DNA of 64,000 nucleotides, taken from assembly GCA_964618815.1 (NCBI GenBank), contig CAZUBT010000006.1, forward strand, positions 739-64,738, given 5' to 3'. The translations under genes and the position numbers were made by a program. The notes beneath the pieces are model-generated. The model was given only the letters and a program-made list of their open reading frames with translations. It was not told the DNA's origin and made no database searches. Shown here one piece after another: positions 1-64,000 of the stretch; within the stretch, counting starts at the first letter, position 1; every line of letters starts with the position of its first letter. The DNA is from an uncultured Desulfobacterales bacterium. Its GTDB lineage: Bacteria > Desulfobacterota > Desulfobaccia > Desulfobaccales > 0-14-0-80-60-11.

Positions 1-536
1 AAGTCTCCCAGATTTTGGCGGCCCTGCCCCCGGCCATTGAGGGTGGGCTTAACGTTCCCCTGGTCTATAATACCGGCGGGTATGACGCGCTTCAGACCCT
101 TCAACTCCTGGAGGGGGTGGTGGATGTCTACATGCCGGATTTTAAATTCTGGGACCCGGCGGTGGCCAAAGACCTGTGTGAGGCGGAGGATTATCCGGAG
201 ATCGCCCGGCAGGCTTTAAAAGAGATGCACCGCCAGGTGGGGGACCTGGTGATGGATGAGGATGGCGTGGCCCGGCGGGGGTTGCTGGTCAGACATCTCG
301 TATTGCCCGACGGCCTGGCCGGGACCAAGGAGGTGGCTTCGTTCATCGCCCGGGAGATTTCCCCTCAGACTTATATCAATGTCATGGGCCAGTATCGTCC
401 CTGCGGCCGGGCCTCGGACCACCCATCGTTGAGCAAGTTCCTGACGGGCCTGGAACACCACGAGGCCATGCGCATCGCCCGGGAGGCGGGGTTGACCCGC
501 CTGGACCACCGGGAGAAGCTATTTAGGTGGTTGTAA
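1..536 (+). CDS. radical SAM enzyme, PflX/pyruvate-formate-lyase-activase-like family, C-terminal part (5' end outside window)
   Basis: Frame open from window edge to TAA at 534-536; tail YNTGGYD...VDVYMPDFKF...LVRHLVLP...NVMGQYRPCG resembles COG1313-type radical SAM proteins. Confidence 0.6.
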   Translation, partial: VSQILAALPPAIEGGLNVPLVYNTGGYDALQTLQLLEGVVDVYMPDFKFWDPAVAKDLCEAEDYPEIARQALKEMHRQVGDLVMDEDGVARRGLLVRHLVLPDGLAGTKEVASFIAREISPQTYINVMGQYRPCGRASDHPSLSKFLTGLEHHEAMRIAREAGLTRLDHREKLFRWL

Positions 537-590
537 GTTTAATGAAACCCCAGGATCGCTAAAAAGCAATTTATGCATCATTTAAAAAAA

Positions 591-613
591 TGTAGCACCG
601 CCGCCCTTTGCGG
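591..613. repeat. REP-like hairpin, family F (TGTAGCACCGCCGCC...)
   Basis: GTAG head plus GC palindrome; related copies at 10569-10594 and an inverted doublet at 32085-32145. Confidence 0.7.
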
Positions 614-640
614 TTATGGAGCCTGATAACCGAAAAATAA

Positions 641-1312
641 ATGGACCACAGCATCTACGCCATCGGCGACATTCACGGCTGCCTGGACCTGCTGGACGGG
701 TTGTTGTCCGAGATCCAGCCCGACCTGCACCGGGATAAGCTTCTGTTTATCGGGGACTATATTGACCGGGGGCCGGACTCCAAGGGCGTGGTGGATTATA
801 TCCTCAATCTGCAAAAGCTTTATCCCCGGGAAAATTTCATCTGCCTCAAGGGCAACCACGAGGCCATGTTCCAGGATTTCCTCCGGGGGATTGAACCGGA
901 TCTGTTCCTCTTGAACGGCGGCTTGAGCACCATTGAAGCTTATTGGGGGGCGAATTGGGACCGGCCGGAGAATTTAATCCTGCCGCCGGAGCATGAGATC
1001 TTTTATGACGAGTTGCAGTTATATTACGAGACCCCGAATTACCTCTTCGTCCACGGCGGCCTCAAGCCCATGACGCCCCTGGCGGACCAGATCGAAGAAG
1101 ACCTCCTGTGGATCAGGGGGGAATTCATCGCGTCCCCCGAGGATTTCGGGCGGCTGGTGATCTTCGGCCACACCCCCTTCAAGCGCCCCCTGATAATGCC
1201 CAACAAGATCGGCATCGACACCGGCGCGGTGTACGGCAATTTGCTCACCTGCCTGAAACTGCCCCAGGAGGAGTTTTTTTACCGGGGCCATGGGAAAAGG
1301 GAAAAGTTCTGA
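641..1312 (+). CDS. metallophosphoesterase, Ser/Thr protein phosphatase (PPP/ApaH-like) family
   Basis: Motifs GDIHGC, GDYIDRGPDS, GNHE, HGG, GHTP in canonical order. Confidence 0.85.
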   Translation: MDHSIYAIGDIHGCLDLLDGLLSEIQPDLHRDKLLFIGDYIDRGPDSKGVVDYILNLQKLYPRENFICLKGNHEAMFQDFLRGIEPDLFLLNGGLSTIEAYWGANWDRPENLILPPEHEIFYDELQLYYETPNYLFVHGGLKPMTPLADQIEEDLLWIRGEFIASPEDFGRLVIFGHTPFKRPLIMPNKIGIDTGAVYGNLLTCLKLPQEEFFYRGHGKREKF

Positions 1313-1343
1313 ATGTGCGGTAGAAGTAGTGAGGAGAGGAATT

Positions 1344-1444
1344 ATACCAAGTTCTGTTTCCAATGCAACCAACTTAAGTTTCAATTTGCTGATAAGCCAG
1401 GTCTTTCTAACCGAAAACCGATAACCGAAAACCGAAAACGGTAT
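1344..1444 (+). repeat. about 100-bp composite element (ATACCAAGTTCTGTTTCCAATGCAACC...CCGAAAA array...GGTAT)
   Basis: Near-identical copy at 10642-10727; diverged copy at 55748-55844; ends ATACC/GGTAT are inverted. Confidence 0.8.
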
Positions 1445-1453
1445 TAGAAATAT

Positions 1454-1477
1454 GGCGGGCGCGGCCCGCCCTATAAT
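1454..1477. repeat. REP-like hairpin, family E (GGCGGnCnCGGGCCGCCCTATAAT)
   Basis: Copies at 11936-11957 (inverted), 17496-17519 and 43289-43312. Confidence 0.75.
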
Positions 1478-1527
1478 TTTCTGATGGCAAAATGCTAACC
1501 CGGCAACCCGCTCTTTCCCCCCTTCCC

Positions 1528-2067
1528 TCAACTCCCTTTCAGAGTCAGCGGCAGCCCCGCAACCACCAACACCACCAGGTCCGCAAGCTGCGCCAGGCAT
1601 TGATGGAGCCGGCCGGCCCGGTCCCGAAAAGCCCGGCCCAGGGCATTTTCCGGGACTATGCCCCATCCCACTTCATTGCTGATAAAAATCGCCGGGGTGG
1701 AGGTATTTTTCAGAACCTCCAGAAGTTGCAGGCATTCCGCTTCGATGCCGCTTCCCTGGTCTTCTCTGAGCATCAGGTTGCTCACCCACAGGGTCAGGCA
1801 GTCCACTACAATCACCCCATAGCGGCCCTGGGACGCGGTAAGGGCGTCCTTCAGGTTAAGAGGCTCTTCCAGAGTCTCCCATTCCGGCCCCCGCTCCAGG
1901 CGGTGCCGGGCGATGCGGGCCGCCATTTCCGCGTCCCGGGCTTCCCCGGTGGCCACCAACAGCCGGGGCGCGGGAAAGCCCTGGGCCAGGGACAGCCCGT
2001 AGCGGCTTTTGCCGCTCTTGGCCCCTCCCAGAATCAGAGCCAGGCGAAAGGGATCGGTCATCATCAA
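1528..2067 (-). CDS. cobU: adenosylcobinamide kinase / adenosylcobinamide-phosphate guanylyltransferase
   Basis: 179 aa; P-loop GGAKSGKS near N-terminus; overall CobU/CobP-like sequence (VATGEA.D.EM..RI..H). Confidence 0.8.
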   Translation of the reverse strand: MMMTDPFRLALILGGAKSGKSRYGLSLAQGFPAPRLLVATGEARDAEMAARIARHRLERGPEWETLEEPLNLKDALTASQGRYGVIVVDCLTLWVSNLMLREDQGSGIEAECLQLLEVLKNTSTPAIFISNEVGWGIVPENALGRAFRDRAGRLHQCLAQLADLVVLVVAGLPLTLKGS

Positions 2068-2124
2068 CGGTACCTGAAATCAGTTATCTGAGCCAAATGC
2101 TCCCCTCCCCCACAGACTCCTGCC

Positions 2125-2721
2125 TCACGGGCGGATAAGGCGGCCGGCCTGCATCTGGGACTCCAGGATGGTGAACATGTTGGACACCGTCCCCACCCCC
2201 AGGCGGTCCCGCACCTTATAGAAATCCAGGCAGGCGCCGCATACCAGGAGCTTCACCCCCATTTCTTCCAGGCCCTTGAGTTCCGGCAGCGCCGGAGAAT
2301 CATTCAGGGCCAGGAAAACCCCCCGGTTGTAGAAGAGCAATTTCTGGGGGGCTTCCATCTGCACCAGGGATTGGAGAAAGGCCCCCATGAGAATGTCTCC
2401 CAGGGCCGGATCGCCGTCCCCCATGCGGTCCGAAGCGAAGACCACTACGGTGGTTAGGGGTGCGGGCGCGGCCGCGGGAAAGACGCAGGTCTGGGCGGCA
2501 TCGCCGGCGGGGAGCCGGATGGTCAATTGGTAGCGCGCTCCCGCGGGCGTCATGGTCACCCGGCAGCCCCGGCTTTCCGCGAACCGGGTGATGTTATCCC
2601 GGGACAGGTCGCTGTCCACCACGACAATCAATTCCTCCAGGCCCTTGGCTTCCAGGGCCTCCTTGGTGCGGATCACCGGCAGAGGGCAGGCCAGGCCGGA
2701 AAGGTCCAGGATTTGCGGCAT
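2125..2721 (-). CDS. yedF: YedF-type selenium-metabolism protein (TusA/SirA-like N-domain with CPLP motif fused to DsrE-like C-domain)
   Basis: N-terminus LDLSGLACPLPVIRTKEAL is the TusA CPxP signature; about 200 aa two-domain layout typical of YedF. Confidence 0.7.
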   Translation of the reverse strand: MPQILDLSGLACPLPVIRTKEALEAKGLEELIVVVDSDLSRDNITRFAESRGCRVTMTPAGARYQLTIRLPAGDAAQTCVFPAAAPAPLTTVVVFASDRMGDGDPALGDILMGAFLQSLVQMEAPQKLLFYNRGVFLALNDSPALPELKGLEEMGVKLLVCGACLDFYKVRDRLGVGTVSNMFTILESQMQAGRLIRP

Positions 2722-2890
2722 GTTTCATGCTCCTTGACCATCAGCGGCCACACCGCGACAAACCAGGCGGTTCAGCAAGGGTAACAGAAAGTTTAGCGCC
2801 GCCCTGGGCGGCGAATAATCTAGTGTGAATCTTCTTAAATAAGATGGCTTTTCTCTTGAGGGAAAAGCCCCAATAAAAGCCTGTATTTTA

Positions 2891-2971
2891 CCCCCCTTTT
2901 CTAAAGGGGGGCAGGGGGGATTATATAAGCGTTTGATAATCCCCCTAAATCCCCCTTTAGGAAAGGGGGAC
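2891..2971 (-). repeat. triple-hairpin G5/C5 element (about 85 bp)
   Basis: Three consecutive hairpins built on CCCCC/GGGGG arms; reverse-complement copy at 19827-19918. Confidence 0.75.
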
Positions 2972-3157
2972 TTTAAAGCAGTTTTTTATAGGACCAGGCA
3001 AATTAATTGCCTTACAATTTATGAAGCATGACACTAGAACCCTTGATTTATGGGGACGGCAAGCCGCGCCCCTGCAATGGATGAAAAACTTTCGGAGTTT
3101 CCGGTTGGACCGCGGTTAGCCGCCGCTAACCCGCTAAACCGCTGCCCCCGGGCCGCC

Positions 3158-3655
3158 TCAGCCCCCCAGGGAGATGGCCAGCGCGGTGGTGAGTTTTACC
3201 ACATCCTGGTTGGTTTTGCGTAGATGTTGCGACAGACGTTGGGCCAGGCGCAGCAGCAGTTTGACCCCCATGCCGGGGTGTTCCTGGGCCAGCCGGATAA
3301 ACTCCGTGCGGTTGAGCTCCAGCAACCGGCAGTCGGACAGGGCCGTCACCGTGGCGGACCGGGTATCTTCCTCCAGAAGGGCCATCTCCCCGAAAAACAC
3401 CCCGTCCTCGGCTTTGAGCCGGATCATCACTCGCTCTTTGGGGGTATCTTCATCCAGGATCAGAGTAAGGCGTTTGGTGATCTCCACCTCCCCCTGGCAC
3501 ATGATGAACATGCTGTTCCCCGGCTCCCCTTCCATGAGGATGATGGCGCCCGCGGGAAACTCCTGGGAAGCGGCGTGGCTCAACGCCACCCGGATCTCGT
3601 CGTCCTCCAGGTCCATAAAGAGAAAGATATTGCGGAAAAACGCAGTATCCAGCAT
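3158..3655 (-). CDS. stand-alone cyclic-nucleotide-binding domain protein
   Basis: FFGEMALLEEDTRSATVTA matches the CAP-family cNMP phosphate-binding cassette; start moved to the ATG at 3655, which overlaps the upstream TGA (ATGA); no HTH domain. Confidence 0.8.
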   Translation of the reverse strand: MLDTAFFRNIFLFMDLEDDEIRVALSHAASQEFPAGAIILMEGEPGNSMFIMCQGEVEITKRLTLILDEDTPKERVMIRLKAEDGVFFGEMALLEEDTRSATVTALSDCRLLELNRTEFIRLAQEHPGMGVKLLLRLAQRLSQHLRKTNQDVVKLTTALAISLGG

Positions 3656-4821
3656 CAGATAGTGGGCCTCTGGGCCGCAATGACCACCGCGTACTGATGG
3701 GGCCCCAGGACCAGGTGGTTCGGCGGATTGATCTGGCACTCCACCTTGGCCCGGCCGAAGAGATGGGTCATTTTGGTCTCCGCGAATTTGCGCCGGATAA
3801 ACTCATCAATGGCCGAGGGCTGGTCGGATAACAGATCATCCATGCTCAACACCCGGCCCTCAGTATATAAGGCCACCAGTATGGCTTGATAGCCCTCCTG
3901 CAGATAAGCCGCCAGCTCCCGCACCGTGCGTCCCTGAAAGCGGGCCGGGACCTCCACGGCCCAAAGGTTCTGGAGTTCTCCGGTCAACAGGGTGGTGAGC
4001 ACCTTAAACAGCCCGGGAGAGGCAATGGCCCCAGCCATGATGGAGCTGTCATACTGGCCCCGGATAATCACCTCTTCCACCCCGGCCCGCTCCAAATAGG
4101 CGCGATTTTCCTGGCGCAGGAGTTCCGCCAGGATCCGGATCTTGGAATTAAGGGCCTTGAGAGTGAGAGCGGTGAACAAGGTGCGCTGATCCACCTGGGC
4201 CGCGCCTTCTCCCGTTTGGCGCTCCGCCAGGATGATGGCCTTGAAGGCTCCCTTAACATTGGCTTTCTGCAGGGTCTCTTCCCGGGAGTAGTCCCCCCAA
4301 AGGTAAAAGGTTTCGTGCTTCGAATATTTTTCTTTCAGGGCCTCCATCTGTTCCGGCGGCATTTTATTCACCAGGGCCACCGGCACCTCCTCAGGCAGAC
4401 GCTTGAACAGGTGGTCCAGGAGGATCTCCGCGTCCTCATGCCAGCCCAGGATCAGAATGTGCTGCGTTGTTTGAATGGGTTCCAAGCCCCTCTCCCGGCG
4501 AAACTTGCGTTCCACGAACACCGAGGCAACGGTGGCGGTGAGCAAAGACAGGCTCAAGACGCCGCCCAGGATCACCACCGTGCCCACCAGCCGTCCCCAG
4601 AAGGTTACGGGGACCACATCCCCGTACCCCACGGTGGCCAAGGTAACCAGGGCCCACCAGAGCCCCTGTCCGAAACGATTATACCAGGGACCCTGGCCGG
4701 GTTCGGTGAGGGTGAACCCCAAGGCCCCCAGGACAATGAGCAGGACTACCGCCCGGATCAGGATAAAGACCCGTTCCCGGTGTAAGGTCCGGAAAAACGC
4801 GCTAATCGATGCTCGGGCCAC
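3655..4821 (-). CDS. 2-TM potassium channel with cytoplasmic RCK/TrkA-N domain (MthK-like)
   Basis: Selectivity filter TLATVGYGDV between two hydrophobic helices; ILILGW... Rossmann-like RCK domain follows. Confidence 0.85.
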   Translation of the reverse strand: MARASISAFFRTLHRERVFILIRAVVLLIVLGALGFTLTEPGQGPWYNRFGQGLWWALVTLATVGYGDVVPVTFWGRLVGTVVILGGVLSLSLLTATVASVFVERKFRRERGLEPIQTTQHILILGWHEDAEILLDHLFKRLPEEVPVALVNKMPPEQMEALKEKYSKHETFYLWGDYSREETLQKANVKGAFKAIILAERQTGEGAAQVDQRTLFTALTLKALNSKIRILAELLRQENRAYLERAGVEEVIIRGQYDSSIMAGAIASPGLFKVLTTLLTGELQNLWAVEVPARFQGRTVRELAAYLQEGYQAILVALYTEGRVLSMDDLLSDQPSAIDEFIRRKFAETKMTHLFGRAKVECQINPPNHLVLGPHQYAVVIAAQRPTI

Positions 4822-4881
4822 AAATCTCCGATGCGGCTCGGCAAGCCGCGGTTCTAATTACTCACCGGAAAATCCGGCCCC

Positions 4882-5346
4882 TCAGGTTTCCCTATGGCAA
4901 TCCCGGCACTCGATGGGACCGGCCTTCCGTCCCTGCTGCCGCAACTTCAGGTGACAGCCCTTACATTGCCGATGATAGGCATTCTTGAGATCGGGCCGCC
5001 TCCCCTGCGCCTTGAGGTCGTGGCAGGTGCGGCATTGCTTCACGGGCTGCCCTTGCTTCCAAAGATTGCGCTTGCCCTGCCACTCATGGTGGCACTGCCG
5101 GCAGTCGATGCGCCGGTCCTCGTGCAGCTTATGGCTAAACCACACCGGCGGTTTTTCCCAATGCCTCTGCCAAATGATACGCAGCCAGCCCGCCCCTGGG
5201 GCCTCGGTGGGGAGCCGGGATTGGGCCCCTAACAGGACCAGCGCCCCCAAGGCCAGGGCCACGATTGCCGCCGCCCGGCGTCGGGGAGGCCCCGCCTGGT
5301 CAGTCCTGGTAGTAGGACGCGCAGGACGTGTCCGATTCCCAGACAT
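4882..5346 (-). CDS. tetraheme cytochrome c (class III, c3-like), secreted
   Basis: Four CxxCH motifs (CRQCH, CRTCH, CKGCH, CRDCH) in the last 75 aa; N-terminal hydrophobic signal AAAIVALALGALVLLGA; the only in-frame ATG gives a 47-nt overlap with queD. Confidence 0.8.
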   Translation of the reverse strand: MSGNRTRPARPTTRTDQAGPPRRRAAAIVALALGALVLLGAQSRLPTEAPGAGWLRIIWQRHWEKPPVWFSHKLHEDRRIDCRQCHHEWQGKRNLWKQGQPVKQCRTCHDLKAQGRRPDLKNAYHRQCKGCHLKLRQQGRKAGPIECRDCHRET

Positions 5347-5671
5347 TGACCCGGCTGACCTGGGCGCCGCTACGGTTCAAGACGGCTCCCAGGCGTTCAA
5401 AGAGATAACGAGCCAGGTTCTCCGAAGAAGGATTCAGCTCCTTAAACGCCGGCAATTCGTTTAAATATTTATGGTCAATCTCCTCCAGGACCGCGTTAAC
5501 CCTGGCTTTGACCACCCCAAAGTCCATGAGCAATCCCGCGTCATCCAACTCCCGGCCCTGGAGGAAAACTTCCACCTTCCAGTTGTGACCATGGAGGGCT
5601 TCACATTTGCCGTTAAAATTTTCCAGCCGGTGGGCCGCGGAAAATTGGGTAAGAATTTTCAATTCATACAT
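5300..5671 (-). CDS. queD: 6-carboxy-5,6,7,8-tetrahydropterin synthase
   Basis: 123 aa; FSAAHRL...HGHNW...VWES... typical QueD/PTPS motifs. Confidence 0.9.
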   Translation of the reverse strand: MYELKILTQFSAAHRLENFNGKCEALHGHNWKVEVFLQGRELDDAGLLMDFGVVKARVNAVLEEIDHKYLNELPAFKELNPSSENLARYLFERLGAVLNRSGAQVSRVNVWESDTSCASYYQD

Positions 5672-5674
5672 CTA

Positions 5675-5881
5675 TCAGAGGCCCTCTTTAAGGGTGCGCA
5701 GCCGGGTCTCCATGCGGCCCAGAAGGGTTTTCAGGTCGGTTTGCAGCCCGGCCAGTTCTTTATGGCGTTTGGCGATTATGACCTTCAGTTCCTGTAGCCA
5801 GAATTCCAGGAAGGCCATTTCCCGTTGGCGGAGTTCTTCCTCCACCCGCCGCTTCAACTGCTTTACCAGAACTTCATCCAT
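5675..5881 (-). CDS. small coiled-coil protein, function unknown
   Basis: 68-aa ORF ending 4 nt before the queD start; heptad-like charged/Leu pattern; no recognisable family. Confidence 0.35.
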   Translation of the reverse strand: MDEVLVKQLKRRVEEELRQREMAFLEFWLQELKVIIAKRHKELAGLQTDLKTLLGRMETRLRTLKEGL

Positions 5882-5993
5882 ACAGCCGCCTTAACTTATA
5901 ATTATTACGCTAGAAAGTAATCTATGTCAATCAGTTCTGATGGGGGTCCGCCGACGGGAAGTGGCGGGTTTGGAGTTTAGCAGATTAGCTCTT

Positions 5994-6044
5994 AGGTTCA
6001 AGGTTCAAGGTTCAAAGTTCAAGGTTCGAGGTTTTAGGTTTAAG
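5994..6044. repeat. heptanucleotide tandem array (AGGTTCA/AAGTTCA)
   Basis: Seven consecutive 7-nt units read directly. Confidence 0.9.
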
Positions 6045-6325
6045 AAGCCAGTCAATAAGAAGCAAGACCTACCAGCTAAAAAGCCGAACAGCTAAAAATT
6101 TATCCGTAAATAAACCGAGAACTTTAAAAAATTAGATCAACGCTCCCTTTGTCCTTAATTTTGCGGGCACGGCTTGCCTTGCCCGCCAATCAAGGATTCT
6201 GTTTTGCGCAGGCTAAAGCCTGCGGCTACAGAAAAGGCTCCTCCATTAAAAATAAATAACCCTTTGCAACGCTTTCAAACTCAGTGGAAAGAAGCTGACC
6301 GAACCACCGAAAACTGAAAACCGCT

Positions 6326-6958
6326 TTAAAAATACCGCATGGGCCACCGGTGCCGCCGGGCCAGGCGCTTCAGCCGCCAGGAGGGATTGACCGCCACGGG
6401 ATGGCCGATACTCCGGAACAGGGGTAAATCCTGGTAGTGATCGCCATACGCATAAGACTGTGACAGGTCCAGGTCCAGCGCCTCCGCCAGTTCCAGCAGC
6501 AGGCGCAGTTTGTTTTCTCCCCGGGGATGGAGGCCCATGATCTCCCCGGTGAATCTGCCGTCAGCCTGGCCGATCTCCGTGGCGATGAGCCGGGCTGCGC
6601 CCAATTCCTCCTTTAGCGGCAAGAGTAAAAAGGCCAGGGAGCCGGTCAAGAGGACAATCTCATGCCCCTTAGCCCGGTGCTCCCGGACGCAGGCCGATCC
6701 CGAGGCGCTCACCCGGGGGGCGATGGCAACCGCGTAGCACTCCCGGGCCCAGCGGAGCGTGTCTTCCACCGCCAACCCTTTTAGATAAAACTTATCCCGA
6801 AAACGCTCCCTTGGATGCCGGGCCAGCCGTCCGAAAAAGTTCGCGGCCTGGGGCAGGCTCAGATGCCCCTGGCGCAGCAAATACCAGAAAAACAGGGGTT
6901 CCGTCCGACCCCGCACCAGGGTCTGATCTACATCAAAGATAGCGGCAATGCGACCCAT
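6326..6958 (-). CDS. HAD-IB family hydrolase (SerB-like phosphatase)
   Basis: DxDxT motif (FDVDQTL) at N-terminus; C-terminal GD..D acidic motif (YGDHYQD). Confidence 0.8.
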   Translation of the reverse strand: MGRIAAIFDVDQTLVRGRTEPLFFWYLLRQGHLSLPQAANFFGRLARHPRERFRDKFYLKGLAVEDTLRWARECYAVAIAPRVSASGSACVREHRAKGHEIVLLTGSLAFLLLPLKEELGAARLIATEIGQADGRFTGEIMGLHPRGENKLRLLLELAEALDLDLSQSYAYGDHYQDLPLFRSIGHPVAVNPSWRLKRLARRHRWPMRYF

Positions 6959-7010
6959 AGCCCTTCCCGCTGATACCCCCCCGCTTTCTGGGGAGGGGGA
7001 TCCTTCAACC

Positions 7011-7613
7011 TTAACCTTTATCGGATGTGAAATAGGTGCGGCCGTCCAGGATTACCGGAATCCCCCGGAGGACGCAGAGAGCCACGGATAGCAATATAAG
7101 ACCTTGATTCAGAGGATGCAACACTGCCGGCGCGGTGGGGTAATGGAGCGCCAGGGCATGGGTGAGATACAACTGGCAGAAGACCATGGCCTTGGCCATC
7201 CCGTAGAAGGCCCGCATAAATCGGGAGGCCACCAAAAACCGCCCCCAGGACGTATGCATCATGCCGAACCCGGATTTTCCCCGGGTCAGGGCCGCCCCCC
7301 GGACGCCGTCCACCACAAAGGAGCGGATTAAAAACACGATGGGAACCCATAGGGGCGCCATCCCCAGGTACATGAAAGTGATCCACAGGATATTTTCCAC
7401 CGCCCGGTCCAAAGCCACATCCAGGACCGCCCCCAATTCGGAGACTTCGTTTCGCAGCCGGGCCACATAGCCGTCAAACCAATCCATTATAAAGAGGATA
7501 ATCAACAGGCCCAAACCCATAAGCCGCACCCCGAAGCGGGGCACAAACAGGAGGCCCACCACCAGCAGCAATATCGGCAAACGGGCCAGGGTGATTATAT
7601 TGGCCAGGGACAT
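7011..7613 (-). CDS. CDP-alcohol phosphatidyltransferase family membrane protein
   Basis: D-G-x2-A-R-x8-G-x3-D-x3-D motif present (DWFDGYVARLRNEVSELGAVLDVALDRA); multiple TM segments. Confidence 0.8.
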   Translation of the reverse strand: MSLANIITLARLPILLLVVGLLFVPRFGVRLMGLGLLIILFIMDWFDGYVARLRNEVSELGAVLDVALDRAVENILWITFMYLGMAPLWVPIVFLIRSFVVDGVRGAALTRGKSGFGMMHTSWGRFLVASRFMRAFYGMAKAMVFCQLYLTHALALHYPTAPAVLHPLNQGLILLSVALCVLRGIPVILDGRTYFTSDKG

Positions 7614-7814
7614 GGATAACCCTTGAGGCTAGGGGGAAATTAGCTAAAAGTTTAACAGAATCAGAGGCGCCTTTCAAATTATATCAGGCTGGGGGGAGTT
7701 TTTAAAATTGCCCCGGCCGGCTATCCGGGTCAAAAGGCTTTTTTGCCCGCAGGTTTTGTGCTATGTTGAATCTGGTTGAAACCCCCATTTTCCTGAAAAA
7801 AGGCGGACATCCAG

Positions 7815-9395
7815 ATGACTTTTTCCAGGTCGGAGCATTTTGCGGCCTTTCAAGTGATCGGGCAGAGATACGAACTGCTGCGCCGCCTCCGGGAGGAGCC
7901 CTGGGGGGATGTGTGGTTGGCCCGGGATAAAGTCCTGGGCGCGGAAGTGGGGCTTAAGCTCTTGCACCGGGAGGACCCGGATTGGCTTGCGGCGCCGCCG
8001 TTCTTTGTCCAGGAAGCGACCCTGGCATTGCAATTACGCCATCCCCAGATCCTGGGGGTATTTCATCTGGAGCGGGAGGATAATCTCCTTTGCCTGGTCC
8101 AGGAGCCCTTTTCCGGAGAGAGCCTGCTGGCGCACCTGACCCGGCTGGCCCGCTTCAGCCTGCCACACGGGCTCCACCTGCTGGAACAGGTGAGTCAGGC
8201 CCTGACTTTCGCTCATGACCGGGGTCTGGCGCATCACAGCCTCAATCCCCTGAATATCCTTATGGAGGCCCAACAGGTGCGGGTGGGCAATTTTGCCTTT
8301 CCCCGGGCCGATACCGAGCAGGCCCTGTACCTGGAGCTGAAAGCCTATGACCCCCCGGAAGTCGTCCAGGGGGATCAGCCCACCCCGGCCGGCAACGTCT
8401 TTTCCCTGGGAGTCCTGGGCTTCCGCCTGTTGGCCGGTAGCCTGCCTTATCCCCTCACCTTTGACGAGCCGTTCCCTTATCGCCTGGAAACCATGCCCGC
8501 GGACCTGGAGGAGATTCCCATCCCCTTCCAGAATCTGCTCCTGCAGTGCCTGGCGGTGGAACCGGAAGAGCGCTTCCCCGACGCCGGGGCCTTCCTGGAG
8601 CAACTGCGGGAGGTGCGGGACCGGTGGCGTCCCCAACGGCGGACCTGGGGCGAGGGCGGACCGGGAAAAGAGGCTCCCGGCTGGAAACCCAGGGTCCAAC
8701 AGGCCGGCGAATTCGCAGGAAGGCTCTGGGCCAAAGGCAAACCCTGGGGAGATAAGCTGGGGCAGAGCCTGGCCGCGGCCTGGAACAAGTATCGTCCGGA
8801 GCCTCGCCACCTGTGGCGAGGCGCGGGGGCAATTCTCCTGATAGCCGCGATAGTCCTCGCCGGGAGTAAGATGCGCGGCTGGTGGGCCTCTTACCTGTCC
8901 AAGCCCGCGGCGGTGGCCTCCAAACCGGCTCCCAGTTCGGTAAAGCTTCCAACCGCGGCGGGCGGCGGACCGCCTATGACGGAAGCCGAAGAAGCCGCGT
9001 CGGCCAGGGTCGTCAAACCGGCCCCTGGTGCGACCCCCGAGGCGGCCCCGGTTCCCCCGGCTCCCGGGGAGGCGAAACCCTCGGCCAAGGAAGACCGCTA
9101 CACGGTCATCGCCGCCACCTATGACAAAAGGGACGCGGCCCAAGGTCTGCTCAAACGGCTCAAGGCCGCGAATATCAACGCCAAGGTGGTGCCGGGCAAA
9201 AGCGGCGACAAAACCAAGTACCAGGTGCAGGTGGGACCCATCAGCGGCGCCAAGGCCGCCCAAGACATGGCCCGGCGCATTAAGAGCCGGGAGGGCCTTA
9301 CCCCCAAGGTTCAGAAGATTGTCGAGAAAAGTAAAGCCGGCGGCAAGGCCAAAAACAAGGGCGGCAGCCCCGCCAAATCGCCGAAAGGAACTTGA
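7815..9395 (+). CDS. membrane-spanning Ser/Thr-kinase-like (catalytically degenerate) protein with C-terminal SPOR domain
   Basis: Hanks-type fold recognisable (VGLK, E, PPE, FSLG) but HRD is HHS and DFG is NFA; one TM ([15 protein letters not shown]); Pro/Ala linker; SPOR-like [15 protein letters not shown]...[15 protein letters not shown]. Confidence 0.8.
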
Positions 9396-10291
9396 TGACT
9401 ACCGCAGTAAAGACCACGGACATCCCCGGATTAGGCCCCCGGCACTCCGGCAAGGTCCGGGATATTTACGACCTGGGAGACCGATTGCTGCTGGTGGCCT
9501 CGGATCGCATTTCCGCGTTTGACGTCATCATGAACGAGCCCATTCCGGATAAGGGCCGCATCCTCACCCGGCTCTCCGCCTTCTGGTTCCGGCATCTTAA
9601 AGATGTGGCGCCCAATCACCTGATTTCCCTGCAGGTGGAGGATTTCCCCCCGGCCTGCCGGCCCTACCGGGAGGTATTGGCCGGCCGCACCATGCTGGTG
9701 CGCAAGTGCCGGCCTTTGCCGGTGGAGTGCATCGTCCGGGGTTATCTGGCGGGCTCCGGTTGGGCCGATTATCGCCAAACCGGCGAGATTGCCGGCTTGA
9801 AACTCCCCCCGGGCTTGGCGGAGTCGGATAAGCTCCCGGAGACGGTGTTCACCCCTTCCACCAAAGCGGAGTTGGGGACCCACGACGAGAATGTTTCTTT
9901 CCAAGGCATGGCCGAGAAAATCGGGGAGCCCCTGGCGGCCCGGGTCCGGGACCTCAGCCTCGCCCTGTACCGCCGGGCCTTGGATTGGGCCGAGCCCCGG
10001 GGCATCATCATCGCGGACACCAAGTTCGAGTTCGGCCTGACGGACGCGGGGGAGCTATTGCTCATCGACGAGGTTCTGACCCCCGACTCCTCTCGCTTCT
10101 GGCCCCGGGAAGACTATAAGCCCGGCGGCCCTCAGAAGAGCTTCGACAAGCAGTATCTCCGGGACTACCTGGAATCCCTGGGTTGGAACAAGCAGCCCCC
10201 GCCGCCGCCGTTGCCGCCGGAAGTCATTGCCAATACCCGAAAGCGTTACGTGCAGGCATTGAAGGCTTTGACGGGGGAGGAGTTGGTTTGA
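9395..10291 (+). CDS. purC: phosphoribosylaminoimidazole-succinocarboxamide (SAICAR) synthase
   Basis: Full-length PurC-like sequence (GKVRDIYD...[13 protein letters not shown]...ADTKFEFG); ATG at 9395 overlaps the upstream TGA by 1 nt. Confidence 0.95.
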
Positions 10292-10450
10292 TGAAGGTAT
10301 AAGGGGCCTGGGGGAAAAAGACCTAAGTTTCGCACCCTTTTTACGCCTAAAAACCAGGGGGGCAATGCAGGTGAGGGGCAACCCGGGAAAAATATTCGGT
10401 GGCACAGGCTTTCCAGCCTGTGCGGTCATCTATCCATTAAATTGCGCCTT

Positions 10451-10563
10451 ATACCAATTCGCCATCAAAGGTTTATTTTTCGTAGTTCGCCTGCCTTTTT
10501 AGGGCGAACACAAGGTTCGCCCCTACGATAGCGTTTTGTAATTCTTTGATTGCACCTCGGTAT
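10451..10563 (+). repeat. MITE-like ATACC...GGTAT element containing a family D REP (GGGCGAACACAAGGTTCGCCCCTAC)
   Basis: Reverse-complement copy at 11772-11897; related copies at 43311-43430 and half copy at 32601-32660. Confidence 0.75.
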
Positions 10564-10726
10564 TAAAACACCGCCGAGGGCGGCGGTGCTACACGAACAG
10601 TCGGGAGCTGCCGGTCCCTGCCCCCTCCCCCAAACCCCCTCATACCAAGTTCTGTTTCCAATGCAACAAACTTAAGTTTCAATTTGCTGATAATCCTGGT
10701 CTTTTTAACCGAAACCGAAAACGGTA

Positions 10727-11755
10727 TCAAAAGCTATCCAGGTCGATCTCCCAGGCATATTTGATGGCGTGATTGGCGAAGGTTACTTGCCGGAACCCCG
10801 CGGTTTTTAATTTCTTCAACAGATCGCTCTTATCCAGAAATAAAAACACCAGGGGACGGTTGAACAACACGCAATCCATTTTGAGGGCGGATTTATCCGG
10901 GCCGCTCAATTCCATCTTGACATCAAAGCCCTTGCTTAAAAAATCCCGGTCCAGGTAGGCCGCCAACTCCTCCCGGCCTTTGACGGCCCGCTCTGACGCG
11001 GCCTTTTGCATGGCTTCGTTAAATTTCTTCAGGTCCTTTTCCCGCCGGGCCACTTCTTGGAGCAGCTCCTGGGCTTCCTGGTATGCCTCCGCCTTCTTGG
11101 GGACGGCCTCCAGGTGCTTCCGGGCCTCGTCCAGTCTGCCGTAAGTCCGCTGCTTGAGGTCCTCATGATCCGGATTCCCTTCGGCCAGGGCCTGCTTGGC
11201 CTTGTCTAAATGGAGAAAGGGCAGGAGGCTGTTGAAATCCCGGTCTTTGGCGGCTTGTTTGGCCAGTTCCTGCAAGAGGTAATCCCTGGGGAAAATCGCC
11301 ACCAGCTTATATTCCGGCTTGGGGAAGATTTGCCAGGTAACGGGATCCAGCTTGAAAGACCTCTCCACGGTTAAAGCCTGCACCTTGCCGCCCCGCCAGT
11401 AAAGCTTCACCAGGTCGGGAACGTTTCGGCTCCCCTTTTTCTTCCCCAATTTGAGATAATCCACCTGCTCCGAGACCCAGACCTCGTCAAATTTCACTTC
11501 CAGGCTATCCCGGCTCCTGGACCGCAATTCATCAACCCCATAGAATATATTCGCCGCCTCCCGGTAAGCCTTCCAGACCTCCAGGGACTCCCGGCCCGGC
11601 TCCTTGATTTTCTTAGCCTTGTGAAAATCCCCGAATACCGCGGAGTTAAGGAGCGCCTGCTTTTCCCCCGGTTTTCCCTTGCCGGCCCCGGTCAGGGTGA
11701 CTAGAGAAATCAGGATAAGGACCAGGAACCAGAATTGGGTTAAAATTCTGTGCAT
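10727..11755 (-). CDS. secreted protein of unknown function
   Basis: 342-aa ORF with N-terminal signal-like helix (FWFLVLILISLVTLTGA); Lys/Glu-rich; no family recognised; flanked by inverted repeat elements. Confidence 0.6.
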   Translation of the reverse strand: MHRILTQFWFLVLILISLVTLTGAGKGKPGEKQALLNSAVFGDFHKAKKIKEPGRESLEVWKAYREAANIFYGVDELRSRSRDSLEVKFDEVWVSEQVDYLKLGKKKGSRNVPDLVKLYWRGGKVQALTVERSFKLDPVTWQIFPKPEYKLVAIFPRDYLLQELAKQAAKDRDFNSLLPFLHLDKAKQALAEGNPDHEDLKQRTYGRLDEARKHLEAVPKKAEAYQEAQELLQEVARREKDLKKFNEAMQKAASERAVKGREELAAYLDRDFLSKGFDVKMELSGPDKSALKMDCVLFNRPLVFLFLDKSDLLKKLKTAGFRQVTFANHAIKYAWEIDLDSF

Positions 11756-11771
11756 TTAACTTTCACCTTTC

Positions 11772-11897
11772 ATACCGAGTTGCAATCAAGGAATTACGAA
11801 ACACTATCGTAGGGGCGAACCTTGTGTTCGCCCACCATTCAGGGCGAACACAAGGTTCGCCCCTACAAAAAATATACGTTTGACTGCGAATTGGTAT
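11772..11897 (-). repeat. MITE-like ATACC...GGTAT element with family D REPIN doublet
   Basis: GTAGGGGCGAACCTTGTGTTCGCCC ... GGGCGAACACAAGGTTCGCCCCTAC inverted pair; matches 10451-10563 in inverted orientation. Confidence 0.75.
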
Positions 11898-11986
11898 CAG
11901 AAGTCAAAATCCGACCCCTGGGGAGCCTGCAAATTTATAGGGCGGCCCGTGGCCGCCGTCATTCGGCTGAGATACGTTACCCGCCG

Positions 11987-12769
11987 CTAAAACCTAAATA
12001 ATTTGGTAGGGTTATGTTTAGTGGAGACATAAACTTTCGGGGAAAAGCAGGTTTTTCGCCCTATCAAAGAGTTGAAGGTTTGCAGCGCCAATTCAGGAGT
12101 ATTGTTGGATTCACTTAAGTGAGACAGCACGATATTTTTCAGTTTGCCGGAGCCATGTTCCAATACGGCCAATCCCGTCTGCTTATTGGACAAATGACCG
12201 CCATCGCCGGCAATCCAGTATTTGAGATATTCGGGATAAGACCCGCGTTTCAGCATTTCCGGATCATGATTGGACTCGATGAACAGGAAATCGGCCTGGG
12301 AAATATGGCTGCCGATATTGTTACACACCTGTCCGGCATCGGTAATTACCGATACTCTGATTTTGCCGTGGATGGTGAAGGATACGGGATCGGCTGCCGA
12401 GTGGGATTTGGAGAACGCTTCGATCTGCAAATTGCCGACCCTGACAATATCGTTATTTTTTATCTTCTTAATCAAAGATTTTTCCGAGCATAACAAACGG
12501 TTGGCCGCGGTTTTCTTGGTGGCGAAAATGGGAACCTTAAATTTTCTGGCAAAAACATCAGCCCCTTTAACGTGGTCAATGTGTTCGTGGGTAATGAAAA
12601 TTCCTTTAATCTTATGGGGTTCTAGTCCAAGAACCTGCAACCTGGCGCAAATCTGCCTGGTGCTGATGCCGGCATCAATCAAGACCGCGGTCTCTGCTTT
12701 CCGGTCTTCTATATAGAAGCAATTCCCCCATGACCCCGAAGCTAACGCCGCAATTCTCATAGGAAACAC
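11987..12769 (-). CDS. MBL-fold metallo-hydrolase (YycJ/PhnP-like)
   Basis: THEHIDH zinc motif, SGSWGN... N-terminus, later H and D ligands; lower GC than flanks. Confidence 0.8.
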   Translation of the reverse strand: MFPMRIAALASGSWGNCFYIEDRKAETAVLIDAGISTRQICARLQVLGLEPHKIKGIFITHEHIDHVKGADVFARKFKVPIFATKKTAANRLLCSEKSLIKKIKNNDIVRVGNLQIEAFSKSHSAADPVSFTIHGKIRVSVITDAGQVCNNIGSHISQADFLFIESNHDPEMLKRGSYPEYLKYWIAGDGGHLSNKQTGLAVLEHGSGKLKNIVLSHLSESNNTPELALQTFNSLIGRKTCFSPKVYVSTKHNPTKLFRF

Positions 12770-12845
12770 CGAATATAGGTTGGATTAACGGGGCGCGACG
12801 CGCACCCTAGGGGATTTTTCTGAAGTAAGCGGGGGCCTCTCATTT

Positions 12846-13184
12846 TCAAACACCCTCTTGCGACAAAATTTCTTCAACGCCGCGCTTCAGTGCGGGGAGA
12901 GCATTTTGGGTGATTTGCCATACTTTGGAGAGGTCCACGCTTAGATAGTCATGGATCAGAACATCCCGCAATCCCGCAATTCGCCGCCAGGGGATTTCCG
13001 GATGTTTGTCCCGGGTATCCGGGGATAACCTCTTGGTAGCTTCGCCGATAATTTCCAGTTGCCTGACCACGGCATCCTGCCAATGGGAGGTGGACATAAA
13101 GACGTCGTGGCCGACGGAGGTATATGATTCGATCTTCTGGATAGCATCCAAAATGTGGCGTAAATAGATATCGTCGCTTTTCAC
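12846..13184 (-). CDS. hepT: HepT (DUF86/HEPN) toxin of the MNT-HepT toxin-antitoxin pair
   Basis: Rx4HxY HEPN motif present as RDVLIHDY; GTG start at 13184 overlaps the MNT stop (GTGA); the longer ORF-track N-terminus is out of family. Confidence 0.85.
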   Translation of the reverse strand: MKSDDIYLRHILDAIQKIESYTSVGHDVFMSTSHWQDAVVRQLEIIGEATKRLSPDTRDKHPEIPWRRIAGLRDVLIHDYLSVDLSKVWQITQNALPALKRGVEEILSQEGV

Positions 13185-13468
13185 AGAGGCACCGCCTCTT
13201 TGAGAACCCTTTCTTTCAGATAAGGGCTGACCGCGGCCTCTGTGACCACGTGCACCCGGCAGCCCAGCAAATCCTCCAGGTCTTGCTTGATGGCAATGAT
13301 ATCCAGGAGACTGCGGTCTTCCTCCATCTCCACCAGCAAATCCAGATCGCTGGCCTCCGTGGCCTCCCCCCGGGCCACCGAGCCGAAGACGCGGATGTTG
13401 GTGGCACCGTGCTGACGGGCAATGCGGATAATTTCTGGCCGCTTTTGAGCAAGATCCATGAATTTCAT
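13181..13468 (-). CDS. mntA: MNT nucleotidyltransferase antitoxin
   Basis: GSVARGEATEASDLDLLV = GSx10DxD minimal nucleotidyltransferase motif; 95 aa. Confidence 0.9.
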   Translation of the reverse strand: MKFMDLAQKRPEIIRIARQHGATNIRVFGSVARGEATEASDLDLLVEMEEDRSLLDIIAIKQDLEDLLGCRVHVVTEAAVSPYLKERVLKEAVPL

Positions 13469-13653
13469 GTTTTGTCGGGCTCCGCGGTCCCATGGTTATG
13501 CTTCTCTTCGCACGGACACGGTGCATTTTTATGCACCAGCCGGTCCAGCCGGGCGCAATACAGGGCCATAAAGGTCCGGCACGACCCGGCGCCATCCACA
13601 GCCTGCACCTTGGGGAAAGAGGCATGCTCACACGATAGATCGCACCATTTCAT
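13465..13653 (-). CDS. possible small Cys/His-rich protein, translationally coupled to mntA
   Basis: 62-aa ORF whose TGA overlaps the mntA ATG (ATGA); 6 Cys and 4 His; weak SD; no family recognised. Confidence 0.3.
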   Translation of the reverse strand: MKWCDLSCEHASFPKVQAVDGAGSCRTFMALYCARLDRLVHKNAPCPCEEKHNHGTAEPDKT

Positions 13654-13756
13654 GGGCTGCTCTTATCGTTTCCAAGCCAGTTATACTGATATTTCACAAT
13701 AAGTTATTACGCCTTTCAAGGGACAGTTCTGTGGGGTGCGCGGGCGTACCCTATAC

Positions 13757-16402
13757 CTAGCCCTTCGCCTTGCGGGTGATGATTTCGTACGCCTGGTTCA
13801 ACGCCGCGGGGAGTTTGTCTTTATCCGGTCCTCCCGCCTGGGCCATGTCGGGGCGGCCGCCGCCGGAGCCGCCCACCATGGGGGCCAGTTCCTTGATGAT
13901 GGCCCCGGCCGGAAAGCGGGCGGTGAGGTCCTGGCTCACCAGGGCGACCAGCATGGCCTTGTCCCCGGCCGCGGCGCCGCACACGATGACCCCGCTCTTG
14001 AGTTTATCCAGCAGTTTCACCGCGAATTCCCGCAGGGCCTTGGGGTCCGGGGCCTGGACCTGGACCGCGAGGACCGGCACGCCCTCCACGGTGCGCACTT
14101 CCTCCAGCATATCCCGGGCCTGGGACGCAGCCAGCCGCCCTTGCAGGGCCTCCACCTCTTTTTCCAATTCCTTCTGGCGCTTCAGGGCCTTTTTCAGGCG
14201 GCTAATGAGGTCGGTGCGGCTGCCTTTCAGGAGGGCTGCGGCTTCATCCAGTTCATTCTCCAACTCCTGGGTAAGCTGCACCGCCTCAGGGCCGCACACC
14301 GCCTCAATGCGCCTGATGCCCGCGGCGACGGAGGCTTCGCCCACGATCTTGCACAGGCCGATGTCGCCGGTGCGCTGCACGTGGGTGCCGCCGCACAGTT
14401 CCCGGCTCAGTTCCGGGATGGCCACCACCCGCACTTCGTCGCCGTATTTTTCCTCAAAGAGCGCGGTGGCCCCGGCTTCCAGGGCCTGGGTGACGCTCAT
14501 CTTGTCCGTCATCACCGGCAGGTTCTCCACCACCGCCCGGTTCAGGGCCAGTTCCAGCCTGCCCAGGTCCTGGGGGGTGATGGCCGCGAAATGGGTGAAG
14601 TCGAAGCGCAGCCGCTCCGGCTCCACTAAAGACCCGGACTGCTTGACGTGGTCGCCGAATTGGGCCCTAAGGGCCGCCTGGAGGATGTGGGTGGCGGTGT
14701 GGTGCCGGGCGATCCGGGCCCGGCGCTCGCCGTCCACCTGCAGGTGGGCCGCATCATTGACTTTGACCTCCCCGGCTTCCACCACCCCCTGGTGGACGAT
14801 GAGGTCGTTGGGGAGGCGCTGGGCATTGGCCACCCGGATGCGCCAGCCGTCCCCGGTGATGACCCCGGCATCTCCCGTCTGGCCGCCGGATTCGCCGTAA
14901 AAGGGCGTGGCCCCGGTGATGACCTCCACCTCATCTCCCGGTACGGCCTGTTCTCCATGACCCTCATGGATAATCAGGGCCTTGACGACGCTGTCCGCTT
15001 CCAGGGTGTCATAGCCCAAAAATTGGGTGGCGGGCCACTGGGCCAGTTCCACATAGACCTGGGGAACGCCTTCGCCCAGGCCGCCCTTCCAGGAGGCCCG
15101 GGAGGTCTCCCGCTGGACTTTCATCTGGGCTTCGTAGCCTTCGAAATCCAGGCGCAAGCCTTCTTCCTTGAGCGCGTCCTGGACCAGATCCAGGGGAAAG
15201 CCGTAGGTGTCGTAGAGCTTGAAGGCCACTTCCCCCGGCAGCACCTGGCCGCCCTTGGCCTTCAGGTCGGCCAGTTCGTCGGCCAGGAGCTTCAGGCCGT
15301 GGTCCAGGGTGTCGGCAAAGCGCTCTTCCTCGTGGGTGACGATCTGGGTGAGGACCTTGCGAGCCTCGGTGAGTTCCGGATAAAACTCGCCCATGAGCTC
15401 CACCACCCGGTGGCACACCCCGGGGAGGAAAGGGGATTTCAGCCCCAGAAGGCGGCCGAGGCGGATGGCCCGGCGCAGGATGCGGCGCAGCCCGTGGCCC
15501 CGGCCCTCGTTGGACGGGAGGATGCCGTCGGCCATGAGGAAAGTGGTGGCCCGGCTATGGTCGGCGATGACCCGGAAGGCCACGTTTTGGGACTCATCAT
15601 TTCCGCCATAGGCCAGGCCCGCCAGGTCTTCGATGCGGCCGATGACCGGGCGCAGCAGATCGGTGTCGAAGTTGCTGTGTACTCCTTGAATCACCGCGCA
15701 CAGGCGCTCCAGCCCCATGCCGGTGTCGATGCTGGGCTTGGGCAAGGGGTTCATGGCCCCGTCCAGGCTGCGGTTAAACTGCATGAAGACCAGGTTCCAG
15801 ATCTCCAGGTAGCGGTCGCATTCGCACTTGCCGATGGCGCAATCCGGCCCGCAGGCCATGGCTTCGCCCTGGTCCACGAGGATTTCCGAGCAGGGGCCGC
15901 AGGGGCCGGTATCCCCCATGGCCCAGAAATTGTCTTTCTCACCCAGGCCCACGATGCGCTCCGGGGGGATGCCGGTGATCTTTTGCCAGAGCTGCCGGGC
16001 TTCGTCGTCGTCATAAAAGACCGTGGCCCAGAGCTTATCCTTGGGCAGCTTGTAGTGTTCCGTCAGCAGCTCCCAGGCCATCTCAATGGCGCCTTCCTTG
16101 AAGTAGTCGCCGAAGGAGAAGTTCCCCAGCATCTCAAAGAAGGTGTGGTGCCGGGCGGTGAAGCCCACGTTTTCCAGGTCGTTGTGCTTGCCCCCGGCCC
16201 GGACGCACTTCTGGGAACTGGCGGCCCGGGTGTAAGGCCGGGTTTCCTCCCCGGTAAACGCCTTCTTGAACTGCACCATGCCTGCGGTGGTGAAAAGGAG
16301 CGAGGGGTCGGTCCCGGGCACCAGCGACGAGGAGGCCACCCGGGTGTGGCCTTGACCGGCGAAGTAGCGCAGAAAGGTTTCCCGGACGTCGCGGCTGGTC
16401 AT
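13757..16402 (-). CDS. alaS: alanine--tRNA ligase
   Basis: 881 aa, full-length AlaRS-like sequence including the HxxxH...CGGTH editing motif. Confidence 0.97.
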
Positions 16403-17430
16403 GGGGCCTCCTTGTCGGCCGCGGCCGGGGCCGGCATCCCGTGGGAGGCCCGGATCTGCCGCTCCACCTCCAGGACCACCTCGGGGTGCTCCTTGAGGTA
16501 GGCCTTGGCATTTTCCCGGCCCTGGGCCATGCGTTCGCTGCCGTAGCTGTACCAGGCGCCGCTCTTGGTGATGAGCCCCTGCTCCGCGGCCAGGTCCAGG
16601 AGGTCCCCTTCTTTGGAAATCCCCTGGCCGAAGATAATGTCGAACTCCGCCTCTTTGAAGGGCGGGGCCAGCTTATTTTTCACCACCTTGACCCGGGTGT
16701 GGTGTCCGATGAGGTCGTTGCCTTCTTTGATAGGGCTCACCCGGCGGATGTCCATGCGCATGGACGCGTAAAATTTCAAGGCGTTGCCGCCGGTGGTGGT
16801 TTCCGGGTTGCCGAACATCACCCCGATCTTGTGCCGGATCTGGTTGATGAAGACCACCGAGGTCATGGAGCGGCCGATGGCCGCGGTGAGCTTGCGCAGG
16901 GCCTGGGACATGAGCCGGGCCTGGGAGCCCATCTGGGCGTCCCCCATATCCCCTTCCAACTCGGAGCGGGGCACCAAGGCAGCCACGGAGTCCACCACCA
17001 CAATGTCCACCGCGTTACTGCGCACCAGGATTTCCGCGATCTCCAGGGCCTGCTCTCCCGAATCGGGCTGGGAAATGAGCAGGTCTTCCGTCCGCACTCC
17101 CAGTTTCCGGGCATAGGTCACGTCCAGGGCGTGCTCCGCGTCCACGAACGCGGCCACGCCTCCGTTTTTCTGGGCTTCCGCGGTGATATGCAAGGCCAGG
17201 GTAGTCTTGCCCGAAGCCTCGGGTCCGAAAATCTCCACCACCCGGCCCCGGGGAATGCCGCCGATGCCTAAGGCCAGGTCCAGGGAGAGACAGCCGGTGG
17301 AGATCACCGGGACATCCACTTTTTCATCCGCGCCCAGGCGCATGATGGCGCCTTTGCCGTAGTGCTTTTCAATCTGGCCCAGGGCCTGGTCCAGGGCCTT
17401 GGCCTTGTCCGCGGTGGTTTGATCGCTCAT
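16399..17430 (-). CDS. recA: recombinase A
   Basis: 343 aa; GPEASGKTT Walker A; near-canonical RecA sequence; stop overlaps the alaS start. Confidence 0.98.
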
Positions 17431-17689
17431 ATGGGGTTCCTTTTGTTAAAATAGTTTATTGGGGGAAGGCGTGCCGTGCATGTCGCATATTGTTCGGCGG
17501 CCACGGGCCGCCCTATAATTTCTGCTCACTGGTCTGAAAAGTTTTCGGTTTTCGGTTAAGAAACCGGCAAGGAGTTGGGCTCCCCGGTCCCAAGCTCCAT
17601 TTGGGAAGACATGTAGGGTGCGTTCTACGCACCATCCAACAGAATCCTTTCACGATTTAAGGGTGTTCCAAAAGTGCATGAATAACTGC

Positions 17690-18265
17690 TTACTGGTCAC
17701 TATCCTCACCCAAAGGGATGACCTTTAACGGCGTGTACACCGACCCCTGGGGGGAGAGCACGCTGCGAAACAGGATGATCTCTCCCACCTGGAAGGGCGG
17801 CCAGTCGGGAGACGGCAGGTATTTGAGCATCTTGGCAAGCCGCTCCCGCCCCCGGGGGGATTTGACCCGCCCCAGGGTGAGGTGGGGATGAAACGTCCGG
17901 CCCTCCAGGGGATAACCCTGTGGGGCGAAGGCCTGCTCCAGCCCCCGGTATAATTGCCCCAAGGGGGCCAGGTCCCCTGCCAACCCCAGCCACACCACCC
18001 GTGGGTTGTTGATGCTGGGAAAGGCTCCGAGGGCGGTGACCCGTAACTTAAATGGGGCCGCGTCCGCGGCGACCTCCAGGGCCGCCTGGGCCAGGGCGTC
18101 CACCTCCGCGTCCGGCACGTTGCCGAAAAATTTCAAGGTCAGGTGGATGTTCCCCGGGGGAACCCAGCGCACCTCGGCGCCGCTTTTTTTCAGTTCCTGG
18201 ATTAGCAATGCCAATCCCGGACGCCAGGCCGCAGGCAAATCAATGGCTAGAAAAGCGCGAATCAT
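17690..18265 (-). CDS. thpR: RNA 2',3'-cyclic phosphodiesterase (2H family, LigT/ThpR)
   Basis: Two HxTx motifs (HLTLKF, HLTLGR) at the expected spacing. Confidence 0.85.
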   Translation of the reverse strand: MIRAFLAIDLPAAWRPGLALLIQELKKSGAEVRWVPPGNIHLTLKFFGNVPDAEVDALAQAALEVAADAAPFKLRVTALGAFPSINNPRVVWLGLAGDLAPLGQLYRGLEQAFAPQGYPLEGRTFHPHLTLGRVKSPRGRERLAKMLKYLPSPDWPPFQVGEIILFRSVLSPQGSVYTPLKVIPLGEDSDQ

Positions 18266-18274
18266 TTTTTTCTT

Positions 18275-18309
18275 AGCTATCAGCTATCAGCAGTCAGCTA
18301 TCAGCTTTT
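18275..18309. repeat. heptanucleotide tandem array (AGCTATC/AGCAGTC)
   Basis: Five 7-nt units; related AGCTGAC arrays at 18463-18490, 32798-32829, about 43445-43472 and 57150-57178. Confidence 0.85.
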
Positions 18310-18338
18310 TATGTGTTTTTGACAAATCAACCACTGGT

Positions 18339-18396
18339 GGTGCGTGGAACGCACCCTACAAATCCGAACCCTCTCGTAGGGTGCGCACTGCGCACC
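18339..18396. repeat. REPIN-like doublet, family B (GGTGCGnnnnACGCACCCTACA)
   Basis: Two inverted family B hairpins 15 nt apart; single copies at 17612-17633, 22568-22588, 24237-24252, 31934-31955, 32524-32545, 49236-49257. Confidence 0.8.
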
Positions 18397-18486
18397 TTCT
18401 ATGACTTTCCTTTGCCAAAACAATACCTTAGGAGTTACGGGATAGGTCAGCAAATGTTTTAAAAGCTGACTGCTAAAAGCTGACAG

Positions 18487-19719
18487 CTACTTAAGCTCCC
18501 TCCGCAGGCGGTCCAGGGCCATCTGGGCCGTCAGGGTTTTGATCTCCTCCCGGTCGCCGTGGAAGATATAGTGATAGAAATGCACCCCTTGGGGCAGGGC
18601 CAATCCCAGATAAACCGTGCCCACGGGCTTTTTCGGGGTCCCGCCGGTGGGTCCGGCGATACCGGTGACCGACAGCCCTACATCGGCTTTAAATAATGCT
18701 TTCACCCCCAGGGCCATGGCCTGGGCGGTTTCGGCGCTCACCGCGCCGTGTCGGGCCAGGGTGGCCGCCGGCACCCTGAGGAGGTCCATCTTGGCCTGGT
18801 TGCTATAACTTACCACGCCGCCCAGAAAATAGTCCGAAGACCCGGAAATATTGGTGACCCGGTGGCCGATGAGCCCGCCGGTGCAGGACTCCGCCACCGC
18901 CAGGGTCAGGCCCTGGTCCTTCAAGAGTCGGCCCACCAGGACCTCCAGAGGGGCCTCTTCCGGGCCCATCAAGGTGTCCCCCACTTCCTGGGCCAGTATC
19001 CCCACCAGGCGGTCCATGGCCGCTTCCAGGGCCTGGGGGTCCGATCCCCTGAGGGTCAGGGTGAGGTGATTCTCCGGGAAGCAGGGGTAGTAGCCCACGG
19101 TCACGCCATGGGTAAATTCCGGCAGCCGGGAAACCACCTCCTGCAACTGGATTTCGGAGATCCCGAACAGGCGCAGGGTGCGCCGGCAAATGGCCGCGCC
19201 GCCCCCGGTCCAGGCCACCAACCCGGGAAGCACCAGCGAATCGAACAAAGCCCGCATCTCCCGGGGCACCCCCGGGAGAAAAAATAGCCGGGCGTCGTGG
19301 TATTTCAGGGAAAAGCCGCAGGCCGCGCCCCCGGGGTCCAGGACCGTGGCCCCTTCCGGGATCAGGGCCAGCCGGGCATAGCGTTCCTCCCAGGGGATGC
19401 GTTTTTCCTCCAGACAGCGGCGGATGCGGGCCAACAGGACTTCGTCCTGAAAGAGCTTCAGATTCAGGGCCTGGGCCGCGGCGGCCACGGTGATGTCGTC
19501 TTCCGTGGGCCCCAGCCCCCCGGTGATAATGATGAACCGGGAGCGCTTCAGCCCCTGGGCCAGGATCTCCCGGAACATGGGGGCCCGGTCTCCCAAAATG
19601 GTGATGCACTGCACCTCCAGCCCCGCTTCATGGAGGCGGCGGGCCGCATACCGGGCATTAAAATCCGCCACCCGGCCGGTGATCAACTCCGTGCCGGTGG
19701 TGATGATTTCGCCTTGCAT
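18487..19719 (-). CDS. cinA: CinA family protein (MoCF-binding domain + nicotinamide-nucleotide amidohydrolase PncC domain)
   Basis: 410 aa; N-terminal GTELI.G...D.N; C-terminal AESCTGG motif. Confidence 0.9.
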   Translation of the reverse strand: MQGEIITTGTELITGRVADFNARYAARRLHEAGLEVQCITILGDRAPMFREILAQGLKRSRFIIITGGLGPTEDDITVAAAAQALNLKLFQDEVLLARIRRCLEEKRIPWEERYARLALIPEGATVLDPGGAACGFSLKYHDARLFFLPGVPREMRALFDSLVLPGLVAWTGGGAAICRRTLRLFGISEIQLQEVVSRLPEFTHGVTVGYYPCFPENHLTLTLRGSDPQALEAAMDRLVGILAQEVGDTLMGPEEAPLEVLVGRLLKDQGLTLAVAESCTGGLIGHRVTNISGSSDYFLGGVVSYSNQAKMDLLRVPAATLARHGAVSAETAQAMALGVKALFKADVGLSVTGIAGPTGGTPKKPVGTVYLGLALPQGVHFYHYIFHGDREEIKTLTAQMALDRLRRELK

Positions 19720-19959
19720 CGGTTTTCCGTGTAAGGATTACTTTGGGGGAGGGGCCGTTGGCCCCCAATGCTTAGTTGCATAAATAACTGCTCGATAAAA
19801 CAAGCATTGTAGCTATAAACGGATATTTAAAGTCCCCCTTTTCTAAAGGGGGATTTAGGGGGATTATCAAGCGCTTATTTAATCCCCCCTTACCCCCCTT
19901 TAGAAAAGGGGGGAATTTTCCCCCGTCGTTAATATGCGTTAGATTAATGCAATCAACCA

Positions 19960-20445
19960 CTAGCCCACTCCCCCCAAATTCATAACTATCTCCAAGACCA
20001 ACCGCGCCATCACCCCGGCCACCACGTCGTCCGCCACCACTTCCAACCCGCCGGAGGGGCCGGAGCAGAAATAACGGATGGGGGGCGGCTTTAGGATGTC
20101 CAGGACCCGAAATATCAAAAAGCCGGCCAGGGCGCATTGCCAGGATAAGGGGACGCCCGCCAGGGTAATCAACATCCCCGCCACTTCATCGATGACGATG
20201 GCGGGATGGTCCTCCCGTCCCAGCCATCCTTGGGCCGGGCCCGCGGCCCACAGGGCAATGCCCAGAAGCGCCGCCACTCCCAGGCCGTAGCCCCAGGGGC
20301 CGGCCTGGGCCAGGAGCCACCACAGGGGCAGGGCCGCCAGGGAACCCCAGGTGCCGGGCGCTACGGGCAGGTAGCCCGCCCCTCCCCAGGTGGCCAGGGC
20401 CAGGATCAGCCGCCGACGTGCCAGGCTGTCTGCCGGTGTCTTCAT
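19960..20445 (-). CDS. pgpA: phosphatidylglycerophosphatase A
   Basis: 161 aa; GTWGSLAALP and IDEVAG motifs typical of PgpA. Confidence 0.85.
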   Translation of the reverse strand: MKTPADSLARRRLILALATWGGAGYLPVAPGTWGSLAALPLWWLLAQAGPWGYGLGVAALLGIALWAAGPAQGWLGREDHPAIVIDEVAGMLITLAGVPLSWQCALAGFLIFRVLDILKPPPIRYFCSGPSGGLEVVADDVVAGVMARLVLEIVMNLGGVG

Positions 20446-20620
20446 CTTAACGTTTCAGAAATACATGGATTTAATGCGCTTGTCAATGGTTCCCGGATCA
20501 GAGCTGAATGCAGGCATGCACTGGATGATTATATGCAGCGCCGCCGCCCTCGACGGTGTTGCGACAACCTTGGAAACTCATGTGGTCTGCCGTGATCGCT
20601 GCCGGCGCCGGCTGTTCTTT

Positions 20621-20646
20621 GGTGGCACAGGCTTTCCAGCCTGTGC
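20621..20646. repeat. REP-like hairpin, family A (GGTGGCACAGGCTTTCCAGCCTGTGC)
   Basis: Identical or near-identical copies at 10398-10423, 24183-24208, 44676-44701; variants at 47929-47951, 49263-49286 and inside both MITE copies. Confidence 0.85.
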
Positions 20647-20894
20647 ATGAGCAGGCGAGGGCGCCTACTCCACATTTTTCGGGTCTCACCGACGAAATGC
20701 CCAATGGCCTTTACCATTGCCGATATCCAAGGTTCTATCGGGTGCGAAACTTGATTTCATGAGTTGTCAGTTTTTCGGCCACCGTGTATTAAAGGCGCTT
20801 TGATGCAGGGGCAGGGGAACGCCCCCCCAAGGTTATCTTCCCTGGAGCAGAAAAGAGCTTACAAATTAAACAGATATTTCCTATAATTGCAACT

Positions 20895-22175
20895 ATGCGT
20901 CTTCATCAGGCGGAACCTCCGACCCCTCAACCCCGCATCGTCCCCCGTCCGGAGCACATCGTGTCCCGGCGAGACATCGCCCTGGAAGCCCTCAAGGTGC
21001 TTTATCGCCTGCTGCACGCGGGATACACCGCGTATCTGGTGGGAGGGAGTGTCCGGGACCTGCTTTTGGGCAAGCAGCCCAAAGACTTCGACTTGGCGAC
21101 CAACGCTCGGCCCGGGGAGCTCCGCAAGCTGTTTCGCAACAGCCGCATCATCGGCCGCCGCTTTCGCCTGGTACAGGTCTTCTTCCGGGGCGGCTATATT
21201 GTGGAGGTCTCCACCTTCCGTTGCCGCTCTGAGTTCGATGAGGTGGAAGAGGTGGACGCGCCCCGGAAAGAGACTTTCGGCACCCCCGCGGAAGACGCGA
21301 TGCGCCGGGATTTGACCATCAACGGCCTGTTTTATAATGTCGCCGACTTTTCCCTGGTGGATTACGTGGGGGGCCTGGAAGACCTCAAGGCCCGGAAGAT
21401 CCGGGTCATCGGGGACCCCGCGGTGCGCTTTGAGCGGGACCCGGTGCGCATGTTGCGGGTGTTGCGCCATGCGGCCCGCATCGGTTTCGACATCGACCCC
21501 CGGGCTTGGGCGGAAATCCGTGCCAGGGGCAGCCTCATCCGCACCTGCGTGCCGTCCCGGGTCCGGGACGAAATTCTCAAGGATTTTCGCAGCGCCGCGG
21601 CCCGGCCATTCTTTCAGTTGATGCTGGACTCCCGCCTGTTTTATGCCATTTTCCCCGCCTGGGACTCCCGCCTGGGGAGCGCCGGAGAGGCTCGCCTGCT
21701 GGACCTTTGCGGCCGGCTGGATCGCCTGGTGCAAGCCGAGGTCCCCATTTCCGAGGGCCTGCTGTGGGCGATTTTTCTCACCGCGTTTCTGGAACAGGGC
21801 CCCACGGCCCGGGATTTTAAAGAGCTGCGGGAATCCATGCAGGAACAGGCCCGCCAGGCCCTGGGAGGCATCGAATTTCCCCGGCAGCGCCAGGAGGACG
21901 TGACCCAGATGCTGGCCCTGGAAGGGATTATCACCCCCTTCCTCCGGCAAGGACGCCCCATCCCGGCCCGCTACCTCCGATTGACCGCCTACCCCGACGC
22001 CTGGCTGTTGCACCGGATCAAGACCGCGCCGGAGGGGGAACTCCTGGAAAGATGCCGGCCCGAGGACATCCCGCCCCGCACCGCCCCACCCAAAAAGCGC
22101 CACCGCCAACGCCGACGCCGGGGACGCGGGGGCGGAGAGAAAAGAGAAGAAAAGAAATCTGGGGGAGGGGGCTGA
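20895..22175 (+). CDS. pcnB: poly(A) polymerase I / tRNA nucleotidyltransferase superfamily
   Basis: YLVGGSVRDLLLG...DFD head domain plus the PAP-type RIIGRRFRLVQV motif; Arg/Lys-rich C-terminal tail. Confidence 0.8.
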   Translation: MRLHQAEPPTPQPRIVPRPEHIVSRRDIALEALKVLYRLLHAGYTAYLVGGSVRDLLLGKQPKDFDLATNARPGELRKLFRNSRIIGRRFRLVQVFFRGGYIVEVSTFRCRSEFDEVEEVDAPRKETFGTPAEDAMRRDLTINGLFYNVADFSLVDYVGGLEDLKARKIRVIGDPAVRFERDPVRMLRVLRHAARIGFDIDPRAWAEIRARGSLIRTCVPSRVRDEILKDFRSAAARPFFQLMLDSRLFYAIFPAWDSRLGSAGEARLLDLCGRLDRLVQAEVPISEGLLWAIFLTAFLEQGPTARDFKELRESMQEQARQALGGIEFPRQRQEDVTQMLALEGIITPFLRQGRPIPARYLRLTAYPDAWLLHRIKTAPEGELLERCRPEDIPPRTAPPKKRHRQRRRRGRGGGEKREEKKSGGGG

Positions 22176-22184
22176 GGGCTTGGG

Positions 22185-22233
22185 ACAGTTGTTAGTTGTT
22201 AGTTGTTAGTTATTAGTTATTAGTTGTTAGTTT
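22185..22233. repeat. heptanucleotide tandem array (TAGTTGT/TAGTTAT)
   Basis: Seven 7-nt units immediately after the pcnB stop. Confidence 0.9.
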
Positions 22234-22389
22234 GGTGAAAGTGGTCCCGAGATTCTATTACCGGCAACTGAGAAATGACAACTGACCGTTAATAATGCCG
22301 GGCACGGAGGCCGGCCCCACCATAAGATAAAAAATCAGGGATTGTTAGCCTGAGATAGATAAGAATAACTTGTTGACTGACTAAATCCT

Positions 22390-22512
22390 GGTTTCCAAGC
22401 TCCTGTTCCCAAAAGTTCAAAGTTCAAGGTTCAAAGTTCAAAGTTGGGAGTATGCCCACCAGGACTTTTCATAATTTACGGGTGGGCTAAAGGCCCATGA
22501 ACGACTGCCCTG
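22390..22512 (+). repeat. about 125-bp composite element (GGTTTCCAAG..., AAGTTCA array, TTTCATAATTTACGGGTGGGCTAAAGGCCCATG)
   Basis: Copies at 41672-41797 (+) and 52622-52722 (-); partial copy at 22604-22653. Confidence 0.8.
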
Positions 22513-22540
22513 AAAAGTTTCGAGTTTTGAGTTTCGAGTC

Positions 22541-22564
22541 GTGGGGCGGGCCTCCGTGCCCGCC
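22541..22564. repeat. REP-like hairpin, family C (GTGGGGCGGGCCTCCGTGCCCGCC)
   Basis: Copies at 22297-22320, 43241-43264, 50315-50338; inverted doublets at 55460-55538 and 56954-57086. Confidence 0.85.
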
Positions 22565-22756
22565 AAAGTAGGGTGCGTTCCACGCACCATCAGTCCCCCC
22601 CCTTTCATACTTTACGGGTGAGCCAAAGGCTCATGTTCAATTGCTTGGGAACCCCCTTATCTGCCAAGCTCCCGCCTGGCGAAATAATTCATGGTATTTT
22701 AAGAGGTTGAATATACTACTCGGAGCCTTAATTGTGGTGCATCGGTTATGCGCAAC

Positions 22757-22785
22757 GTAGGGGCGGGTTTTAAACCCGCCCCTAC
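22757..22785. repeat. perfect palindrome GTAGGGGCGGGTTTTAAACCCGCCCCTAC
   Basis: 29-nt self-complementary sequence with GTAG/CTAC at both ends. Confidence 0.8.
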
Positions 22786-22903
22786 ATCAACGCAACATAT
22801 TTTATGCTCTGAATAGTAAGTTAAAGCTGTCCCCAAGCAGAGCTTGGGAACGAGAAAGGAAGCAATCTACCGTCTGACCTATCTTAGGATAACACTCTCA
22901 CTT

Positions 22904-24142
22904 TTATTTTTCCAAAATCACCCGCTTAAACCGCCGCTTGCCCACTTTCAGCAGATAAGTAGCCCCCGCGGCCAATTCCAGATTGACGTCCGTGACCTTT
23001 TCCCCATCCACCTGCACGCCGCCCTGGGTAATGAGGCGCCGGGCCTCCGAGGTGCCGGGAGTCAGACCCGCGTCCGCCAGCACCCGGGCGATCCACTGCT
23101 TAGGCTCCTGGAGTTTAAGGGTAACTTCTTCGATTTCCTCCGGCAGGGCGTGGTCCCGGAAGATGCGGGCGAACTCCTCGGCCGCATGGTCCCCCGCGGC
23201 CCGGCCATGGTAGCGACCCACCAGTTCCACTGCTAAATCCTCTTTCACCTGGCGGGGGTGTTTTCTCCCTTGGGCTAAATCCTCTTTGAGCCGGGCCAGG
23301 TCGGCGGGGGTAATGTCCGTGAGGAGCTCAAAAAACCGCAGCATCAGGGGGTCCGAGACGCTCATGATTTTTCCGAACATCTCCTGGGGGGGCTCGTCGA
23401 TGCCCACGTAATTGCCCAGGGATTTGCTCATTTTCTGGACCCCGTCCAACCCCTCCAGGAGCGGCACGGTAATGACCACCTGAGGCTCCAGGCCGTACCC
23501 CCGCTGGATTTCCCGGCCCACCAGGAGATTGAACTTCTGGTCCGTGCCTCCCAATTCCACGTCCGCCTTCAACGCCACAGAATCGTATGCCTGGATCAGG
23601 GGGTAAAGAAACTCATGGATGGCGATGGGCGTCTGGGCGGTGTAGCGCTTGTGAAAGTCGTCCCGCTCCAACATGCGGGCCACGGTGTGCCGGGCCGCCA
23701 GACGGATGAGGTCCTGGGCCTTCATGGCCTTCATCCAGCGGCTGTTGAAGTCGATGACGGTCTTCTCCGGGTCCAGGATCTTGAAGATCTGGCGCTGATA
23801 GGTGGCCGCGTTGGCGGTCACTTCCTCCTCCGTCAGGGGCGGGCGGGTTTCGTTTTTGCCCGAGGGGTCGCCGATGAGGCCGGTGAAATCGCCGATGAGA
23901 AAGATCACCTGGTGGCCCAGGTCCTGAAAGTGCTTGAGCTTCTGGATGAGCACCGTGTGCCCCAGGTGCAAATCCGGCGCGGTGGGATCAAACCCGGCCT
24001 TGACCCGCAGGGGCTTCCCCGTGGCTAGGGCCCGTTCCAGGCGCTCTTTAAGTTCCTCTTCCCGGATAATCTCCTGACAGCCCTGCCGGATGAGGGCCAG
24101 TTGTTCCGCTACGGGTTTCACGTTAATGTTCACTCCAATCAT
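22904..24142 (-). CDS. tyrS: tyrosine--tRNA ligase (with C-terminal S4 domain)
   Basis: HLGH and KMSKS class I motifs; 412 aa. Confidence 0.95.
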
Positions 24143-24349
24143 ATTTTCTTCACCATCTCTTGCCCCGAAAAGTTAAAAAAATGGTGGCACAGGCTTTCCA
24201 GCCTGTGCCGGAGCGCGGCACGCGCCTTAAAATAATGGTGCGTAGAACGCACAAACAGGCAAGAAGCCCCGATGGTATTACCGCTCAAAGGATCCAGCCT
24301 CTCTACTCGGGAAAATTATTATATGTGCGTCCTACGTACCATAATAAAT

Positions 24350-25201
24350 TTATGACTCTATAGATCTTATCGCTGTAATTCTTGTATATAACACTTTGTT
24401 ATCATCTGAAAGTGTAACAGGGTTACCGGATGGTTCATGTTTGTATGCTATTTCCTTTATTTCAAAAATGTTACAACGAAAACATTTAGCCTTATCAGGA
24501 TAAAAAAGACATATATTGTGGCCATCTTTACAAAGTGAACTTTTATAAGCAATCCCTTCATAACCAATTGTTTTTAATTTCTCGGATAGATATTGTGTTG
24601 GCAAATATTTTAAACTATAATCATATGGTGATATTGGTCGTGAAAACGCTGAATTTATATCACCCCAAATTAATTCCTCTTTTTGAGCATCTGAATAGGT
24701 TATAGGGCGCATTTCCATGTTATCAAAGTAAAGTTCATTCTTAGAATAGATTTTTGGCTCATCAGTAGATGTATCAACAATTTTTATGTCTTCACTGGTT
24801 TTAAAATGTCCTATAGTAATCTCTGATTTAATCCATGGCCTTACTTCTGCAATTGCTGTATCCTTATTTGTAGAAAGGTATAAATATGGAATACCTTTTG
24901 GGTTTAAGCGCCCTTCTATAGCTTTATCTTTTGAAGGAGGTCCCATATCAAGAGGAGATATAGGACAAGGCTCTTCAGCTCCATCATCGAAGGTTATCCA
25001 GTCTGAACCTATTCTTGCACGAACTAAAGTTGTGCCCTTTGGTAGAATCATAGTTCTTTTGTGTGATGTCTCCACAACTGTTTGGATAAAATTCTCCCAA
25101 TATTCAGAAAGGATAAATCGATTAATTTCGCTTAAATATTTCGCAAATTTCTGCCAATCCTCTGGATCAATGAATTGTATATTTCTATTATTCGGTTTCA
25201 T
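24350..25201 (-). CDS. RES-domain protein (NAD+-targeting toxin fold), extended form
   Basis: LVRARIG, GRLNPKGIPYLYLS..AIAEV and YLPTQYLS...GYEGIAYKSS...GHNICLF reproduce the Arg/Glu/Ser RES layout; start set to the ATG at 25201, 6 nt after GGAGGA; about 28-30% GC. Confidence 0.8.
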   Translation of the reverse strand: MKPNNRNIQFIDPEDWQKFAKYLSEINRFILSEYWENFIQTVVETSHKRTMILPKGTTLVRARIGSDWITFDDGAEEPCPISPLDMGPPSKDKAIEGRLNPKGIPYLYLSTNKDTAIAEVRPWIKSEITIGHFKTSEDIKIVDTSTDEPKIYSKNELYFDNMEMRPITYSDAQKEELIWGDINSAFSRPISPYDYSLKYLPTQYLSEKLKTIGYEGIAYKSSLCKDGHNICLFYPDKAKCFRCNIFEIKEIAYKHEPSGNPVTLSDDNKVLYTRITAIRSIES

Positions 25202-25287
25202 AACCGATCCTCCCATGGTTTATCGGCAGTGGACACAAATCGGGGGCGGCAACACTCGGGCCGGTCCGCTTCTTGCCGCTTCTTATC

Positions 25288-25536
25288 TCACCTCCTTTTC
25301 GATTTCCCGTCTTTGTAACCTTGTTCATAACCTTGTTTGTAAGTTTTATCTAGCCAGTTAAATATCTTGATAAGAGCCAGCAAGGCCAGGAACGCGACTA
25401 CGATCAAGACGATGACGAACACCCAATCTTGTCTAGTCCAATTCGGGAGTGCCCACACTAGGAACAAAAGGAACAAAATGGCAAAAACCCAGCAGACGAT
25501 CTTTTCTGCCAATTTATTCGCTTCAAACTGATCCAT
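25288..25536 (-). CDS. 82-aa two-TM membrane protein with basic C-terminal tail, unknown family
   Basis: ATG at 25536 directly preceded by GAGGCGGAGG; two hydrophobic helices (IVCWVFAILFLLFLVWAL, WVFVIVLIVVAFLALLALI); same strand and same low GC as the RES gene 86 nt downstream. Confidence 0.6.
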   Translation of the reverse strand: MDQFEANKLAEKIVCWVFAILFLLFLVWALPNWTRQDWVFVIVLIVVAFLALLALIKIFNWLDKTYKQGYEQGYKDGKSKRR

Positions 25537-25730
25537 CCTCCGCCTCTTTTCCCTGAGATATGTTCGCTCGTTCCCAAGTTGCACTTGGGGACGAAAATTT
25601 TGTCCAGGTTTAATTTGGCGGGAGAGGCGTTCCCAACCGCAGCTTTCAGTTAGTGGTAGGCCGTGCCACCCTACATTTTATTTGTGTCTTTGCGCTTTTG
25701 CGTGAGACCTATCTTTTCGGATCAAAAACC

Positions 25731-26774
25731 TTATGTCATCACCCGAATCCGCCCGGCCCCGGTGCTCGTAACCTCGCCGATGACCGCGGCTTCGGTGAGG
25801 CCCCGCTCCATCAAGCGATGCATCAGGGTCTCGCCATATTGCGGCGCCACCGCAATGAACAAACCCCCAGAGGTCTGGGCGTCGCTCATCAGGTCCAGGT
25901 CCACTGGCGCGACTTGGGGGTCAATGACCAGGTGTTTCTCGCAGAACCGCCGGTTGGCGTGGGTGCCCGCGGGGACCAGGCCCATGGCGGCGTATTCCCT
26001 GGCCCAGGGAAGCACCGGCACCCGGCCGGCATAGATGGTCAATTCCGCCTTACTTGCCAGGGCCATTTCCAGGCCGTGGCCCAACAACCCGAAGCCGGTG
26101 ATGTCCGTCACCGCGTGCACCTCCAGGCCCTCCAGGGCTTCCGCGGCGGCCCGGTTGAGGGCGCTCATGACCCGGACGGCGGCGGCCTCGGCTTCCGGGG
26201 AGGCCAGGCGGCCCTTCAAGGCGGTGGCGATGATGCCGGTGCCCAGGGGCTTGGTGAGAATCAGCACATCCCCCACCCGGGCCCCCCCCTTGGTAAAAAT
26301 GCGCTCCGGATGCACCAGCCCCGTCACCGCCATCCCGTATTTCAGTTCCGGATCCTCAACGCTGTGGCCTCCCACCAACAGGGCCCCGGCTTCATGGAGC
26401 TTATCCAGCCCCCCCCGGAGGATGGCCTTGAGGACCTCGGCAGGGGTGGTCTTCAAAGGAAAGCAGACGATATTCAGGGCCGTGAGGGGCCGGCCCCCCA
26501 TGGCATAGACGTCGCTCAAGGCGTTGGCCGCGGCGATCTGCCCGAACTGGTATGGATCATTGACCACGGGGGTAAAAAAGTCCACCGTCTGAATCAGGGC
26601 CACATCCGGGGAAAGACGAAACACCCCGGCGTCATCCGCAGCCTCCAGACCCACCAGCAGATCTGGATGGGTCTGAAAGGGCAGACTCTTTAAGACTTCC
26701 TCCAGGACCCCCGGAGGTATCTTGGAAGCTCAGCCCGCGGCCCGGACTTGCTCTACCAAGGGGATGGTGGTCAT
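25731..26774 (-). CDS. selD: selenide, water dikinase (selenophosphate synthetase), selenocysteine-containing
   Basis: ORF track starts at 26654, but the frame continues upstream through TGA (26730-26732) to ATG at 26774, giving MTTIPLVEQVRAAGUASKIPPGVLEEVL; U aligns with the catalytic Cys/Sec of the SelD GxG(C/U)xxK loop. Confidence 0.9.
26695..26729 (-). promoter_or_regulatory. candidate SECIS hairpin downstream of the selD UGA
   Basis: 12 nt after UGA: CCUCC-GGGGGUCCU-GGAGG (5-bp stem, loop containing GGUC); short stem, so tentative. Confidence 0.35.
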
Positions 26775-26796
26775 TTTCTTCAAAGGTTGCCTCGAT

Positions 26797-26935
26797 GAGT
26801 TGACAGTTAACAGTTAACAGTTGATAGTTGACAGTTGACAGTTCTGATTTGACAGTTCTCAGTGATTAGTTGTCTCGCACTTCTGACCTTTGGCTCTTTT
26901 TGCTGTCAACTGTCAACTGTCAACTGTCAACTGTT
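26797..26935. repeat. inverted heptamer arrays (CAGTTGA x about 10, then TCAACTG x 4)
   Basis: 26797-26873 and 26903-26935 are mutually complementary arrays filling the selD-nitroreductase spacer. Confidence 0.9.
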
Positions 26936-26936
26936 A

Positions 26937-27509
26937 TCAAAACCCCAACCACCGGACTTCCCGGTCTTTGCGGGGGGGGACGGGGGGTTCTTTGGCGGAG
27001 TAGCCTATGGGGGTGATGGCCAGAAGCTGCTGGTCGGGTTTGCCCAGGAACTTTAGGAGTGGTTTTTCCACCAAGAGCACCCCGGTCATCCAGCAACTTC
27101 CCAGGCCCTCGGCGTGGGCCGCCAGGAGCAGGTTTTGGAACAGGGCGGCGCCGCTTTGGAGGTTGGACATCTGCATGTCGGGCTCGGGATTCTTGTAGAT
27201 GGTCACCGCGATGACCACCGGCGCGCCTCCCAGGTTCTTGAAGAACCCCTTGACCATTTCCAGGGCTTTTTCCGGCACCCCGGCCTTTTCCAGATGCGGC
27301 ATGATATAGGGGATGCAGCCGGCGGCCAGGGCCACGAATTCCTCCCGGGCCTTCCCGGCCAGAACCGTGATTTCCCAGGCCTGGGCATTGGTGCCGGAAG
27401 GGGCCCATAAACCGGCATTGACTACCCGTTCCAGGGCCTCTTTGGGAGGCATCTCCGGCCAATACAGCCGGTGGCTGCGGCGATTATAAATGGCTTCGTA
27501 GATCTCCAT
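26937..27509 (-). CDS. nitroreductase family protein
   Basis: N-terminal IYNRRSHR and later SGTNAQAW motifs typical of NfsB/FRase-type nitroreductases. Confidence 0.85.
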   Translation of the reverse strand: MEIYEAIYNRRSHRLYWPEMPPKEALERVVNAGLWAPSGTNAQAWEITVLAGKAREEFVALAAGCIPYIMPHLEKAGVPEKALEMVKGFFKNLGGAPVVIAVTIYKNPEPDMQMSNLQSGAALFQNLLLAAHAEGLGSCWMTGVLLVEKPLLKFLGKPDQQLLAITPIGYSAKEPPVPPRKDREVRWLGF

Positions 27510-27690
27510 CCTTCCTCCTTAGACTTGACGGTCCCATGGCCTCCAAGGTTGGGTCGGTGGAGCCGTCGTCCACCACCACCACCTCATAGGCCCTGTGGGT
27601 CTGGGCCAGGGCCGAGGCCGCCGCCCGGCGCACCAGGGCCGCCCGGTTGTAAGTGGGGATGATGACGCTCACCGAAGGTTGCCGCGACAT
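27484..27690 (-). pseudogene. N-terminal remnant of a family-2 glycosyltransferase
   Basis: VSVIIPTYNRAALV...EVVVVDDGSTDPT is the GT2 N-terminal signature, but the ORF stops after 68 aa and overlaps the nitroreductase start. Confidence 0.5.
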
Positions 27691-27825
27691 GGAGAGAAGT
27701 TATCAAAATTTCAGGAATATTCAAGCCGCAAAGATTGATGGCGGATTTTCTTTTATTGAAATTAGCACGGAGCGATATTTTTGTGATAAATTTATACGTT
27801 GATAGGTTAGCCATAGGAGCTTTTC

Positions 27826-30312
27826 ATGACCACCCGTTACGAACCCCGCCGCGTGGAAGCCAAATGGCAGCAGGATTGGGAAGCGCGGCGGCTGTTTAAC
27901 GCCGGGGAAGACCCCGCCCGGCCCAAATACTACGTGCTGGAGATGTTTCCCTATCCATCCGGGCGCATCCACATGGGCCACGTGCGCAACTACACCATCG
28001 GCGACGTGGTGGCCCGGTACAAGCGCATGACGGGCTTTAACGTGCTGCACCCCATGGGCTGGGACGCGTTCGGGCTGCCCGCGGAAAACGCCGCCTTGGC
28101 CCGGGGACTGCACCCGGCGGGTTGGACCAAAGACAACATTGAATATATGAGGCGTCAGCTCAAGGAACTGGGCTACAGCTACGACTGGCCCCGGGAACTG
28201 GCCACCTGCGATCCGGACTATTACCGCTGGGAGCAACTGGTCTTCATCGAGATGTTCCGCCGGGGGCTGGCTTATAAAAGAGAAGCCCCGGTGAACTGGT
28301 GCCCCAAGTGCCAAACGGTGCTGGCCAACGAACAGGTGGAAGGGGGCTGCTGCTGGCGCTGCGACCAAGAAGTGCACCTCAAAGAGCTGTCCCAGTGGTT
28401 CTTTAAGATCACCGCGTACGCCGAGGAATTACTCAGCGATCTGGACCAGTTGGCCCACTGGCCCGAACGGGTCATCACCATGCAGCGCCACTGGATCGGC
28501 AAATCCCAGGGCGCGGAGATTTACTTTCCCATAGAAGGCGGGGGCGACCCCATCACCGTGTTCACCACCCGCCAGGATACCTTGTGGGGGGCCACCTTCA
28601 TGAGCCTGGCGCCGGAGCACCTCCTGGCCTTAACCCTGAGTCGGGGGACCCCCCAGGAAGCCGAGGTGGGCCGCTTCGTGGAATACTGGAAGGCCCAGAA
28701 CCGCAGCCGGGGAGCGCTGGAAGAGGTGACCAAGGAGGGGGTGTTCACCGGAGGGTACTGCGTGAATCCCGTCACCGGTTGGCGTATGCCCATCTACGTG
28801 GCCAACTTCGTGCTCATGGAGTACGGCGCCGGCGCGGTGATGGCGGTGCCGGCCCATGACCAGCGGGATTTCGAGTTCGCCCGAAAGTACGGCCTGCCGG
28901 TGCTGGTGGTGATTCAGCCTCCGGGACAGGAGCTCCGGGCCGACACCATGACCGCGGCTTATGAAGATGAGGGGACCCTGACGGCTTCCGGCGCGTTCAG
29001 CGGCCTGGACAGCCCCCCGGCCCGGGAGGCCATCGCGGATTATCTGGAAGAACAGGGGCTGGGACGGAAAAGCGTCAACTTCCGCCTGCGGGATTGGCTC
29101 ATCTCCCGGCAGCGCTACTGGGGCGCGCCTATCCCTATTATTTATTGCGAAAAATGCGGGATGGTCCCCGTGCCGGAAGCCGACCTGCCGGTGGTCCTGC
29201 CACTGGAGGTGGAAATCACCGCGGTGGGCCGCTCGCCTTTGGCGGAGTCGGCATCCTTCTGGAAAGTGGACTGCCCCACGTGCGGCGGCCCGGCCCGCCG
29301 GGAAGTGGACACCATGGACACCTTTGTGGAGTCCTCCTGGTACTTCCTGCGCTACGCTTGCGCCGACTACGACCAGGGCCCCCTGGACCCGGCCCGGGTG
29401 GATTACTGGCTGCCGGTGGACCAATACATCGGCGGCATCGAACACGCGGTGCTGCACCTGTTGTACGCCCGGTTTTTCACCAAAGTCTTGCGGGACCTGG
29501 GGTTGGTGAAGATCGATGAGCCCTTTAAGCGGCTGCTCACCCAAGGGATGGTTACCAAAGACGGGGCCAAGATGGCCAAATCCAAGGGCAATGTGGTGGA
29601 CCCGGAGTACATGATCCAGGAATACGGCACCGACACCACCCGCCTGTTTCTGCTGTTCGCGGCGCCGCCGGAGAAGGACCTGGAGTGGAGCGACCAGGGA
29701 GTGGCGGGGTGCTCCCGGTTTCTCCATCGCCTGTGGAACCTGGTGCACGGCTTGCTGCCGGAGTTGCGGAAGACGCCGGCCTATGGGGGTGACGGCAGCG
29801 AGTTGTCCGCCAACCTCTGGGAGTTCCGCCACAAGGTCCACCGCACCATCAAGAAGGTGACGGACGACATCGAGGATTCCTTCCACTTCAACACCGCCAT
29901 CGCCGCGGTGATGGAGTTGGTGAACGCCTTTTACCAGGCGGTGGAGCAGCTTCCCCGGGAATATGATACCATGAGGGTGTTCCGGGAGGCGGTGGAGGCA
30001 ATCTTAAAACTCCTCAATCCCATGGTGCCCCATATCGCCGAAGAATTATGGGAGGCCCTGGGGCAGAGCGCGTCCCTACAAACAGCCCCCTGGCCGCAAC
30101 CCCAAGCCGAGGCCCTGGCGCAGTCCGCCTTCACCCTGGTAATCCAGGTCAACGGCAAAGTCCGGAGCCGCCTGACGGTATCCGCGTCCATGACGGATGA
30201 GGAAATTAAAAATGCGGCCCTCACCGACCCTGCCATCCAGAAATGGCTCCAGGGTCAAACTCCCAAAAAGATCGTCATGGCCCGGCGCAAGCTGGTCAAT
30301 ATCGTTATTTGA
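27826..30312 (+). CDS. leuS: leucine--tRNA ligase
   Basis: 828 aa; HMGH and KMAKS(KGN) class I motifs; CP1 editing domain. Confidence 0.97.
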
Positions 30313-30323
30313 GGAATACCGTC

Positions 30324-30833
30324 ATGCACGCCCCCTGCCGCCGACTTTACGTATTGCTTATCCTTGTCCTGGTGGGCTGCGGTTACCGGCCCATGGGCGC
30401 GGCGCCGCTCTCGCCCCAGGGCGCGCCCACCATCGCCATACCGCCCTTTGCCAACCGCTCCACCGAAGTGGGGCTGGAAGCCATCTTTGCCGGGGCCTTG
30501 ATTAACACCTTCTCCCAGACCAAAGCTCTCAAGGTCACCTCCAGCGCCCAGGATGCGGACCTGGTCCTGGAAGGCAAGGTGCGCTCCATCGACAACACCT
30601 CGGTGGCCTTCATCGACGTGACCCGCTCCACGGTGCGGCGGGTGACCCTCAGGATTGAGCTGAACCTCCGCAAGGGAGGCAAGACCCTGTGGCGGGACAA
30701 CATGGTGCTTCAGGAAGACTACGTGGTGGACCCCAACTACCACATCGGCGAAGCCACCAAGAGCGAGGGCCTGCGCCGGGCCGCCGTCACCATGGCCAAG
30801 AGGGTGCTGGATAAGGTGTTGTTGGTGATTTAG
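30324..30833 (+). CDS. lptE: LPS-assembly lipoprotein LptE-like
   Basis: Lipobox LVGC after the ATG at 30324 (SD GAGGAA 7 nt upstream); conserved leuS-lptE-holA position. Confidence 0.65.
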   Translation: MHAPCRRLYVLLILVLVGCGYRPMGAAPLSPQGAPTIAIPPFANRSTEVGLEAIFAGALINTFSQTKALKVTSSAQDADLVLEGKVRSIDNTSVAFIDVTRSTVRRVTLRIELNLRKGGKTLWRDNMVLQEDYVVDPNYHIGEATKSEGLRRAAVTMAKRVLDKVLLVI

Positions 30834-30920
30834 CAGTGAGCAGTGAGCAGTTAGGGAGTAGGGGGCATTTTGAGCAGGTTCCGCTATCTGGTAACTGACA
30901 ACTGACAACTGACAACTGAG
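30834..30920. repeat. heptamer arrays (CAGTGAG x 3-4; AACTGAC x 4) in the lptE-holA spacer
   Basis: 30834-30861 and 30893-30920 read directly. Confidence 0.85.
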
Positions 30921-30925
30921 TAAAA

Positions 30926-31918
30926 ATGTCCCATCCCATCCTGGAACGTCATATCGAACGCCGGGCTTTGAAGCCCCTCTACCTCTTTTACGGGGAGGAG
31001 GAGTTCCTCATGCACCGGGCCTTGCAGCGCCTGGAAGCGGCCCTGGGGGAACAGGCCGGCGAGGCGCCCCTGAAGGTGGTGCAGGAGGCCCAGGAGGTAT
31101 CCCTGGGGGAATTCCTGGCCCAGTCCCGCAATGCGCCCCTGTTTGGCACGGGCCAGCTCCTGGTGCTGCGCCATGTGGACACCTACCCCGCCGAGGCCCT
31201 GAAAGCGGTGAGCGAGTATCTGGACCGTCCCGCGCCCCGGGCCTGGGTGGCGCTCATAGGGGAGGGCCTGAAGTTCCGGGACCTGGCAAAGCCGCCCTGG
31301 TCCCGCATCCAGCAGGCGGACGCGGCCCTGGGGTTTTTCCGTTTAAAGGAAGGGGAACTGCTCCAATGGCTGAACCAGGAGGCCAGGAATTTAGGGAAAA
31401 CCCTATCCATGGCCGCGGCCCAGCGCCTGGCGGAGATCGCCGGAAACAACCTCTTTGAATTGACCCAGGAGTTAGAAAAACTGGCCTTATACGCCGGGGA
31501 GGAGAAGACCCTTACCCCCGGTCTGGTGTCCCAACTGGCCAGCCACAGCCGACATTACAATATCTTCGCCCTGGTGGACACCCTGGGGGAGACCGCGCCC
31601 CAGAAGCGCTTGGCCGCGCTGGACCATCTCCTGGACCTGGGGGAGCACCCGGCCAAGATCCTGGGAATGTTGGCCCGGCAACTGCGTTTTCTCATCCGCG
31701 TTAAGGAATCATCCGGCGCCCCCGGGGATCTGGCCAAAAGCTTTAATCTTCCCCAGGGAGTGGTAAAGGGCCTGGTCCAACAGGCGGGCCGGTTCTCCGA
31801 AACTGCGCTGCGCTCCCACCTGTTTTTGCTGCACCGCATCGACTACCACCTGAAAACCTCCGCCGGCGCCCCCCGGGTCTGGCTGGAATGGGGCTTGCTG
31901 CAAATGGGGCCGGGGTGA
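30926..31918 (+). CDS. holA: DNA polymerase III subunit delta
   Basis: 330 aa; N-terminal LKPLYLFYGEE typical of HolA; synteny after leuS-lptE. Confidence 0.85.
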   Translation: MSHPILERHIERRALKPLYLFYGEEEFLMHRALQRLEAALGEQAGEAPLKVVQEAQEVSLGEFLAQSRNAPLFGTGQLLVLRHVDTYPAEALKAVSEYLDRPAPRAWVALIGEGLKFRDLAKPPWSRIQQADAALGFFRLKEGELLQWLNQEARNLGKTLSMAAAQRLAEIAGNNLFELTQELEKLALYAGEEKTLTPGLVSQLASHSRHYNIFALVDTLGETAPQKRLAALDHLLDLGEHPAKILGMLARQLRFLIRVKESSGAPGDLAKSFNLPQGVVKGLVQQAGRFSETALRSHLFLLHRIDYHLKTSAGAPRVWLEWGLLQMGPG

Positions 31919-32084
31919 GGCGGCTCCGTTAAAGGTGCGTAAGACGCACCCTACAATGGGGCCGGGGTGAGGCAGGGAAACGGTTTTCGGTTTTCTGTTT
32001 TCTGTTAAAAGAAATTGAATTATCAATAAGAGCTTTTTCCAAAATTCCGTTTCCTGCCGGTTTGTGGGCAAGTTATCCAGGAAA

Positions 32085-32145
32085 TGTAGGACCGCCGCCC
32101 TCGGCTGTCCCCTCCGGATACACCGCCGGGGGCGGCGGTGCTACA
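32085..32145. repeat. REPIN-like doublet, family F
   Basis: TGTAGGACCGCCGCCCTCGG ... CCGGGGGCGGCGGTGCTACA inverted pair. Confidence 0.75.
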
Positions 32146-32720
32146 CATACAGGCGCGCTGGCCGTGGAACAGGATGAACAGCTCCGCGCCGAAATGGCCG
32201 AGTGGGAAGTGACAGTGGGGGATGGGATCGAAGCTGAGGTCCCCCTCTCCGAAGTGAGGGAAGAAAGAGGTCCGGGGACCGCGGAGAAGGATATTTATAC
32301 AATATAACTCTGAGGCGCGGGGGTGGCTCATACCAGGTTGCGCTCATAAAGGTAATATTCGAAGAAGAATGGGTGGGCAGTGCCCACCCTACATTTTTTC
32401 CCTGGCAGGGGCACGGCTTGCCGTGCCCGCAACTAAGGTGAAGTTTCGTGAAACGGATTTTCACAGGAAAGCCTGCGACTAACACCAAATTACCTGTTTG
32501 GTCGCATTTTGGTATCAATCAATGGTGCGTAGGACGCACCCTACAAGAACGGCAAATGGGGCCGGGGTGAGGGGAGGGGCCGAAGACCGAGAGTCAATCC
32601 AGGGCGAACACCAGGTTCGCCCCTACGAAAAATACACCTTTGATGGCGAATTGGTCTCAGAGGTTCCTTAGAAAAACCTTTTGAGGGGAAGGCCGGGCCG
32701 GGGGATGGAGGCGGTGGGGA

Positions 32721-32790
32721 TTCAGGTTGAAGGTTCAAGGCTTCTACTTTGAGCCTTGAACCTTGAACCTTGAACTATCAACTTTTAAGT
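32721..32790. repeat. inverted GGTTCAA heptamer arrays forming a long hairpin
   Basis: GGTTGAAGGTTCAAGGCT ... AGCCTTGAACCTTGAACCTTGAAC. Confidence 0.85.
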
Positions 32791-32857
32791 CGATTTTAAA
32801 AAGCTGAGAGCTGACTGCTGAAAGCTATTAACCCACCCTACCTCAAAGAATTATTTC

Positions 32858-33127
32858 TTAAGCGCCCTTGAGGGCGTTGACTTGCTTGGTGAGGCGGGAG
32901 ATTTTCCGGGCGGCGGTGCGCCAGTGGAGGGTGCCTTTGCCGGCCACCTTGGCGATGGTGGGCACTGCCTTTTCCAGGGCGGTTGCCGCGCTCTCCAGAT
33001 TTTTCCGGGATACCGCGGCGCGCACTTCCCGCACTGCGTGTTTCACCCGGGTCTTGCGGCTCTGGTTCCGCACCCGCCGTTTTTCATTCTGTCTGGCCCG
33101 CTTCATCGCGGAGATATGTCTGGCCAA
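32858..33127 (-). CDS. rpsT: 30S ribosomal protein S20
   Basis: 89 aa, basic; SAMKRARQNEKRR start typical of S20. Confidence 0.95.
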   Translation of the reverse strand: MARHISAMKRARQNEKRRVRNQSRKTRVKHAVREVRAAVSRKNLESAATALEKAVPTIAKVAGKGTLHWRTAARKISRLTKQVNALKGA

Positions 33128-33185
33128 AGATAATTTCCTCCATTATAGAAATGTTTTATAAGTCTGTCTGATTAGCCGGGGTTTG

Positions 33186-33752
33186 TCAATCCCCCTCGGG
33201 ATATTGCCGGAAAAAAGTCAGGAAATAACCCACTCCCGAGGCCACGGTAGTGATCAGGGCCAGCCATAGGAGCATCAGGCCCGCCCAATGAAAGTCCAAT
33301 CCATAGTAAGGGTAGTGCAAGATCAGGGCGAACAGCGCCGCCATCTGCAGGAAGGTCTTGGTTTTGCCCCAGTGGTCCGGGTCCAGGATGATGCCCTCCG
33401 CCGCGGCCAAGGCCCGCAAACCCGTTACCGCCAGTTCCCGGCCGATGATGAGAAACGCCATCCAGGCCGGAACCCGATCCAAAGGGATGAGCATGATGAG
33501 GGCCGCGGACACCAGGAGTTTGTCCGCCAGGGGGTCCATGAATCTTCCCCACCGGCTCACCAGTTGCCGGCGTCGGGCCAGAAATCCGTCCAGGAAATCC
33601 GTGGCCCCGGCCAGCAAAAAGCACACTGCGGCCAGACCGCTGACCACTGGGCCGGAAAAACTCAATAGCAGGACCAGCAGGGGGATGGCGGCAACCCGGG
33701 CCCCGGTCAAGAGATTAGGTAAATGCCACAACTGGCGCTGGCTCAGTTCCAT
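33186..33752 (-). CDS. pgsA: CDP-diacylglycerol--glycerol-3-phosphate 3-phosphatidyltransferase
   Basis: LPNLLT..R N-terminus and DFLDGFLARR...G.FMDPLADK motif. Confidence 0.9.
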   Translation of the reverse strand: MELSQRQLWHLPNLLTGARVAAIPLLVLLLSFSGPVVSGLAAVCFLLAGATDFLDGFLARRRQLVSRWGRFMDPLADKLLVSAALIMLIPLDRVPAWMAFLIIGRELAVTGLRALAAAEGIILDPDHWGKTKTFLQMAALFALILHYPYYGLDFHWAGLMLLWLALITTVASGVGYFLTFFRQYPEGD

Positions 33753-33753
33753 G

Positions 33754-34413
33754 TCAACCCTTATTGGCGCGCTCCCAATCCTCCAGGAACTTCTTTAAGC
33801 CGATATCCGTGAGGGGATGCTTGAGCAGTTGCATGATCACCCCATAGGGAATGGTGGCGATATCCGCGCCCGCCAGGGCCCCATCCAGGACATGGAGGGG
33901 ATGGCGGACGGAAGCCACGATGATCTCCGTGTCGTAGCCGTAATTGTCATAGATGGTGAGGATCTGCTCCACAATCTCCATGCCCCGGTGACTGATGTCG
34001 TCCAGACGGCCGATGAAGGGGCTGACGTAGGCCGCGCCCGCCTTGGCGGCCATGAGGGCCTGGAGGGGTTGAAAGATGAGGGTGACGTTGACCCTGATCC
34101 CTTCCTCGGCCAGGATGCGGGTGGCTTTGAGGCCGTCCGCGGTCATGGGCACCTTCACGGACACTTGTTCGTGAATTTTGGCCAGTTCCCTGGCCTCGGC
34201 CACCATGGCCCGGGCCTCCACCGCCACCACTTCGGCGTTCACCGGCCCTTCCACGATGTCGCAGATGGTCCGGATATGCTCCTTAAACCCGGCATGGGTG
34301 CTGATCCCCACTTTGGCACAGAGGCTGGGGTTGGTGGTCACTCCGTCCACCAGCCCCAGGCTGTGGGCCTCCCGGATTTCATCCAAGTTGGCGGTATCGA
34401 TAAAGAATTTCAT
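33754..34413 (-). CDS. fsa: short (type 3B) transaldolase / fructose-6-phosphate aldolase
   Basis: [15 protein letters not shown]...GVTTNPSL...KVP; 219 aa. Confidence 0.9.
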
Positions 34414-34437
34414 AAGAACCCCTCTTTATAACATTAT

Positions 34438-34701
34438 TCAGGCGCCGCCGCCATGCCGGAAGCGCTTCAAACACCCTTCGGAGCAGAAAAAATACGCTTT
34501 GCCGTCCCTCTCCGCTTTCAATGCCTCTTTCCGGGGGATAAAGGTCCCGCATACGGGGTCCTGGACCAGCACATCCGGTTCCCTGTCCTTACTTTCCACC
34601 GGCCGGGGCGCTTGGGGCCACAGGCCCAAGAGGCGGGCGACTTTCCGGATGATGATAAACCCCAAATATCCGACCAATAAACCTAAAAGCAGGCGTGTCA
34701 T
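34438..34701 (-). CDS. membrane-anchored YHS/TRASH-domain protein
   Basis: One N-terminal TM then DPVCG...YFFCSEGC..F metal-binding YHS-type motif. Confidence 0.6.
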   Translation of the reverse strand: MTRLLLGLLVGYLGFIIIRKVARLLGLWPQAPRPVESKDREPDVLVQDPVCGTFIPRKEALKAERDGKAYFFCSEGCLKRFRHGGGA

Positions 34702-34960
34702 GAAGGCCTCGGTCCTGAAAAGACGGTAATCCGTTATCGGTTTTCAGTTTTCGGTTGAAAGACCGGAAAGCAGCAGCGCTCCTCGCCCCGAGCTCCCGTT
34801 GGGAACCTAACCTGTAGGGCGGCTACTGCGACCAGCTTTGCTGATTTACCCCAACCTCAGCGTTGACCGGGGTCATTGCCCCCCAGAGCCTGGCCGGCAT
34901 CGGCGTTCCCTGGCTCGGCTGAAAACCGGAGTCGAGAAAACCTCCTCGAGGCAATCACTG

Positions 34961-35488
34961 TTAGGCCACCCGCTGCAAGGCTGCCAGCGCGGCAGGGTCC
35001 AGCTCCCGGAGAAGTTCCCCGGCGCTCATATCCAGCGCTGGATGCCAGGCTTCCGGGGCGATCTCCGCCAGCGGCGCCAGGACAAAAGCCCGGCGGTGCA
35101 TTTCCGGATGGGGCAGGATCAGCTCCGGATCCTGACTAATTATGCCATTATATAATAATAAATCCAGGTCAATGACGCGAGGCCCCCATTTCTCTCCCCG
35201 AACCCGTCCCAGGGCGGCTTCCACCACATGCAGCGCCCGCAGCAGGTCTTCCGGGGCCAGCCGGGTGCGCGCTTTAGCCACGGCATTGACATACCAGGGC
35301 TGATCCGCCGGTCCCAAAGGCGGGTTGCGGTAGAAGGCGGAGACCTTGAGGATTTCCACTTCCTCCACCGCGCCCAAAAGGTCCAGGGCCTGCCTTAATT
35401 GTAACTCCGGATCCCCCAGATTGGCCCCCAGGCCGATATAGGCGATGACGGGGTATCTTTCGGTGATGGCCGCGGGTCCCAAGGGCAT
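34961..35488 (-). CDS. folK: 2-amino-4-hydroxy-6-hydroxymethyldihydropteridine diphosphokinase
   Basis: IAYIGLGANLG...R..GPR.IDLD...PHP motifs; start moved to the ATG at 35488 so it no longer overlaps the upstream gene. Confidence 0.85.
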   Translation of the reverse strand: MPLGPAAITERYPVIAYIGLGANLGDPELQLRQALDLLGAVEEVEILKVSAFYRNPPLGPADQPWYVNAVAKARTRLAPEDLLRALHVVEAALGRVRGEKWGPRVIDLDLLLYNGIISQDPELILPHPEMHRRAFVLAPLAEIAPEAWHPALDMSAGELLRELDPAALAALQRVA

Positions 35489-35495
35489 TATTTTC

Positions 35496-36842
35496 TCATC
35501 CCGCCGGCTTGAGCCGGCTTCTACCGGGCCCCAGAGAGGAGATGAATCGGCGCTCATTGGCCAGGAACCCGATGGCCAGGGTAAATATCACCGGTTCATA
35601 AGGGACCCGGAATCGAACGTCACCGAAAAATATTAGGGTGACAGCCAGGGGGATGACTAAGATTAAAAATAACGCCGCGTATTTCTTGATTATTATTGAT
35701 CTTCCCAGAAAGATAAAAGCAAAGAACGTTACGTATAATATAAAGTATGGGGCTACTATTAAAGTATTTATCAGCTCACTATAACTCTTAGGTACGATCC
35801 GAAAAGATGGCTTTATCAAATTTAGTATTTTCCTTAATTCAAGATAGAGGAGAAAAGAAAAGTCAACTTTATTGAGATTCTCCAGCCCTTTTTCCCAAAG
35901 ATAGCTATTATACTTTGCCTCATCCTGCCTCAACGAAGTTAAATAAGCCTTTTCATCTTTTGAAAGATAGAAACCCGGCTCCGCCCAGGAGCCGGGAGAT
36001 CGGTGAAATATTTTCTCATTGTGGGCGCCGGCAAAAACTATTCCCGACAAGGTGGAAATGCCGATAAATTTATCCATCACCAAATAATTTCGGATAAACC
36101 AGGGAGAAACCGTCAAAAAGAAAGTTAAACAAAAGACAGTTATAATCAGATAATTATGACGTTTTTCCTTAAAGACTAAATATACTAAATAGATAACATA
36201 AAGAGGAAATAGTAAAATGCCTTCCGCCCGGGTTAATGGAATTAAACCGGCCAATAGGCCGGCAAGAGCGGCATGTTTGAGATTATGATACTTAATTAAA
36301 TAAGTGAATGAGATTAAAAAGCTAATTAATAATAAGGAGAAAATGGTTTCAGAATTCAATCCCACCATCCAATTATATGTATGAGGGCTGAGGCCCACCA
36401 CAATCATAGCCAACAAGCCCGTTTCCCTACCCCAATATAATTTAGCAAGAAAATATGCCCCCAAAGAGATCAGAGAAGCCAAAAGAGCATTAAGGATAAA
36501 CCCATAAATGATATTGTTGGTAAAGAAAAAAATGGGTGTAAGCAGCAAAGGCCATACCGGCACCCGCATGGCCGAAGGAGTTATCCCATTAATGGAATAT
36601 ATTCTCTTGTTAGCTAAATTATAGGCTCGGTGGACATAGCCGCCTTCATCCCCGAAAAAATTAACACCAAACTGGGCTTTGGAATGAGCGGCTAACTTGA
36701 TAGTTCCTACTTCCCGGTCGGGCAATTCAATAAAAAATAAGAAAAGCAAATGTAATACCAGGATCAATCCAAACAGGATACAAATGAAACAAGACCATTT
36801 AATTCCGGTTAATTTGGGCAACATGAGCTTGGGGGCCTTCAT
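35496..36842 (-). CDS. GT-C fold glycosyltransferase (ArnT/PMT_2-like, family 39/83), polytopic membrane protein
   Basis: More than 10 hydrophobic segments; first-loop FFGDEGGYVHRAYNL resembles the DE..Y motif of ArnT/PMT_2 enzymes; about 33% GC in a sampled line; start placed at MKAPKLML. Confidence 0.65.
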   Translation of the reverse strand: MKAPKLMLPKLTGIKWSCFICILFGLILVLHLLFLFFIELPDREVGTIKLAAHSKAQFGVNFFGDEGGYVHRAYNLANKRIYSINGITPSAMRVPVWPLLLTPIFFFTNNIIYGFILNALLASLISLGAYFLAKLYWGRETGLLAMIVVGLSPHTYNWMVGLNSETIFSLLLISFLISFTYLIKYHNLKHAALAGLLAGLIPLTRAEGILLFPLYVIYLVYLVFKEKRHNYLIITVFCLTFFLTVSPWFIRNYLVMDKFIGISTLSGIVFAGAHNEKIFHRSPGSWAEPGFYLSKDEKAYLTSLRQDEAKYNSYLWEKGLENLNKVDFSFLLYLELRKILNLIKPSFRIVPKSYSELINTLIVAPYFILYVTFFAFIFLGRSIIIKKYAALFLILVIPLAVTLIFFGDVRFRVPYEPVIFTLAIGFLANERRFISSLGPGRSRLKPAG

Positions 36843-37046
36843 GGCAGGGCAGGGGTCAATCGTTCTCAGAGCCTCAAGTTTCAAGTTTCGAGTTTTAAAA
36901 GGCAGTTGGGAAAGGGGGCCAGGGGCTTTTTTATAAGTGGCCCCTGCCCCCTCTCCCAAACCCACTTTTGCAAGAGGCTCTTATGCATGGAGTTTGCAGC
37001 ATTTCCAAGAGAACCTAAGATTTTTTTTGGAACTCCGGGGGTTTCC

Positions 37047-38213
37047 TCACCCCAGTTTCTGCAGGCGGGCCAGGGCCTCCTCCAGCCGCGTCTTGGGCAC
37101 CGTGAGGGCCAGGCGCACGTAGCCCTCTCCGGGCCGACCCAGGCCGATGCCGGGAATCACCACGATGCCGGCCTGCTCCAGCAGGTGGGCGGCGAAGCTC
37201 ATGGAGGTCAGGCCCGGGGGCGTCGCCATCCACACATAGAAGGTGGCCTTGGGCAGGTCCACGTCGTAGCCCAATTGCTTCAGCCCCCCTACCAGGGTAT
37301 CCCGGCGTTCCTGCAAGATGCGGCAGTTTTCCGCCACGCAGCTCTGATCGGAATCCAACGCCGCCACCCCGGCGATCTGAATGGCGTCAAAGGCCCCGGA
37401 GTCGATATTGCTTTTGATTTTTCCCAAGGCCGCCAGCACGTCCTGATTGCCCACGGCCATGCCTAAGCGCCAGCCCGTCATGTTGTAGGTCTTGGACAGG
37501 GAGTGAAACTCGATGCCGATGTCCTTGGCGCCCGGCGCTTCCAGGAAGCTGGGGGGCCGGTAGCCGTCGAAGGCCAGTTCGGTGTAAGCCGCGTCATGCA
37601 CCGCAATGATTTTATGCTCTCGGCAATAATCCACCACCTGCCGGAAAAAATCCAGATCCGCCACCGCCGCGGTAGGATTGTTGGGATAATTGAAGAAAAA
37701 CGCCCTGGCGTCCCGGGCCAGCAACGGGGGAATATCTTTAAATACCGGTAAAAAGCCGTTCTCCCGGGTCAGGGGCATGAAATGACAGTAGCCCCCGGCG
37801 AACAACGTACCCATCTGATACACCGGGTACCCGGGGCTGGGGACCAGATTGAGGTCTTCGGGATTATTGATCCCCAGGGGCAAGTGGGCAATGCCCTCCT
37901 TGGAGCCGATGAGAGTGACGACCTCGCGGTCCGGGTCCAGCTCCACCCCGAAGCGCTTCTGATACCAGCGGGCCACCGCGGCTCGGAAGAGACTCATGCC
38001 GGTGTACAGGGGATACCGGTGGGTGGCGGGGTCCTTGACCGCGTCCAGCATCTTGTCCACGATGAAGCGAGGCGTGGGCAAATCCGGGTCCCCTACCCCC
38101 AAATCGATGATATCCACCCCCTGGGCCCGCACTTGGGCTTTCTTTTCGTCAATTTCTTTAAAAAGATAAGGCGGTATCAGTTTTAAACGGTCGGCTGCCT
38201 GGAACCAATCCAT
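37047..38213 (-). CDS. dapL: LL-diaminopimelate aminotransferase
   Basis: N-terminal LIPPYLFKEID..K......G.DIIDLGVGDPD.PTP and SLSKTYNMTGWR PLP-lysine motif. Confidence 0.85.
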   Translation of the reverse strand: MDWFQAADRLKLIPPYLFKEIDEKKAQVRAQGVDIIDLGVGDPDLPTPRFIVDKMLDAVKDPATHRYPLYTGMSLFRAAVARWYQKRFGVELDPDREVVTLIGSKEGIAHLPLGINNPEDLNLVPSPGYPVYQMGTLFAGGYCHFMPLTRENGFLPVFKDIPPLLARDARAFFFNYPNNPTAAVADLDFFRQVVDYCREHKIIAVHDAAYTELAFDGYRPPSFLEAPGAKDIGIEFHSLSKTYNMTGWRLGMAVGNQDVLAALGKIKSNIDSGAFDAIQIAGVAALDSDQSCVAENCRILQERRDTLVGGLKQLGYDVDLPKATFYVWMATPPGLTSMSFAAHLLEQAGIVVIPGIGLGRPGEGYVRLALTVPKTRLEEALARLQKLG

Positions 38214-38986
38214 TATGGCGTCCCCTCTTCTTCCACTAGGCGATTACGTAACGTGCCGATGCCTTCCACCCGGATTTCCACCACGTCTCCCACCCGCATG
38301 GGGCCGATGCCCGAAGGGGTCCCGGTGGCGATGACGTCCCCGGGCAGCAGGGTCATGATCCGGGAGATAAAAGCAATCAAATAAGCCACTCCGAAGACCA
38401 TATTGTTGGTATTGGAATGCTGGCGCCGTTCTCCGTTCAAATAAGCTTCCACCGTGAGATGGTCCGGGTCCGAAATCTCTGTTTCGATCCAGGGGCCCAT
38501 GGCCGCGAAGGTGTCGAAGCTTTTGGAGCGGGTGAACTGGCCGTCTTTCTTTTGCAGGTCCCGGGCGGTGACGTCGTTGAAGCAGGTGTACCCCAGAACA
38601 TAGTCAAAAGCCTGCTCTTCCGGGACGTGCCGGGCGGTTTTGCCGATGACCACCGCCAGTTCCGCCTCGTAGTCCACCCGCCGGGACATGCGGGGATAGA
38701 CGATATCCTCATCCGGCCCGATGACGGCAGTGCTGGGCTTCATGAAGATCAGGGGCTCATCGGGCACCGGGTGTCCGAACTCCGCGGCATGGTCCTTATA
38801 ATTCAGGCCCAGGGCGACAATCTTGCTGGGTTCGCAGGGGGCTAAGAGGGTAACCTCACTCAGCTCCATGCCCTCCCCGCTTTTGACCAGGCCGCTATAC
38901 GGGGTATCCCACAAGGGGTAAACTTTTTCCCCTTCCAAGATGGCATAACCTGACCGCCCCTCCCAAGAGAATCTCACCAGTCGCAT
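38213..38986 (-). CDS. fumarylacetoacetate hydrolase (FAH) family protein
   Basis: KI..LGLNY.DH, DYE.ELA.VIG, SKS.D.F motifs of the FAH/HpcE family. Confidence 0.85.
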
Positions 38987-39789
38987 TACTTCAACCCCAA
39001 AACATCCTGCATGTCATAGAGGCCGGGAGCCTGACCGGTGATCCACAGAGCGGCGCGCACCGCGCCCCGGGCGAAGTTGTCCCGGTTGTGGGCCCGGTGG
39101 ATGATTTCCAGCCGTTCGCCGATGCCCCCGAACATCACGGTGTGTTCCCCCACGATGTCCCCGGCCCGCACAGTTTGCACGCCGATCTCATCTTTGGTGC
39201 GCTCGCCGATGATGCCTTTGCGCTCGTACACCCCCACTTTGTCCAAATCCCGGCTTAAAGCCTGGGCGATGACCTGGGCCAGTTTCAGCGCGGTGCCGCT
39301 GGGCGCGTCCTTTTTCAGGCGGTGGTGGGCCTCCACGATCTCCACGTCATAGCCGTCGTGGAGCACCCGGGCGATATTTTCCACCACCTTGAACATCAGA
39401 TTGACGCCGACGCTCATGTTGGGGGCGAAGACCACCCGGGTGGTGGCGGCCAGATCTTTGAGTTCCGCCACCTGGGCCGCAGACAGGCCGGTGGTGCCGA
39501 TAACCACGGCTTTCCCGGCCGCGGCCGCGGCTTTCAGATGAGTTAGGGTAGGCTCCGGATGGGTGAAATCAATCAACACGTCACACTGGGGCAAAACTTC
39601 GGCCAGGGAGCCGCTGACCTTGATACCCTTGGCCGGCAGGCCCACCACTTCGCCCACGTCCTTGCCCACCCCGGGGTGATCCGGGCGCTCGAAGGCTCCG
39701 GCCAGGACGATGCCCTCCACGCCCTCCATCATATGAATGATGCGGCCGCCCATGCGCCCCCCGGCGCCGGCCACGATGGCCTTGATCAT
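38986..39789 (-). CDS. dapB: 4-hydroxy-tetrahydrodipicolinate reductase
   Basis: GAGGRMG Rossmann start; [11 protein letters not shown] motif. Confidence 0.95.
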
Positions 39790-39803
39790 ATAGCCTCCTT
39801 GCG

Positions 39804-39928
39804 GGGTTCAAAGTTCAAAGTTCAAGGTTCAAGGTTGAAAATCTTGAACCTTGAACCGTTTAAAACCCAAGTTAAAAGTTGAGTTGTTGAACTCTTAGCT
39901 TTGAACTTTGAACCTTGAACCTTGAACT
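39804..39928. repeat. GGTTCAA/TTGAACC heptamer arrays filling the dapB-dapA spacer
   Basis: 39804-39857 (self-complementary) and 39886-39928 abutting the dapA stop codon. Confidence 0.9.
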
Positions 39929-40802
39929 ACTTTATCAACCCATAACCCTGCATGACCTGACGCAGCTTATCCTCGTTGGCCGGGGACATGGCCCACAGGG
40001 GCTGGCGCACTTCGCCGGTAATTTTACCCATGAGTTTCAGCGCGGTTTTGGCCGGCGCGGGGTTGGTCTCATAGAACATGGCTTCCATCAGGGGCCACAT
40101 CTTGTAGTGGAGTTTCCGCGCCCCTGCCAGGTCTCCCGCGAAGAAGGCGTTGCACATGCCGGCCATGTCGCCGGGGGTGACGTTGGAGGTCACGGAAATC
40201 ACCCCGTGGCCGCCAATGGCCAACAGGGGCAGCACGGTGAAGTCGTCCCCGGAAAGCATGATGATTTTATCGCCGCACAGTTCCAGGATTTTGGCGCACT
40301 GCTTCAGGTCCCCGGTGGCCTCCTTGATGCCCACGATGTTGGGCAGCCCCATCAGCCGGGCCATGGTCTCCGGCAGCAGATTCAGGCTGGTGCGGCTGGG
40401 GACGTTATACACCACGATGGGAATCTTCACCTGGGTGGCGATGGTTTTGTAGTGCTGATACAGGCCCTCTTGGGTGGGTTTATTGTAGTAAGGAGTGATC
40501 ATCAGCGCAAAGTCCGCACCCGCGGCCTGGGCGTGTTTGGTCAGCTCCACGGCTTCCGCGGTGTTGTTGGAGCCGGAGCCGGCCACCACGGGGACGCGTT
40601 TTTTCACCTGGTCGATGCAGATCTCCACCACCCGTTTGTGTTCCGCATGGGAGAGGGTGGGGGACTCGCCGGTGGTGCCGCACGGCACGATGCCATGAAT
40701 GCCTCCCTGGATCTGGAACTCGATGAGTTCCCGGTAAGCCGCCTCGTCGAGTCGGCCTTCCTTGAAGGGAGTGACAATCGCCGTAATTGCGCCCTTCAAC
40801 AT
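39927..40802 (-). CDS. dapA: 4-hydroxy-tetrahydrodipicolinate synthase
   Basis: GAITAIVTPF...GTTGES.TLS...YNVP.RT...GIKEA motifs. Confidence 0.95.
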   Translation of the reverse strand: MLKGAITAIVTPFKEGRLDEAAYRELIEFQIQGGIHGIVPCGTTGESPTLSHAEHKRVVEICIDQVKKRVPVVAGSGSNNTAEAVELTKHAQAAGADFALMITPYYNKPTQEGLYQHYKTIATQVKIPIVVYNVPSRTSLNLLPETMARLMGLPNIVGIKEATGDLKQCAKILELCGDKIIMLSGDDFTVLPLLAIGGHGVISVTSNVTPGDMAGMCNAFFAGDLAGARKLHYKMWPLMEAMFYETNPAPAKTALKLMGKITGEVRQPLWAMSPANEDKLRQVMQGYGLIK

Positions 40803-40817
40803 GATGATGTTTCCTCC

Positions 40818-41651
40818 TTACATGAGTTCATCAACCCACAACTCGCCTTGATATACCACCAGGGCCGGGCCTTCCAGATAGACGTCGGTGAAGGCCTCGC
40901 CTTGGGAGCGGAAATAGATGGTAAGGATTTCGCCCCCCCGAGTGCCCACGGCCACGGGGGACGCGGCCAGACCTAAGCGGGCGGCGATGAGCGCCGCGGC
41001 CACCGCGCCGGTGCCGCAGGCTAGGGTTTCGTCCTCCACGCCCCGTTCATAGGTGCGCACCTCCAGGGAGTGCTGTCCCTTGAAGTGGATAAAATTGACA
41101 TTGGTCCCCGCGGGTTGAAACATCTGATGAAACCGCACTTCCCGGCCCCAAGCCGTAACCGGAACGTTCTCCAGGTCATTAACCGGGACCACCACGTGGG
41201 GGACGCCCACCTTCATAAAGTGGCCCAAGAGGGCGGCGTCGCTCAGAGGAATCTGGAGATTGAGGCGAACCTCGCCCACGCCGGCCATGAGCAGCCGTAC
41301 ACGGCGGTCCTGGACTTCCGCGTGGATGATCCCCGCCAGGGTCTCAAAGGTCATCTTCTCCGGGGCCAGGCCCAGAAGGACCGCAAAGCGGGCGGCGCAG
41401 CGGCCGCCATTGCCGCACATCTCCGCTTCCGAGCCGTCGGCGTTGTAAAAGCGCCAGCGGAAGTGGGCGTTCTCGGAGCGCTCCAGGAGAATCAACCCGT
41501 CCGCGCCTACGCCCACCTTCCGGGCGCAGACCATCCGGGCGAAGCGGGGCTGCTCCGGTTCGGGAATGATCCGGTGGCGGTGGTCGATGAGGATAAAGTC
41601 GTTGCCCCCGCCATGCATCTTGTAAAACGGGATGCGTCTCGGGCTGTCCAT
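40818..41651 (-). CDS. dapF: diaminopimelate epimerase
   Basis: FYKMHGGGNDFILID N-terminus and two catalytic Cys motifs (MCGNGGRC, ACGTGAVA); start set to the ATG at 41651, outside the repeat element. Confidence 0.9.
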   Translation of the reverse strand: MDSPRRIPFYKMHGGGNDFILIDHRHRIIPEPEQPRFARMVCARKVGVGADGLILLERSENAHFRWRFYNADGSEAEMCGNGGRCAARFAVLLGLAPEKMTFETLAGIIHAEVQDRRVRLLMAGVGEVRLNLQIPLSDAALLGHFMKVGVPHVVVPVNDLENVPVTAWGREVRFHQMFQPAGTNVNFIHFKGQHSLEVRTYERGVEDETLACGTGAVAAALIAARLGLAASPVAVGTRGGEILTIYFRSQGEAFTDVYLEGPALVVYQGELWVDELM

Positions 41652-41903
41652 CGAGAGAATACCTTTTAACTGGTTTCCAAGTTCCTGCCTTGAAAAGTTC
41701 AAAGTTCAAGGTTCAAAGTTCAAAGTTAGGAGTATGTCCATCAGGACATTTCATAATTTACGGGTGAGCTGAAGACTTATGGTCAACTGCTTGGGAACGC
41801 CATTTTTTGTCCAAGCTCCGCTCGGGCAGCTTAATGATTCAATAAATTTAATCGGTTAATAAATATTGACAAAGCGGGAGCTTGGGAACCGGATTAAACC
41901 ATC

Positions 41904-43160
41904 CTATCTTAAAAATTCAGGGATGCTTTCCCCCCAGATAAGCTGGCGGTAAGTCTCCCTTTTCCTGATAACATAAAAATCGCCATCTTTCACCAAGATT
42001 TCCGCCACCCGGGGCCGGGCGTTGTAATTGGAACTCATGGAAAAGCCGTAAGCCCCGGCGCTCATCACCGCCACCAGTTCCCCCGGCTGAAACGCCGGCA
42101 TCTGCCGGTTTTTGGCCAGGAAATCCCCGGACTCGCAGATGGGCCCCACTAAGGACGCGGTGACCTGGGGGCGCTCCCCCTGGCTCACCGGGCACAGGGC
42201 GTGGAAAGAGCCGTAGAGGCTGGGCCGGGCCAGGTCGTTCATGCCCGCGTCGCAGATGATGAAATGCTTGGCTTCGCTTTCCTTGGTATAGAGCACCCGG
42301 GTCACCAGGATGCCGGCATTGCCCACCAGCACCCTTCCCGGCTCCAGGATCAGGGTCAGGTTCAGGCCCTGGAGTTTTGCCAGGAGCTTCCTGCCGTATT
42401 CCGCGGGGTGCGGGGGGGCTTCCTGGTCATATTGGATGCCCAGGCCGCCCCCCAGGTCCAGGTAGCGGATGCGGATGCCCGCGCCGGCCAGGCGTTGAAT
42501 CAACTCCTTGAGGCGTTCCAGGGCCTCCACAAAGGGGCCCACCTCGGTGATCTGGGAGCCGATGTGGCAGGCGATGCCCATGACCTCCAGGTGGGGCAGC
42601 TTCTGGGCCAGAATGTAGTCTTCCAGGGCCTGGTCGATGTCGATGCCGAATTTATTCTTTTTTAGACCCGTGGAAATGTAGGGGTGGGTCTGGGGATCGA
42701 TATTCGGGTTAATGCGCAGTGCCACGGGGGCCTTTTTCCCCATGCGCCCGGCGATGGCGTTGACCTTTTCCAGTTCCTGGGAGGACTCCAGGTTGAACAG
42801 GAGAATCCCGGCCTTCAGGGCCGCTCGGATCTCTTCGGGGCGCTTGCCCACCCCGGAATAGACCACCTTGCCCGGGTCCACCCCGGCCTGCATGGCCCGG
42901 TAAAGTTCGCCGCCGGAGACGATGTCCGCGCCTGCGCCCAGCCCGGCGAAGAGCCGCAAAATGGCCAGGTTGGAGTTGGCCTTCACCGCAAAGCAGACTA
43001 TGTGGGGAAATCCCTTAAAGGCCGCGTCGAACACCTGGAAATGGTGGCTCAAGGTGGCGTGGCTGTAACAGTAAAAGGGAGTGCCCACTTTCTCGGCAAT
43101 CCGCCGGAGTGGGGTCTGTTCGCAGTAAAGTTCGCCATGTTGGTAGTGAAAGTGATGCAT
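41904..43160 (-). CDS. lysA: diaminopimelate decarboxylase
   Basis: 418 aa; FAVKAN PLP-lysine motif, LDLGGGLG, CESGD. Confidence 0.95.
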   Translation of the reverse strand: MHHFHYQHGELYCEQTPLRRIAEKVGTPFYCYSHATLSHHFQVFDAAFKGFPHIVCFAVKANSNLAILRLFAGLGAGADIVSGGELYRAMQAGVDPGKVVYSGVGKRPEEIRAALKAGILLFNLESSQELEKVNAIAGRMGKKAPVALRINPNIDPQTHPYISTGLKKNKFGIDIDQALEDYILAQKLPHLEVMGIACHIGSQITEVGPFVEALERLKELIQRLAGAGIRIRYLDLGGGLGIQYDQEAPPHPAEYGRKLLAKLQGLNLTLILEPGRVLVGNAGILVTRVLYTKESEAKHFIICDAGMNDLARPSLYGSFHALCPVSQGERPQVTASLVGPICESGDFLAKNRQMPAFQPGELVAVMSAGAYGFSMSSNYNARPRVAEILVKDGDFYVIRKRETYRQLIWGESIPEFLR

Positions 43161-43310
43161 TGATTTTCCCTGACTTTCGATAAGTCGGCCGTGGGGTTTT
43201 TGGATAACCCGATTATGCCTTTAACTCAATAAAAGAAGCGGTGGGACGGGCCTCCGTGCCCGCGATTTTTTTAAAATAGGCAGAATACGGCGGCCGCGGG
43301 CTGCCCTATA

Positions 43311-43430
43311 ATACCGATCCGCAGTCAAACGTATATTTTTTGTGGGGGCGAATCTTGTATTCGCCCCTAGCTGGAGGGCGAACACAAGGTTCGCCCCTAC
43401 AATTTGATGCCTTTTGAATGCGACTTGGTA
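43311..43430. repeat. MITE-like element with family D REPIN doublet and symmetric ATACC..GCAGTCAAA ends
   Basis: Related to 10451-10563 and 11772-11897. Confidence 0.7.
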
Positions 43431-43470
43431 AAAATACCACTTCTTTTTGCTGACCGCTGACAGCTGACAG

Positions 43471-44628
43471 TTAAAATGTAACCCCCGCCTCTTCCGACGG
43501 CAGGCTTTCATTGGCTCGGCGGGAGTCATCCACCGCGGTGACGGAATAGTAATACGTTCTCCCCTTAACCACGTTGGTATCCACAAAATATGGCCGGGTG
43601 ACCAATTGGGGCGTCAGACGGGCCGCCGCGGCCTCTCCCGCGCCCCGGCGATAGACCCGGTAGCCCGCCAGGTCCGCGGCCGGGCTGGGGTCCCAGCGCG
43701 CTTCCAACCCCTGGGAGGTGGGCACCACCACCAGGTTCAACAAGGGCGGCGGCGGGGTGCGGTCTTCGGGCATGGCTATTTGCAGAGGCGAATTCTGGCT
43801 TTCTATCAGGTCTTCCCCCAGCTGGCGCACGGCCCGCACCGTGTAAGTGTATTCCACATCATTCAAGACCGCCACATCCTGAAAGTCGGTTTGGACCACC
43901 GGCTTGGGCGTCACCCTGAGCCAACCGCTGCTCCCGGAGCGGCGATAAATCAGGTAGCCGGCCAGGTCCCGGAGAGGGCTGCCGTCCTGGAACTGGGACA
44001 CGGGGGCCCAAGCCAGCCGCACCTGCTTGTCTCCCGGAGCCGCTTTGAGGTCCCGAGGCCCCCGGGGCAGCAGGCCCCAGGCGTGGTTCAACACCGGGGA
44101 CCAGGTCCCCGGGTACCGGTCGGTATCATAACCTGCCGCGCGGTAGTAATAACGGCGGTCCGGCTTCAGGTCCCGGTCCTGGTATAATACCGACTCCCCC
44201 CGCACCTGGCCCACTTTGGCATAAGCCAGGTCAATATCCGCCACGGTGAGGAACTGCGTTGAAGCCGCGGGCGCAGGCCGGACCCCTTTAACTTCCGCCC
44301 GTTCCAGACGAAACCCCTGGAGGCGAGTCAGCGGCCGCCCCAGCAGGTCCTCCTTGGGGAAGAGCCAGCTCAACACCAGGCTGTCGCCCTCCTGGGACAG
44401 GCGGAACTCCCGCACCGGCCCTGGCAATACCTCTTCAGGGGACAGCGGCGACATCTTCTTCCCGCAAGCCCCGGTTAGAAGGGCAAGGAGGAGGAGCAGG
44501 AGCGTAAGAATTTGGGGGAGGGCCGGGGGCCGACAAGTCCCCCGCCCTCCCTCACACCCCCTCCCCACCCCCTGTAAGGGGTTGGGAATGGGGGTATGGC
44601 GGCAGTGGCCGGACGCCCCTGCTTCCAT
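43471..44628 (-). CDS. lipoprotein with three fibronectin-type-III-like repeats
   Basis: Lipobox LLTGAC; three modules ending in L(A/T)GY.(I/V)YRR; start uncertain (ATG at 44628 gives a long pre-lipobox leader; the ORF-track N-terminus runs through a REP element). Confidence 0.55.
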   Translation of the reverse strand: MEAGASGHCRHTPIPNPLQGVGRGCEGGRGTCRPPALPQILTLLLLLLALLTGACGKKMSPLSPEEVLPGPVREFRLSQEGDSLVLSWLFPKEDLLGRPLTRLQGFRLERAEVKGVRPAPAASTQFLTVADIDLAYAKVGQVRGESVLYQDRDLKPDRRYYYRAAGYDTDRYPGTWSPVLNHAWGLLPRGPRDLKAAPGDKQVRLAWAPVSQFQDGSPLRDLAGYLIYRRSGSSGWLRVTPKPVVQTDFQDVAVLNDVEYTYTVRAVRQLGEDLIESQNSPLQIAMPEDRTPPPPLLNLVVVPTSQGLEARWDPSPAADLAGYRVYRRGAGEAAAARLTPQLVTRPYFVDTNVVKGRTYYYSVTAVDDSRRANESLPSEEAGVTF

Positions 44629-44732
44629 ACTCGAAAAATCCCTGTTTATCCGTTTTGCCACGATTGTCCTTATGGGGTGGCACAGGCTTTCCAGCCTGTG
44701 CATTAGACGCTGGTGAGATTGCCCCTTCCGCA

Positions 44733-46115
44733 TCAACCCAATCCCAACTCCTTTTCCACCCGGGCCAAGGCCTCTTCCACCCGCTCCGGCGCGGTGCCGC
44801 CGGGGGAGAGGCGCCTTCCCACGGAGGACTCGATGGTGAGCCAGTCAAAGATGTCTCCCGCCGCGGCGGGCGCGAATCGCTGAATTTCATCCAGGCTGAG
44901 CTCCCACAACTCCTTCCCCTGGGCTTCGGCGTAACCCACCGTGCGCCCCACCTGCTCGTGCGCGGTGCGGAAGGGGACGCCTTGGGTCACCAGGTAATCG
45001 GCCAGGTCCGTGGCGGTGAGGAAGCCGCCGTGCAACGCCCGGGCCATGCCTTCCGGGCGGATGGTCAACGCGGCCAGCAACCCGGCCATCAATTCCACGG
45101 ACGCGGTCACCGTATCCACCGTGTCAAACAGGGGTTCCTTATCCTCCTGGAGGTCCCGGTTATAGGTGAGGGGCAGGCCCTTCAGGATCATCAGCAGGCT
45201 CATGAGATTCCCGGTAACCCGGCCGCATTTGCCCCGGATGAGCTCCGGCACATCGGGGTTTTTCTTCTGGGGCATGATGGAGGAGCCGGTGGCGTAAGCG
45301 TCCGGCAGGGTCACAAAGCCGAACTCCGGGCCGGACCAGAGGATGAGTTCTTCCGACAGGCGGCTTAAATGCACCATGATGATGGCGGCCTGGGACAGAA
45401 ATTCCACCAGGAAATCCCGGTCGCTCACCGCGTCCAGACTGTTGCGGAAGACCTCCGGAAAGCCCACTTGCTCCGCGACATACTGCGGGTCGATGGGAAA
45501 GGTGGTGCCCGCTAAGGCCGCGGCCCCCAGTGGGGAGACCCGGATGCGGGCCAGGGATTCATGCAGCCGCGCCTGGTCCCGGACCCACATTTCATCGTAG
45601 GCCAGCAGATGGTGAGAAAAAAGCACCGGCTGGGCCCGTTGCAAGTGGGTATAACCAGGCATCTTAACCCCAAAATGGGCCCGGGCCAGCCGCGCCCCGG
45701 CCCGGCGCAGGTCCGTGAGCCGGTCAATCAGGGTCTCCACCGCGTCGGCCAGGTAAAGGCGCACGTCCAGGGCCACCTGGTCGTTCCGGCTCCTGGCGGT
45801 GTGGAGCTTGCGGCCCTCGTCGCCGATTTTGGCGATAAGCCGGGCCTCGATGGCCATGTGGATGTCTTCCAGGGCGGGGTCGAAGACGAACTCCCCGGAT
45901 TCGATCTCCTGCTGGATTTCTGCCAGCCCCTGAACGATCTGCCCCGCGTCGTCCGGGGTGATGATGCCCTGGCGGGCCAGCATCCGGGCATGGGCCATGG
46001 ACCCGGCGATATCCTGGCGATAGAGGCGCCGGTCGAAGTGCAAAGAACAGGTGAAGCGCTCCACCTGCTTTTCCGTGTCGCCGATAAAGCGTCCGCCCCA
46101 GGGTTTTTTGGGCAT
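44733..46115 (-). CDS. argH: argininosuccinate lyase
   Basis: 460 aa; GSSIMPQKKNPD signature. Confidence 0.95.
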   Translation of the reverse strand: MPKKPWGGRFIGDTEKQVERFTCSLHFDRRLYRQDIAGSMAHARMLARQGIITPDDAGQIVQGLAEIQQEIESGEFVFDPALEDIHMAIEARLIAKIGDEGRKLHTARSRNDQVALDVRLYLADAVETLIDRLTDLRRAGARLARAHFGVKMPGYTHLQRAQPVLFSHHLLAYDEMWVRDQARLHESLARIRVSPLGAAALAGTTFPIDPQYVAEQVGFPEVFRNSLDAVSDRDFLVEFLSQAAIIMVHLSRLSEELILWSGPEFGFVTLPDAYATGSSIMPQKKNPDVPELIRGKCGRVTGNLMSLLMILKGLPLTYNRDLQEDKEPLFDTVDTVTASVELMAGLLAALTIRPEGMARALHGGFLTATDLADYLVTQGVPFRTAHEQVGRTVGYAEAQGKELWELSLDEIQRFAPAAAGDIFDWLTIESSVGRRLSPGGTAPERVEEALARVEKELGLG

Positions 46116-46274
46116 GGTGTCACCGTTATTTATTTGAGCTTAGAAAAATTTAACCACAAAGACACCAAGAACACCGAGGGTCACAAAGAAGTTTTCTATC
46201 GGCGTCCTGCCTTGACGCCGATAAATATTCCTTGGCGTATCTTTATGCCCTTTGGGTCTTGGTGGCAACTTCTT

Positions 46275-46709
46275 CTATTGCCGCGTAAAAGGAAAGCCGC
46301 AGGCTTCGCACCGGGCTTCCTTAAGAGACTCCGCGTCCGCCAGCTTCTGCAACTGCCCGCACTGCCGGCAGCGGGTCACCGGCCGGTAATCGATCCAGCC
46401 CACATCCTTCCAGTACTTCAGGGTGCCGTATTTTCGCCGGTAAAGATAAATGGGATACAGCAATCCCAGAATAATCAGGTGCGCCAGGCCGATGAAGAAA
46501 AACTTCCAGGAAACCAGAATCCCCAGTCCCATGCCCAGGAGAAAGGTGGCCGACAGGCGCCAGGATTTGTCCCAAATTCTCCGGTCCGCAAAGGTCCAGG
46601 GGACCCGCACCCCGATCCACCAGTTGGGGCCGGGCCGCCAGAAGAACATCAGCAGTCCCGAGCCGCCGAAGAGCGCCGCCAGAAGGTATTTGAGTTCGCC
46701 GGGTATCAA
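46275..46709 (-). CDS. SdpI/YhfL-like membrane protein with C-terminal CxxC...CxxC zinc ribbon
   Basis: NWWIGVRVPWTFADRRIW resembles the SdpI-family motif; 3-4 TM segments; tail CRQCG...CEACG. Confidence 0.55.
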   Translation of the reverse strand: MIPGELKYLLAALFGGSGLLMFFWRPGPNWWIGVRVPWTFADRRIWDKSWRLSATFLLGMGLGILVSWKFFFIGLAHLIILGLLYPIYLYRRKYGTLKYWKDVGWIDYRPVTRCRQCGQLQKLADAESLKEARCEACGFPFTRQ

Positions 46710-46722
46710 TGGGGCCAGTCTT

Positions 46723-46866
46723 CGGTTTTCAGTTTTCGGTTTTTGGCGGTTTCATGCCGACGATCATTTCTTTACGGACGCAAAGACAGAGCAAAATGTC
46801 TCACGTCAAGATGCCAAGACGCCAAGACCGCTAAGAACAATGGTGAACCGCCGCCCCGGGCGGCGG
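46723..46866 (+). repeat. about 140-bp direct repeat, copy 1 (CGGTTTT array, TTTCATGCC..ATCATTTCTTTACGGACGCAAAGACAGAGCAAAATGTC, GC hairpin)
   Basis: Second copy at 47040-47174, high identity over the first 90 nt or so. Confidence 0.85.
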
Positions 46867-47039
46867 TTCGTCGGGTGTGACGGTGAGCTTGCCCCATCCC
46901 ACATCTAATTACCTCCTCCCGACCCCCTTTCTTGGGCCCGCCGGGGGAGGGGGGGAGGTAGTGTGGGCCGGTTTAGCCCAGGTTTACCGGCGCCGGCCAG
47001 TTTACCGACGCCGTGCTCGCCTGCCAAGATGTTAGAAAC

Positions 47040-47174
47040 CGGTTTTCAGTTTTCGGTTTTCGGCGGTTTCATGCCAATGATCATTTCTTTACGGACGCAA
47101 AGACAGAGCAAAATGTCCCACTCCAAGACGCCGAGACCGTCAAGGAAAAATGTGAAATGCCGCCCCGGGCGCGC
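47040..47174 (+). repeat. about 140-bp direct repeat, copy 2
   Basis: See 46723-46866. Confidence 0.85.
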
Positions 47175-47195
47175 TTGAGCCGGCGTCAACGGGCT

Positions 47196-47885
47196 TTAAT
47201 AGGGGCTTTGCGTCCCCCCGGAAGTTGCGCTTTGCTTAAAAGATTCCAACTCGTAAGTTATCACTTCTGAGAACACCACTTTATCACCCTTTTTCTTGTT
47301 GATGGTGGTTACGCCTTTCACCCACCCCACGTGGGGGGCGTACCAGTTCTCCGACTCCAGGGTGGCCGTGGCGCCGTCGGCCAGGGTTCGCACCGACTTG
47401 CCGTTTTGTTTGAGCCTGAGGCAATCCTTGAAGGTTCCCGCCGGGACCTTGACCTGTTCGGTTAAGCCGGTGATGGTCAGATTGACTTTCATTTCCGCCT
47501 GTCCCAGGTTTTGCGCAATATCCCAGGCGCTTCCGACTCTAATGGGGGCCTTGAGATAATAAAGGGGGGGGGCGGTCTTCTTGGGCTCAGTATCCCCCGG
47601 GGTTTGCGCCGCCACCTGATAGACCCCGCTCTTATCTTCCGTGGCAAAGGTATAATGGATGGAGCCTTCGCTTTCCCATTTCCGGGGTGTGACGTTTTTT
47701 TCAAACAAAGTTCGCTGGGCCAGGTTGGTAATTTTTAATTTCCGGGCCTTGGCCTTATCGGAACTGATTTTGTACTCCCAAGTCATATCCGGGTTTTCGG
47801 GATAATATTTTTGCGCCTCACCGCCTTGACCCGGAAATAAGCCTCCCAGGAAAAGCAGCCCGATAAACATGAAACGGTTTTTCAT
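47196..47885 (-). CDS. secreted protein of unknown function
   Basis: Start set to MKNRFMFIGLLFLGGLF signal peptide; beta-rich sequence; no family recognised. Confidence 0.55.
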   Translation of the reverse strand: MKNRFMFIGLLFLGGLFPGQGGEAQKYYPENPDMTWEYKISSDKAKARKLKITNLAQRTLFEKNVTPRKWESEGSIHYTFATEDKSGVYQVAAQTPGDTEPKKTAPPLYYLKAPIRVGSAWDIAQNLGQAEMKVNLTITGLTEQVKVPAGTFKDCLRLKQNGKSVRTLADGATATLESENWYAPHVGWVKGVTTINKKKGDKVVFSEVITYELESFKQSATSGGTQSPY

Positions 47886-47977
47886 GATGAGTCCTTTGTC
47901 CCTATATGGGGGTGGGGAGGGGCGGAGACACAGGCTGAAAGCCTGTGCCACTATCTCCTAACCCCGGACCCCTCCCC

Positions 47978-49180
<1,203 letters not shown>

Positions 49181-49316
49181 AGCCTATACCTGTGATGATT
49201 TATTGTTTTGCTGAGGAATTTTTACTCCGATTATTGGTGCGTAAGACGCACCCTACATTTTTCACAGGCGGGACGCCTGTGCCACCAGGGATTATTTGCT
49301 TCCTGGCCCCTGGCCC

Positions 49317-50225
49317 CTATCCCAATAGCCACTCCAGCAGGGCCTTCTGAAAGTGCAGTCTATTCTCCGCCTGGTCCCAGGCCGCGGATTGGGGGCCGTC
49401 CAGGACTTCCGAGGTGATCTCCTCTTCCCGGTGGGCCGGGAGGCAGTGGAGCACGACGGCCTCGGGACGGGCCAGTTTAAGCAAGTCGTTATTCACCTGA
49501 TACGGTTTGAAGATTTCCTTGCGGGCCGCGGCTTCGGCTTCCTGGCCCATGGGGGCCCAGACGTCGGTGTTGATGACGTGGACGTCCCGGACCGCCCATC
49601 GCGGGTCCTGGCCCAGGTAAATGGGGCGGCCCTCTGCCTGGGCTTCCCGGAGCAGGGCCGCATCCGGCTCATACCCTTGAGGGCAGGCCAGGTACAGGCT
49701 GAAATCCAGGTGCAGGGCCGCGGTGATCCAGGAGTTGGCCATGTTGTTGCCGTCCCCCACCCAGGCCACCTTGAGGCCGGAGACCGCGCCGAAGCGTTCC
49801 TGAATGGTCATGAGGTCGCTTAACACCTGGCAGGGGTGGTGGGTGTCCGTGAGGCCGTTGATCACCGGAATCGCGGCGTGGCGGGCCAGGTCCTCCACGA
49901 GTTTCTGGGCGAAGGTGCGGATGACCACCGCGTCCACGTACCGGGACAGCACCCGGGCGGTGTCGCCGATGGGTTCCCCCCGGTCCAGTTGGGTCTGGCC
50001 CGGAGCCAGGTAGATGCTGGCCCCCCCCAATTGGGCCATGCCCGCCTCAAAGGAGACCCGGGTGCGGGTGGAGGGCTTGTCGAAGATCATGGCCAGGGTT
50101 TTGCCCACCAGGGGCCGGGGGTTCTCCCCCCGGCGGCGCAGGTCCTTGAGCTGCCGGGCCCGGGCCAGGAGAGTCTTGATTTCCTCCGGGGTGAGATCCA
50201 GGATGGTCAAGAGATCGCGTTTCAT
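49317..50225 (-). CDS. argF: ornithine carbamoyltransferase
   Basis: STRTR, HPCQ, HCLP motifs; start set to MKRDLL (50225) because upstream codons lie in a heptamer array. Confidence 0.95.
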   Translation of the reverse strand: MKRDLLTILDLTPEEIKTLLARARQLKDLRRRGENPRPLVGKTLAMIFDKPSTRTRVSFEAGMAQLGGASIYLAPGQTQLDRGEPIGDTARVLSRYVDAVVIRTFAQKLVEDLARHAAIPVINGLTDTHHPCQVLSDLMTIQERFGAVSGLKVAWVGDGNNMANSWITAALHLDFSLYLACPQGYEPDAALLREAQAEGRPIYLGQDPRWAVRDVHVINTDVWAPMGQEAEAAARKEIFKPYQVNNDLLKLARPEAVVLHCLPAHREEEITSEVLDGPQSAAWDQAENRLHFQKALLEWLLG

Positions 50226-50234
50226 GGAAAATCC

Positions 50235-50378
50235 AAGTTCAAAGTTCAAAGTTCAAGGTTCAAAGTTCAAGGTTTAAGATTTTAGATTTTAGCCTATTCC
50301 AGTAAGCAAGTGTTGGCGGGCGCGGAGGCCCGCCCCACCGATTTTTAACAGAAAACAGAAAACCGAAAACAGAAAACT
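50235..50378. repeat. argD-argF spacer: AAGTTCA/AGGTTCA array, family C REP, CAGAAAA/CCGAAAA array
   Basis: 50235-50291, 50315-50338 and 50347-50378 read directly. Confidence 0.9.
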
Positions 50379-50382
50379 GCCT

Positions 50383-51579
50383 TTAAGGAAATACCGCCTG
50401 GAAGGCCTCGCCAAAAATTGTCAGGGCTTCATCCAGGTCCCGGCGCTGCAAGAGCAGCGGGGGAAGAAACCGAATTATATTCCCCTGGGTGCAATTTATC
50501 AAGAGGCCCCGGTCCCGGCAGGCGGCCACCATCGCCACGCCCTCTTGGGCCAGCTCCAGGCCCCACATGAGGCCCAGGCCCCGGACCTCTTGGATTACGG
50601 GGAATTGAGCCGCTAATTTCTCCAGGCCCCGCCGCAAATATTTCCCCCGGGCGTTCACGGCTTCCATGAACTTGGGTTGGGTCAGGAGGCGCAGGACCGT
50701 CAAGGCCGCGGCCGCGATGACCGGCCCGCCGCCGAAGGTGCTGGCGTGGGTCCCGGGGACGAAGGCTTGGGCCACCTCTTCCGTGGCCAGCAGCGCGCCC
50801 ATGGGCAGGCCGTTGGCCAGCCCCTTGGCCAGGGTCATGATGTCCGGGGCGACGCCGAAGTGCTCGTGGGCGAATAACTTGCCGGTGCGGCCCAGGCCCG
50901 TCTGAATTTCGTCCATCACCAGCAGCAGCTTTTTCTCATCGCACAGGCGCCGCAAGCCTTTGAGATAATCGGGACTCGGCAGGCACACCCCGCCCTCCCC
51001 CTGGATGGGCTCGATGAGCACCGCGCACACCGTGCCGTCCACCGCCGCGGCAGTCGCGTCCAGGTCGTTAAAGGGCACGAAGACAAAGCCCGGCAGCAGA
51101 GGGTCGAAGCCCTGGTGGAATTTCTCCTGGCCGGTGGCGGACAACGCCCCGAAGGTGCGGCCGTGGAAGGAATTGTAAGTGCTGATGATAACGTGGCGTC
51201 CCGGTCCGAACTTCTCCCGGGAATAGCGGCGGCAAAGCTTGATGGCCCCTTCGTTCACTTCCGCGCCGGAGTTGGCGAAAAAGACCCGGTCCGCGAAAGA
51301 CAGGCGCACCAGTTCCTCGGCCAGCTCCGTCATGGGGGTGGTGTAATAGAGGTTGGAGACGTGCACCAGCCGCTCCAGCTGCTCCGCCGCGGCCCGGGCG
51401 ATGTCCGGGTGGGCGTGCCCCAGGTTGCACACTGCCAGGCCGGCGACGAAATCGAGATACTCCTTCCCCGTATCGTCCCACACCCGGCAGCCTTGGCCCT
51501 TCACCAGCACCAGGGGCTGGCGGCCGTAGGTGTGCATGACGACCTTATCGGCCCTGTTTATCCAATTTTGAGTAACCAA
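50383..51579 (-). CDS. argD: acetylornithine aminotransferase
   Basis: Class III aminotransferase; DEIQTG...TLAKGL PLP-lysine motif; TTG start after GGAGGAAGC. Confidence 0.9.
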   Translation of the reverse strand: MVTQNWINRADKVVMHTYGRQPLVLVKGQGCRVWDDTGKEYLDFVAGLAVCNLGHAHPDIARAAAEQLERLVHVSNLYYTTPMTELAEELVRLSFADRVFFANSGAEVNEGAIKLCRRYSREKFGPGRHVIISTYNSFHGRTFGALSATGQEKFHQGFDPLLPGFVFVPFNDLDATAAAVDGTVCAVLIEPIQGEGGVCLPSPDYLKGLRRLCDEKKLLLVMDEIQTGLGRTGKLFAHEHFGVAPDIMTLAKGLANGLPMGALLATEEVAQAFVPGTHASTFGGGPVIAAAALTVLRLLTQPKFMEAVNARGKYLRRGLEKLAAQFPVIQEVRGLGLMWGLELAQEGVAMVAACRDRGLLINCTQGNIIRFLPPLLLQRRDLDEALTIFGEAFQAVFP

Positions 51580-51592
51580 GCTTCCTCCGTGT

Positions 51593-51672
51593 CAGTTCAA
51601 GGTTCAAGGTTCAAAGTTCAAAGTTGAAAACTAACAACCCCAAACCCCAAACCTTGAACTTTGAACCTTGAA

Positions 51673-51674
<2 letters not shown>
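51593..51674. repeat. argB-argD spacer: inverted GGTTCAA arrays
   Basis: CAGTTCAAGGTTCAAGGTTCAAAGTTCAAAGTTGA ... ACCTTGAACTTTGAACCTTGAACT. Confidence 0.9.
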
Positions 51675-52788
<1,114 letters not shown>

Positions 52789-52790
52789 GC

Positions 52791-54224
<1,434 letters not shown>

Positions 54225-54338
54225 AGTTGCCGGTTCCTTTGAGTTATCCGCGTTGATTTTTTATCCGCAGATTACGCAGATGCGCACAGATTTTAAAAAA
54301 CAGCCTTCAAGCCGCGATGTATCAAGAGAAAAGTGCGC

Positions 54339-54536
54339 TCAAGTATTTACCGCGAATTGAATCTCCCGGGTGTTCTGCACCACTTTGGAGGCTTGCAGAA
54401 TCTCCAAACGCACAATCCCGCCGTCATACCCAAAATCGGCAATGATGCCCGGACGCACCTCATCGCTTTCCTTGATGCGCTCCTGCCGCAGCGTGATGGT
54501 CAGGGAGTCGGTTTCTGGATCGTAAATTATTTTCAT
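54339..54536 (-). CDS. DUF2283-family small protein (putative antitoxin partner)
   Basis: MKIIYDPETDSLTITL...DFGYDGGIVRLEIL matches the characteristic DUF2283 pattern; ATG overlaps the upstream TGA (ATGA). Confidence 0.75.
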   Translation of the reverse strand: MKIIYDPETDSLTITLRQERIKESDEVRPGIIADFGYDGGIVRLEILQASKVVQNTREIQFAVNT

Positions 54537-54805
54537 GGCCTCAGTCCCTTCAAATATTTGTTAAGTTGCGAGGTTTTGTATAAGGTTATCACCACTCTCT
54601 CGGTTTCCGTATCCTCCACCACAATCCGAAGCAACATCTCCTGTTGCAATACCTGGTCGAAATAGCGGCGCATGAGAACCCGTCGCGGCGGCTGGCCGGG
54701 AACCTCGAATTCTGGATCATCTAAGGTCTTATCCGCCTCTACCCGTTCTATTTCACGGTCGGTCAGGTTGTCCAGGGCATGAGGCGACCACAGGAACGGT
54801 TTCAC
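54533..54805 (-). CDS. DUF4258-like small protein (putative toxin partner)
   Basis: 90 aa; SPHALDNL.DREI...LLRIVVED...VVITLYKT resembles the DUF4258 layout (HA..R...R.I ... ITVY); family assignment by eye only. Confidence 0.6.
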   Translation of the reverse strand: MKPFLWSPHALDNLTDREIERVEADKTLDDPEFEVPGQPPRRVLMRRYFDQVLQQEMLLRIVVEDTETERVVITLYKTSQLNKYLKGLRP

Positions 54806-54860
54806 AAATTTCCCCTCAACAAAACTTCACCCATGCCCCGAGCTTAAGACTGAAAGTCTG

Positions 54861-55433
54861 TTACAATTCCTCAATAACGATCTCTTTATTCGTATAAACG
54901 CACAGCGACGCGGCGATATTCATGGCCTCCCGGCAGATGTCCCCGGGGGCCAGGTCGGTGTGGGCCATGAGGGCCCGGGCCGCGGCCAGGGCGTATGGCG
55001 CGCCGGAGCCGATGGACATGACCCCTTCATCCGGCTCGATGACGTCCCCGGTGCCGGATATGAGAAACGCCGAGGCGCCGTCCACCGCCAGGAGCATGGC
55101 TTCCAGGCGGCGCAGGATCTTGTCGGTGCGCCAGTCCTTGGCCAGCTCCACCACCGCCCGGGTGAGGTTGCCCTGGTGGGCCTCCAGCTTGGCCTCCAGG
55201 CGATCAAACAGGGTGAGCGCGTCCGCGGCAGAGCCGGCAAAGCCCACGATGATCTTGCCGTGATAGAGCTTGCGCACCTTTTTGGCCTTATGCTTCATCA
55301 CCATGTCGCCTAAGGTGACCTGGCCGTCCCCGGCCACCGCCACCTTATCGCCCCGGCGCACCATGAGGATGGTGGTGCCGCGCCATTTTGGGTCATTATG
55401 ATTCATGTCACGTCCATTTTCCATTGTGCTCAT
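54861..55433 (-). CDS. hslV: ATP-dependent protease subunit HslV
   Basis: GTTILMVRR...GDGQV...GFAGS.ADA motifs; alternative start at 55406. Confidence 0.95.
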
Positions 55434-55459
55434 CGGAGCCGATGGCCTGTCTGATGCCG

Positions 55460-55538
55460 GTGGGGCGGGCCTCCGTGCCCGCCTAAAGTAACGCTCATCG
55501 GCGAGGCTGGTTTAGGCGGGCGCGGAGGCCCGCCCCAC
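55460..55538. repeat. REPIN-like doublet, family C
   Basis: GTGGGGCGGGCCTCCGTGCCCGCC ... GGCGGGCGCGGAGGCCCGCCCCAC, 31-nt spacer. Confidence 0.85.
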
Positions 55539-55553
55539 CGATGTAATATCAAG

Positions 55554-55750
55554 TTGAGACCTCTGCGAAAAGGGCTTGAGCGATGACAAATCAGCTTCAA
55601 AGGAAAAGAAACTAGTGGCACAGGCTTCCAGCCTGTGGGTAACTCTTTGGTAAAACAAGGTTTTTTGCACAGGCTGGAAGCCTGTGCCACCAGATTTTCC
55701 CCCAGGATTTAGTTCCCCTGTGTACCGGCTGATTTTCGCAGAGGTCTCAA
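55554..55750 (+). mobile_element. 197-bp MITE-like element, copy 1 (18-bp perfect TIR TTGAGACCTCTGCGAAAA)
   Basis: Terminal inverted repeats read directly; an internal inverted pair of family A hairpins; no coding capacity. Confidence 0.8.
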
Positions 55751-55855
55751 GTTCTGTTTTAGATGCAACCAACTCTATGGCTAACTTATTGATAATCCAA
55801 TTTCTTTTAACCGAAAACTGAGAACCGAAAACCGAAAACGGTATCAGACGCTGCG

Positions 55856-56758
55856 CTACTCCTTGCTCCTCGGATGCGCCTTATCGTATTCCTCCATCAA
55901 GTAATCCAGGTTCAGGTGCAGGTATCTCTGGGTACTGGAAATGGAGGCGTGGCCTAACAATTCCTGCACCGTCCTTAAATCCGCCTTACCTTCCAAGAGG
56001 TGCGTGGCGAAGCTGTGGCGCAGGCCGTGGGGCGTCAGGGCTTGGGAGAGCTCCGCGGCCCTGGCCCGGCGGCCCACCACCCGGGCCACCCCCCGGGAAC
56101 TGAGGCGGCCGCCCCTTAAATTGACAAACAGGGCGGTTTCCTCGGTGCGGCCCTTTTCCTGCAAAAGCCGGCTTCTCAAAGGGAGATACGCGGTTAGAGC
56201 CTGTTGCGCGGCCTCTCCCAGAAAGGCCAGCCGTTCTTTACTGCCTTTGCCCCACACCCGGACCACCCCGGCGTTCAGGTCCAGATCCTTTAGGCTGAGG
56301 CCGGCCAGTTCCGACAGGCGCAGGCCTCCGGCGTAAAATACCTCCAGGATGGCCCGATCCCGCCGGGCGCCCGGATCATCGCCCTTAGTGTGCCCCAGGA
56401 GATGAAACACCTCGTCTACGGTCAAAAAGTGGGGCAGGGGCTTTTCCAGCTTGGGGCTGGGGGCCAGCTTGGCCGGGTTATGGGCCATAATCCCCAGTCG
56501 CTGCAAATATTTAAAGAAGGACCGCAGGGCCGAGAGCTTCCGGGCCACCGTGGTCTTCCGGCGTCCTTTCAGGGACAGGGCCAGGAAGGCCCGCAAGTCC
56601 TTATAGGTCGCCTCCGATAGGGAACTCCTCGGCCCCTGGGCCCAAAATTCCAGGAACTGGCTGAGGTCCAGGCGGTAATTTCTCAGGGTATGGGGCGACA
56701 TCTGCCGCTCCACCCGGAGATACCGCAGGAAATCCTCGAGATAACCCCATCCGTCCAT
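55856..56758 (-). CDS. xerC: site-specific tyrosine recombinase XerC/XerD family
   Basis: R...HGLRHSFATHLL...LGH.S.STTQ.Y catalytic signature; conserved xerC-hslVU neighbourhood. Confidence 0.9.
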   Translation of the reverse strand: MDGWGYLEDFLRYLRVERQMSPHTLRNYRLDLSQFLEFWAQGPRSSLSEATYKDLRAFLALSLKGRRKTTVARKLSALRSFFKYLQRLGIMAHNPAKLAPSPKLEKPLPHFLTVDEVFHLLGHTKGDDPGARRDRAILEVFYAGGLRLSELAGLSLKDLDLNAGVVRVWGKGSKERLAFLGEAAQQALTAYLPLRSRLLQEKGRTEETALFVNLRGGRLSSRGVARVVGRRARAAELSQALTPHGLRHSFATHLLEGKADLRTVQELLGHASISSTQRYLHLNLDYLMEEYDKAHPRSKE

Positions 56759-56953
56759 GGCGCCTGACGGGCGACCCTCAGCGGGCTGCCGAGCTTATTC
56801 TACCCCCTTGAAATTAATGAATATTATCATCAATTCCAAACAATGCCAAAACATTATCGGCAGAAACCGGGGCCAAACGCTAAAATCCCGGGGGCCGTTT
56901 AAGGAAGGAGCCATAAGATTGGCCAAGAGGGTCGCGGCCGGATAGGAAAAAAC

Positions 56954-57086
56954 GTGGGGCGGGCCTCCGTGCCCGCCGGGTAAAGATCAACCGCGGATGC
57001 ACGCAGATTAACGCAGATTAAATTGCACTCAGCCGCGTTCGTCTGCGGTGGATCTCCATGGAGGCGGGCACGGAGGCTCGCCCCAC
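56954..57086. repeat. wide inverted pair of family C hairpins enclosing a GCAGATT-type array
   Basis: GTGGGGCGGGCCTCCGTGCCCGCC at 56954-56977, complement at 57063-57086. Confidence 0.8.
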
Positions 57087-57178
57087 GATCAAAAAGTCCG
57101 AGCTCGTTGGCGCAGGCTAAAGCCTGCGGCTACAGATAATATCTGCGCTTTTGGCTGAAAGCTGATGGCTGACAGCTC

Positions 57179-57460
57179 TTAATTGGTAAACACCCGGACT
57201 TTTGCGGGGGAATCCAGGTAACCGTCGATCTCGGCGCTCATTTTTTGCCGTTCCGGGTTGTTCAGCCAGGCCTGCCAATGGTCCAACGACTCCCAGGTGC
57301 TGATGACCAGGTAATAGTTGGGATCGTCCACGGCGTGCAGGGTCTCCCCGGAGATGTAGCCCGGCTGCCGCATGGCCTGGACCCTAAGCTGCCTGAGCAG
57401 GCGGACGATCTCGCCCACCTGCTTGCCTTTGATGGAGCGCTCCAGCAATACCTTGACCAT
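57179..57460 (-). CDS. antibiotic-biosynthesis-monooxygenase (ABM/Dabb) domain protein
   Basis: 93 aa; GYISGETL......YYLVISTWES..HWQAW pattern typical of ABM domains. Confidence 0.7.
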   Translation of the reverse strand: MVKVLLERSIKGKQVGEIVRLLRQLRVQAMRQPGYISGETLHAVDDPNYYLVISTWESLDHWQAWLNNPERQKMSAEIDGYLDSPAKVRVFTN

Positions 57461-57547
57461 GGCCCCCTCCTTTCTGATTAGCGGTTTAGCGGGTTAGCAG
57501 TAAGCCGTTAGCTTTCAGCTTTTAGCCGTCGGCCTTTAATACCAGAA

Positions 57548-57743
57548 TGAGACCTCTGCGAAAATGGTTTGAGCGATGACAAATCAGCTTCAAAGGAAAA
57601 GAACCTAGTGGCACAGGCTTCCAGCCTGTGAATAACTCTATGGTAAATCAAGGTTTATTGCACAGGCTGGAAGCCTTTGCCACCAGATTTTTCCTCTGGA
57701 TTTTGTTTCCCTGTGTACCGGCTGATTTTCGCAGAGGTCTCAA
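57548..57743 (+). mobile_element. 196-bp MITE-like element, copy 2 (17-bp TIR)
   Basis: Roughly 90% identical by eye to 55554-55750, same orientation. Confidence 0.8.
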
Positions 57744-58146
57744 AATGCCTTCAAAATGAGATTATCAGTAGCAGCAGGTTTTTATAAGGAAATGGCGGCA
57801 CAGGCATTTTGCCGGCGCATCCCTCAGCATCGACCGCGGGATTAGAAACCGGACAGCCGGGGGCGGCTGTCCTACATTTCCAGGCTTCGTGGTGATCCCC
57901 AAGGGGTTATGGGACGTTAGCCTGCGCCGGGGAAAGGCGAGATGCTAATGGCGCCTTTTGATTGCAATTCAGTATAATTTCCAGCTCTTGGCTTTATATT
58001 GGCGGCTGCCGATGGAATAACTAAACCACTGAACCACCACACCTCTGATCATAATATAGCCAAATTGGGAGGGAAGTCCAGCCCTGAGGCCGAAAACATC
58101 CTCTTGAGGGGCCGGTTTCTCTATGGTAATATAAAAATTTGGATAG

Positions 58147-59322
58147 ATGGGGAGACGGATGGTCAAACTGACGGAACTGCGGGATGCTCTGGACAGGCAG
58201 GAGGAGATCAAGCTCTCCCCTTATGCCGCCCGCAGCACCCAGGCGGTGCGGCGGCGTTACGAGGAGCGCATCGCCCAGGGCCATCGCCAGAACTTCGCGG
58301 TGGACGCGGACCGCATCCTCCACTCCCGGGCCTACACCCGGTACATCGACAAGACCCAGGTCTTTTACCTCATCGATCACGAGCATATCAGCCACCGGGT
58401 GCTGCACGTGCAGCTCCTTTCCAAGATCGGCCGGACCATCGGCAAGTATCTGCGGCTGAATGAGGACCTCATCGAGGCCATCGCCCTGGGCCACGACATC
58501 GGGCATCCCCCCTTCGGGCATGACGGGGAGCGGATTCTCTCCACCATCTGCCAGGCCCACGGCATCGGGGCGTTTTTGCACAACCTCCAGGGGGTGCAGT
58601 TCCTGGATCGGGTGGAGAAAAACGGCCGGGGCCTCAATCTGTCCCTGCAGGTACTGGACGGCATCTTGAGCCATGATGGGGAACCCCACCTGGAGCGCCT
58701 CTCTCCGGAGGCGGAAAAGAACTTCGCGCGTTTGGAAGAGGAACTCCGCCTCAAGTCCGCGGACCCGGATTACCCTCTGAAGCCCATGACCCTGGAAGGC
58801 TGCGTGGTGCGCCTGGCGGACACCATCAGTTACATCGGCCGGGACCTGGAAGACGCCATCACCCTCAATCTGGTGCGCCGGGAGGAGCTGCCCGAAGGGC
58901 CGGCCCAGCTCCTGGGGCGCACCAACGGCGCCATTGTCTATTCTTTGGTGGCGGACCTCATCCGCCACAGTTTCGATAAGAACTATGTGGGTTACAGTCC
59001 CGAGGTGGGCCGGGCCTTGAAGGAGTTTAAGGCATTTAATTACCAGCGCATTTATAACAATCCCCGCATCAAAGGAGAGACTCCCAAGATTGAGGTCCTG
59101 TTTGCCGGCATGTTTGCGCGGTTTCTGGAGGACGTGCAGCAAAAGCGGCTGGACTCCCCCATCTGGACCGATTTCCTGGCCCAACTGGACCATGAATATG
59201 GGGCGAATCACCAACCTGCGGAGATGGTGCGGGACTTTCTGGCCGCCATGACCGACGCCCAATTTTTGCGCCAGTCCCAGGAAATGTTCTTTCCCCGGCC
59301 CCTGCCGGCCAGGTTTGCATGA
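58147..59322 (+). CDS. dGTPase-like HD-domain triphosphohydrolase
   Basis: F..D.DRILHS.AYTR...KTQVF...H..HRV.H and LGHDIGHPPFGH motifs of the Dgt family. Confidence 0.85.
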   Translation: MGRRMVKLTELRDALDRQEEIKLSPYAARSTQAVRRRYEERIAQGHRQNFAVDADRILHSRAYTRYIDKTQVFYLIDHEHISHRVLHVQLLSKIGRTIGKYLRLNEDLIEAIALGHDIGHPPFGHDGERILSTICQAHGIGAFLHNLQGVQFLDRVEKNGRGLNLSLQVLDGILSHDGEPHLERLSPEAEKNFARLEEELRLKSADPDYPLKPMTLEGCVVRLADTISYIGRDLEDAITLNLVRREELPEGPAQLLGRTNGAIVYSLVADLIRHSFDKNYVGYSPEVGRALKEFKAFNYQRIYNNPRIKGETPKIEVLFAGMFARFLEDVQQKRLDSPIWTDFLAQLDHEYGANHQPAEMVRDFLAAMTDAQFLRQSQEMFFPRPLPARFA

Positions 59323-59331
59323 GGTCCGGAG

Positions 59332-60090
59332 ATGCTGCGCGTGATGACCTTCAACCTCCGGTTTGCCAACCCCGAGGATGGCCCCAATGAATGGCGGCAC
59401 CGCAAGGAAATGGTGGTGGAGTTGATTCTGCGGCGCTCCCCGGATTTACTGGGCACCCAGGAAGGCACCGTGCCGCAGTTGGATTACCTCACCGGGCAGC
59501 TTGAGGGCTATCTCCCCTTAACCGGCCACCGCCGGGTGGATCCCACCTGCCAGTACCCCACCATTTTTTATCGGGCCGGGGGGTTCACCGTGATGGACAG
59601 CGGGGAATTCTGGCTCTCGGAAACCCCCGAGGTGCACCGGAGCATGAGCTGGTGCAGCGCTTTCCCCCGCATGGCCACCTACGGCATCTTGCGCTCGCCG
59701 GAACAGGAATTTTATTTCATCAACACCCATCTGGACCACATCTCCTCAGAGGCCCGGCTCCAGGGAGCCCGGATGATCCGGAACCATTTTCTTCCCTTAA
59801 AGACCCCCATAATCCTGGCGGGGGATTTCAACGAACCGCCGGATGGCCCGGTTTTCCAGGAATTCATGGGAGGCGACAGCCCCTTACAAGATACCTGGCG
59901 GGCCCTGCATCCCCCGGGGGAGGAGCCCGCCACCCAGCACCACTTCGATGGCCGGCCCCGGGGCGCCAGGATTGACTGGATTCTCACCACCGCCCCCTTC
60001 CGGGTGCGGGACGCGATGGTGGTTACCGATAATGTCAACGGTCGCTATCCTTCCGATCACTTTCCCTATATGGCAGAGGTGGATTACTGA
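59332..60090 (+). CDS. endonuclease/exonuclease/phosphatase (EEP) family protein
   Basis: MTFNLRF N-terminus, GTQE, final SDHFP motif. Confidence 0.8.
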   Translation: MLRVMTFNLRFANPEDGPNEWRHRKEMVVELILRRSPDLLGTQEGTVPQLDYLTGQLEGYLPLTGHRRVDPTCQYPTIFYRAGGFTVMDSGEFWLSETPEVHRSMSWCSAFPRMATYGILRSPEQEFYFINTHLDHISSEARLQGARMIRNHFLPLKTPIILAGDFNEPPDGPVFQEFMGGDSPLQDTWRALHPPGEEPATQHHFDGRPRGARIDWILTTAPFRVRDAMVVTDNVNGRYPSDHFPYMAEVDY

Positions 60091-61073
60091 TGGCCCGGAT
60101 AATATGGCTGCTGCTGGCGCTCCTCTTTTTGAGCACGCCGGTTCACGGAAAACAGGCGGAATCTTTACCCCTTTACGTCCTGATGGCAGGGGGCGAAGAA
60201 GCTTATGAAGTCCCCCCCAAAACGACCATCAACCGGGTGGCCCAGGAAAAGGGGGTGCAGTGGACGGTGGTGGCCCGAGAGAATGAGCTCAAAAAGCCTT
60301 TTAAGATTCAGTCCGGCATGATTCTGAAGCTAAACAACACTCATATTGTGCCCACGGATTTGAGTAACGGTTTTGTCATCAATCTGCCGGAGTTGCTCCT
60401 GTATTACTTCAAGGACGGCGTTTACCAGCGGCGCTATGCCCTGGCGGTGGGCAAGCCCAGTTGGCCCACTCCCACCGGGAATTATCAGCTTTGCAACAAG
60501 AGCAAGAACCCCACCTGGACCGTGCCCGTGTCCATCCAGGAGGAAATGTTTAATGCCGGCTATGAGGTGGTGGAAAAGGTGCCGCCGGGGCCCAAAAATC
60601 CCCTGGGGCAGTACTGGATGGGCACCACCGCGTCCGGGGTGGGCATCCACGCCACCAACCGCCCCTGGTCCGTGGGCCATTTCGTATCCCACGGCTGCAT
60701 CCGGATGCTGCCGGACGAGATCGCCCAGCTCTTCCCCCTGGTGGAGGTGGGGTTGCCGGTGAAGATCACCTATCGTCCCGTCAAAGTGGCGGTTACCCCA
60801 CAGGGGCGCATCTTTCTGGAGGCCCACCCCAATATTTATCGGAAAAAGCTGAACTACCTGGAATTGGTGAAGGAATTGGCCCAACAGCACCAGATCGTCA
60901 GCCGTCTGGATTGGGATAAGGTCGCAGCCGTTTTGAAGGCCAGGGAAGGCATCGCCCGGGACGTCACCAAGGTCCAGCTTCCCCCCGACCCGGCCACCAA
61001 AGAGGTGGAATTCCAGAAACCCCGGGAAATGGGGCTTTTTCCTTTACAGGGCCAGGGGGTCAAGTTAGAATAG
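60090..61073 (+). CDS. L,D-transpeptidase (YkuD domain), secreted, possibly with a degenerate LysM-like N-domain
   Basis: Signal peptide; catalytic SHGCIRM motif preceded by GIHATN. Confidence 0.85.
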   Translation: MARIIWLLLALLFLSTPVHGKQAESLPLYVLMAGGEEAYEVPPKTTINRVAQEKGVQWTVVARENELKKPFKIQSGMILKLNNTHIVPTDLSNGFVINLPELLLYYFKDGVYQRRYALAVGKPSWPTPTGNYQLCNKSKNPTWTVPVSIQEEMFNAGYEVVEKVPPGPKNPLGQYWMGTTASGVGIHATNRPWSVGHFVSHGCIRMLPDEIAQLFPLVEVGLPVKITYRPVKVAVTPQGRIFLEAHPNIYRKKLNYLELVKELAQQHQIVSRLDWDKVAAVLKAREGIARDVTKVQLPPDPATKEVEFQKPREMGLFPLQGQGVKLE

Positions 61074-61133
61074 ATAACTTGTCGGTCTGAAGCCGGTTTT
61101 CGGTTTTTGGTAACAAACCATAAACCAGAAGAT

Positions 61134-61232
61134 TTCACCACCAAGGCACCAAGGGCACCAAGATACACAAAGAAATCATTGGTAAGTTTTTCTTGGTGAA
61201 CCTTTGTGCCCTTGGTGTCTTGGTGGTGAACC
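61134..61232. repeat. about 100-bp palindromic element (TTCACCACCAAGGCACCAAGGGCAC ... GTGCCCTTGGTGTCTTGGTGGTGAA)
   Basis: Self-complementary arms read directly; related arm at about 46150-46192. Confidence 0.8.
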
Positions 61233-61274
61233 TTAAACCCAAGCCTTTCAACTTTAATGATCGAGGATGAGAAT

Positions 61275-61871
61275 ATGCCTTTGTCCCGCTATGTCGCACT
61301 TGCATCGGCAGTTGCTCTGATGGCGGCCCTGTCCTTGCCGGGCCAGGCTCAGACCCCGGCCCCGGTTCAGCCCCAGGCCCAGACCCCGGCGGCGGCGCCC
61401 GCAAAGGCGCCGGCCCCCGCACCGTCCGGCAAGGTTGCCTGCGGGCCGGACCACGCCATTCTTTACAAGCGAGCCGTAACCTTGCTGGACAACGCCGAAA
61501 AGAAGCTCAACGCCCGCTACACCGCGGAGGCCAAGGCCCTGGCCAAGGAAGCCAATGCGCTCTTCAGTATCCTGGCCAAGGAGTGCGGCCCGGCTCAGAA
61601 GGAGCGGCTGCTCACCCCCAAAGAAGAGCAGCAAGAGGCCATCAATCAGAAGCTCTGCGCGGATGAACGGGCCCAGGCCGACCGGCTGATGAAGTCCGCG
61701 GAAGACAAGGAAAAGAAGAGCGCCCAACAGGAGGCCAAGGAGCCGGACCTTTCCTTGAAAAACCAAAAGGAAGCCAGAGACGAATACGAGCAGGCCCACA
61801 AACGTTATATCAAGTCGGAAATCTATGCTCTCAGGAACCAGCAGATCGTCTTCCGCTTTCTGGGGCCGTGA
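61275..61871 (+). CDS. secreted Ala/Lys/Glu-rich protein of unknown function
   Basis: ATG at 61275 with GAGGA 7 nt upstream; signal peptide ending LPGQAQ; PAP-repeat then helical charged region. Confidence 0.5.
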   Translation: MPLSRYVALASAVALMAALSLPGQAQTPAPVQPQAQTPAAAPAKAPAPAPSGKVACGPDHAILYKRAVTLLDNAEKKLNARYTAEAKALAKEANALFSILAKECGPAQKERLLTPKEEQQEAINQKLCADERAQADRLMKSAEDKEKKSAQQEAKEPDLSLKNQKEARDEYEQAHKRYIKSEIYALRNQQIVFRFLGP

Positions 61872-61887
61872 TCCGGTTCGCAAATAT

Positions 61888-61994
61888 TTAACCACAGAGA
61901 GCACAGGAAACACCGGGGGGACACAGAGGGAACCATAATTTTGTCTTGCAGGCGCAATTATGGTTCTCCGTGTTCTCCGTGCCTCTGTGGTTAA
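61888..61994. repeat. about 107-bp palindromic element (TTAACCACAGAGAGCACAGG ... CCGTGCCTCTGTGGTTAA)
   Basis: Self-complementary arms around AACCATAATT...AATTATGGTT. Confidence 0.8.
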
Positions 61995-62037
61995 TCTTTT
62001 TTTTCAGAACTCACATGCCCTCCGGGGAGGCCCAACC

Positions 62038-62685
62038 TTGCTCCTTACTATTTTCAGCGAAGCCGTGGGCCCCTATCAGGTGATGACTTATCTGGCGGGG
62101 TGCCCGGAGACCCGGGAGGCCATGGTCATCGACCCCGGCGGCCCGGCCCCGGGGCTGCTGGCTAGGCTGCGGCAAGAGGGCTGGCGACTAAAGTGGATCG
62201 TCAACACTCACGGCCATTCGGACCACACCGCGGGCAATGACCGGTGGGTCGAAGAAACTGGCGCCGCGGTGGTGATCCACCGTTCGGACTGGGAATTTTT
62301 CAGCGCCCCGGAAATGCAGGACGCGGCCCGGGCCGAGGGGTTTCCGCCCCTGTCCCGGGCGGACCTTCTGGTGGAAGACGGCAGCCGTCTCTCCCTGGGC
62401 CGCTTTGAGGCCGTGGTGATCCACACCCCGGGCCACTCCCCCGGCTCCATCTGCCTCCACTTCCCGGGCCACCTGTTCACCGGGGATACCTTGTTTGTGG
62501 GCGCGGCGGGTCGCACCGACCTGCCGGGGGCCTCTCTTAATCAGCTCATAGAGTCCCTGGAGCGCAAAATCATGCCCTTGCCGGATGACACCCAAATCTG
62601 GCCCGGACATGATTATGGCGACACCCCCATCTCCACCCTGGGGGAGGAAAAGGTCAACAATCCCTTCCTGACGGATTTCTTTTAA
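62038..62685 (+). CDS. MBL-fold metallo-hydrolase (glyoxalase II-like)
   Basis: THGHSDH zinc motif, TPGHSPGS, GDTLF; TTG start at 62038 after GGGGAGG chosen because the upstream ATG lies inside a palindromic repeat. Confidence 0.8.
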   Translation: MLLTIFSEAVGPYQVMTYLAGCPETREAMVIDPGGPAPGLLARLRQEGWRLKWIVNTHGHSDHTAGNDRWVEETGAAVVIHRSDWEFFSAPEMQDAARAEGFPPLSRADLLVEDGSRLSLGRFEAVVIHTPGHSPGSICLHFPGHLFTGDTLFVGAAGRTDLPGASLNQLIESLERKIMPLPDDTQIWPGHDYGDTPISTLGEEKVNNPFLTDFF

Positions 62686-62813
62686 GCCCCCTGATCCCTT
62701 TTACCCCCCTTTCAAACCGGAATGGAGATTTAAGGTTGCACATTCCCGGGGGGCGATTTATTAATTAAGATAGCTGGTTGTTTCTTGACCTGAAATCCCG
62801 GTGATTGGTGGAT

Positions 62814-64000
62814 ATGGGTGAACCGGTGTCCCAATTTTTAACCCTCCTGCTGGACAGTCTGCCGGATACCTTTATCCTGGTCCTGGACCAGGAGCGCCGG
62901 ATCATCTATGCTAACACCTCCTTTATGGAACAGTTCGGCCTGGGACCCCAGGATCTCATGGGACATCATTGCATCCATCTGGCCGATGCCGCGGGCGGTC
63001 CGGAGGGGGGGGAGTGGTTTTGTCCCGCGGAGCAAGACCCTGCCTACCGGGGCCGGAAGCATATGACCCGGGAGATCCAGGGGAAGGAATTTGTCTTCGA
63101 GGTCAACTGTTATCCTCTTAAGGACGAAGTGGGAAACTGGCTCCGGGTGGTGGTTTACCGGGATGTATCCCATAACCGCCGATTGGAGCAGGAACTGCGG
63201 AAGACCTACGAACTGGAGCGTAACCTCATGGACGCCTCCATAGACGGCATCGTGGTCAATGATCTGGGGGGCAATGTTTTGATTTTCAACCAGGGGGCCG
63301 CCAGGATCCTGGGGTACACGCCGGAGGAGGTCATCGGCAAACTCAATGTGTCCAATCTCTATCCTCCCGGTCAGGCCCATCTGATTAAGGAAAAGATTTA
63401 TGAGGCCGCCCACGGGGGCCTGGGGATTTTAGAATATTATGAGACCATGGTGCTTCACAAAAACGGTGACCTGGTTCCCGTCTGGCTGGCGGCCCGCATT
63501 TTATCGGAAGATGGCCGGGATGTGGGGATCGTCGGCTATTTTCGGGACCTCCGGGAACGGAAGCGGATGGAAGAAGAGCTGCTGCGCCATGAACGCCTGG
63601 CCTCCCTGGGCAGGATGGTGGCCCATATCACTCATGAGATCAAAAACCCCCTGACGGTCATCGGCGGTTTCGCCCATCAATTGGAGCGCCTGGCGTCCAT
63701 GCCCCGGGAGGCCGGCCATAAATTGCGCCTCATCCATGAAGAGGTGAGTCGCCTGGAAAAGTTCCTATCAGATCTGAGCAACTTCACCCGCAGCGCCCCC
63801 AGCCAGAAAGACCCCGGCGATGTGGCGGCCCTGATCCGTGAAGTAGGGGACCTGATGCAGGACAGCTTTAAAGAGAAAGGGGTGATTTTCCGAGTGCAGG
63901 CCGAGGAAATCCCCCTCTTTCCCTTCGATGCCGGTCAGATTCGCCAGGTTCTGGTCAATATTTTCAAAAACGCCCTGGAGGCCATGCCCCAGGGGGGCGA
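62814..64000 (+). CDS. PAS-PAS sensor histidine kinase (3' end outside window)
   Basis: Own translation from the ATG at 62814: two PAS-like modules, then H-box HITHEIKNPL and the start of the HATPase N-box (NIFKNALEA); absent from the ORF track because no stop lies in the window. Confidence 0.85.
   Translation, partial: MGEPVSQFLTLLLDSLPDTFILVLDQERRIIYANTSFMEQFGLGPQDLMGHHCIHLADAAGGPEGGEWFCPAEQDPAYRGRKHMTREIQGKEFVFEVNCYPLKDEVGNWLRVVVYRDVSHNRRLEQELRKTYELERNLMDASIDGIVVNDLGGNVLIFNQGAARILGYTPEEVIGKLNVSNLYPPGQAHLIKEKIYEAAHGGLGILEYYETMVLHKNGDLVPVWLAARILSEDGRDVGIVGYFRDLRERKRMEEELLRHERLASLGRMVAHITHEIKNPLTVIGGFAHQLERLASMPREAGHKLRLIHEEVSRLEKFLSDLSNFTRSAPSQKDPGDVAALIREVGDLMQDSFKEKGVIFRVQAEEIPLFPFDAGQIRQVLVNIFKNALEAMPQGG

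Follow-up and report, generated by a model that had tools for sequence, protein, structure and literature searches.

Heptanucleotide tandem arrays at gene ends in an uncultured Desulfobaccales bacterium

Period-7 arrays in the window

The window, by which we mean the whole 64-kb stretch of DNA analysed here, lies on a contig of an uncultured Desulfobaccales bacterium; its gene map is our own codon-usage call, and start codons are therefore approximate. Coding sequence makes up 83% of the window and non-coding DNA 17%, and housekeeping genes of unrelated function are flanked by tandem arrays of 7-nt units (Table 1). Tandem Repeats Finder returned about 40 period-7 rows, and an autocorrelation scan recovered 29 strong arrays, or 34 with a looser threshold, whereas 0.2 would be expected from locally shuffled sequence. 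Every other period from 3 to 13 yielded 0 to 4 arrays, and the 23 period-14 matches fall on the same loci as the period-7 arrays. Copy number ranges from 2.1 to 8.3 per array. At least six unrelated units stand side by side in these 64 kb, and a few of them dominate, the GTTCAAR type accounting for about 14 of the 34 arrays.

A preliminary description of this DNA had counted about thirty heptamer loci, and nearly all of its coordinates hold within a few bases (daggers in Table 1). The arrays it placed at 10705, 32721 and 57150 are present but short or degenerate, and its GCAGATT loci at 54260 and 56990 are not heptamer arrays, Tandem Repeats Finder reporting instead a period-10 repeat of 2.1 copies at 57001-57021. 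Its extent was overstated: arrays were said to lie in nearly every spacer, whereas among the 44 spacers that are 40 nt or longer they occur in 19 (43%); they account for 8.5% of the intergenic bases and are missing from all four divergent spacers of the window. The RGYT core it proposed survives in part, since GTT lies on the G-rich strand in about 30 of the 34 window units, but such a core is not general; relatives also use AGTGACC, GCAGTGA and CTGTCAG, and other phyla ACGAGGG, AAACGTG and others.

Arrays keep to the non-coding DNA next to gene ends, and thirty-one of 34 are wholly intergenic. As had been described, many adjoin stop codons (0-20 nt), and others end 6-16 nt before start codons. 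In 25 of 30 arrays the G-rich strand points, 5′ to 3′, away from the gene beside it (p = 3e-4); read as mRNA, an array after a stop codon is (RGUUNNN)n and one before a start codon is the complement. Units nearest the gene are slightly more perfect than those at the other end (0.955-0.972 versus 0.893-0.932).

Some arrays lie at the ends of longer repeats, the elements D3, D7 and D10; one copy of D7 starts at the array at 22412-22445 and the second occupies 41670-41790. The window also contains REP-like hairpins flanked by GTAG/CTAC, as well as a 207-bp element bounded by terminal inverted repeats.

Table 1. Period-7 arrays of the window. A dagger marks arrays located to within a few bases by the preliminary description.
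Unit	Position	Strand	Copies	Context
(CGGTTTT)n	1409-1439†	-	4.4	convergent spacer; end of composite element D3
(AGGTTCA)n	5994-6041†	+	6.9	3′ end degenerates to AGGTTTT
degenerate (CGGTTTT)-type	10707-10722	-	~2.3	1-nt deletion; directly after stop codon; D3 second copy
(GTTTTCG)n	17541-17557†	+	2.4	
(AGCTATC)n	18275-18306†	.	4.6	9 nt from start of gene 17690-18265(-)
(AAAGCTGAC/AGC) array	18460-18489†	.		TRF period 14; ends at stop of cinA-like gene 18487-19719(-)
(AGTTGTT)n	22187-22232†	+	6.6	11 nt after pcnB stop
(AAGTTCA)n	22412-22445†	+	4.9	5′ end of composite element D7
(AGTTTCG)n	22516-22539	+	3.4	
(AGTTGAC/AGTTAAC)n	26798-26843†	+	6.6	hairpin arm with 26903-26934
(AGTTGAC)n	26903-26934†	-	4.6, perfect	2 nt after stop of gene 26937-27509(-)
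(AGCAGTG)n	30832-30851	+	2.9	overlaps stop codon of ORF 30324-30833(+)
plus-strand (AACTGAC)n	30893-30919†	-	3.9, perfect	ends 6 nt before start of 30926-31918(+)
(CGGTTTT/CTGTTTT)n	31981-32006†	+	3.7	62 nt after stop codon
short GGTTGAAGGTTCAAGG segment, then (TTGAACC)n at 32749-32775	32723-32775	-	3.9 of (TTGAACC)n	segment and array form a small inverted pair
degenerate (AAAGCTG)n	32800-32826†	.	3.9, 75% match	adjoins stop of 32858-33106(-)
(ATCGGTT/TTCGGTT)n	34729-34756†	+	4	51 nt from start codon
(TCAAGTT)n	36874-36895	+	3.1	5′ edge of low-GC ORF 35496-36965(-), candidate coding
(GTTCAAR)n	39806-39836†	+	4.4	16 nt from start of gene 38986-39789(-); 3′ hairpin arm in mRNA
(CTTGAAC)n	39843-39857	-	2.1	inner hairpin with end of 39806-39836
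minus-strand (GTTCAAR)n	39899-39927	-	4.1	overlaps stop TAG of gene 39927-40802(-)
(AAGTTCA)n	41694-41727†	+	4.9	just upstream of gene 40818-41651/41702(-); D7 second copy
(GCTGACA)n	43449-43470†	.	3.1	ends exactly at stop of fn3-domain gene 43471-44736(-)
(TTCGGTT)n	46721-46743†	+	3.3	11 nt from start of 46275-46709(-); 5′ end of D10
(GTTTTCG)n	47042-47063†	+	3.1	D10 second copy; among the few that break the polarity rule
minus-strand (AGGGGCC)n	49302-49318	-	2.4	starts at argF stop codon; weak member
(AAGTTCA)n grading into (AGATTTT)n	50235-50292†	+	8.3	at argF start
minus-strand (CTGTTTT/CGGTTTT)n	50347-50377†	-	4.4	5 nt after argD stop
(GTTCAAR)n	51595-51629†	+	5	15 nt from argD start; 3′ arm of argB-argD hairpin in mRNA
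minus-strand (GTTCAAR)n then (GTTTGGG)n	51636-51673	-	5.4	overlaps argB stop TAG; 5′ arm of argB-argD hairpin
(GGTTCAA)n	52570-52608†	+	5.6, perfect	15 nt from argB start
(CTTTGAA)n	52697-52718	-	3.1	interior of hslU-argB spacer
(AGATTCA)n	52729-52751	+	3.3	
minus-strand (AGTTCAA)n	52753-52788	-	5.1	2 nt after hslU stop
minus-strand (CGGTTTT)n	55809-55839†	-	4.4	16 nt after xerC stop; D3 third copy
degenerate (GGCTGAA/AGCTGAT)-type	57153-57177	.		adjoins stop of small gene 57179-57460(-); complementary AGCTTTCAGCTTTTAGCC stretch on far side of that gene
(CGGTTTT)n	61094-61111†	+	2.6	20 nt after stop of gene 60090-61073(+)

A known class of repeats in a new setting

Heptanucleotide repeats are over-represented among the long simple-sequence repeats of many prokaryotes (Mrazek et al. 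2007, as relayed in PMC4679880 and PMC4692102). Those of the window fall into this class (LSSR/STRR) and are a further example of an already described type, here in a Desulfobaccales chromosome. The comparison with the STRR heptamers of cyanobacteria, made when the arrays were first noticed, is apt as a class assignment, for those too are tandem 7-nt units, intergenic and present at many loci. The TAACTGA repeats of Beggiatoa belong to the same class; the array at 30893 reads (CAACUGA)n in mRNA, one base off that unit, and its distance from the start codon is shared with the forward TAACTGA repeats of BOGUAY. The GGGAATC/GGGGAYT repeats of Xanthomonas and Nostoc follow the positional rules seen here and form inverted pairs, their length and sequence vary between close species, and they are transcribed (PMC4692102); they contain G-runs, whereas the main units of the window have none. 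The trait is less novel than first supposed: besides the Xanthomonas and Nostoc families, other heptanucleotide repeat families have been annotated in the deltaproteobacterium Geobacter metallireducens (PMC2700814). For Desulfobaccales specifically, literature searches found no description of such repeats.

Inverted pairs, relatives and other phyla

Neighbouring related arrays form 61 inverted and 14 direct pairs, and 55 of the 61 inverted ones have the G-rich arm in front; with the polarity described above, these biases bear out an early hint that more than independent slippage is involved. About one third of the arrays belong to inverted pairs, whose transcripts fold into stems of about 30 bp joining both ends of the spacer. 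The folding energies of such spacers lie between -42 and -57 kcal/mol (z about -6): -56.6 kcal/mol (z -6.8) for the pair 26798-26843/26903-26934, -52.9 kcal/mol (z -6.4) for the arrays at 39806-39927, and -42.1 kcal/mol (z -6.1) for the argB-argD hairpin. Spacer 18266-18490 has a dG of -90.6 (z -7.2); there the arrays at 18275-18306 and 18460-18489 are inverted partners and make the stem that closes the entire spacer. Arrays that stand alone do not fold better than shuffled sequence (the one at 22187-22232 is unstructured as RNA, z +0.56), and since about half of all arrays have neither partner nor structure, a role as hairpins cannot apply to every one of them.

Among relatives the position is retained while unit sequence and copy number change quickly, the two arms of a pair changing together. 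In the argB-argD hairpin the unit is GTTCAAR in the window, L125 and L003, AGTTGAC in L001 and L124, and AGTGACC/GGTCACT in L004; as for the 5′ arm, the window has 3+2 units and L125 has 6+1. An AGGGGYC array similar to the one at 49302 is present in relative L002. Beyond these relatives, GTTCAAR arrays are found in many phyla and also in viral contigs, usually in a like inverted order; the viral contigs yielded 83 GTTCAAR stretches, compared with 11 and 11 for permutations of the same composition. At 118 loci of other phyla the 5′ end of the G-strand adjoins an ORF boundary 151 times and its 3′ end 54 times, and 49 of 170 GTTCAAR arrays start between -2 and +11 nt of the stop of a long ORF, the commonest form being TA followed directly by GTTCAAR. 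Array-bearing contigs are abundant in metatranscriptome assemblies, which are community-level assembled contigs in which DNA carry-over is possible.

Origin and possible role

The arrays could serve as operator-like sites to which one or a few proteins bind RNA or DNA sequence-specifically, and so form a global and perhaps post-transcriptional regulatory network, as has already been proposed for the TAACTGA repeats of Beggiatoaceae. They would then resemble the heptad operators that Omega and other ribbon-helix-helix proteins recognise. The dominance of a few units, GTTCAAR above all, would suit this reading, as would the BOGUAY-like array before gene 30926-31918, the array that in some relatives stands where a recognisable Shine-Dalgarno sequence would be, and the preference for GTTCAAR over its permutations together with its recurrence across phyla. 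We nevertheless think it rather unlikely. The units are too diverse within one window, the genes they flank are unrelated, and no array lies in a divergent promoter spacer; above all, the unit is swapped at orthologous spacers with position and inversion kept, even where ArgB is 98% identical (L124), and the selected thing is therefore not a particular sequence.

It is also improbable that the arrays are small non-autonomous mobile elements akin to MITEs or REPINs, mobilised by an enzyme whose gene lies elsewhere, a possibility that, if true, would account for one unit recurring at many loci, in phages and across many phyla. The word depth over arrays in the source metagenome, 20-200 times that of flanking genes, speaks for such spread, as do the array-bounded ends of D3, D7 and D10, the viral-contig stretches, and the REP-like hairpins and 207-bp inverted-repeat element in the window. 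Against it, pair loops and flanks are not conserved between loci or relatives, copy number changes unit by unit, and the arrays at 5994, 50235 and 51636 merge gradually into related units, as local slippage and mutation would have them do. No target-site duplications were noticed in passing, and no transposase or RAYT gene turned up among the 20 predicted window ORFs, of roughly 65, that were scanned against Pfam and NCBIfam.

Non-B DNA, a G-quadruplex or i-motif as suggested for the Xanthomonas and Nostoc repeats, is very improbable: the positional rules match those of G4-forming repeats, but GTTCAAR, AGTTGAC, CGGTTTT and AGCTGAC have no G-runs and therefore cannot form a quadruplex, which only the weak AGGGGCC array at 49302 could do. 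That the arrays are assembly artefacts or neutral junk without consistent properties is scarcely credible, for although short-read assemblies break at arrays, the same spacers carry the same arrays in independent ENA, NCBI and JGI assemblies, and the arrays are strictly excluded from coding sequence and biased both in polarity and towards inverted pairs.

We give about an even chance to slippage-driven expansion of arrays that are kept as structure-forming RNA elements at gene ends, a function we infer. Short duplications at gene ends would have seeded the arrays, and slipped-strand mispairing during replication would have enlarged and homogenised them; Mrazek's proposal ties the 7-nt optimum to the polymerase. 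Hairpin-templated correction, or selection for pairing, might maintain the complementarity of the arms, and arrays would survive only at harmless sites, away from reading frames, from ribosome-binding sites and from the promoter spacers of divergent genes. The polarity rule, the preference for GTTCAAR and its recurrence in many phyla are not predicted by slippage alone.

The likeliest effect of the arrays would be that of a structural RNA element in operon transcripts. A stem reaching from the stop codon to just before the next ribosome-binding site would loop out the rest of the spacer, REP-like hairpins included, and could bring the sites of termination and re-initiation close together. Transcribing the G-rich arm first might mean that a single strand rich in C and poor in G is never exposed to Rho, though here we speculate. 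By analogy with REP/BIME stem-loops, the arrays may in addition protect the transcript or mark it for processing.

Period-7 arrays and their genomic setting

An autocorrelation scan of the window (+1 per match, -2 per mismatch; arrays kept at a score of at least 10) returned 29 tandem arrays of period 7, covering 901 bases, where shuffling in 100-nt blocks leads one to expect 0.2. The same scan gave 0-4 arrays for each other period from 3 to 13, and the 23 arrays of period 14 are the period-7 arrays again; since both the shuffles and the other periods yield so few, the excess is real and specific to a 7-nt unit. About 40 of the 80 rows that Tandem Repeats Finder reports for the window also have period 7. 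The preliminary description, which had picked out such arrays by eye, is therefore largely confirmed, and nearly all of its coordinates are correct to a few bases. At a few of its loci (10705, 32721 and 57150) the arrays are short or degenerate, and its two GCAGATT loci are not heptamer arrays at all; Tandem Repeats Finder reports 2.1 copies of a 10-nt repeat there (57001-57021).

A gene map built from a codon-usage model, with 16 confidently identified genes as training set, assigns 83% of the window to coding sequence. At the looser cut-off used for counts against this map (score at least 8) there are 34 arrays, of which 31 are fully intergenic. They occupy 19 of the 44 spacers of at least 40 nt (43%), so that "nearly every intergenic spacer" was too strong, and account for 8.5% of the intergenic bases. 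Tandem spacers carry them in 16 of 36 cases, convergent spacers in 3 of 4 and divergent spacers in 0 of 4, an under-representation that rests on small numbers. The arrays are scattered along the whole 64-kb contig, and further Desulfobaccales loci also bear them. Their units, several of which drift within a single array, are collected in the table.

The genes of the window (alaS, leuS, tyrS, pcnB, cinA, xerC, hslU, argB-argD-argF-argG-argH and lysA) are chromosomal housekeeping genes; its GC content is about 0.59, rising to about 0.8 at codon position 3. A 65.8-kb metagenomic contig carries a 100% match to ArgB, whose closest named relatives, at 80-85% identity, come from "Desulfobaccales bacterium" MAGs, a kinship that makes the earlier label "sulfate-reducer-like" a reasonable one. 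An exact-protein look-up with ArgG gave no match. Public runs containing the stretch are rock, sediment and groundwater metagenomes. The xerC-hslVU-argBDFGH-lysA order had raised the possibility of a Geobacter with published repeat families, a candidate we rejected: the units of G. metallireducens differ (PMC2700814), and the ArgB homologues point to Desulfobaccales. We also note that an fn3-domain gene, odd company for genes of amino-acid biosynthesis, stands between argH and lysA here as well as in one relative, and that the window has two low-GC islands (ORF GC about 0.4, against 0.6 elsewhere) that have no heptamer arrays inside them and were probably acquired horizontally.

In the source metagenome runs, summed word depth is 300-3,000 over array bins against 12-20 over neighbouring genes (20-200x), so array words are strongly multi-copy there, possibly in more than one organism; since the stored unitigs of these runs end at arrays, depth alone is usable. 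Sediment metatranscriptome assemblies give an array-bin depth above 10,000, against 10-100 for genes. This community-level, strandless signal fits transcription of the arrays, with DNA carry-over possible, and is not assignable to the window organism. In practical terms, short-read assemblies break at the arrays, which may be of use as strain markers.

Several other repeats share the window with the arrays. Perfect GC-rich hairpins (stem of at least 7; examples in the table) number 43 in the 17% of the DNA that is non-coding and 19 in coding DNA; their stems fall into families (GGTGCG..CGCACC, GGGCGAAC..GTTCGCCC, GGCGGGC..GCCCGCC, GCACAGGC..GCCTGTGC and CACCGCCG..CGGCGGTG). Many have CTAC(A) next to one end or GTAG next to the other, the hallmark of RAYT-type REP elements. 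The hairpins are nested between heptamer arrays in the same spacers. A 207-bp element present in two copies, 91% identical, has terminal inverted repeats of about 16 bp (GAGACCTCTGCGAAAA ... TTTTCGCAGAGGTCTC) and internal GCACAGGC-type hairpins; its copies flank xerC and a small ABM-like gene, and it looks like a MITE. Repeated composite elements also carry a heptamer array at one end. In the D3 family, read on the minus strand, (CGGTTTT)n precedes a conserved stretch of about 65 bases containing a sigma-70-like TTGCAT-17-TGGTATAAT motif; the third copy lies upstream of hslV-hslU, and the other two are antisense into neighbouring genes. The D7/D8 family, of about 120 nt, consists of (AAGTTCA)n and a conserved TTTCATAATTTACGGGTGRGCYAAAGRCYCATG... 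segment, has no Rfam match at the gathering score, and is a candidate small RNA or MITE. A tandem duplication (92% identity over 98 nt) opens with (CGGTTTT)n and closes with 8-nt repeats of the CCAAGAC type plus a GC-rich hairpin, and the paired palindromes CCCCCCTTTTCTAAAGGGGGG / TCCCCCTTTAGGAAAGGGGGA recur in two distant spacers as a short dispersed repeat family.

Position, polarity and pairing at gene ends

Ten arrays begin 0-20 nt past a stop codon, several of them overlapping it, as in the TAG-TTCAAGG junction found at argB and at the gene 39927-40802. About eight end 6-16 nt ahead of a start codon, a gap that leaves space for a ribosome-binding site only. Read 5' to 3', the G-rich strand leads away from the adjoining gene in 25 of 30 arrays in the window (binomial p=3e-4), which is the rule of Rehm et al. 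that the ORF lies on the 5' side of the G-rich strand, the repeat standing on the coding strand past stops and on the non-coding strand before starts. In the mRNA sense this gives (RGUUNNN)n past stops and its complement before starts, and a spacer that has both forms an inverted pair. The predicted RNA folds of four spacers are listed in the table; in the 225-nt spacer among them, terminal AGCT-type arrays would pair into a closing stem that encloses two REP-like hairpins. Arrays without a partner show no more stable folding than their shuffles.

None of the array hairpins looks like an intrinsic terminator, a GC-rich stem with a U-run behind it, and they are absent from the terminator-like sites found by scanning the window (34, against 24.8 +/- 5.8 in shuffled sequence and thus near expectation), giving no support for a terminator role. 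Scans of the window for tRNAs and Rfam families found nothing, so the arrays and composite elements are without a curated RNA family match at gathering thresholds. The resemblance of GTTCAA to the tRNA T-loop GTTCRA is an idea suggested by the motif. In each of the three data sets the units nearest the gene are slightly closer to perfect, and an asymmetry of the flanking heptads appears in the window only, both weak effects.

Array and repeat features of the window and of orthologous spacers in relatives (argB-argD and hslU-argB rows describe the spacer in the contig named)
Feature	Position or contig	Description
Unit AGGTTCA/AAGTTCA (G-rich strand)		~14 arrays
Unit CGGTTTT/CAGTTTT/CTGTTTT (G-rich strand)		~10 arrays
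Unit CAGTTGA/CAGTTAA (G-rich strand)		3 arrays
Unit AGCTGAC/AGCTATC (G-rich strand)		~5 arrays
Units TAGTTGT, GAGTTTC, AGATTCA, AGCAGTG, AGGGGCC		single cases
Unit drift	5994	AGGTTCA to AGGTTTT
Unit drift	50235	AAGTTCA to AGATTTT
Unit drift	51636	GTTCAAR to GTTTGGG
RNA fold	argB-argD spacer	-42.1 kcal/mol, z -6.1
RNA fold	39790-39935	-52.9 kcal/mol, z -6.4
RNA fold	26790-26938	-56.6 kcal/mol, z -6.8
RNA fold	18266-18490	-90.6 kcal/mol, z -7.2
argB-argD	window, L125, L003	TAG-(TTCAAGG)n-loop-(AACYTTG)n-TGACACGGAGGAA-start
argB-argD, 5' arm units	window, L125	3+2 in window, 6+1 in L125 (copy-number difference)
argB-argD	L001, L124	(AGTTGAC)n 5' arm, position kept
argB-argD	L001	complementary (GTCAACT)n 3' arm; the L124 contig stops short of this point
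argB-argD	L004	(AGTGACC)n ... (GGTCACT)n
argB-argD	L126	(AGTGGTC)n
argB-argD	L002	GC-rich palindromes in place of arrays
hslU-argB	L125	(GCAGTGA)n ... (TCACTGC)n; 3' arm common to L001, L124
hslU-argB	L126, window	GTTCAAR type
hslU-argB	L004	CTGTCAG/AGCTGAA
GC-rich hairpins, first group	17617-17633, 18339-18355, 22572-22588, 31934-31950, 32524-32540, 49236-49252	
GC-rich hairpins, second group	10502-10522, 11813-11862, 32602-32622, 43345-43396	
GC-rich hairpins, third group	1454-1470, 17496-17512, 50315-50334, 55464-55534, 56958-56977	
GC-rich hairpins, fourth group	10402-10423, 20625-20646, 24186-24209	
207-bp element	55544-55750, 57537-57743	
D3 composite element	1348-1448, 10646-10746, 55748-55848	73-78% identical
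D7/D8 composite element	22388-22508, 41670-41790, 52609-52700 (reverse-complemented); also 22603-22663	
Tandem duplication	46723-46880, 47040-47175	
Paired palindromes	2891-2970, 19833-19913	
fn3-domain gene	43471-44736(-); L003 16179-17330	
Low-GC island	24140-25600	ORF 24350-25216(-)
Low-GC island	35500-37000	ORF 35496-36965(-), 489-aa membrane protein with PMT_2 glycosyltransferase domain

The arrays are not confined to the window. All eight contigs of relatives that we recovered from ENA, NCBI and JGI assemblies, with ArgB 83-98% identical to that of the window, have period-7 arrays near argB, and arrays of other periods are almost absent from them. The hslU-argB and argB-argD spacers, compared in seven relatives, are occupied in common with variation in length and sequence: position and inverted order are kept, and unit and copy number turn over fast, in both arms jointly. 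The turnover is such that L124, a relative whose ArgB is 98% identical to that of the window, yet has a 5' arm of (AGTTGAC)n between argB and argD. A pair that is kept while the unit is swapped in both arms argues against a sequence-specific binding site and favours selection for structure, that is for pairing, or pairing-dependent copying. In several relatives (L124, L125, L001, L004 and L002) the array comes as close as 0-8 nt to the argB start, and a Shine-Dalgarno sequence cannot be made out (e.g., ...CTGCTCACTATTCACCCATG); the repeat-preceded genes of Beggiatoa are likewise without a recognisable one (MacGregor).

Other phyla, viral contigs and known repeat classes

One scan of one-genome-per-species bacterial and archaeal contigs for four units of GTTCAAR, the commonest unit of the window, yielded at least 118 loci, in Acidobacteriota (many of them Pyrinomonadaceae), Verrucomicrobiota, Bacteroidota, Planctomycetota, Nitrospirota and Patescibacteria. 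The matches listed further include Burkholderiales, Chlorobiaceae and several Thermodesulfobacteriota, at least five Desulfobaccales MAGs among them, and some isolates. The 835 kb around the matches listed hold 343 period-7 arrays, about half of which use other units, and 4-35 arrays for the remaining periods from 4 to 12. When these matches are taken together with the window and its relatives, neighbouring arrays of related units make up 61 inverted and 14 direct pairs, and the first arm has more G than C in 55 of the 61 inverted pairs (38/41 for GTTCAAR, 17/20 for other units). Among the matches listed, the 5' end of the G-rich strand adjoins a long-ORF boundary 151 times (91 stops, 60 starts) and the 3' end 54 times, and 49 of 170 GTTCAAR arrays start between -2 and +11 nt from a long-ORF stop. 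The other units have no dominant common motif once reverse-oriented GTTCAAA units are discounted.

IMG/VR viral contigs contain 83 stretches of four-unit GTTCAAR, against 11 for each of two same-composition permutations, 7 for GTTRACA and 39 for GTTTTCR. With 83 set against 11 and 11, GTTCAAR looks like a favoured unit, as judged by two same-composition controls. In several of these contigs (L132, L141, L166, L172, L178 and others) three GTTCAAR arrays are spaced identically, by 1,252 and 2,284 nt, suggesting a single, widely distributed lineage of phages or prophages whose arrays keep to fixed intergenic sites.

Cyanobacteria have been known to carry heptanucleotide arrays since about 1990, and since 2007 such arrays have been recognised as a statistical peculiarity of numerous prokaryote genomes; to our knowledge no function or mechanism has so far been found for them. 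STRR, whose units include CCCCAGT, TTGGTCA and CAACAGT, is essentially a descriptive, taxon-bound name, and we know of no mechanism behind it. The arrays of the window are members of this known class, heptanucleotide long SSRs of STRR-like type, in a lineage where they had gone unnoted: their 7-nt units stand head to tail in numbers beyond chance. As summarised in PMC4679880 and PMC4692102, Mrazek et al. (2007) treated LSSRs, with units of 5-11 nt, as tracts beyond chance length, typical of non-pathogens with larger, GC-richer genomes, and proposed an origin in polymerase slippage; by the summary in PMC4679880, heptanucleotides make up the largest class of long SSRs in the majority of prokaryote genomes rich in repeats. 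As those summaries present it, the survey is statistical only, without rules of orientation, pairing or unit turnover.

Close described counterparts are the tandem heptamers GGGAATC of Xanthomonas and GGGGA(C/T)T of Nostoc/Anabaena (Rehm et al. 2015; PMC4692102), which are 89-93% intergenic, lie 0-50 bp from an ORF on the coding strand past stops (stop overlap included) and the non-coding strand before starts, seldom occur where ORFs diverge, form some inverted pairs, are transcribed and adjoin housekeeping genes. Two species have repeats in the same spacer, with variable length and sequence, and that study found no function (PMC4692102). The positional rules are nearly identical to those of the window. 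Literature searches found no description of heptamer arrays in Desulfobaccales, but with rules nearly identical to those in PMC4692102 the novelty is smaller than was claimed. The window differs in having no four-copy preference, several unrelated units per genome and common inverted pairs. Its main units are also without G-runs, unlike the repeats of Rehm et al., whose quadruplex formation was the focus of that study (PMC4692102). GTTCAAR, AGTTGAC, CGGTTTT and AGCTGAC contain no GGG, which makes a quadruplex impossible for them, and because the published positional rule holds for such units, G4 formation is not its general explanation.

The cyanobacterial STRR (Calothrix/Anabaena; cited in PMC4692102) are heptamer repeats of heterocystous species. 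They share with the window tandem heptanucleotides at many intergenic loci and several unit families per genome, so that the likeness drawn in the preliminary description was apt as a class assignment; membership of the cyanobacterial group itself does not follow, the units being different and the host belonging to Thermodesulfobacteriota, order Desulfobaccales, by the kinship of its ArgB. The G. metallireducens families GGACCGG x4 and MTYCTGA x5, described as putative global regulatory elements (Aklujkar et al. 2009; PMC2700814), are likewise multicopy, consist of 4-5 tandem heptads, belong to a deltaproteobacterial-type genome and, for MTYCTGA, are drawn paired on opposite strands like the inverted pairs of the window. 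They differ in unit and fixed copy number, GGACCGG occurs also within genes, and they were detected as BLAST families rather than as a general period-7 excess (PMC2700814). The TAACTGA direct repeats of marine Beggiatoaceae and some Cyanobacteria and Bacteroidetes, patchy across phyla, stand in 2-6 mostly intergenic, forward copies that end a few nucleotides before starts near essential genes, and a post-transcriptional regulator was proposed for them (MacGregor 2015; PMC4679880). BOGUAY has one dominant unit, rare related heptamers and a single inverted repeat (PMC4679880). The window, in contrast, has many units, many post-stop arrays and frequent inverted pairs; it holds no TAACTGA array, most arrays being of other units, and one Beggiatoa-like near-match at 30893-30919, (CAACTGA)n, or (CAACUGA)n as RNA, which ends 6 nt before a start codon.

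The REP/BIME and REPIN elements of proteobacteria are intergenic, often intra-operon or post-stop, form stable transcript stem-loops and are arranged as inverted doublets; a REP, however, is one imperfect palindrome that has a conserved GTAG and is linked to RAYT transposases, and is not a tandem heptad array. The arrays resemble them in being intergenic and post-stop and in forming stem-loop pairs, and are unlike them in being tandem heptads without GTAG; no RAYT gene was seen in scans of 20 of the approximately 65 predicted ORFs of the window. Phase-variation SSRs lie in the promoter or 5' coding region of surface, virulence or restriction genes, where copy number switches expression, and the arrays instead flank arg, lysA, hslU, aminoacyl-tRNA synthetase and xerC genes and lie neither within a reading frame nor in any of the four divergent spacers. 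CRISPR, whose repeats measure 24-48 nt and alternate with unique spacers about as long, is dismissed by units that are 7 nt long and contiguous.

Origin and possible role of the arrays

The most likely history is that the arrays arose locally, were then expanded and homogenised by slipped-strand mispairing, and survive only outside reading frames, ribosome-binding sites and promoter-rich divergent spacers. For the paired arrays at least, retention for a stem in the operon transcript is suggested by the inverted arrangement, the constancy of its position and the way in which one arm changes with the other. Such a stem would run from the stop codon to just before the next ribosome-binding site, looping out the remaining spacer and bringing the sites of termination and initiation together, and it may also serve transcript processing or stability, like the stem-loops of REP/BIME. 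The rule that the G-rich arm comes first is strand-symmetric, so the direction of transcription as such is not its cause. We speculate that with this order a C-rich, G-poor single strand would never be open to Rho before its partner was available.

We think it unlikely, by contrast, that gene-end heptad arrays are the output not of passive slippage but of one conserved process, common to many phyla and to phages, that makes inverted heptad hairpins at stop codons with the G-rich arm first and prefers units like GTTCAAR, the hairpins being a general device for joining spacer ends in operon mRNAs. Candidates for such a process are a templated or hairpin-primed mode of synthesis, so far unrecognised, and the action of a widespread structure-specific protein that selects these hairpins.

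Desulfobaccales is a new lineage for heptanucleotide arrays, and the window adds three constraints to what was known of the class. The published positional rule extends to units unable to form quadruplexes; orthologous spacers retain an inverted pair through a change of unit in both arms; and GTTCAAR recurs as pairs with the G-rich arm first across phyla and in viral contigs, so that cultured organisms can be used to test the question. The comparison across relatives and other phyla is the part most worth pursuing.

Follow-up and report, generated by a model that had tools for sequence, protein, structure and literature searches.

Locus Organization and Base Composition

Two small genes lie on the minus strand between selD and tyrS in the window, the 64-kb stretch of DNA analyzed here. 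The features of this islet and its flanks, in order of coordinate, are:

22904-24142: tyrS, flanking the islet on the RES side
24154-25562: DNA that related genomes lack, selD and tyrS being immediate neighbors there; a composite insertion (comparison with L025)
24186-24209, minus strand: hairpin resembling an intrinsic terminator, GGCACAGGCTGGAAAGCCTGTGCC with a T-run after it, on the downstream side of the RES gene (terminator scan)
24350-25201, minus strand: RES ORF, encoding a short stand-alone RES-domain protein of 283 aa; the actual AT-rich foreign gene (Pfam, homologues, AF2 model)
25202-25212, minus strand: leader of the RES gene with a GGAGG Shine-Dalgarno sequence; upstream edge of the DNA in common with the closest relative (blastn)
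25213-25287, minus strand: GC-rich spacer that separates the RES unit from the small gene and is absent from RES relatives (composition, blastn limits)
25288-25536, minus strand: small ORF, encoding an 82-aa protein with two TM segments and a basic, Tyr-rich tail; a lineage-restricted neighbor (ORF list)
25563-25645: dispersed host repeat of about 80 nt in the selD-proximal intergenic DNA, on the ancestral side of the insertion (blastn)
25731-26654: selD, flanking the islet on the small-gene side

The two ORFs are 86 nt apart and, as the first-pass annotation of this DNA had it, each is preceded by a Shine-Dalgarno sequence (AAGAGG, 6 nt 5' of the ATG of the small ORF; GGAGG, 7 nt 5' of the RES ATG). 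The same annotation described an AT-rich islet of two genes. A trough in GC content is certainly present, with a minimum of 0.31 in 300-nt windows compared to 0.60-0.69 in the flanks. By piece, GC content is 0.332 in the RES gene, 0.426 in the small ORF, 0.593 in the 86-nt spacer (25202-25287) and 0.61-0.66 in tyrS and selD; thus, the truly AT-rich part is the RES gene only. Values of GC3 are 0.218 for the RES gene, 0.542 for the small gene and 0.80-0.82 for the host.

The Larger Gene Encodes a RES-Domain Protein

The RES assignment, initially made by eye, was confirmed by a Pfam profile search, in which the 283-aa protein matched PF08808 with 52 bits (E 1.1e-13; cutoff 23.2); 27/27 aligned homologues also match this profile. 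In total, 249 full-length homologues were recovered. All motifs originally quoted (LVRARIG, GRLNPKG..YLYLS..AIAEV and YLPTQYL...GYEGIAYKSS...GHNICLF) are found in the translation. Residues R61, R98, N100, E119, Y219 and S221 are invariant across the 27 aligned sequences, and the conserved Arg/Glu/Ser catalytic set, made up of R98 in GRLN, E119 in AIAEV and S221 in YKSS, is intact. The family profile had no match to PDB sequences at E<=1, and fold comparison alone was informative: the best Foldseek matches of the AF2 model (pLDDT 87.9) in the PDB are NatT, ParT and the Pseudomonas putida RES toxin (probability 0.97-1.0), with tankyrase and PARP-like folds also among the matches. Profile, fold and active-site residues together show that this is a genuine RES-domain protein. 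Its gene is under purifying selection (dN/dS 0.13-0.26).

Two additions to the RES core had been pointed out. The N-terminal one, originally put at about 55 residues, comprises about 52 residues that are conserved across the family. The other, a C-terminal Cys/His cluster, is present here but does not characterize the family: C224 is retained in 2/27 sequences, H228 in 8/27, C231 in 6/27, C240 in 17/27 and C243 in 19/27. A Zn-binding role for these residues was rejected on the basis of this poor conservation.

The Small Membrane Protein Is Not a Conserved Partner

The 82-aa protein has two hydrophobic segments in Kyte-Doolittle windows (at about residues 8-35 and 33-64), in line with its initial description, and it matches no family of Pfam, NCBIfam, PADLOC or PHROGs at a score over the threshold. 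With neither an HTH nor a DUF2384 match in this upstream gene product, the reported absence of an Xre/DUF2384 antitoxin at the locus stands. Only three homologues of the small protein were found among 5.8 billion clusters (66-81% identity), and all three precede genes of 163-176 aa that have no Pfam match and are not RES genes. Contigs of JGI 3300075153 are the source of these homologues and of P0007.

The first-pass annotation placed the membrane protein in the antitoxin slot of a two-gene module, in which it would be either a membrane-anchored antitoxin or the component that senses membrane stress in abortive infection. The two genes share a strand, the gap between them is short, each has its own Shine-Dalgarno sequence and the terminator scan found no terminator-like site on the minus strand between them; local co-expression is therefore possible. 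Furthermore, both genes are within DNA that relatives lack, and there is no Xre antitoxin at the locus. However, the co-occurrence expected of partners is absent. A tblastn survey of 173 RES loci returned no real match to the small gene; the sole metagenome-scan match, in L093, falls on a TM segment in an ABC permease, which makes it spurious. Likewise, the small gene is missing from all of the approximately 90 RES-homologue loci whose neighborhoods were surveyed, and its own three homologues lead into other genes. Within the same metagenome sample, a 70%-identical RES gene occurs by itself, flanked by a radical-SAM gene and uvrB, so that the small gene and RES each occur apart there, with different neighbors.

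The limits of the shared DNA also count against a module. The blastn match to L001 and L002 (89.3% over 860 nt) covers only positions 25212-24353 of the window, that is, the RES ORF plus 11 nt of leader, and the block in common with the 86%-identical relative leaves out the small gene and the spacer. The same is true of composition, given a GC3 of 0.54 in the small gene versus 0.22 in the RES gene. Although same-strand membrane proteins are encoded upstream of RES in about 10 of approximately 64 non-operonic RES loci, this is roughly the background rate, and these proteins are mutually unrelated. Consequently, we consider a two-gene module very unlikely. The small gene is an unrelated neighbor of the RES gene rather than a conserved partner; it is an accessory gene in its own right, restricted to this lineage. 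Read-through transcription from it may reach RES; that its product was locally co-opted as a RES modulator in this lineage is much less likely. Of the earlier proposal of a defense or abortive-infection system, a role for the RES protein remains plausible, but the membrane protein as its co-component does not.

An ORF of 191 aa on the plus strand (24786-25361), antisense to the islet genes, was considered as a hidden antitoxin gene and rejected, since it crosses the unit boundary and the length of the open frame varies: 191 aa in the window, 150 aa in L001, 134 aa in L175 and only 58-87 aa in L174, L011, L009 and L003.

The selD-tyrS Spacer Is an Insertion Hotspot

Across 27 relatives, selD is followed by tyrS with gaps of mostly 34-300 nt and without either islet gene. 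In L025, the counterparts of window positions 25563 and 24153 are adjacent. Other AT-rich single genes occupy the same site in two genomes, namely an HSDR_N/D5-like gene in L040 (GC 0.39) and a DUF4268 gene in L041 (GC 0.40). In this lineage, the selD-tyrS site is a hotspot where single accessory genes of high AT content have been taken up repeatedly.

The spacer is also rich in repeats. In blastn, the repeat at 25563-25645 matched the DNA between selD and tyrS in L025 and L018; matches at other positions came from L013, L018 and L040. The hairpin GGCACAGGCTGGAAAGCCTGTGCC occurs in four copies in the window versus zero expected by chance, and at other sites in related genomes; the copy at 24186-24209 belongs to this set of dispersed host-lineage repeats and was not imported with the RES gene. 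Downstream of RES there are imperfect palindromes, which are REP-like units of the host.

Several candidate routes of integration were considered and set aside. There was no tRNA, tmRNA or Rfam match in the whole 64-kb window that could mark a tRNA or ncRNA integration site. Direct and inverted repeats flanking the islet, sought as possible att sites or TIRs, amounted to short, chance-level matches alone, and the hairpins adjacent to the islet were rejected as mobility ends, being dispersed host repeats. An integron cassette with attC was discarded as well, as R'/R'' core sites were absent by eye.

Distribution and Genomic Context of the Short RES Family

Homologues of the RES protein are distributed across many phyla and form 1,644 clusters at 50% identity (E<=1e-30). 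Among the best 150 of these 1,644 clusters, almost all proteins are 240-295 aa long, and the match begins at residue 2-10. The neighborhood differs in each independent locus. When 335 neighbors from about 90 loci were clustered, no recurrent partner was detected in the close clade, and these genes, without a recurrent neighbor in about 70 non-redundant close-clade loci, are non-operonic RES genes. Among 150 neighboring ORFs no Pfam family was seen more than three times (HTH_3, 3/150), and DUF2384 is not among the 25 most frequent families listed. Some RES loci adjoin restriction-modification (MjaI), HicAB, KAP NTPase or AAA_15/23 genes. The sampled neighbors are mostly housekeeping, miscellaneous or without assignment, and form no clear defense islands. 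In other genomes the RES gene is usually lower in GC than its flanks (for example, 0.34 vs. 0.58, 0.41 vs. 0.63 and 0.38 vs. 0.60). The RES protein is thus a member of a very large family whose RES proteins are short (approximately 240-295 aa) and solitary.

Carriage by phages was considered and rejected. A search of 2.9 million viral contigs gave just 31 distant matches (26-38% identity), the RES protein has no PHROG match, and its viral fold matches are weak ART-like folds.

Comparison With RES Toxins and RES Operons

The best structural match is NatT (PDB 8qnl; Foldseek E 5e-5 over 248 aligned columns), which at 250 aa is, like the window protein, longer than a minimal RES protein. The TM-score is 0.41-0.45 and the identity 15%. 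NatT of Pseudomonas aeruginosa is an NAD+/NADP+ phosphorylase yielding ADPR-1P, and is bound via its “Flap” by the HTH-Xre/DUF2384-type antitoxin NatR encoded upstream (EMBO J 2024, PMC11535050). Unlike NatT, the window protein has no antitoxin gene at its locus. MbcT of MbcTA, ParT of ParST and the P. putida RES toxin share with it the RES fold and the R/E/S catalytic motif. However, these are toxins of about 145-190 aa that are always encoded behind an Xre/DUF2384 antitoxin gene, whereas the window protein has approximately 52 additional N-terminal and 45 additional C-terminal residues and no antitoxin. The co-oriented, adjacent Xre/DUF2384 gene that defines a type II Xre-RES system is absent from the locus.

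It could be argued that the protein is nonetheless an orphan type II toxin, one that is expressed at a harmless level and whose antitoxin, of the Xre/DUF2384 or another type, has disappeared or is encoded at a distant place in the genome. Its fold is nearest to toxin-antitoxin toxins (NatT, ParT and the P. putida protein), and the locus was read within 64 kb of the genome, so an antitoxin could act in trans. In addition, a convergent HTH_3 gene lies 105 nt downstream of RES in L001, the closest relative, but outside the common DNA block. The toxin model for RES/Xre pairs in NCBIfam (NF049844, Res_ParT_toxin) scores only 14.9 bits against a cutoff of 110. Being solitary is the rule over hundreds of loci in many phyla, not an exception of this genome, and the rarity of HTH_3 genes and lack of DUF2384 among the listed neighbor families point in the same direction. 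An orphan toxin therefore appears quite improbable.

RES proteins also occur in operons with sce7726 (cll-like) and sce7725, related to the gop-beta-cll defense system, an arrangement we identified in 16 distant loci. Their RES proteins are distant members of the same long-form RES family (30-36% identity). They differ in being about 350 aa long and in always following sce7726 and sce7725, with a spacing of 1 or -4 nt. Neither sce7725 nor sce7726 was found in the window or in the close clade.

Relation to Stand-Alone aRES Proteins

The closest characterized homologues by sequence are the aRES proteins, which are stand-alone, non-operonic antiphage RES proteins validated in Escherichia coli UC5, Klebsiella pneumoniae and Enterobacter chengduensis; on infection, they produce nicotinamide and ADPR-1''-phosphate from NAD+ (Osterman et al., bioRxiv 10.64898/2026.01.28.702374, Jan 2026). 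BLASTP aligned residues 53-233 of the window protein to aRES 174-353 (E 2e-12), and hhalign extended the match to validated aRES to residues 15-237 and 129-357, respectively (99.5% probability, E 1e-22, 210 columns). Identity to aRES is about 24%. The residues R182, R184 and R215 that were mutated in aRES (bioRxiv 10.64898/2026.01.28.702374) correspond to R61, R63 and R98. Like aRES, the window protein is encoded by a single gene without an operonic partner, its family is widespread with a patchy distribution, and the homology includes the RES core, the preceding helix and the following strand.

There are also clear differences. The window protein has 283 aa compared to more than 399 aa in aRES, and lacks aRES residues 1-128, so that the CxxC...CxxC Zn-ribbon is missing along with about 85% of the HEPN/RES-NTD1 domain, PF18870. 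This domain spans aRES residues 29-147, and the hhalign match begins at 129. PF18870 gave no match in the window protein at E<=1, precomputed annotation of the 120 homologues listed consists of PF08808 only, and weak PF18870 signals in 2/27 homologues (E 0.025 and 0.11) cover only profile positions 108-127 of 131. Moreover, a defense-island context is not evident for the short RES loci sampled. The aRES census was restricted to proteins of 300-600 aa with PF18870 detected by hhsearch at a probability above 80% (bioRxiv 10.64898/2026.01.28.702374), and its length filter would account for the short family being missed. Judged from these alignments, the window protein is a homologue of the aRES defense proteins and a short variant of them. 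The first-pass annotation called the locus an undescribed RES module. It is indeed non-canonical with respect to MbcTA, ParST and NatRT, but the homology to aRES, and the report in January 2026 of stand-alone RES defense without a partner, weaken the word “undescribed.”

The missing N-terminus raises the question of whether the gene is a decaying remnant, an N-terminally truncated and non-functional aRES. This seems extremely improbable given that 1,644 clusters have the same short architecture with matches starting at residue 2-10, the active-site residues are invariant, dN/dS is about 0.2 and the N-terminal helices are confidently modeled (pLDDT 89-98).

A further alternative is that the protein is neither a toxin nor a defense protein but an enzyme with no need of an inhibitor, either a target-specific, non-lethal ADP-ribosyltransferase or one of NAD(P)+ metabolism. 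Activities within the RES/ART folds are varied, as illustrated by ParT and by the tankyrase and PARP-like matches; ParT modifies Prs. The lack of an antitoxin and the mostly non-defense loci would fit such an enzyme. On the other hand, the nearest characterized homologues in sequence (aRES) and in fold (NatT) are both NAD+ phosphorylases, and a patchy distribution, AT-richness and ORF-sized transfer typify conflict genes, not metabolic genes. On balance, we regard a non-lethal enzyme as unlikely.

Proposed Function and Implications

Overall, the AT-rich core of the islet is probably one horizontally acquired, short, stand-alone RES gene related to aRES, with the small gene not being its partner. 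The gene at 24350-25201 would have entered the selD-tyrS intergenic DNA of a Desulfobaccales-type genome as a near-bare ORF with its ribosome-binding site. We infer that its product, which is a homologue of aRES over the C-terminal two thirds of the latter, is of the NAD+-cleaving type and acts in defense. The protein would be silent in uninfected cells without any antitoxin, and a phage-derived or stress cue would switch it on, leading to cell arrest through NAD+ depletion or, less likely, ADP-ribosylation of a target. With no Zn-ribbon and little of the PF18870 domain left, sensing or auto-inhibition would have to reside in the retained parts; candidates are a helical hairpin ahead of the RES domain (residues approximately 15-49), a 30-residue insert between R63 and R98, and the C-terminal beta-hairpin.

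Several observations weigh against an aRES-related defense gene. The sampled neighborhoods are mostly non-defense, PADLOC has no model matching the RES protein, and both the PF18870 domain and the 300-600 aa length used to delimit aRES are lacking. In addition, a potentially lethal predicted NADase would have to be silenced without the N-terminal domain of aRES.

More tentatively, the solitary RES proteins of approximately 240-295 aa could constitute a distinct family of single-gene, NAD+-depleting immunity proteins, with neither antitoxin nor NTD1, that the aRES census missed. With no antitoxin and no NTD1 sensor, such proteins would have to rely on a new kind of gating, intramolecular or oligomeric, unless the RES core itself directly recognizes a phage factor.

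For annotation, the locus illustrates that a shared GC trough and adjacency do not count as evidence for a two-gene system. It also shows a bare, ORF-sized, AT-rich conflict gene lodging between housekeeping genes in a repeat-rich intergenic hotspot. Should the short RES proteins prove to be active defense enzymes, the aRES class would grow to include a far larger family of more minimal proteins, which would present a mechanistic puzzle, that of a lethal NAD+ phosphorylase kept silent without an antitoxin or a recognizable sensor domain.

Composition and gene content of the islet

The islet and its flanks comprise the following features, in minus-strand order:

25731-26654, minus strand: selD, upstream flank of the islet
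25563-25645, upstream of the small gene: element of ~80 nt, a dispersed host repeat at the junction
25288-25536, minus strand: small gene, 82-aa ORF with its own good Shine-Dalgarno sequence
86-nt spacer from the small gene to the RES gene: GC 0.593
24350-25201, minus strand: RES gene, 283-aa ORF with its own good Shine-Dalgarno sequence and a Pfam RES match
About 200 nt from the RES gene to tyrS: non-coding DNA
22904-24142, minus strand: tyrS, downstream flank of the islet

GC content falls to a minimum of 0.31 (300-nt windows) against 0.60-0.69 outside. The first-pass annotation, which described two same-strand ORFs with Shine-Dalgarno sequences in a GC trough, one encoding a RES-domain protein, thus rests on a real observation, because ORF coordinates, GC windows, ribosome-binding sequences and the Pfam RES match (52 bits, cutoff 23.2) all bear it out. 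Strong AT-richness is limited to the RES gene (GC 0.332, GC3 0.218); the small gene has a GC of 0.426 and a GC3 of 0.542, and host genes have a GC3 of 0.80-0.82. In the small protein two hydrophobic helices are followed by a basic tail, and searches of Pfam, NCBIfam, PADLOC and PHROGs assign it to no family above threshold. We also noted an antisense ORF of 191 aa (24786-25361, plus strand), unusual for AT-rich DNA, that runs from the 5' half of the RES gene across the spacer into the end of the small gene. Since its frame is not consistently open in homologues, it probably does not represent a gene.

A conserved RES enzyme of a large family

The AF2 model, computed from the family alignment, has high confidence (pLDDT 87.9), also in the N-terminal helices. 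NatT, ParT and the P. putida RES toxin are the closest PDB structures, and PARP and tankyrase catalytic domains come next; that the protein is a non-lethal, target-specific ART, as these latter matches might suggest, we consider unlikely. R61, R98, N100, E119, Y219 and S221 are the same in all 27 aligned sequences, and comparison with six homologues gives a dN/dS of 0.12-0.26 wherever synonymous sites are unsaturated. The gene is therefore functional, and a dead remnant is very unlikely. The Cys/His cluster earlier singled out as a feature of the protein is not conserved among homologues.

Nearly all of the 249 detectable homologues are full-length. An exhaustive HMM search recovered 1,644 clusters (50% identity) at E<=1e-30, and among the best 150 almost all are 240-295 aa long with the match starting at residue 2-10; the short architecture is thus the norm of a large family and no truncation artefact.

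Relationship to aRES proteins and RES toxins

The aRES proteins, found in about 4% of genomes, are stand-alone RES proteins that protect E. coli from phages and convert NAD+ to nicotinamide and ADPR-1''-phosphate; they are defined as 300-600 aa with a RES domain and PF18870 (HEPN/RES-NTD1) (10.64898/2026.01.28.702374, January 2026). That preprint prints "PF00808" for RES; the aRES proteins themselves match PF08808. Compared with the validated sequences of its Table S4, the window protein aligns with aRES-UC5 residues 174-353 (E 2e-12), a stretch containing the arginines mutated by the aRES authors, and profile-profile comparison equates window residues 15-237 with aRES 129-357 (99.5% probability, E 1e-22). 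In aRES, PF18870 spans residues 29-147. In the short family it gives weak matches in two members, at profile positions 108-127 of 131, and precomputed annotation gives it for none of the 120 homologues listed; the short family keeps only the last helix of this domain. The window protein is thus clearly homologous to aRES, but without the Zn-ribbon and the greater part of the N-terminal domain, and the published operational definition does not cover it.

Neither is it a member of the Xre-RES toxin-antitoxin family: an antitoxin is missing from the locus, and with the NCBIfam toxin model the protein scores 14.9 bits, where the cutoff is 110. NatT, the structure most like it, relies on an Xre-type antitoxin that it binds via an N-terminal Flap (PMC11535050); an orphan toxin neutralised in trans, which this likeness could favor, is nonetheless quite improbable. 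The first-pass annotation called the module undescribed. It was right that the RES protein is non-canonical and without an Xre antitoxin at the locus, but stand-alone RES defence proteins have already been described as aRES.

The small membrane protein and the RES gene

The same annotation proposed that the membrane protein is the partner of RES in a two-gene module. Locally, the shared strand, the 86-nt gap and the lack of an intervening terminator are the only points in favor. Five independent lines argue against it: RES neighbours, a wider scan, homologues of the small protein, the limits of the DNA match and composition.

Firstly, the neighbours of RES differ in each readable locus (L-numbers, loci from other genomes; P0007, a metagenome homologue):

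L001, 86% identity: after a PPDK gene; convergent HTH_3 (Xre-type) gene at 4970-5293, 105 nt downstream of RES
L003-L008, 52% identity: RES at 4001-4894; hicA/hicB-like pair and KAP-family NTPase on one side
L009: near a DUF4156 lipoprotein gene
L011: among unknown genes
L175-L177: adjoining an MjaI-type R-M system
P0007, 70% identity: between a radical-SAM gene and uvrB

Beyond the HTH_3 gene, L001 also carries a metallo-beta-lactamase gene (5639-6394) with an anti-Pycsar Apyc1-like Pfam match; both genes lie outside the DNA common to L001 and the window. On the other side of RES in L003-L008 are Zot/DUF2523 (inovirus-type) genes, a transposase fragment and AAA_15/AAA_23/SMC-like genes. This context, in a cluster found on 114 contigs, is of mobile-element and defence type. 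In a sub-branch with 60% identity to the window protein (L011 4999-7532, L012 1582-4115), RES is followed by 438- and 380-aa genes without Pfam match, the first 35 nt downstream by called coordinates or 5 nt by our own ORF call; kept on two independent contigs, this order may be a local three-gene arrangement.

The genome-wide scan covered >583 loci from many phyla. Clustering of 335 flanking ORFs from about 90 loci did not yield any neighbour that recurs in the close clade, and Pfam and PADLOC scans of 150 RES-neighbour ORFs found no family more than 3 times; HTH_3 occurred 3 times, and DUF2384 was absent from the families listed. Among 5.8 billion clusters the small protein, for its part, has no more than 3 homologues, at 66-81% identity, and these come from a single JGI sample. 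None recurs upstream of RES: in 3/3 the next same-strand gene encodes 163-176 aa, with no Pfam match, and a RES homologue in that sample (P0007) stands alone elsewhere. By tblastn, the small protein has no real match in all 173 fetched loci. The DNA match to the closest RES relative (89.3% over 860 nt, window 25212-24353) covers the RES ORF plus 11 nt with its Shine-Dalgarno sequence and leaves out the spacer and small gene. Finally, host, small gene and RES fall into three compositional classes, which speaks for separate histories. With no co-occurrence, separate DNA blocks and different composition, the partnership is not supported, and a membrane-partner module is very unlikely. Overall, the analysis shows that the RES enzyme is solitary and conserved, that its catalytic site is intact and that it arrived as a bare ORF; the locus is probably a single stand-alone aRES-like gene beside an unrelated neighbour.

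The selD-tyrS junction and dispersed repeats

Judged by homologues of selD and tyrS, the host belongs to a Desulfobaccales/Thermodesulfobacteriota lineage. In 27 related genomes selD is directly followed by tyrS, with gaps mostly of 34-300 nt, and neither islet gene occurs in any of them. Compared with L025, the window is longer here by about 1.4 kb (24154-25562). Two relatives carry a different single AT-rich gene at this junction: in L040 (5955-6989, GC 0.39) it encodes a 345-aa HSDR_N and Pox_D5-like protein with a weak PADLOC type IIG REase match, and in L041 (6124-6624, GC 0.40) a DUF4268 protein. The junction thus acts as a hotspot that takes up orphan genes of nuclease-like or conflict type. 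Because of the empty site in relatives, this other cargo and the repeats present, it looks like a small intergenic hotspot gathering orphan accessory genes. At the edges of the islet we found no tRNA, Rfam family, target-site duplication or terminal inverted repeat.

Further copies of the ~80-nt element lie between selD and tyrS in L025 and L018 and, at unrelated positions, in L013, L018 and L040 (75-82% identity); it is a dispersed MITE/REP-like repeat of the host lineage. A terminator-like hairpin, the dispersed palindrome (G/T/C)GCACAGGCTGGAAAGCCTGTGCC, often followed by a T-run, has 4 window copies within 1 mismatch against 0 expected:

10401-10424: hairpin copy
20624-20647: hairpin copy
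24186-24209: hairpin copy at the selD-tyrS junction
44679-44702: hairpin copy

Further related copies lie near 47929-47951, 55615-55692 and 57608-57685, and the hairpin also occurs in related genomes; it is either or both of a REP-like element and a shared intrinsic terminator. Several short repeat families also cluster between the pcnB-like gene and tyrS (22176-22903, GC 0.45-0.51, no convincing ORF) and recur intergenically in the window (e.g., 5996, 39805-39928, 41693-41798, 50235-50338, 51594-51674, 52571-52788 and 55460-57088). This region resembles a BIME-like array of REP elements.

Distant relatives in sce7726-sce7725-RES operons

In 16 Bacteroidota and Bacillota genomes, a distant member of this RES family, ~350 aa long, is encoded by the last gene of a compact three-gene operon (L132, L135, L143, L151, L154, L158, L160, L162, L164, L165, L167-L169 and L171-L173; RES at ~4001-5050 in most). 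The order is sce7726 (~288 aa), sce7725 (~313 aa) and RES, with gaps of 1 or -4 nt. In PADLOC sce7726 matches "cll" of gop-beta-cll (E 4e-20), and sce7725 matches NF033831 (303 bits). The operon looks like a gop-beta-cll-type system with a putative RES effector; we found no description of it in the literature searched.

Possible mechanism and significance

Like aRES and NatT, the RES protein would cleave NAD+ on a trigger, probably by phosphorolysis, and this would lead to growth arrest. Because neither an antitoxin nor the NTD1 domain is available, control would have to lie with the helical hairpin kept ahead of the RES core, with the insert of ~30 residues from R63 to R98 or with the C-terminal beta-hairpin, or else come from oligomerisation or direct recognition of a phage factor. 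If the gene is a stand-alone aRES-like one, we judge the chances for and against a true role in phage defence to be roughly even. The window protein is best filed as a short, NTD1-less form of stand-alone RES proteins, and the large family of short RES proteins, taken together, merits experiments.
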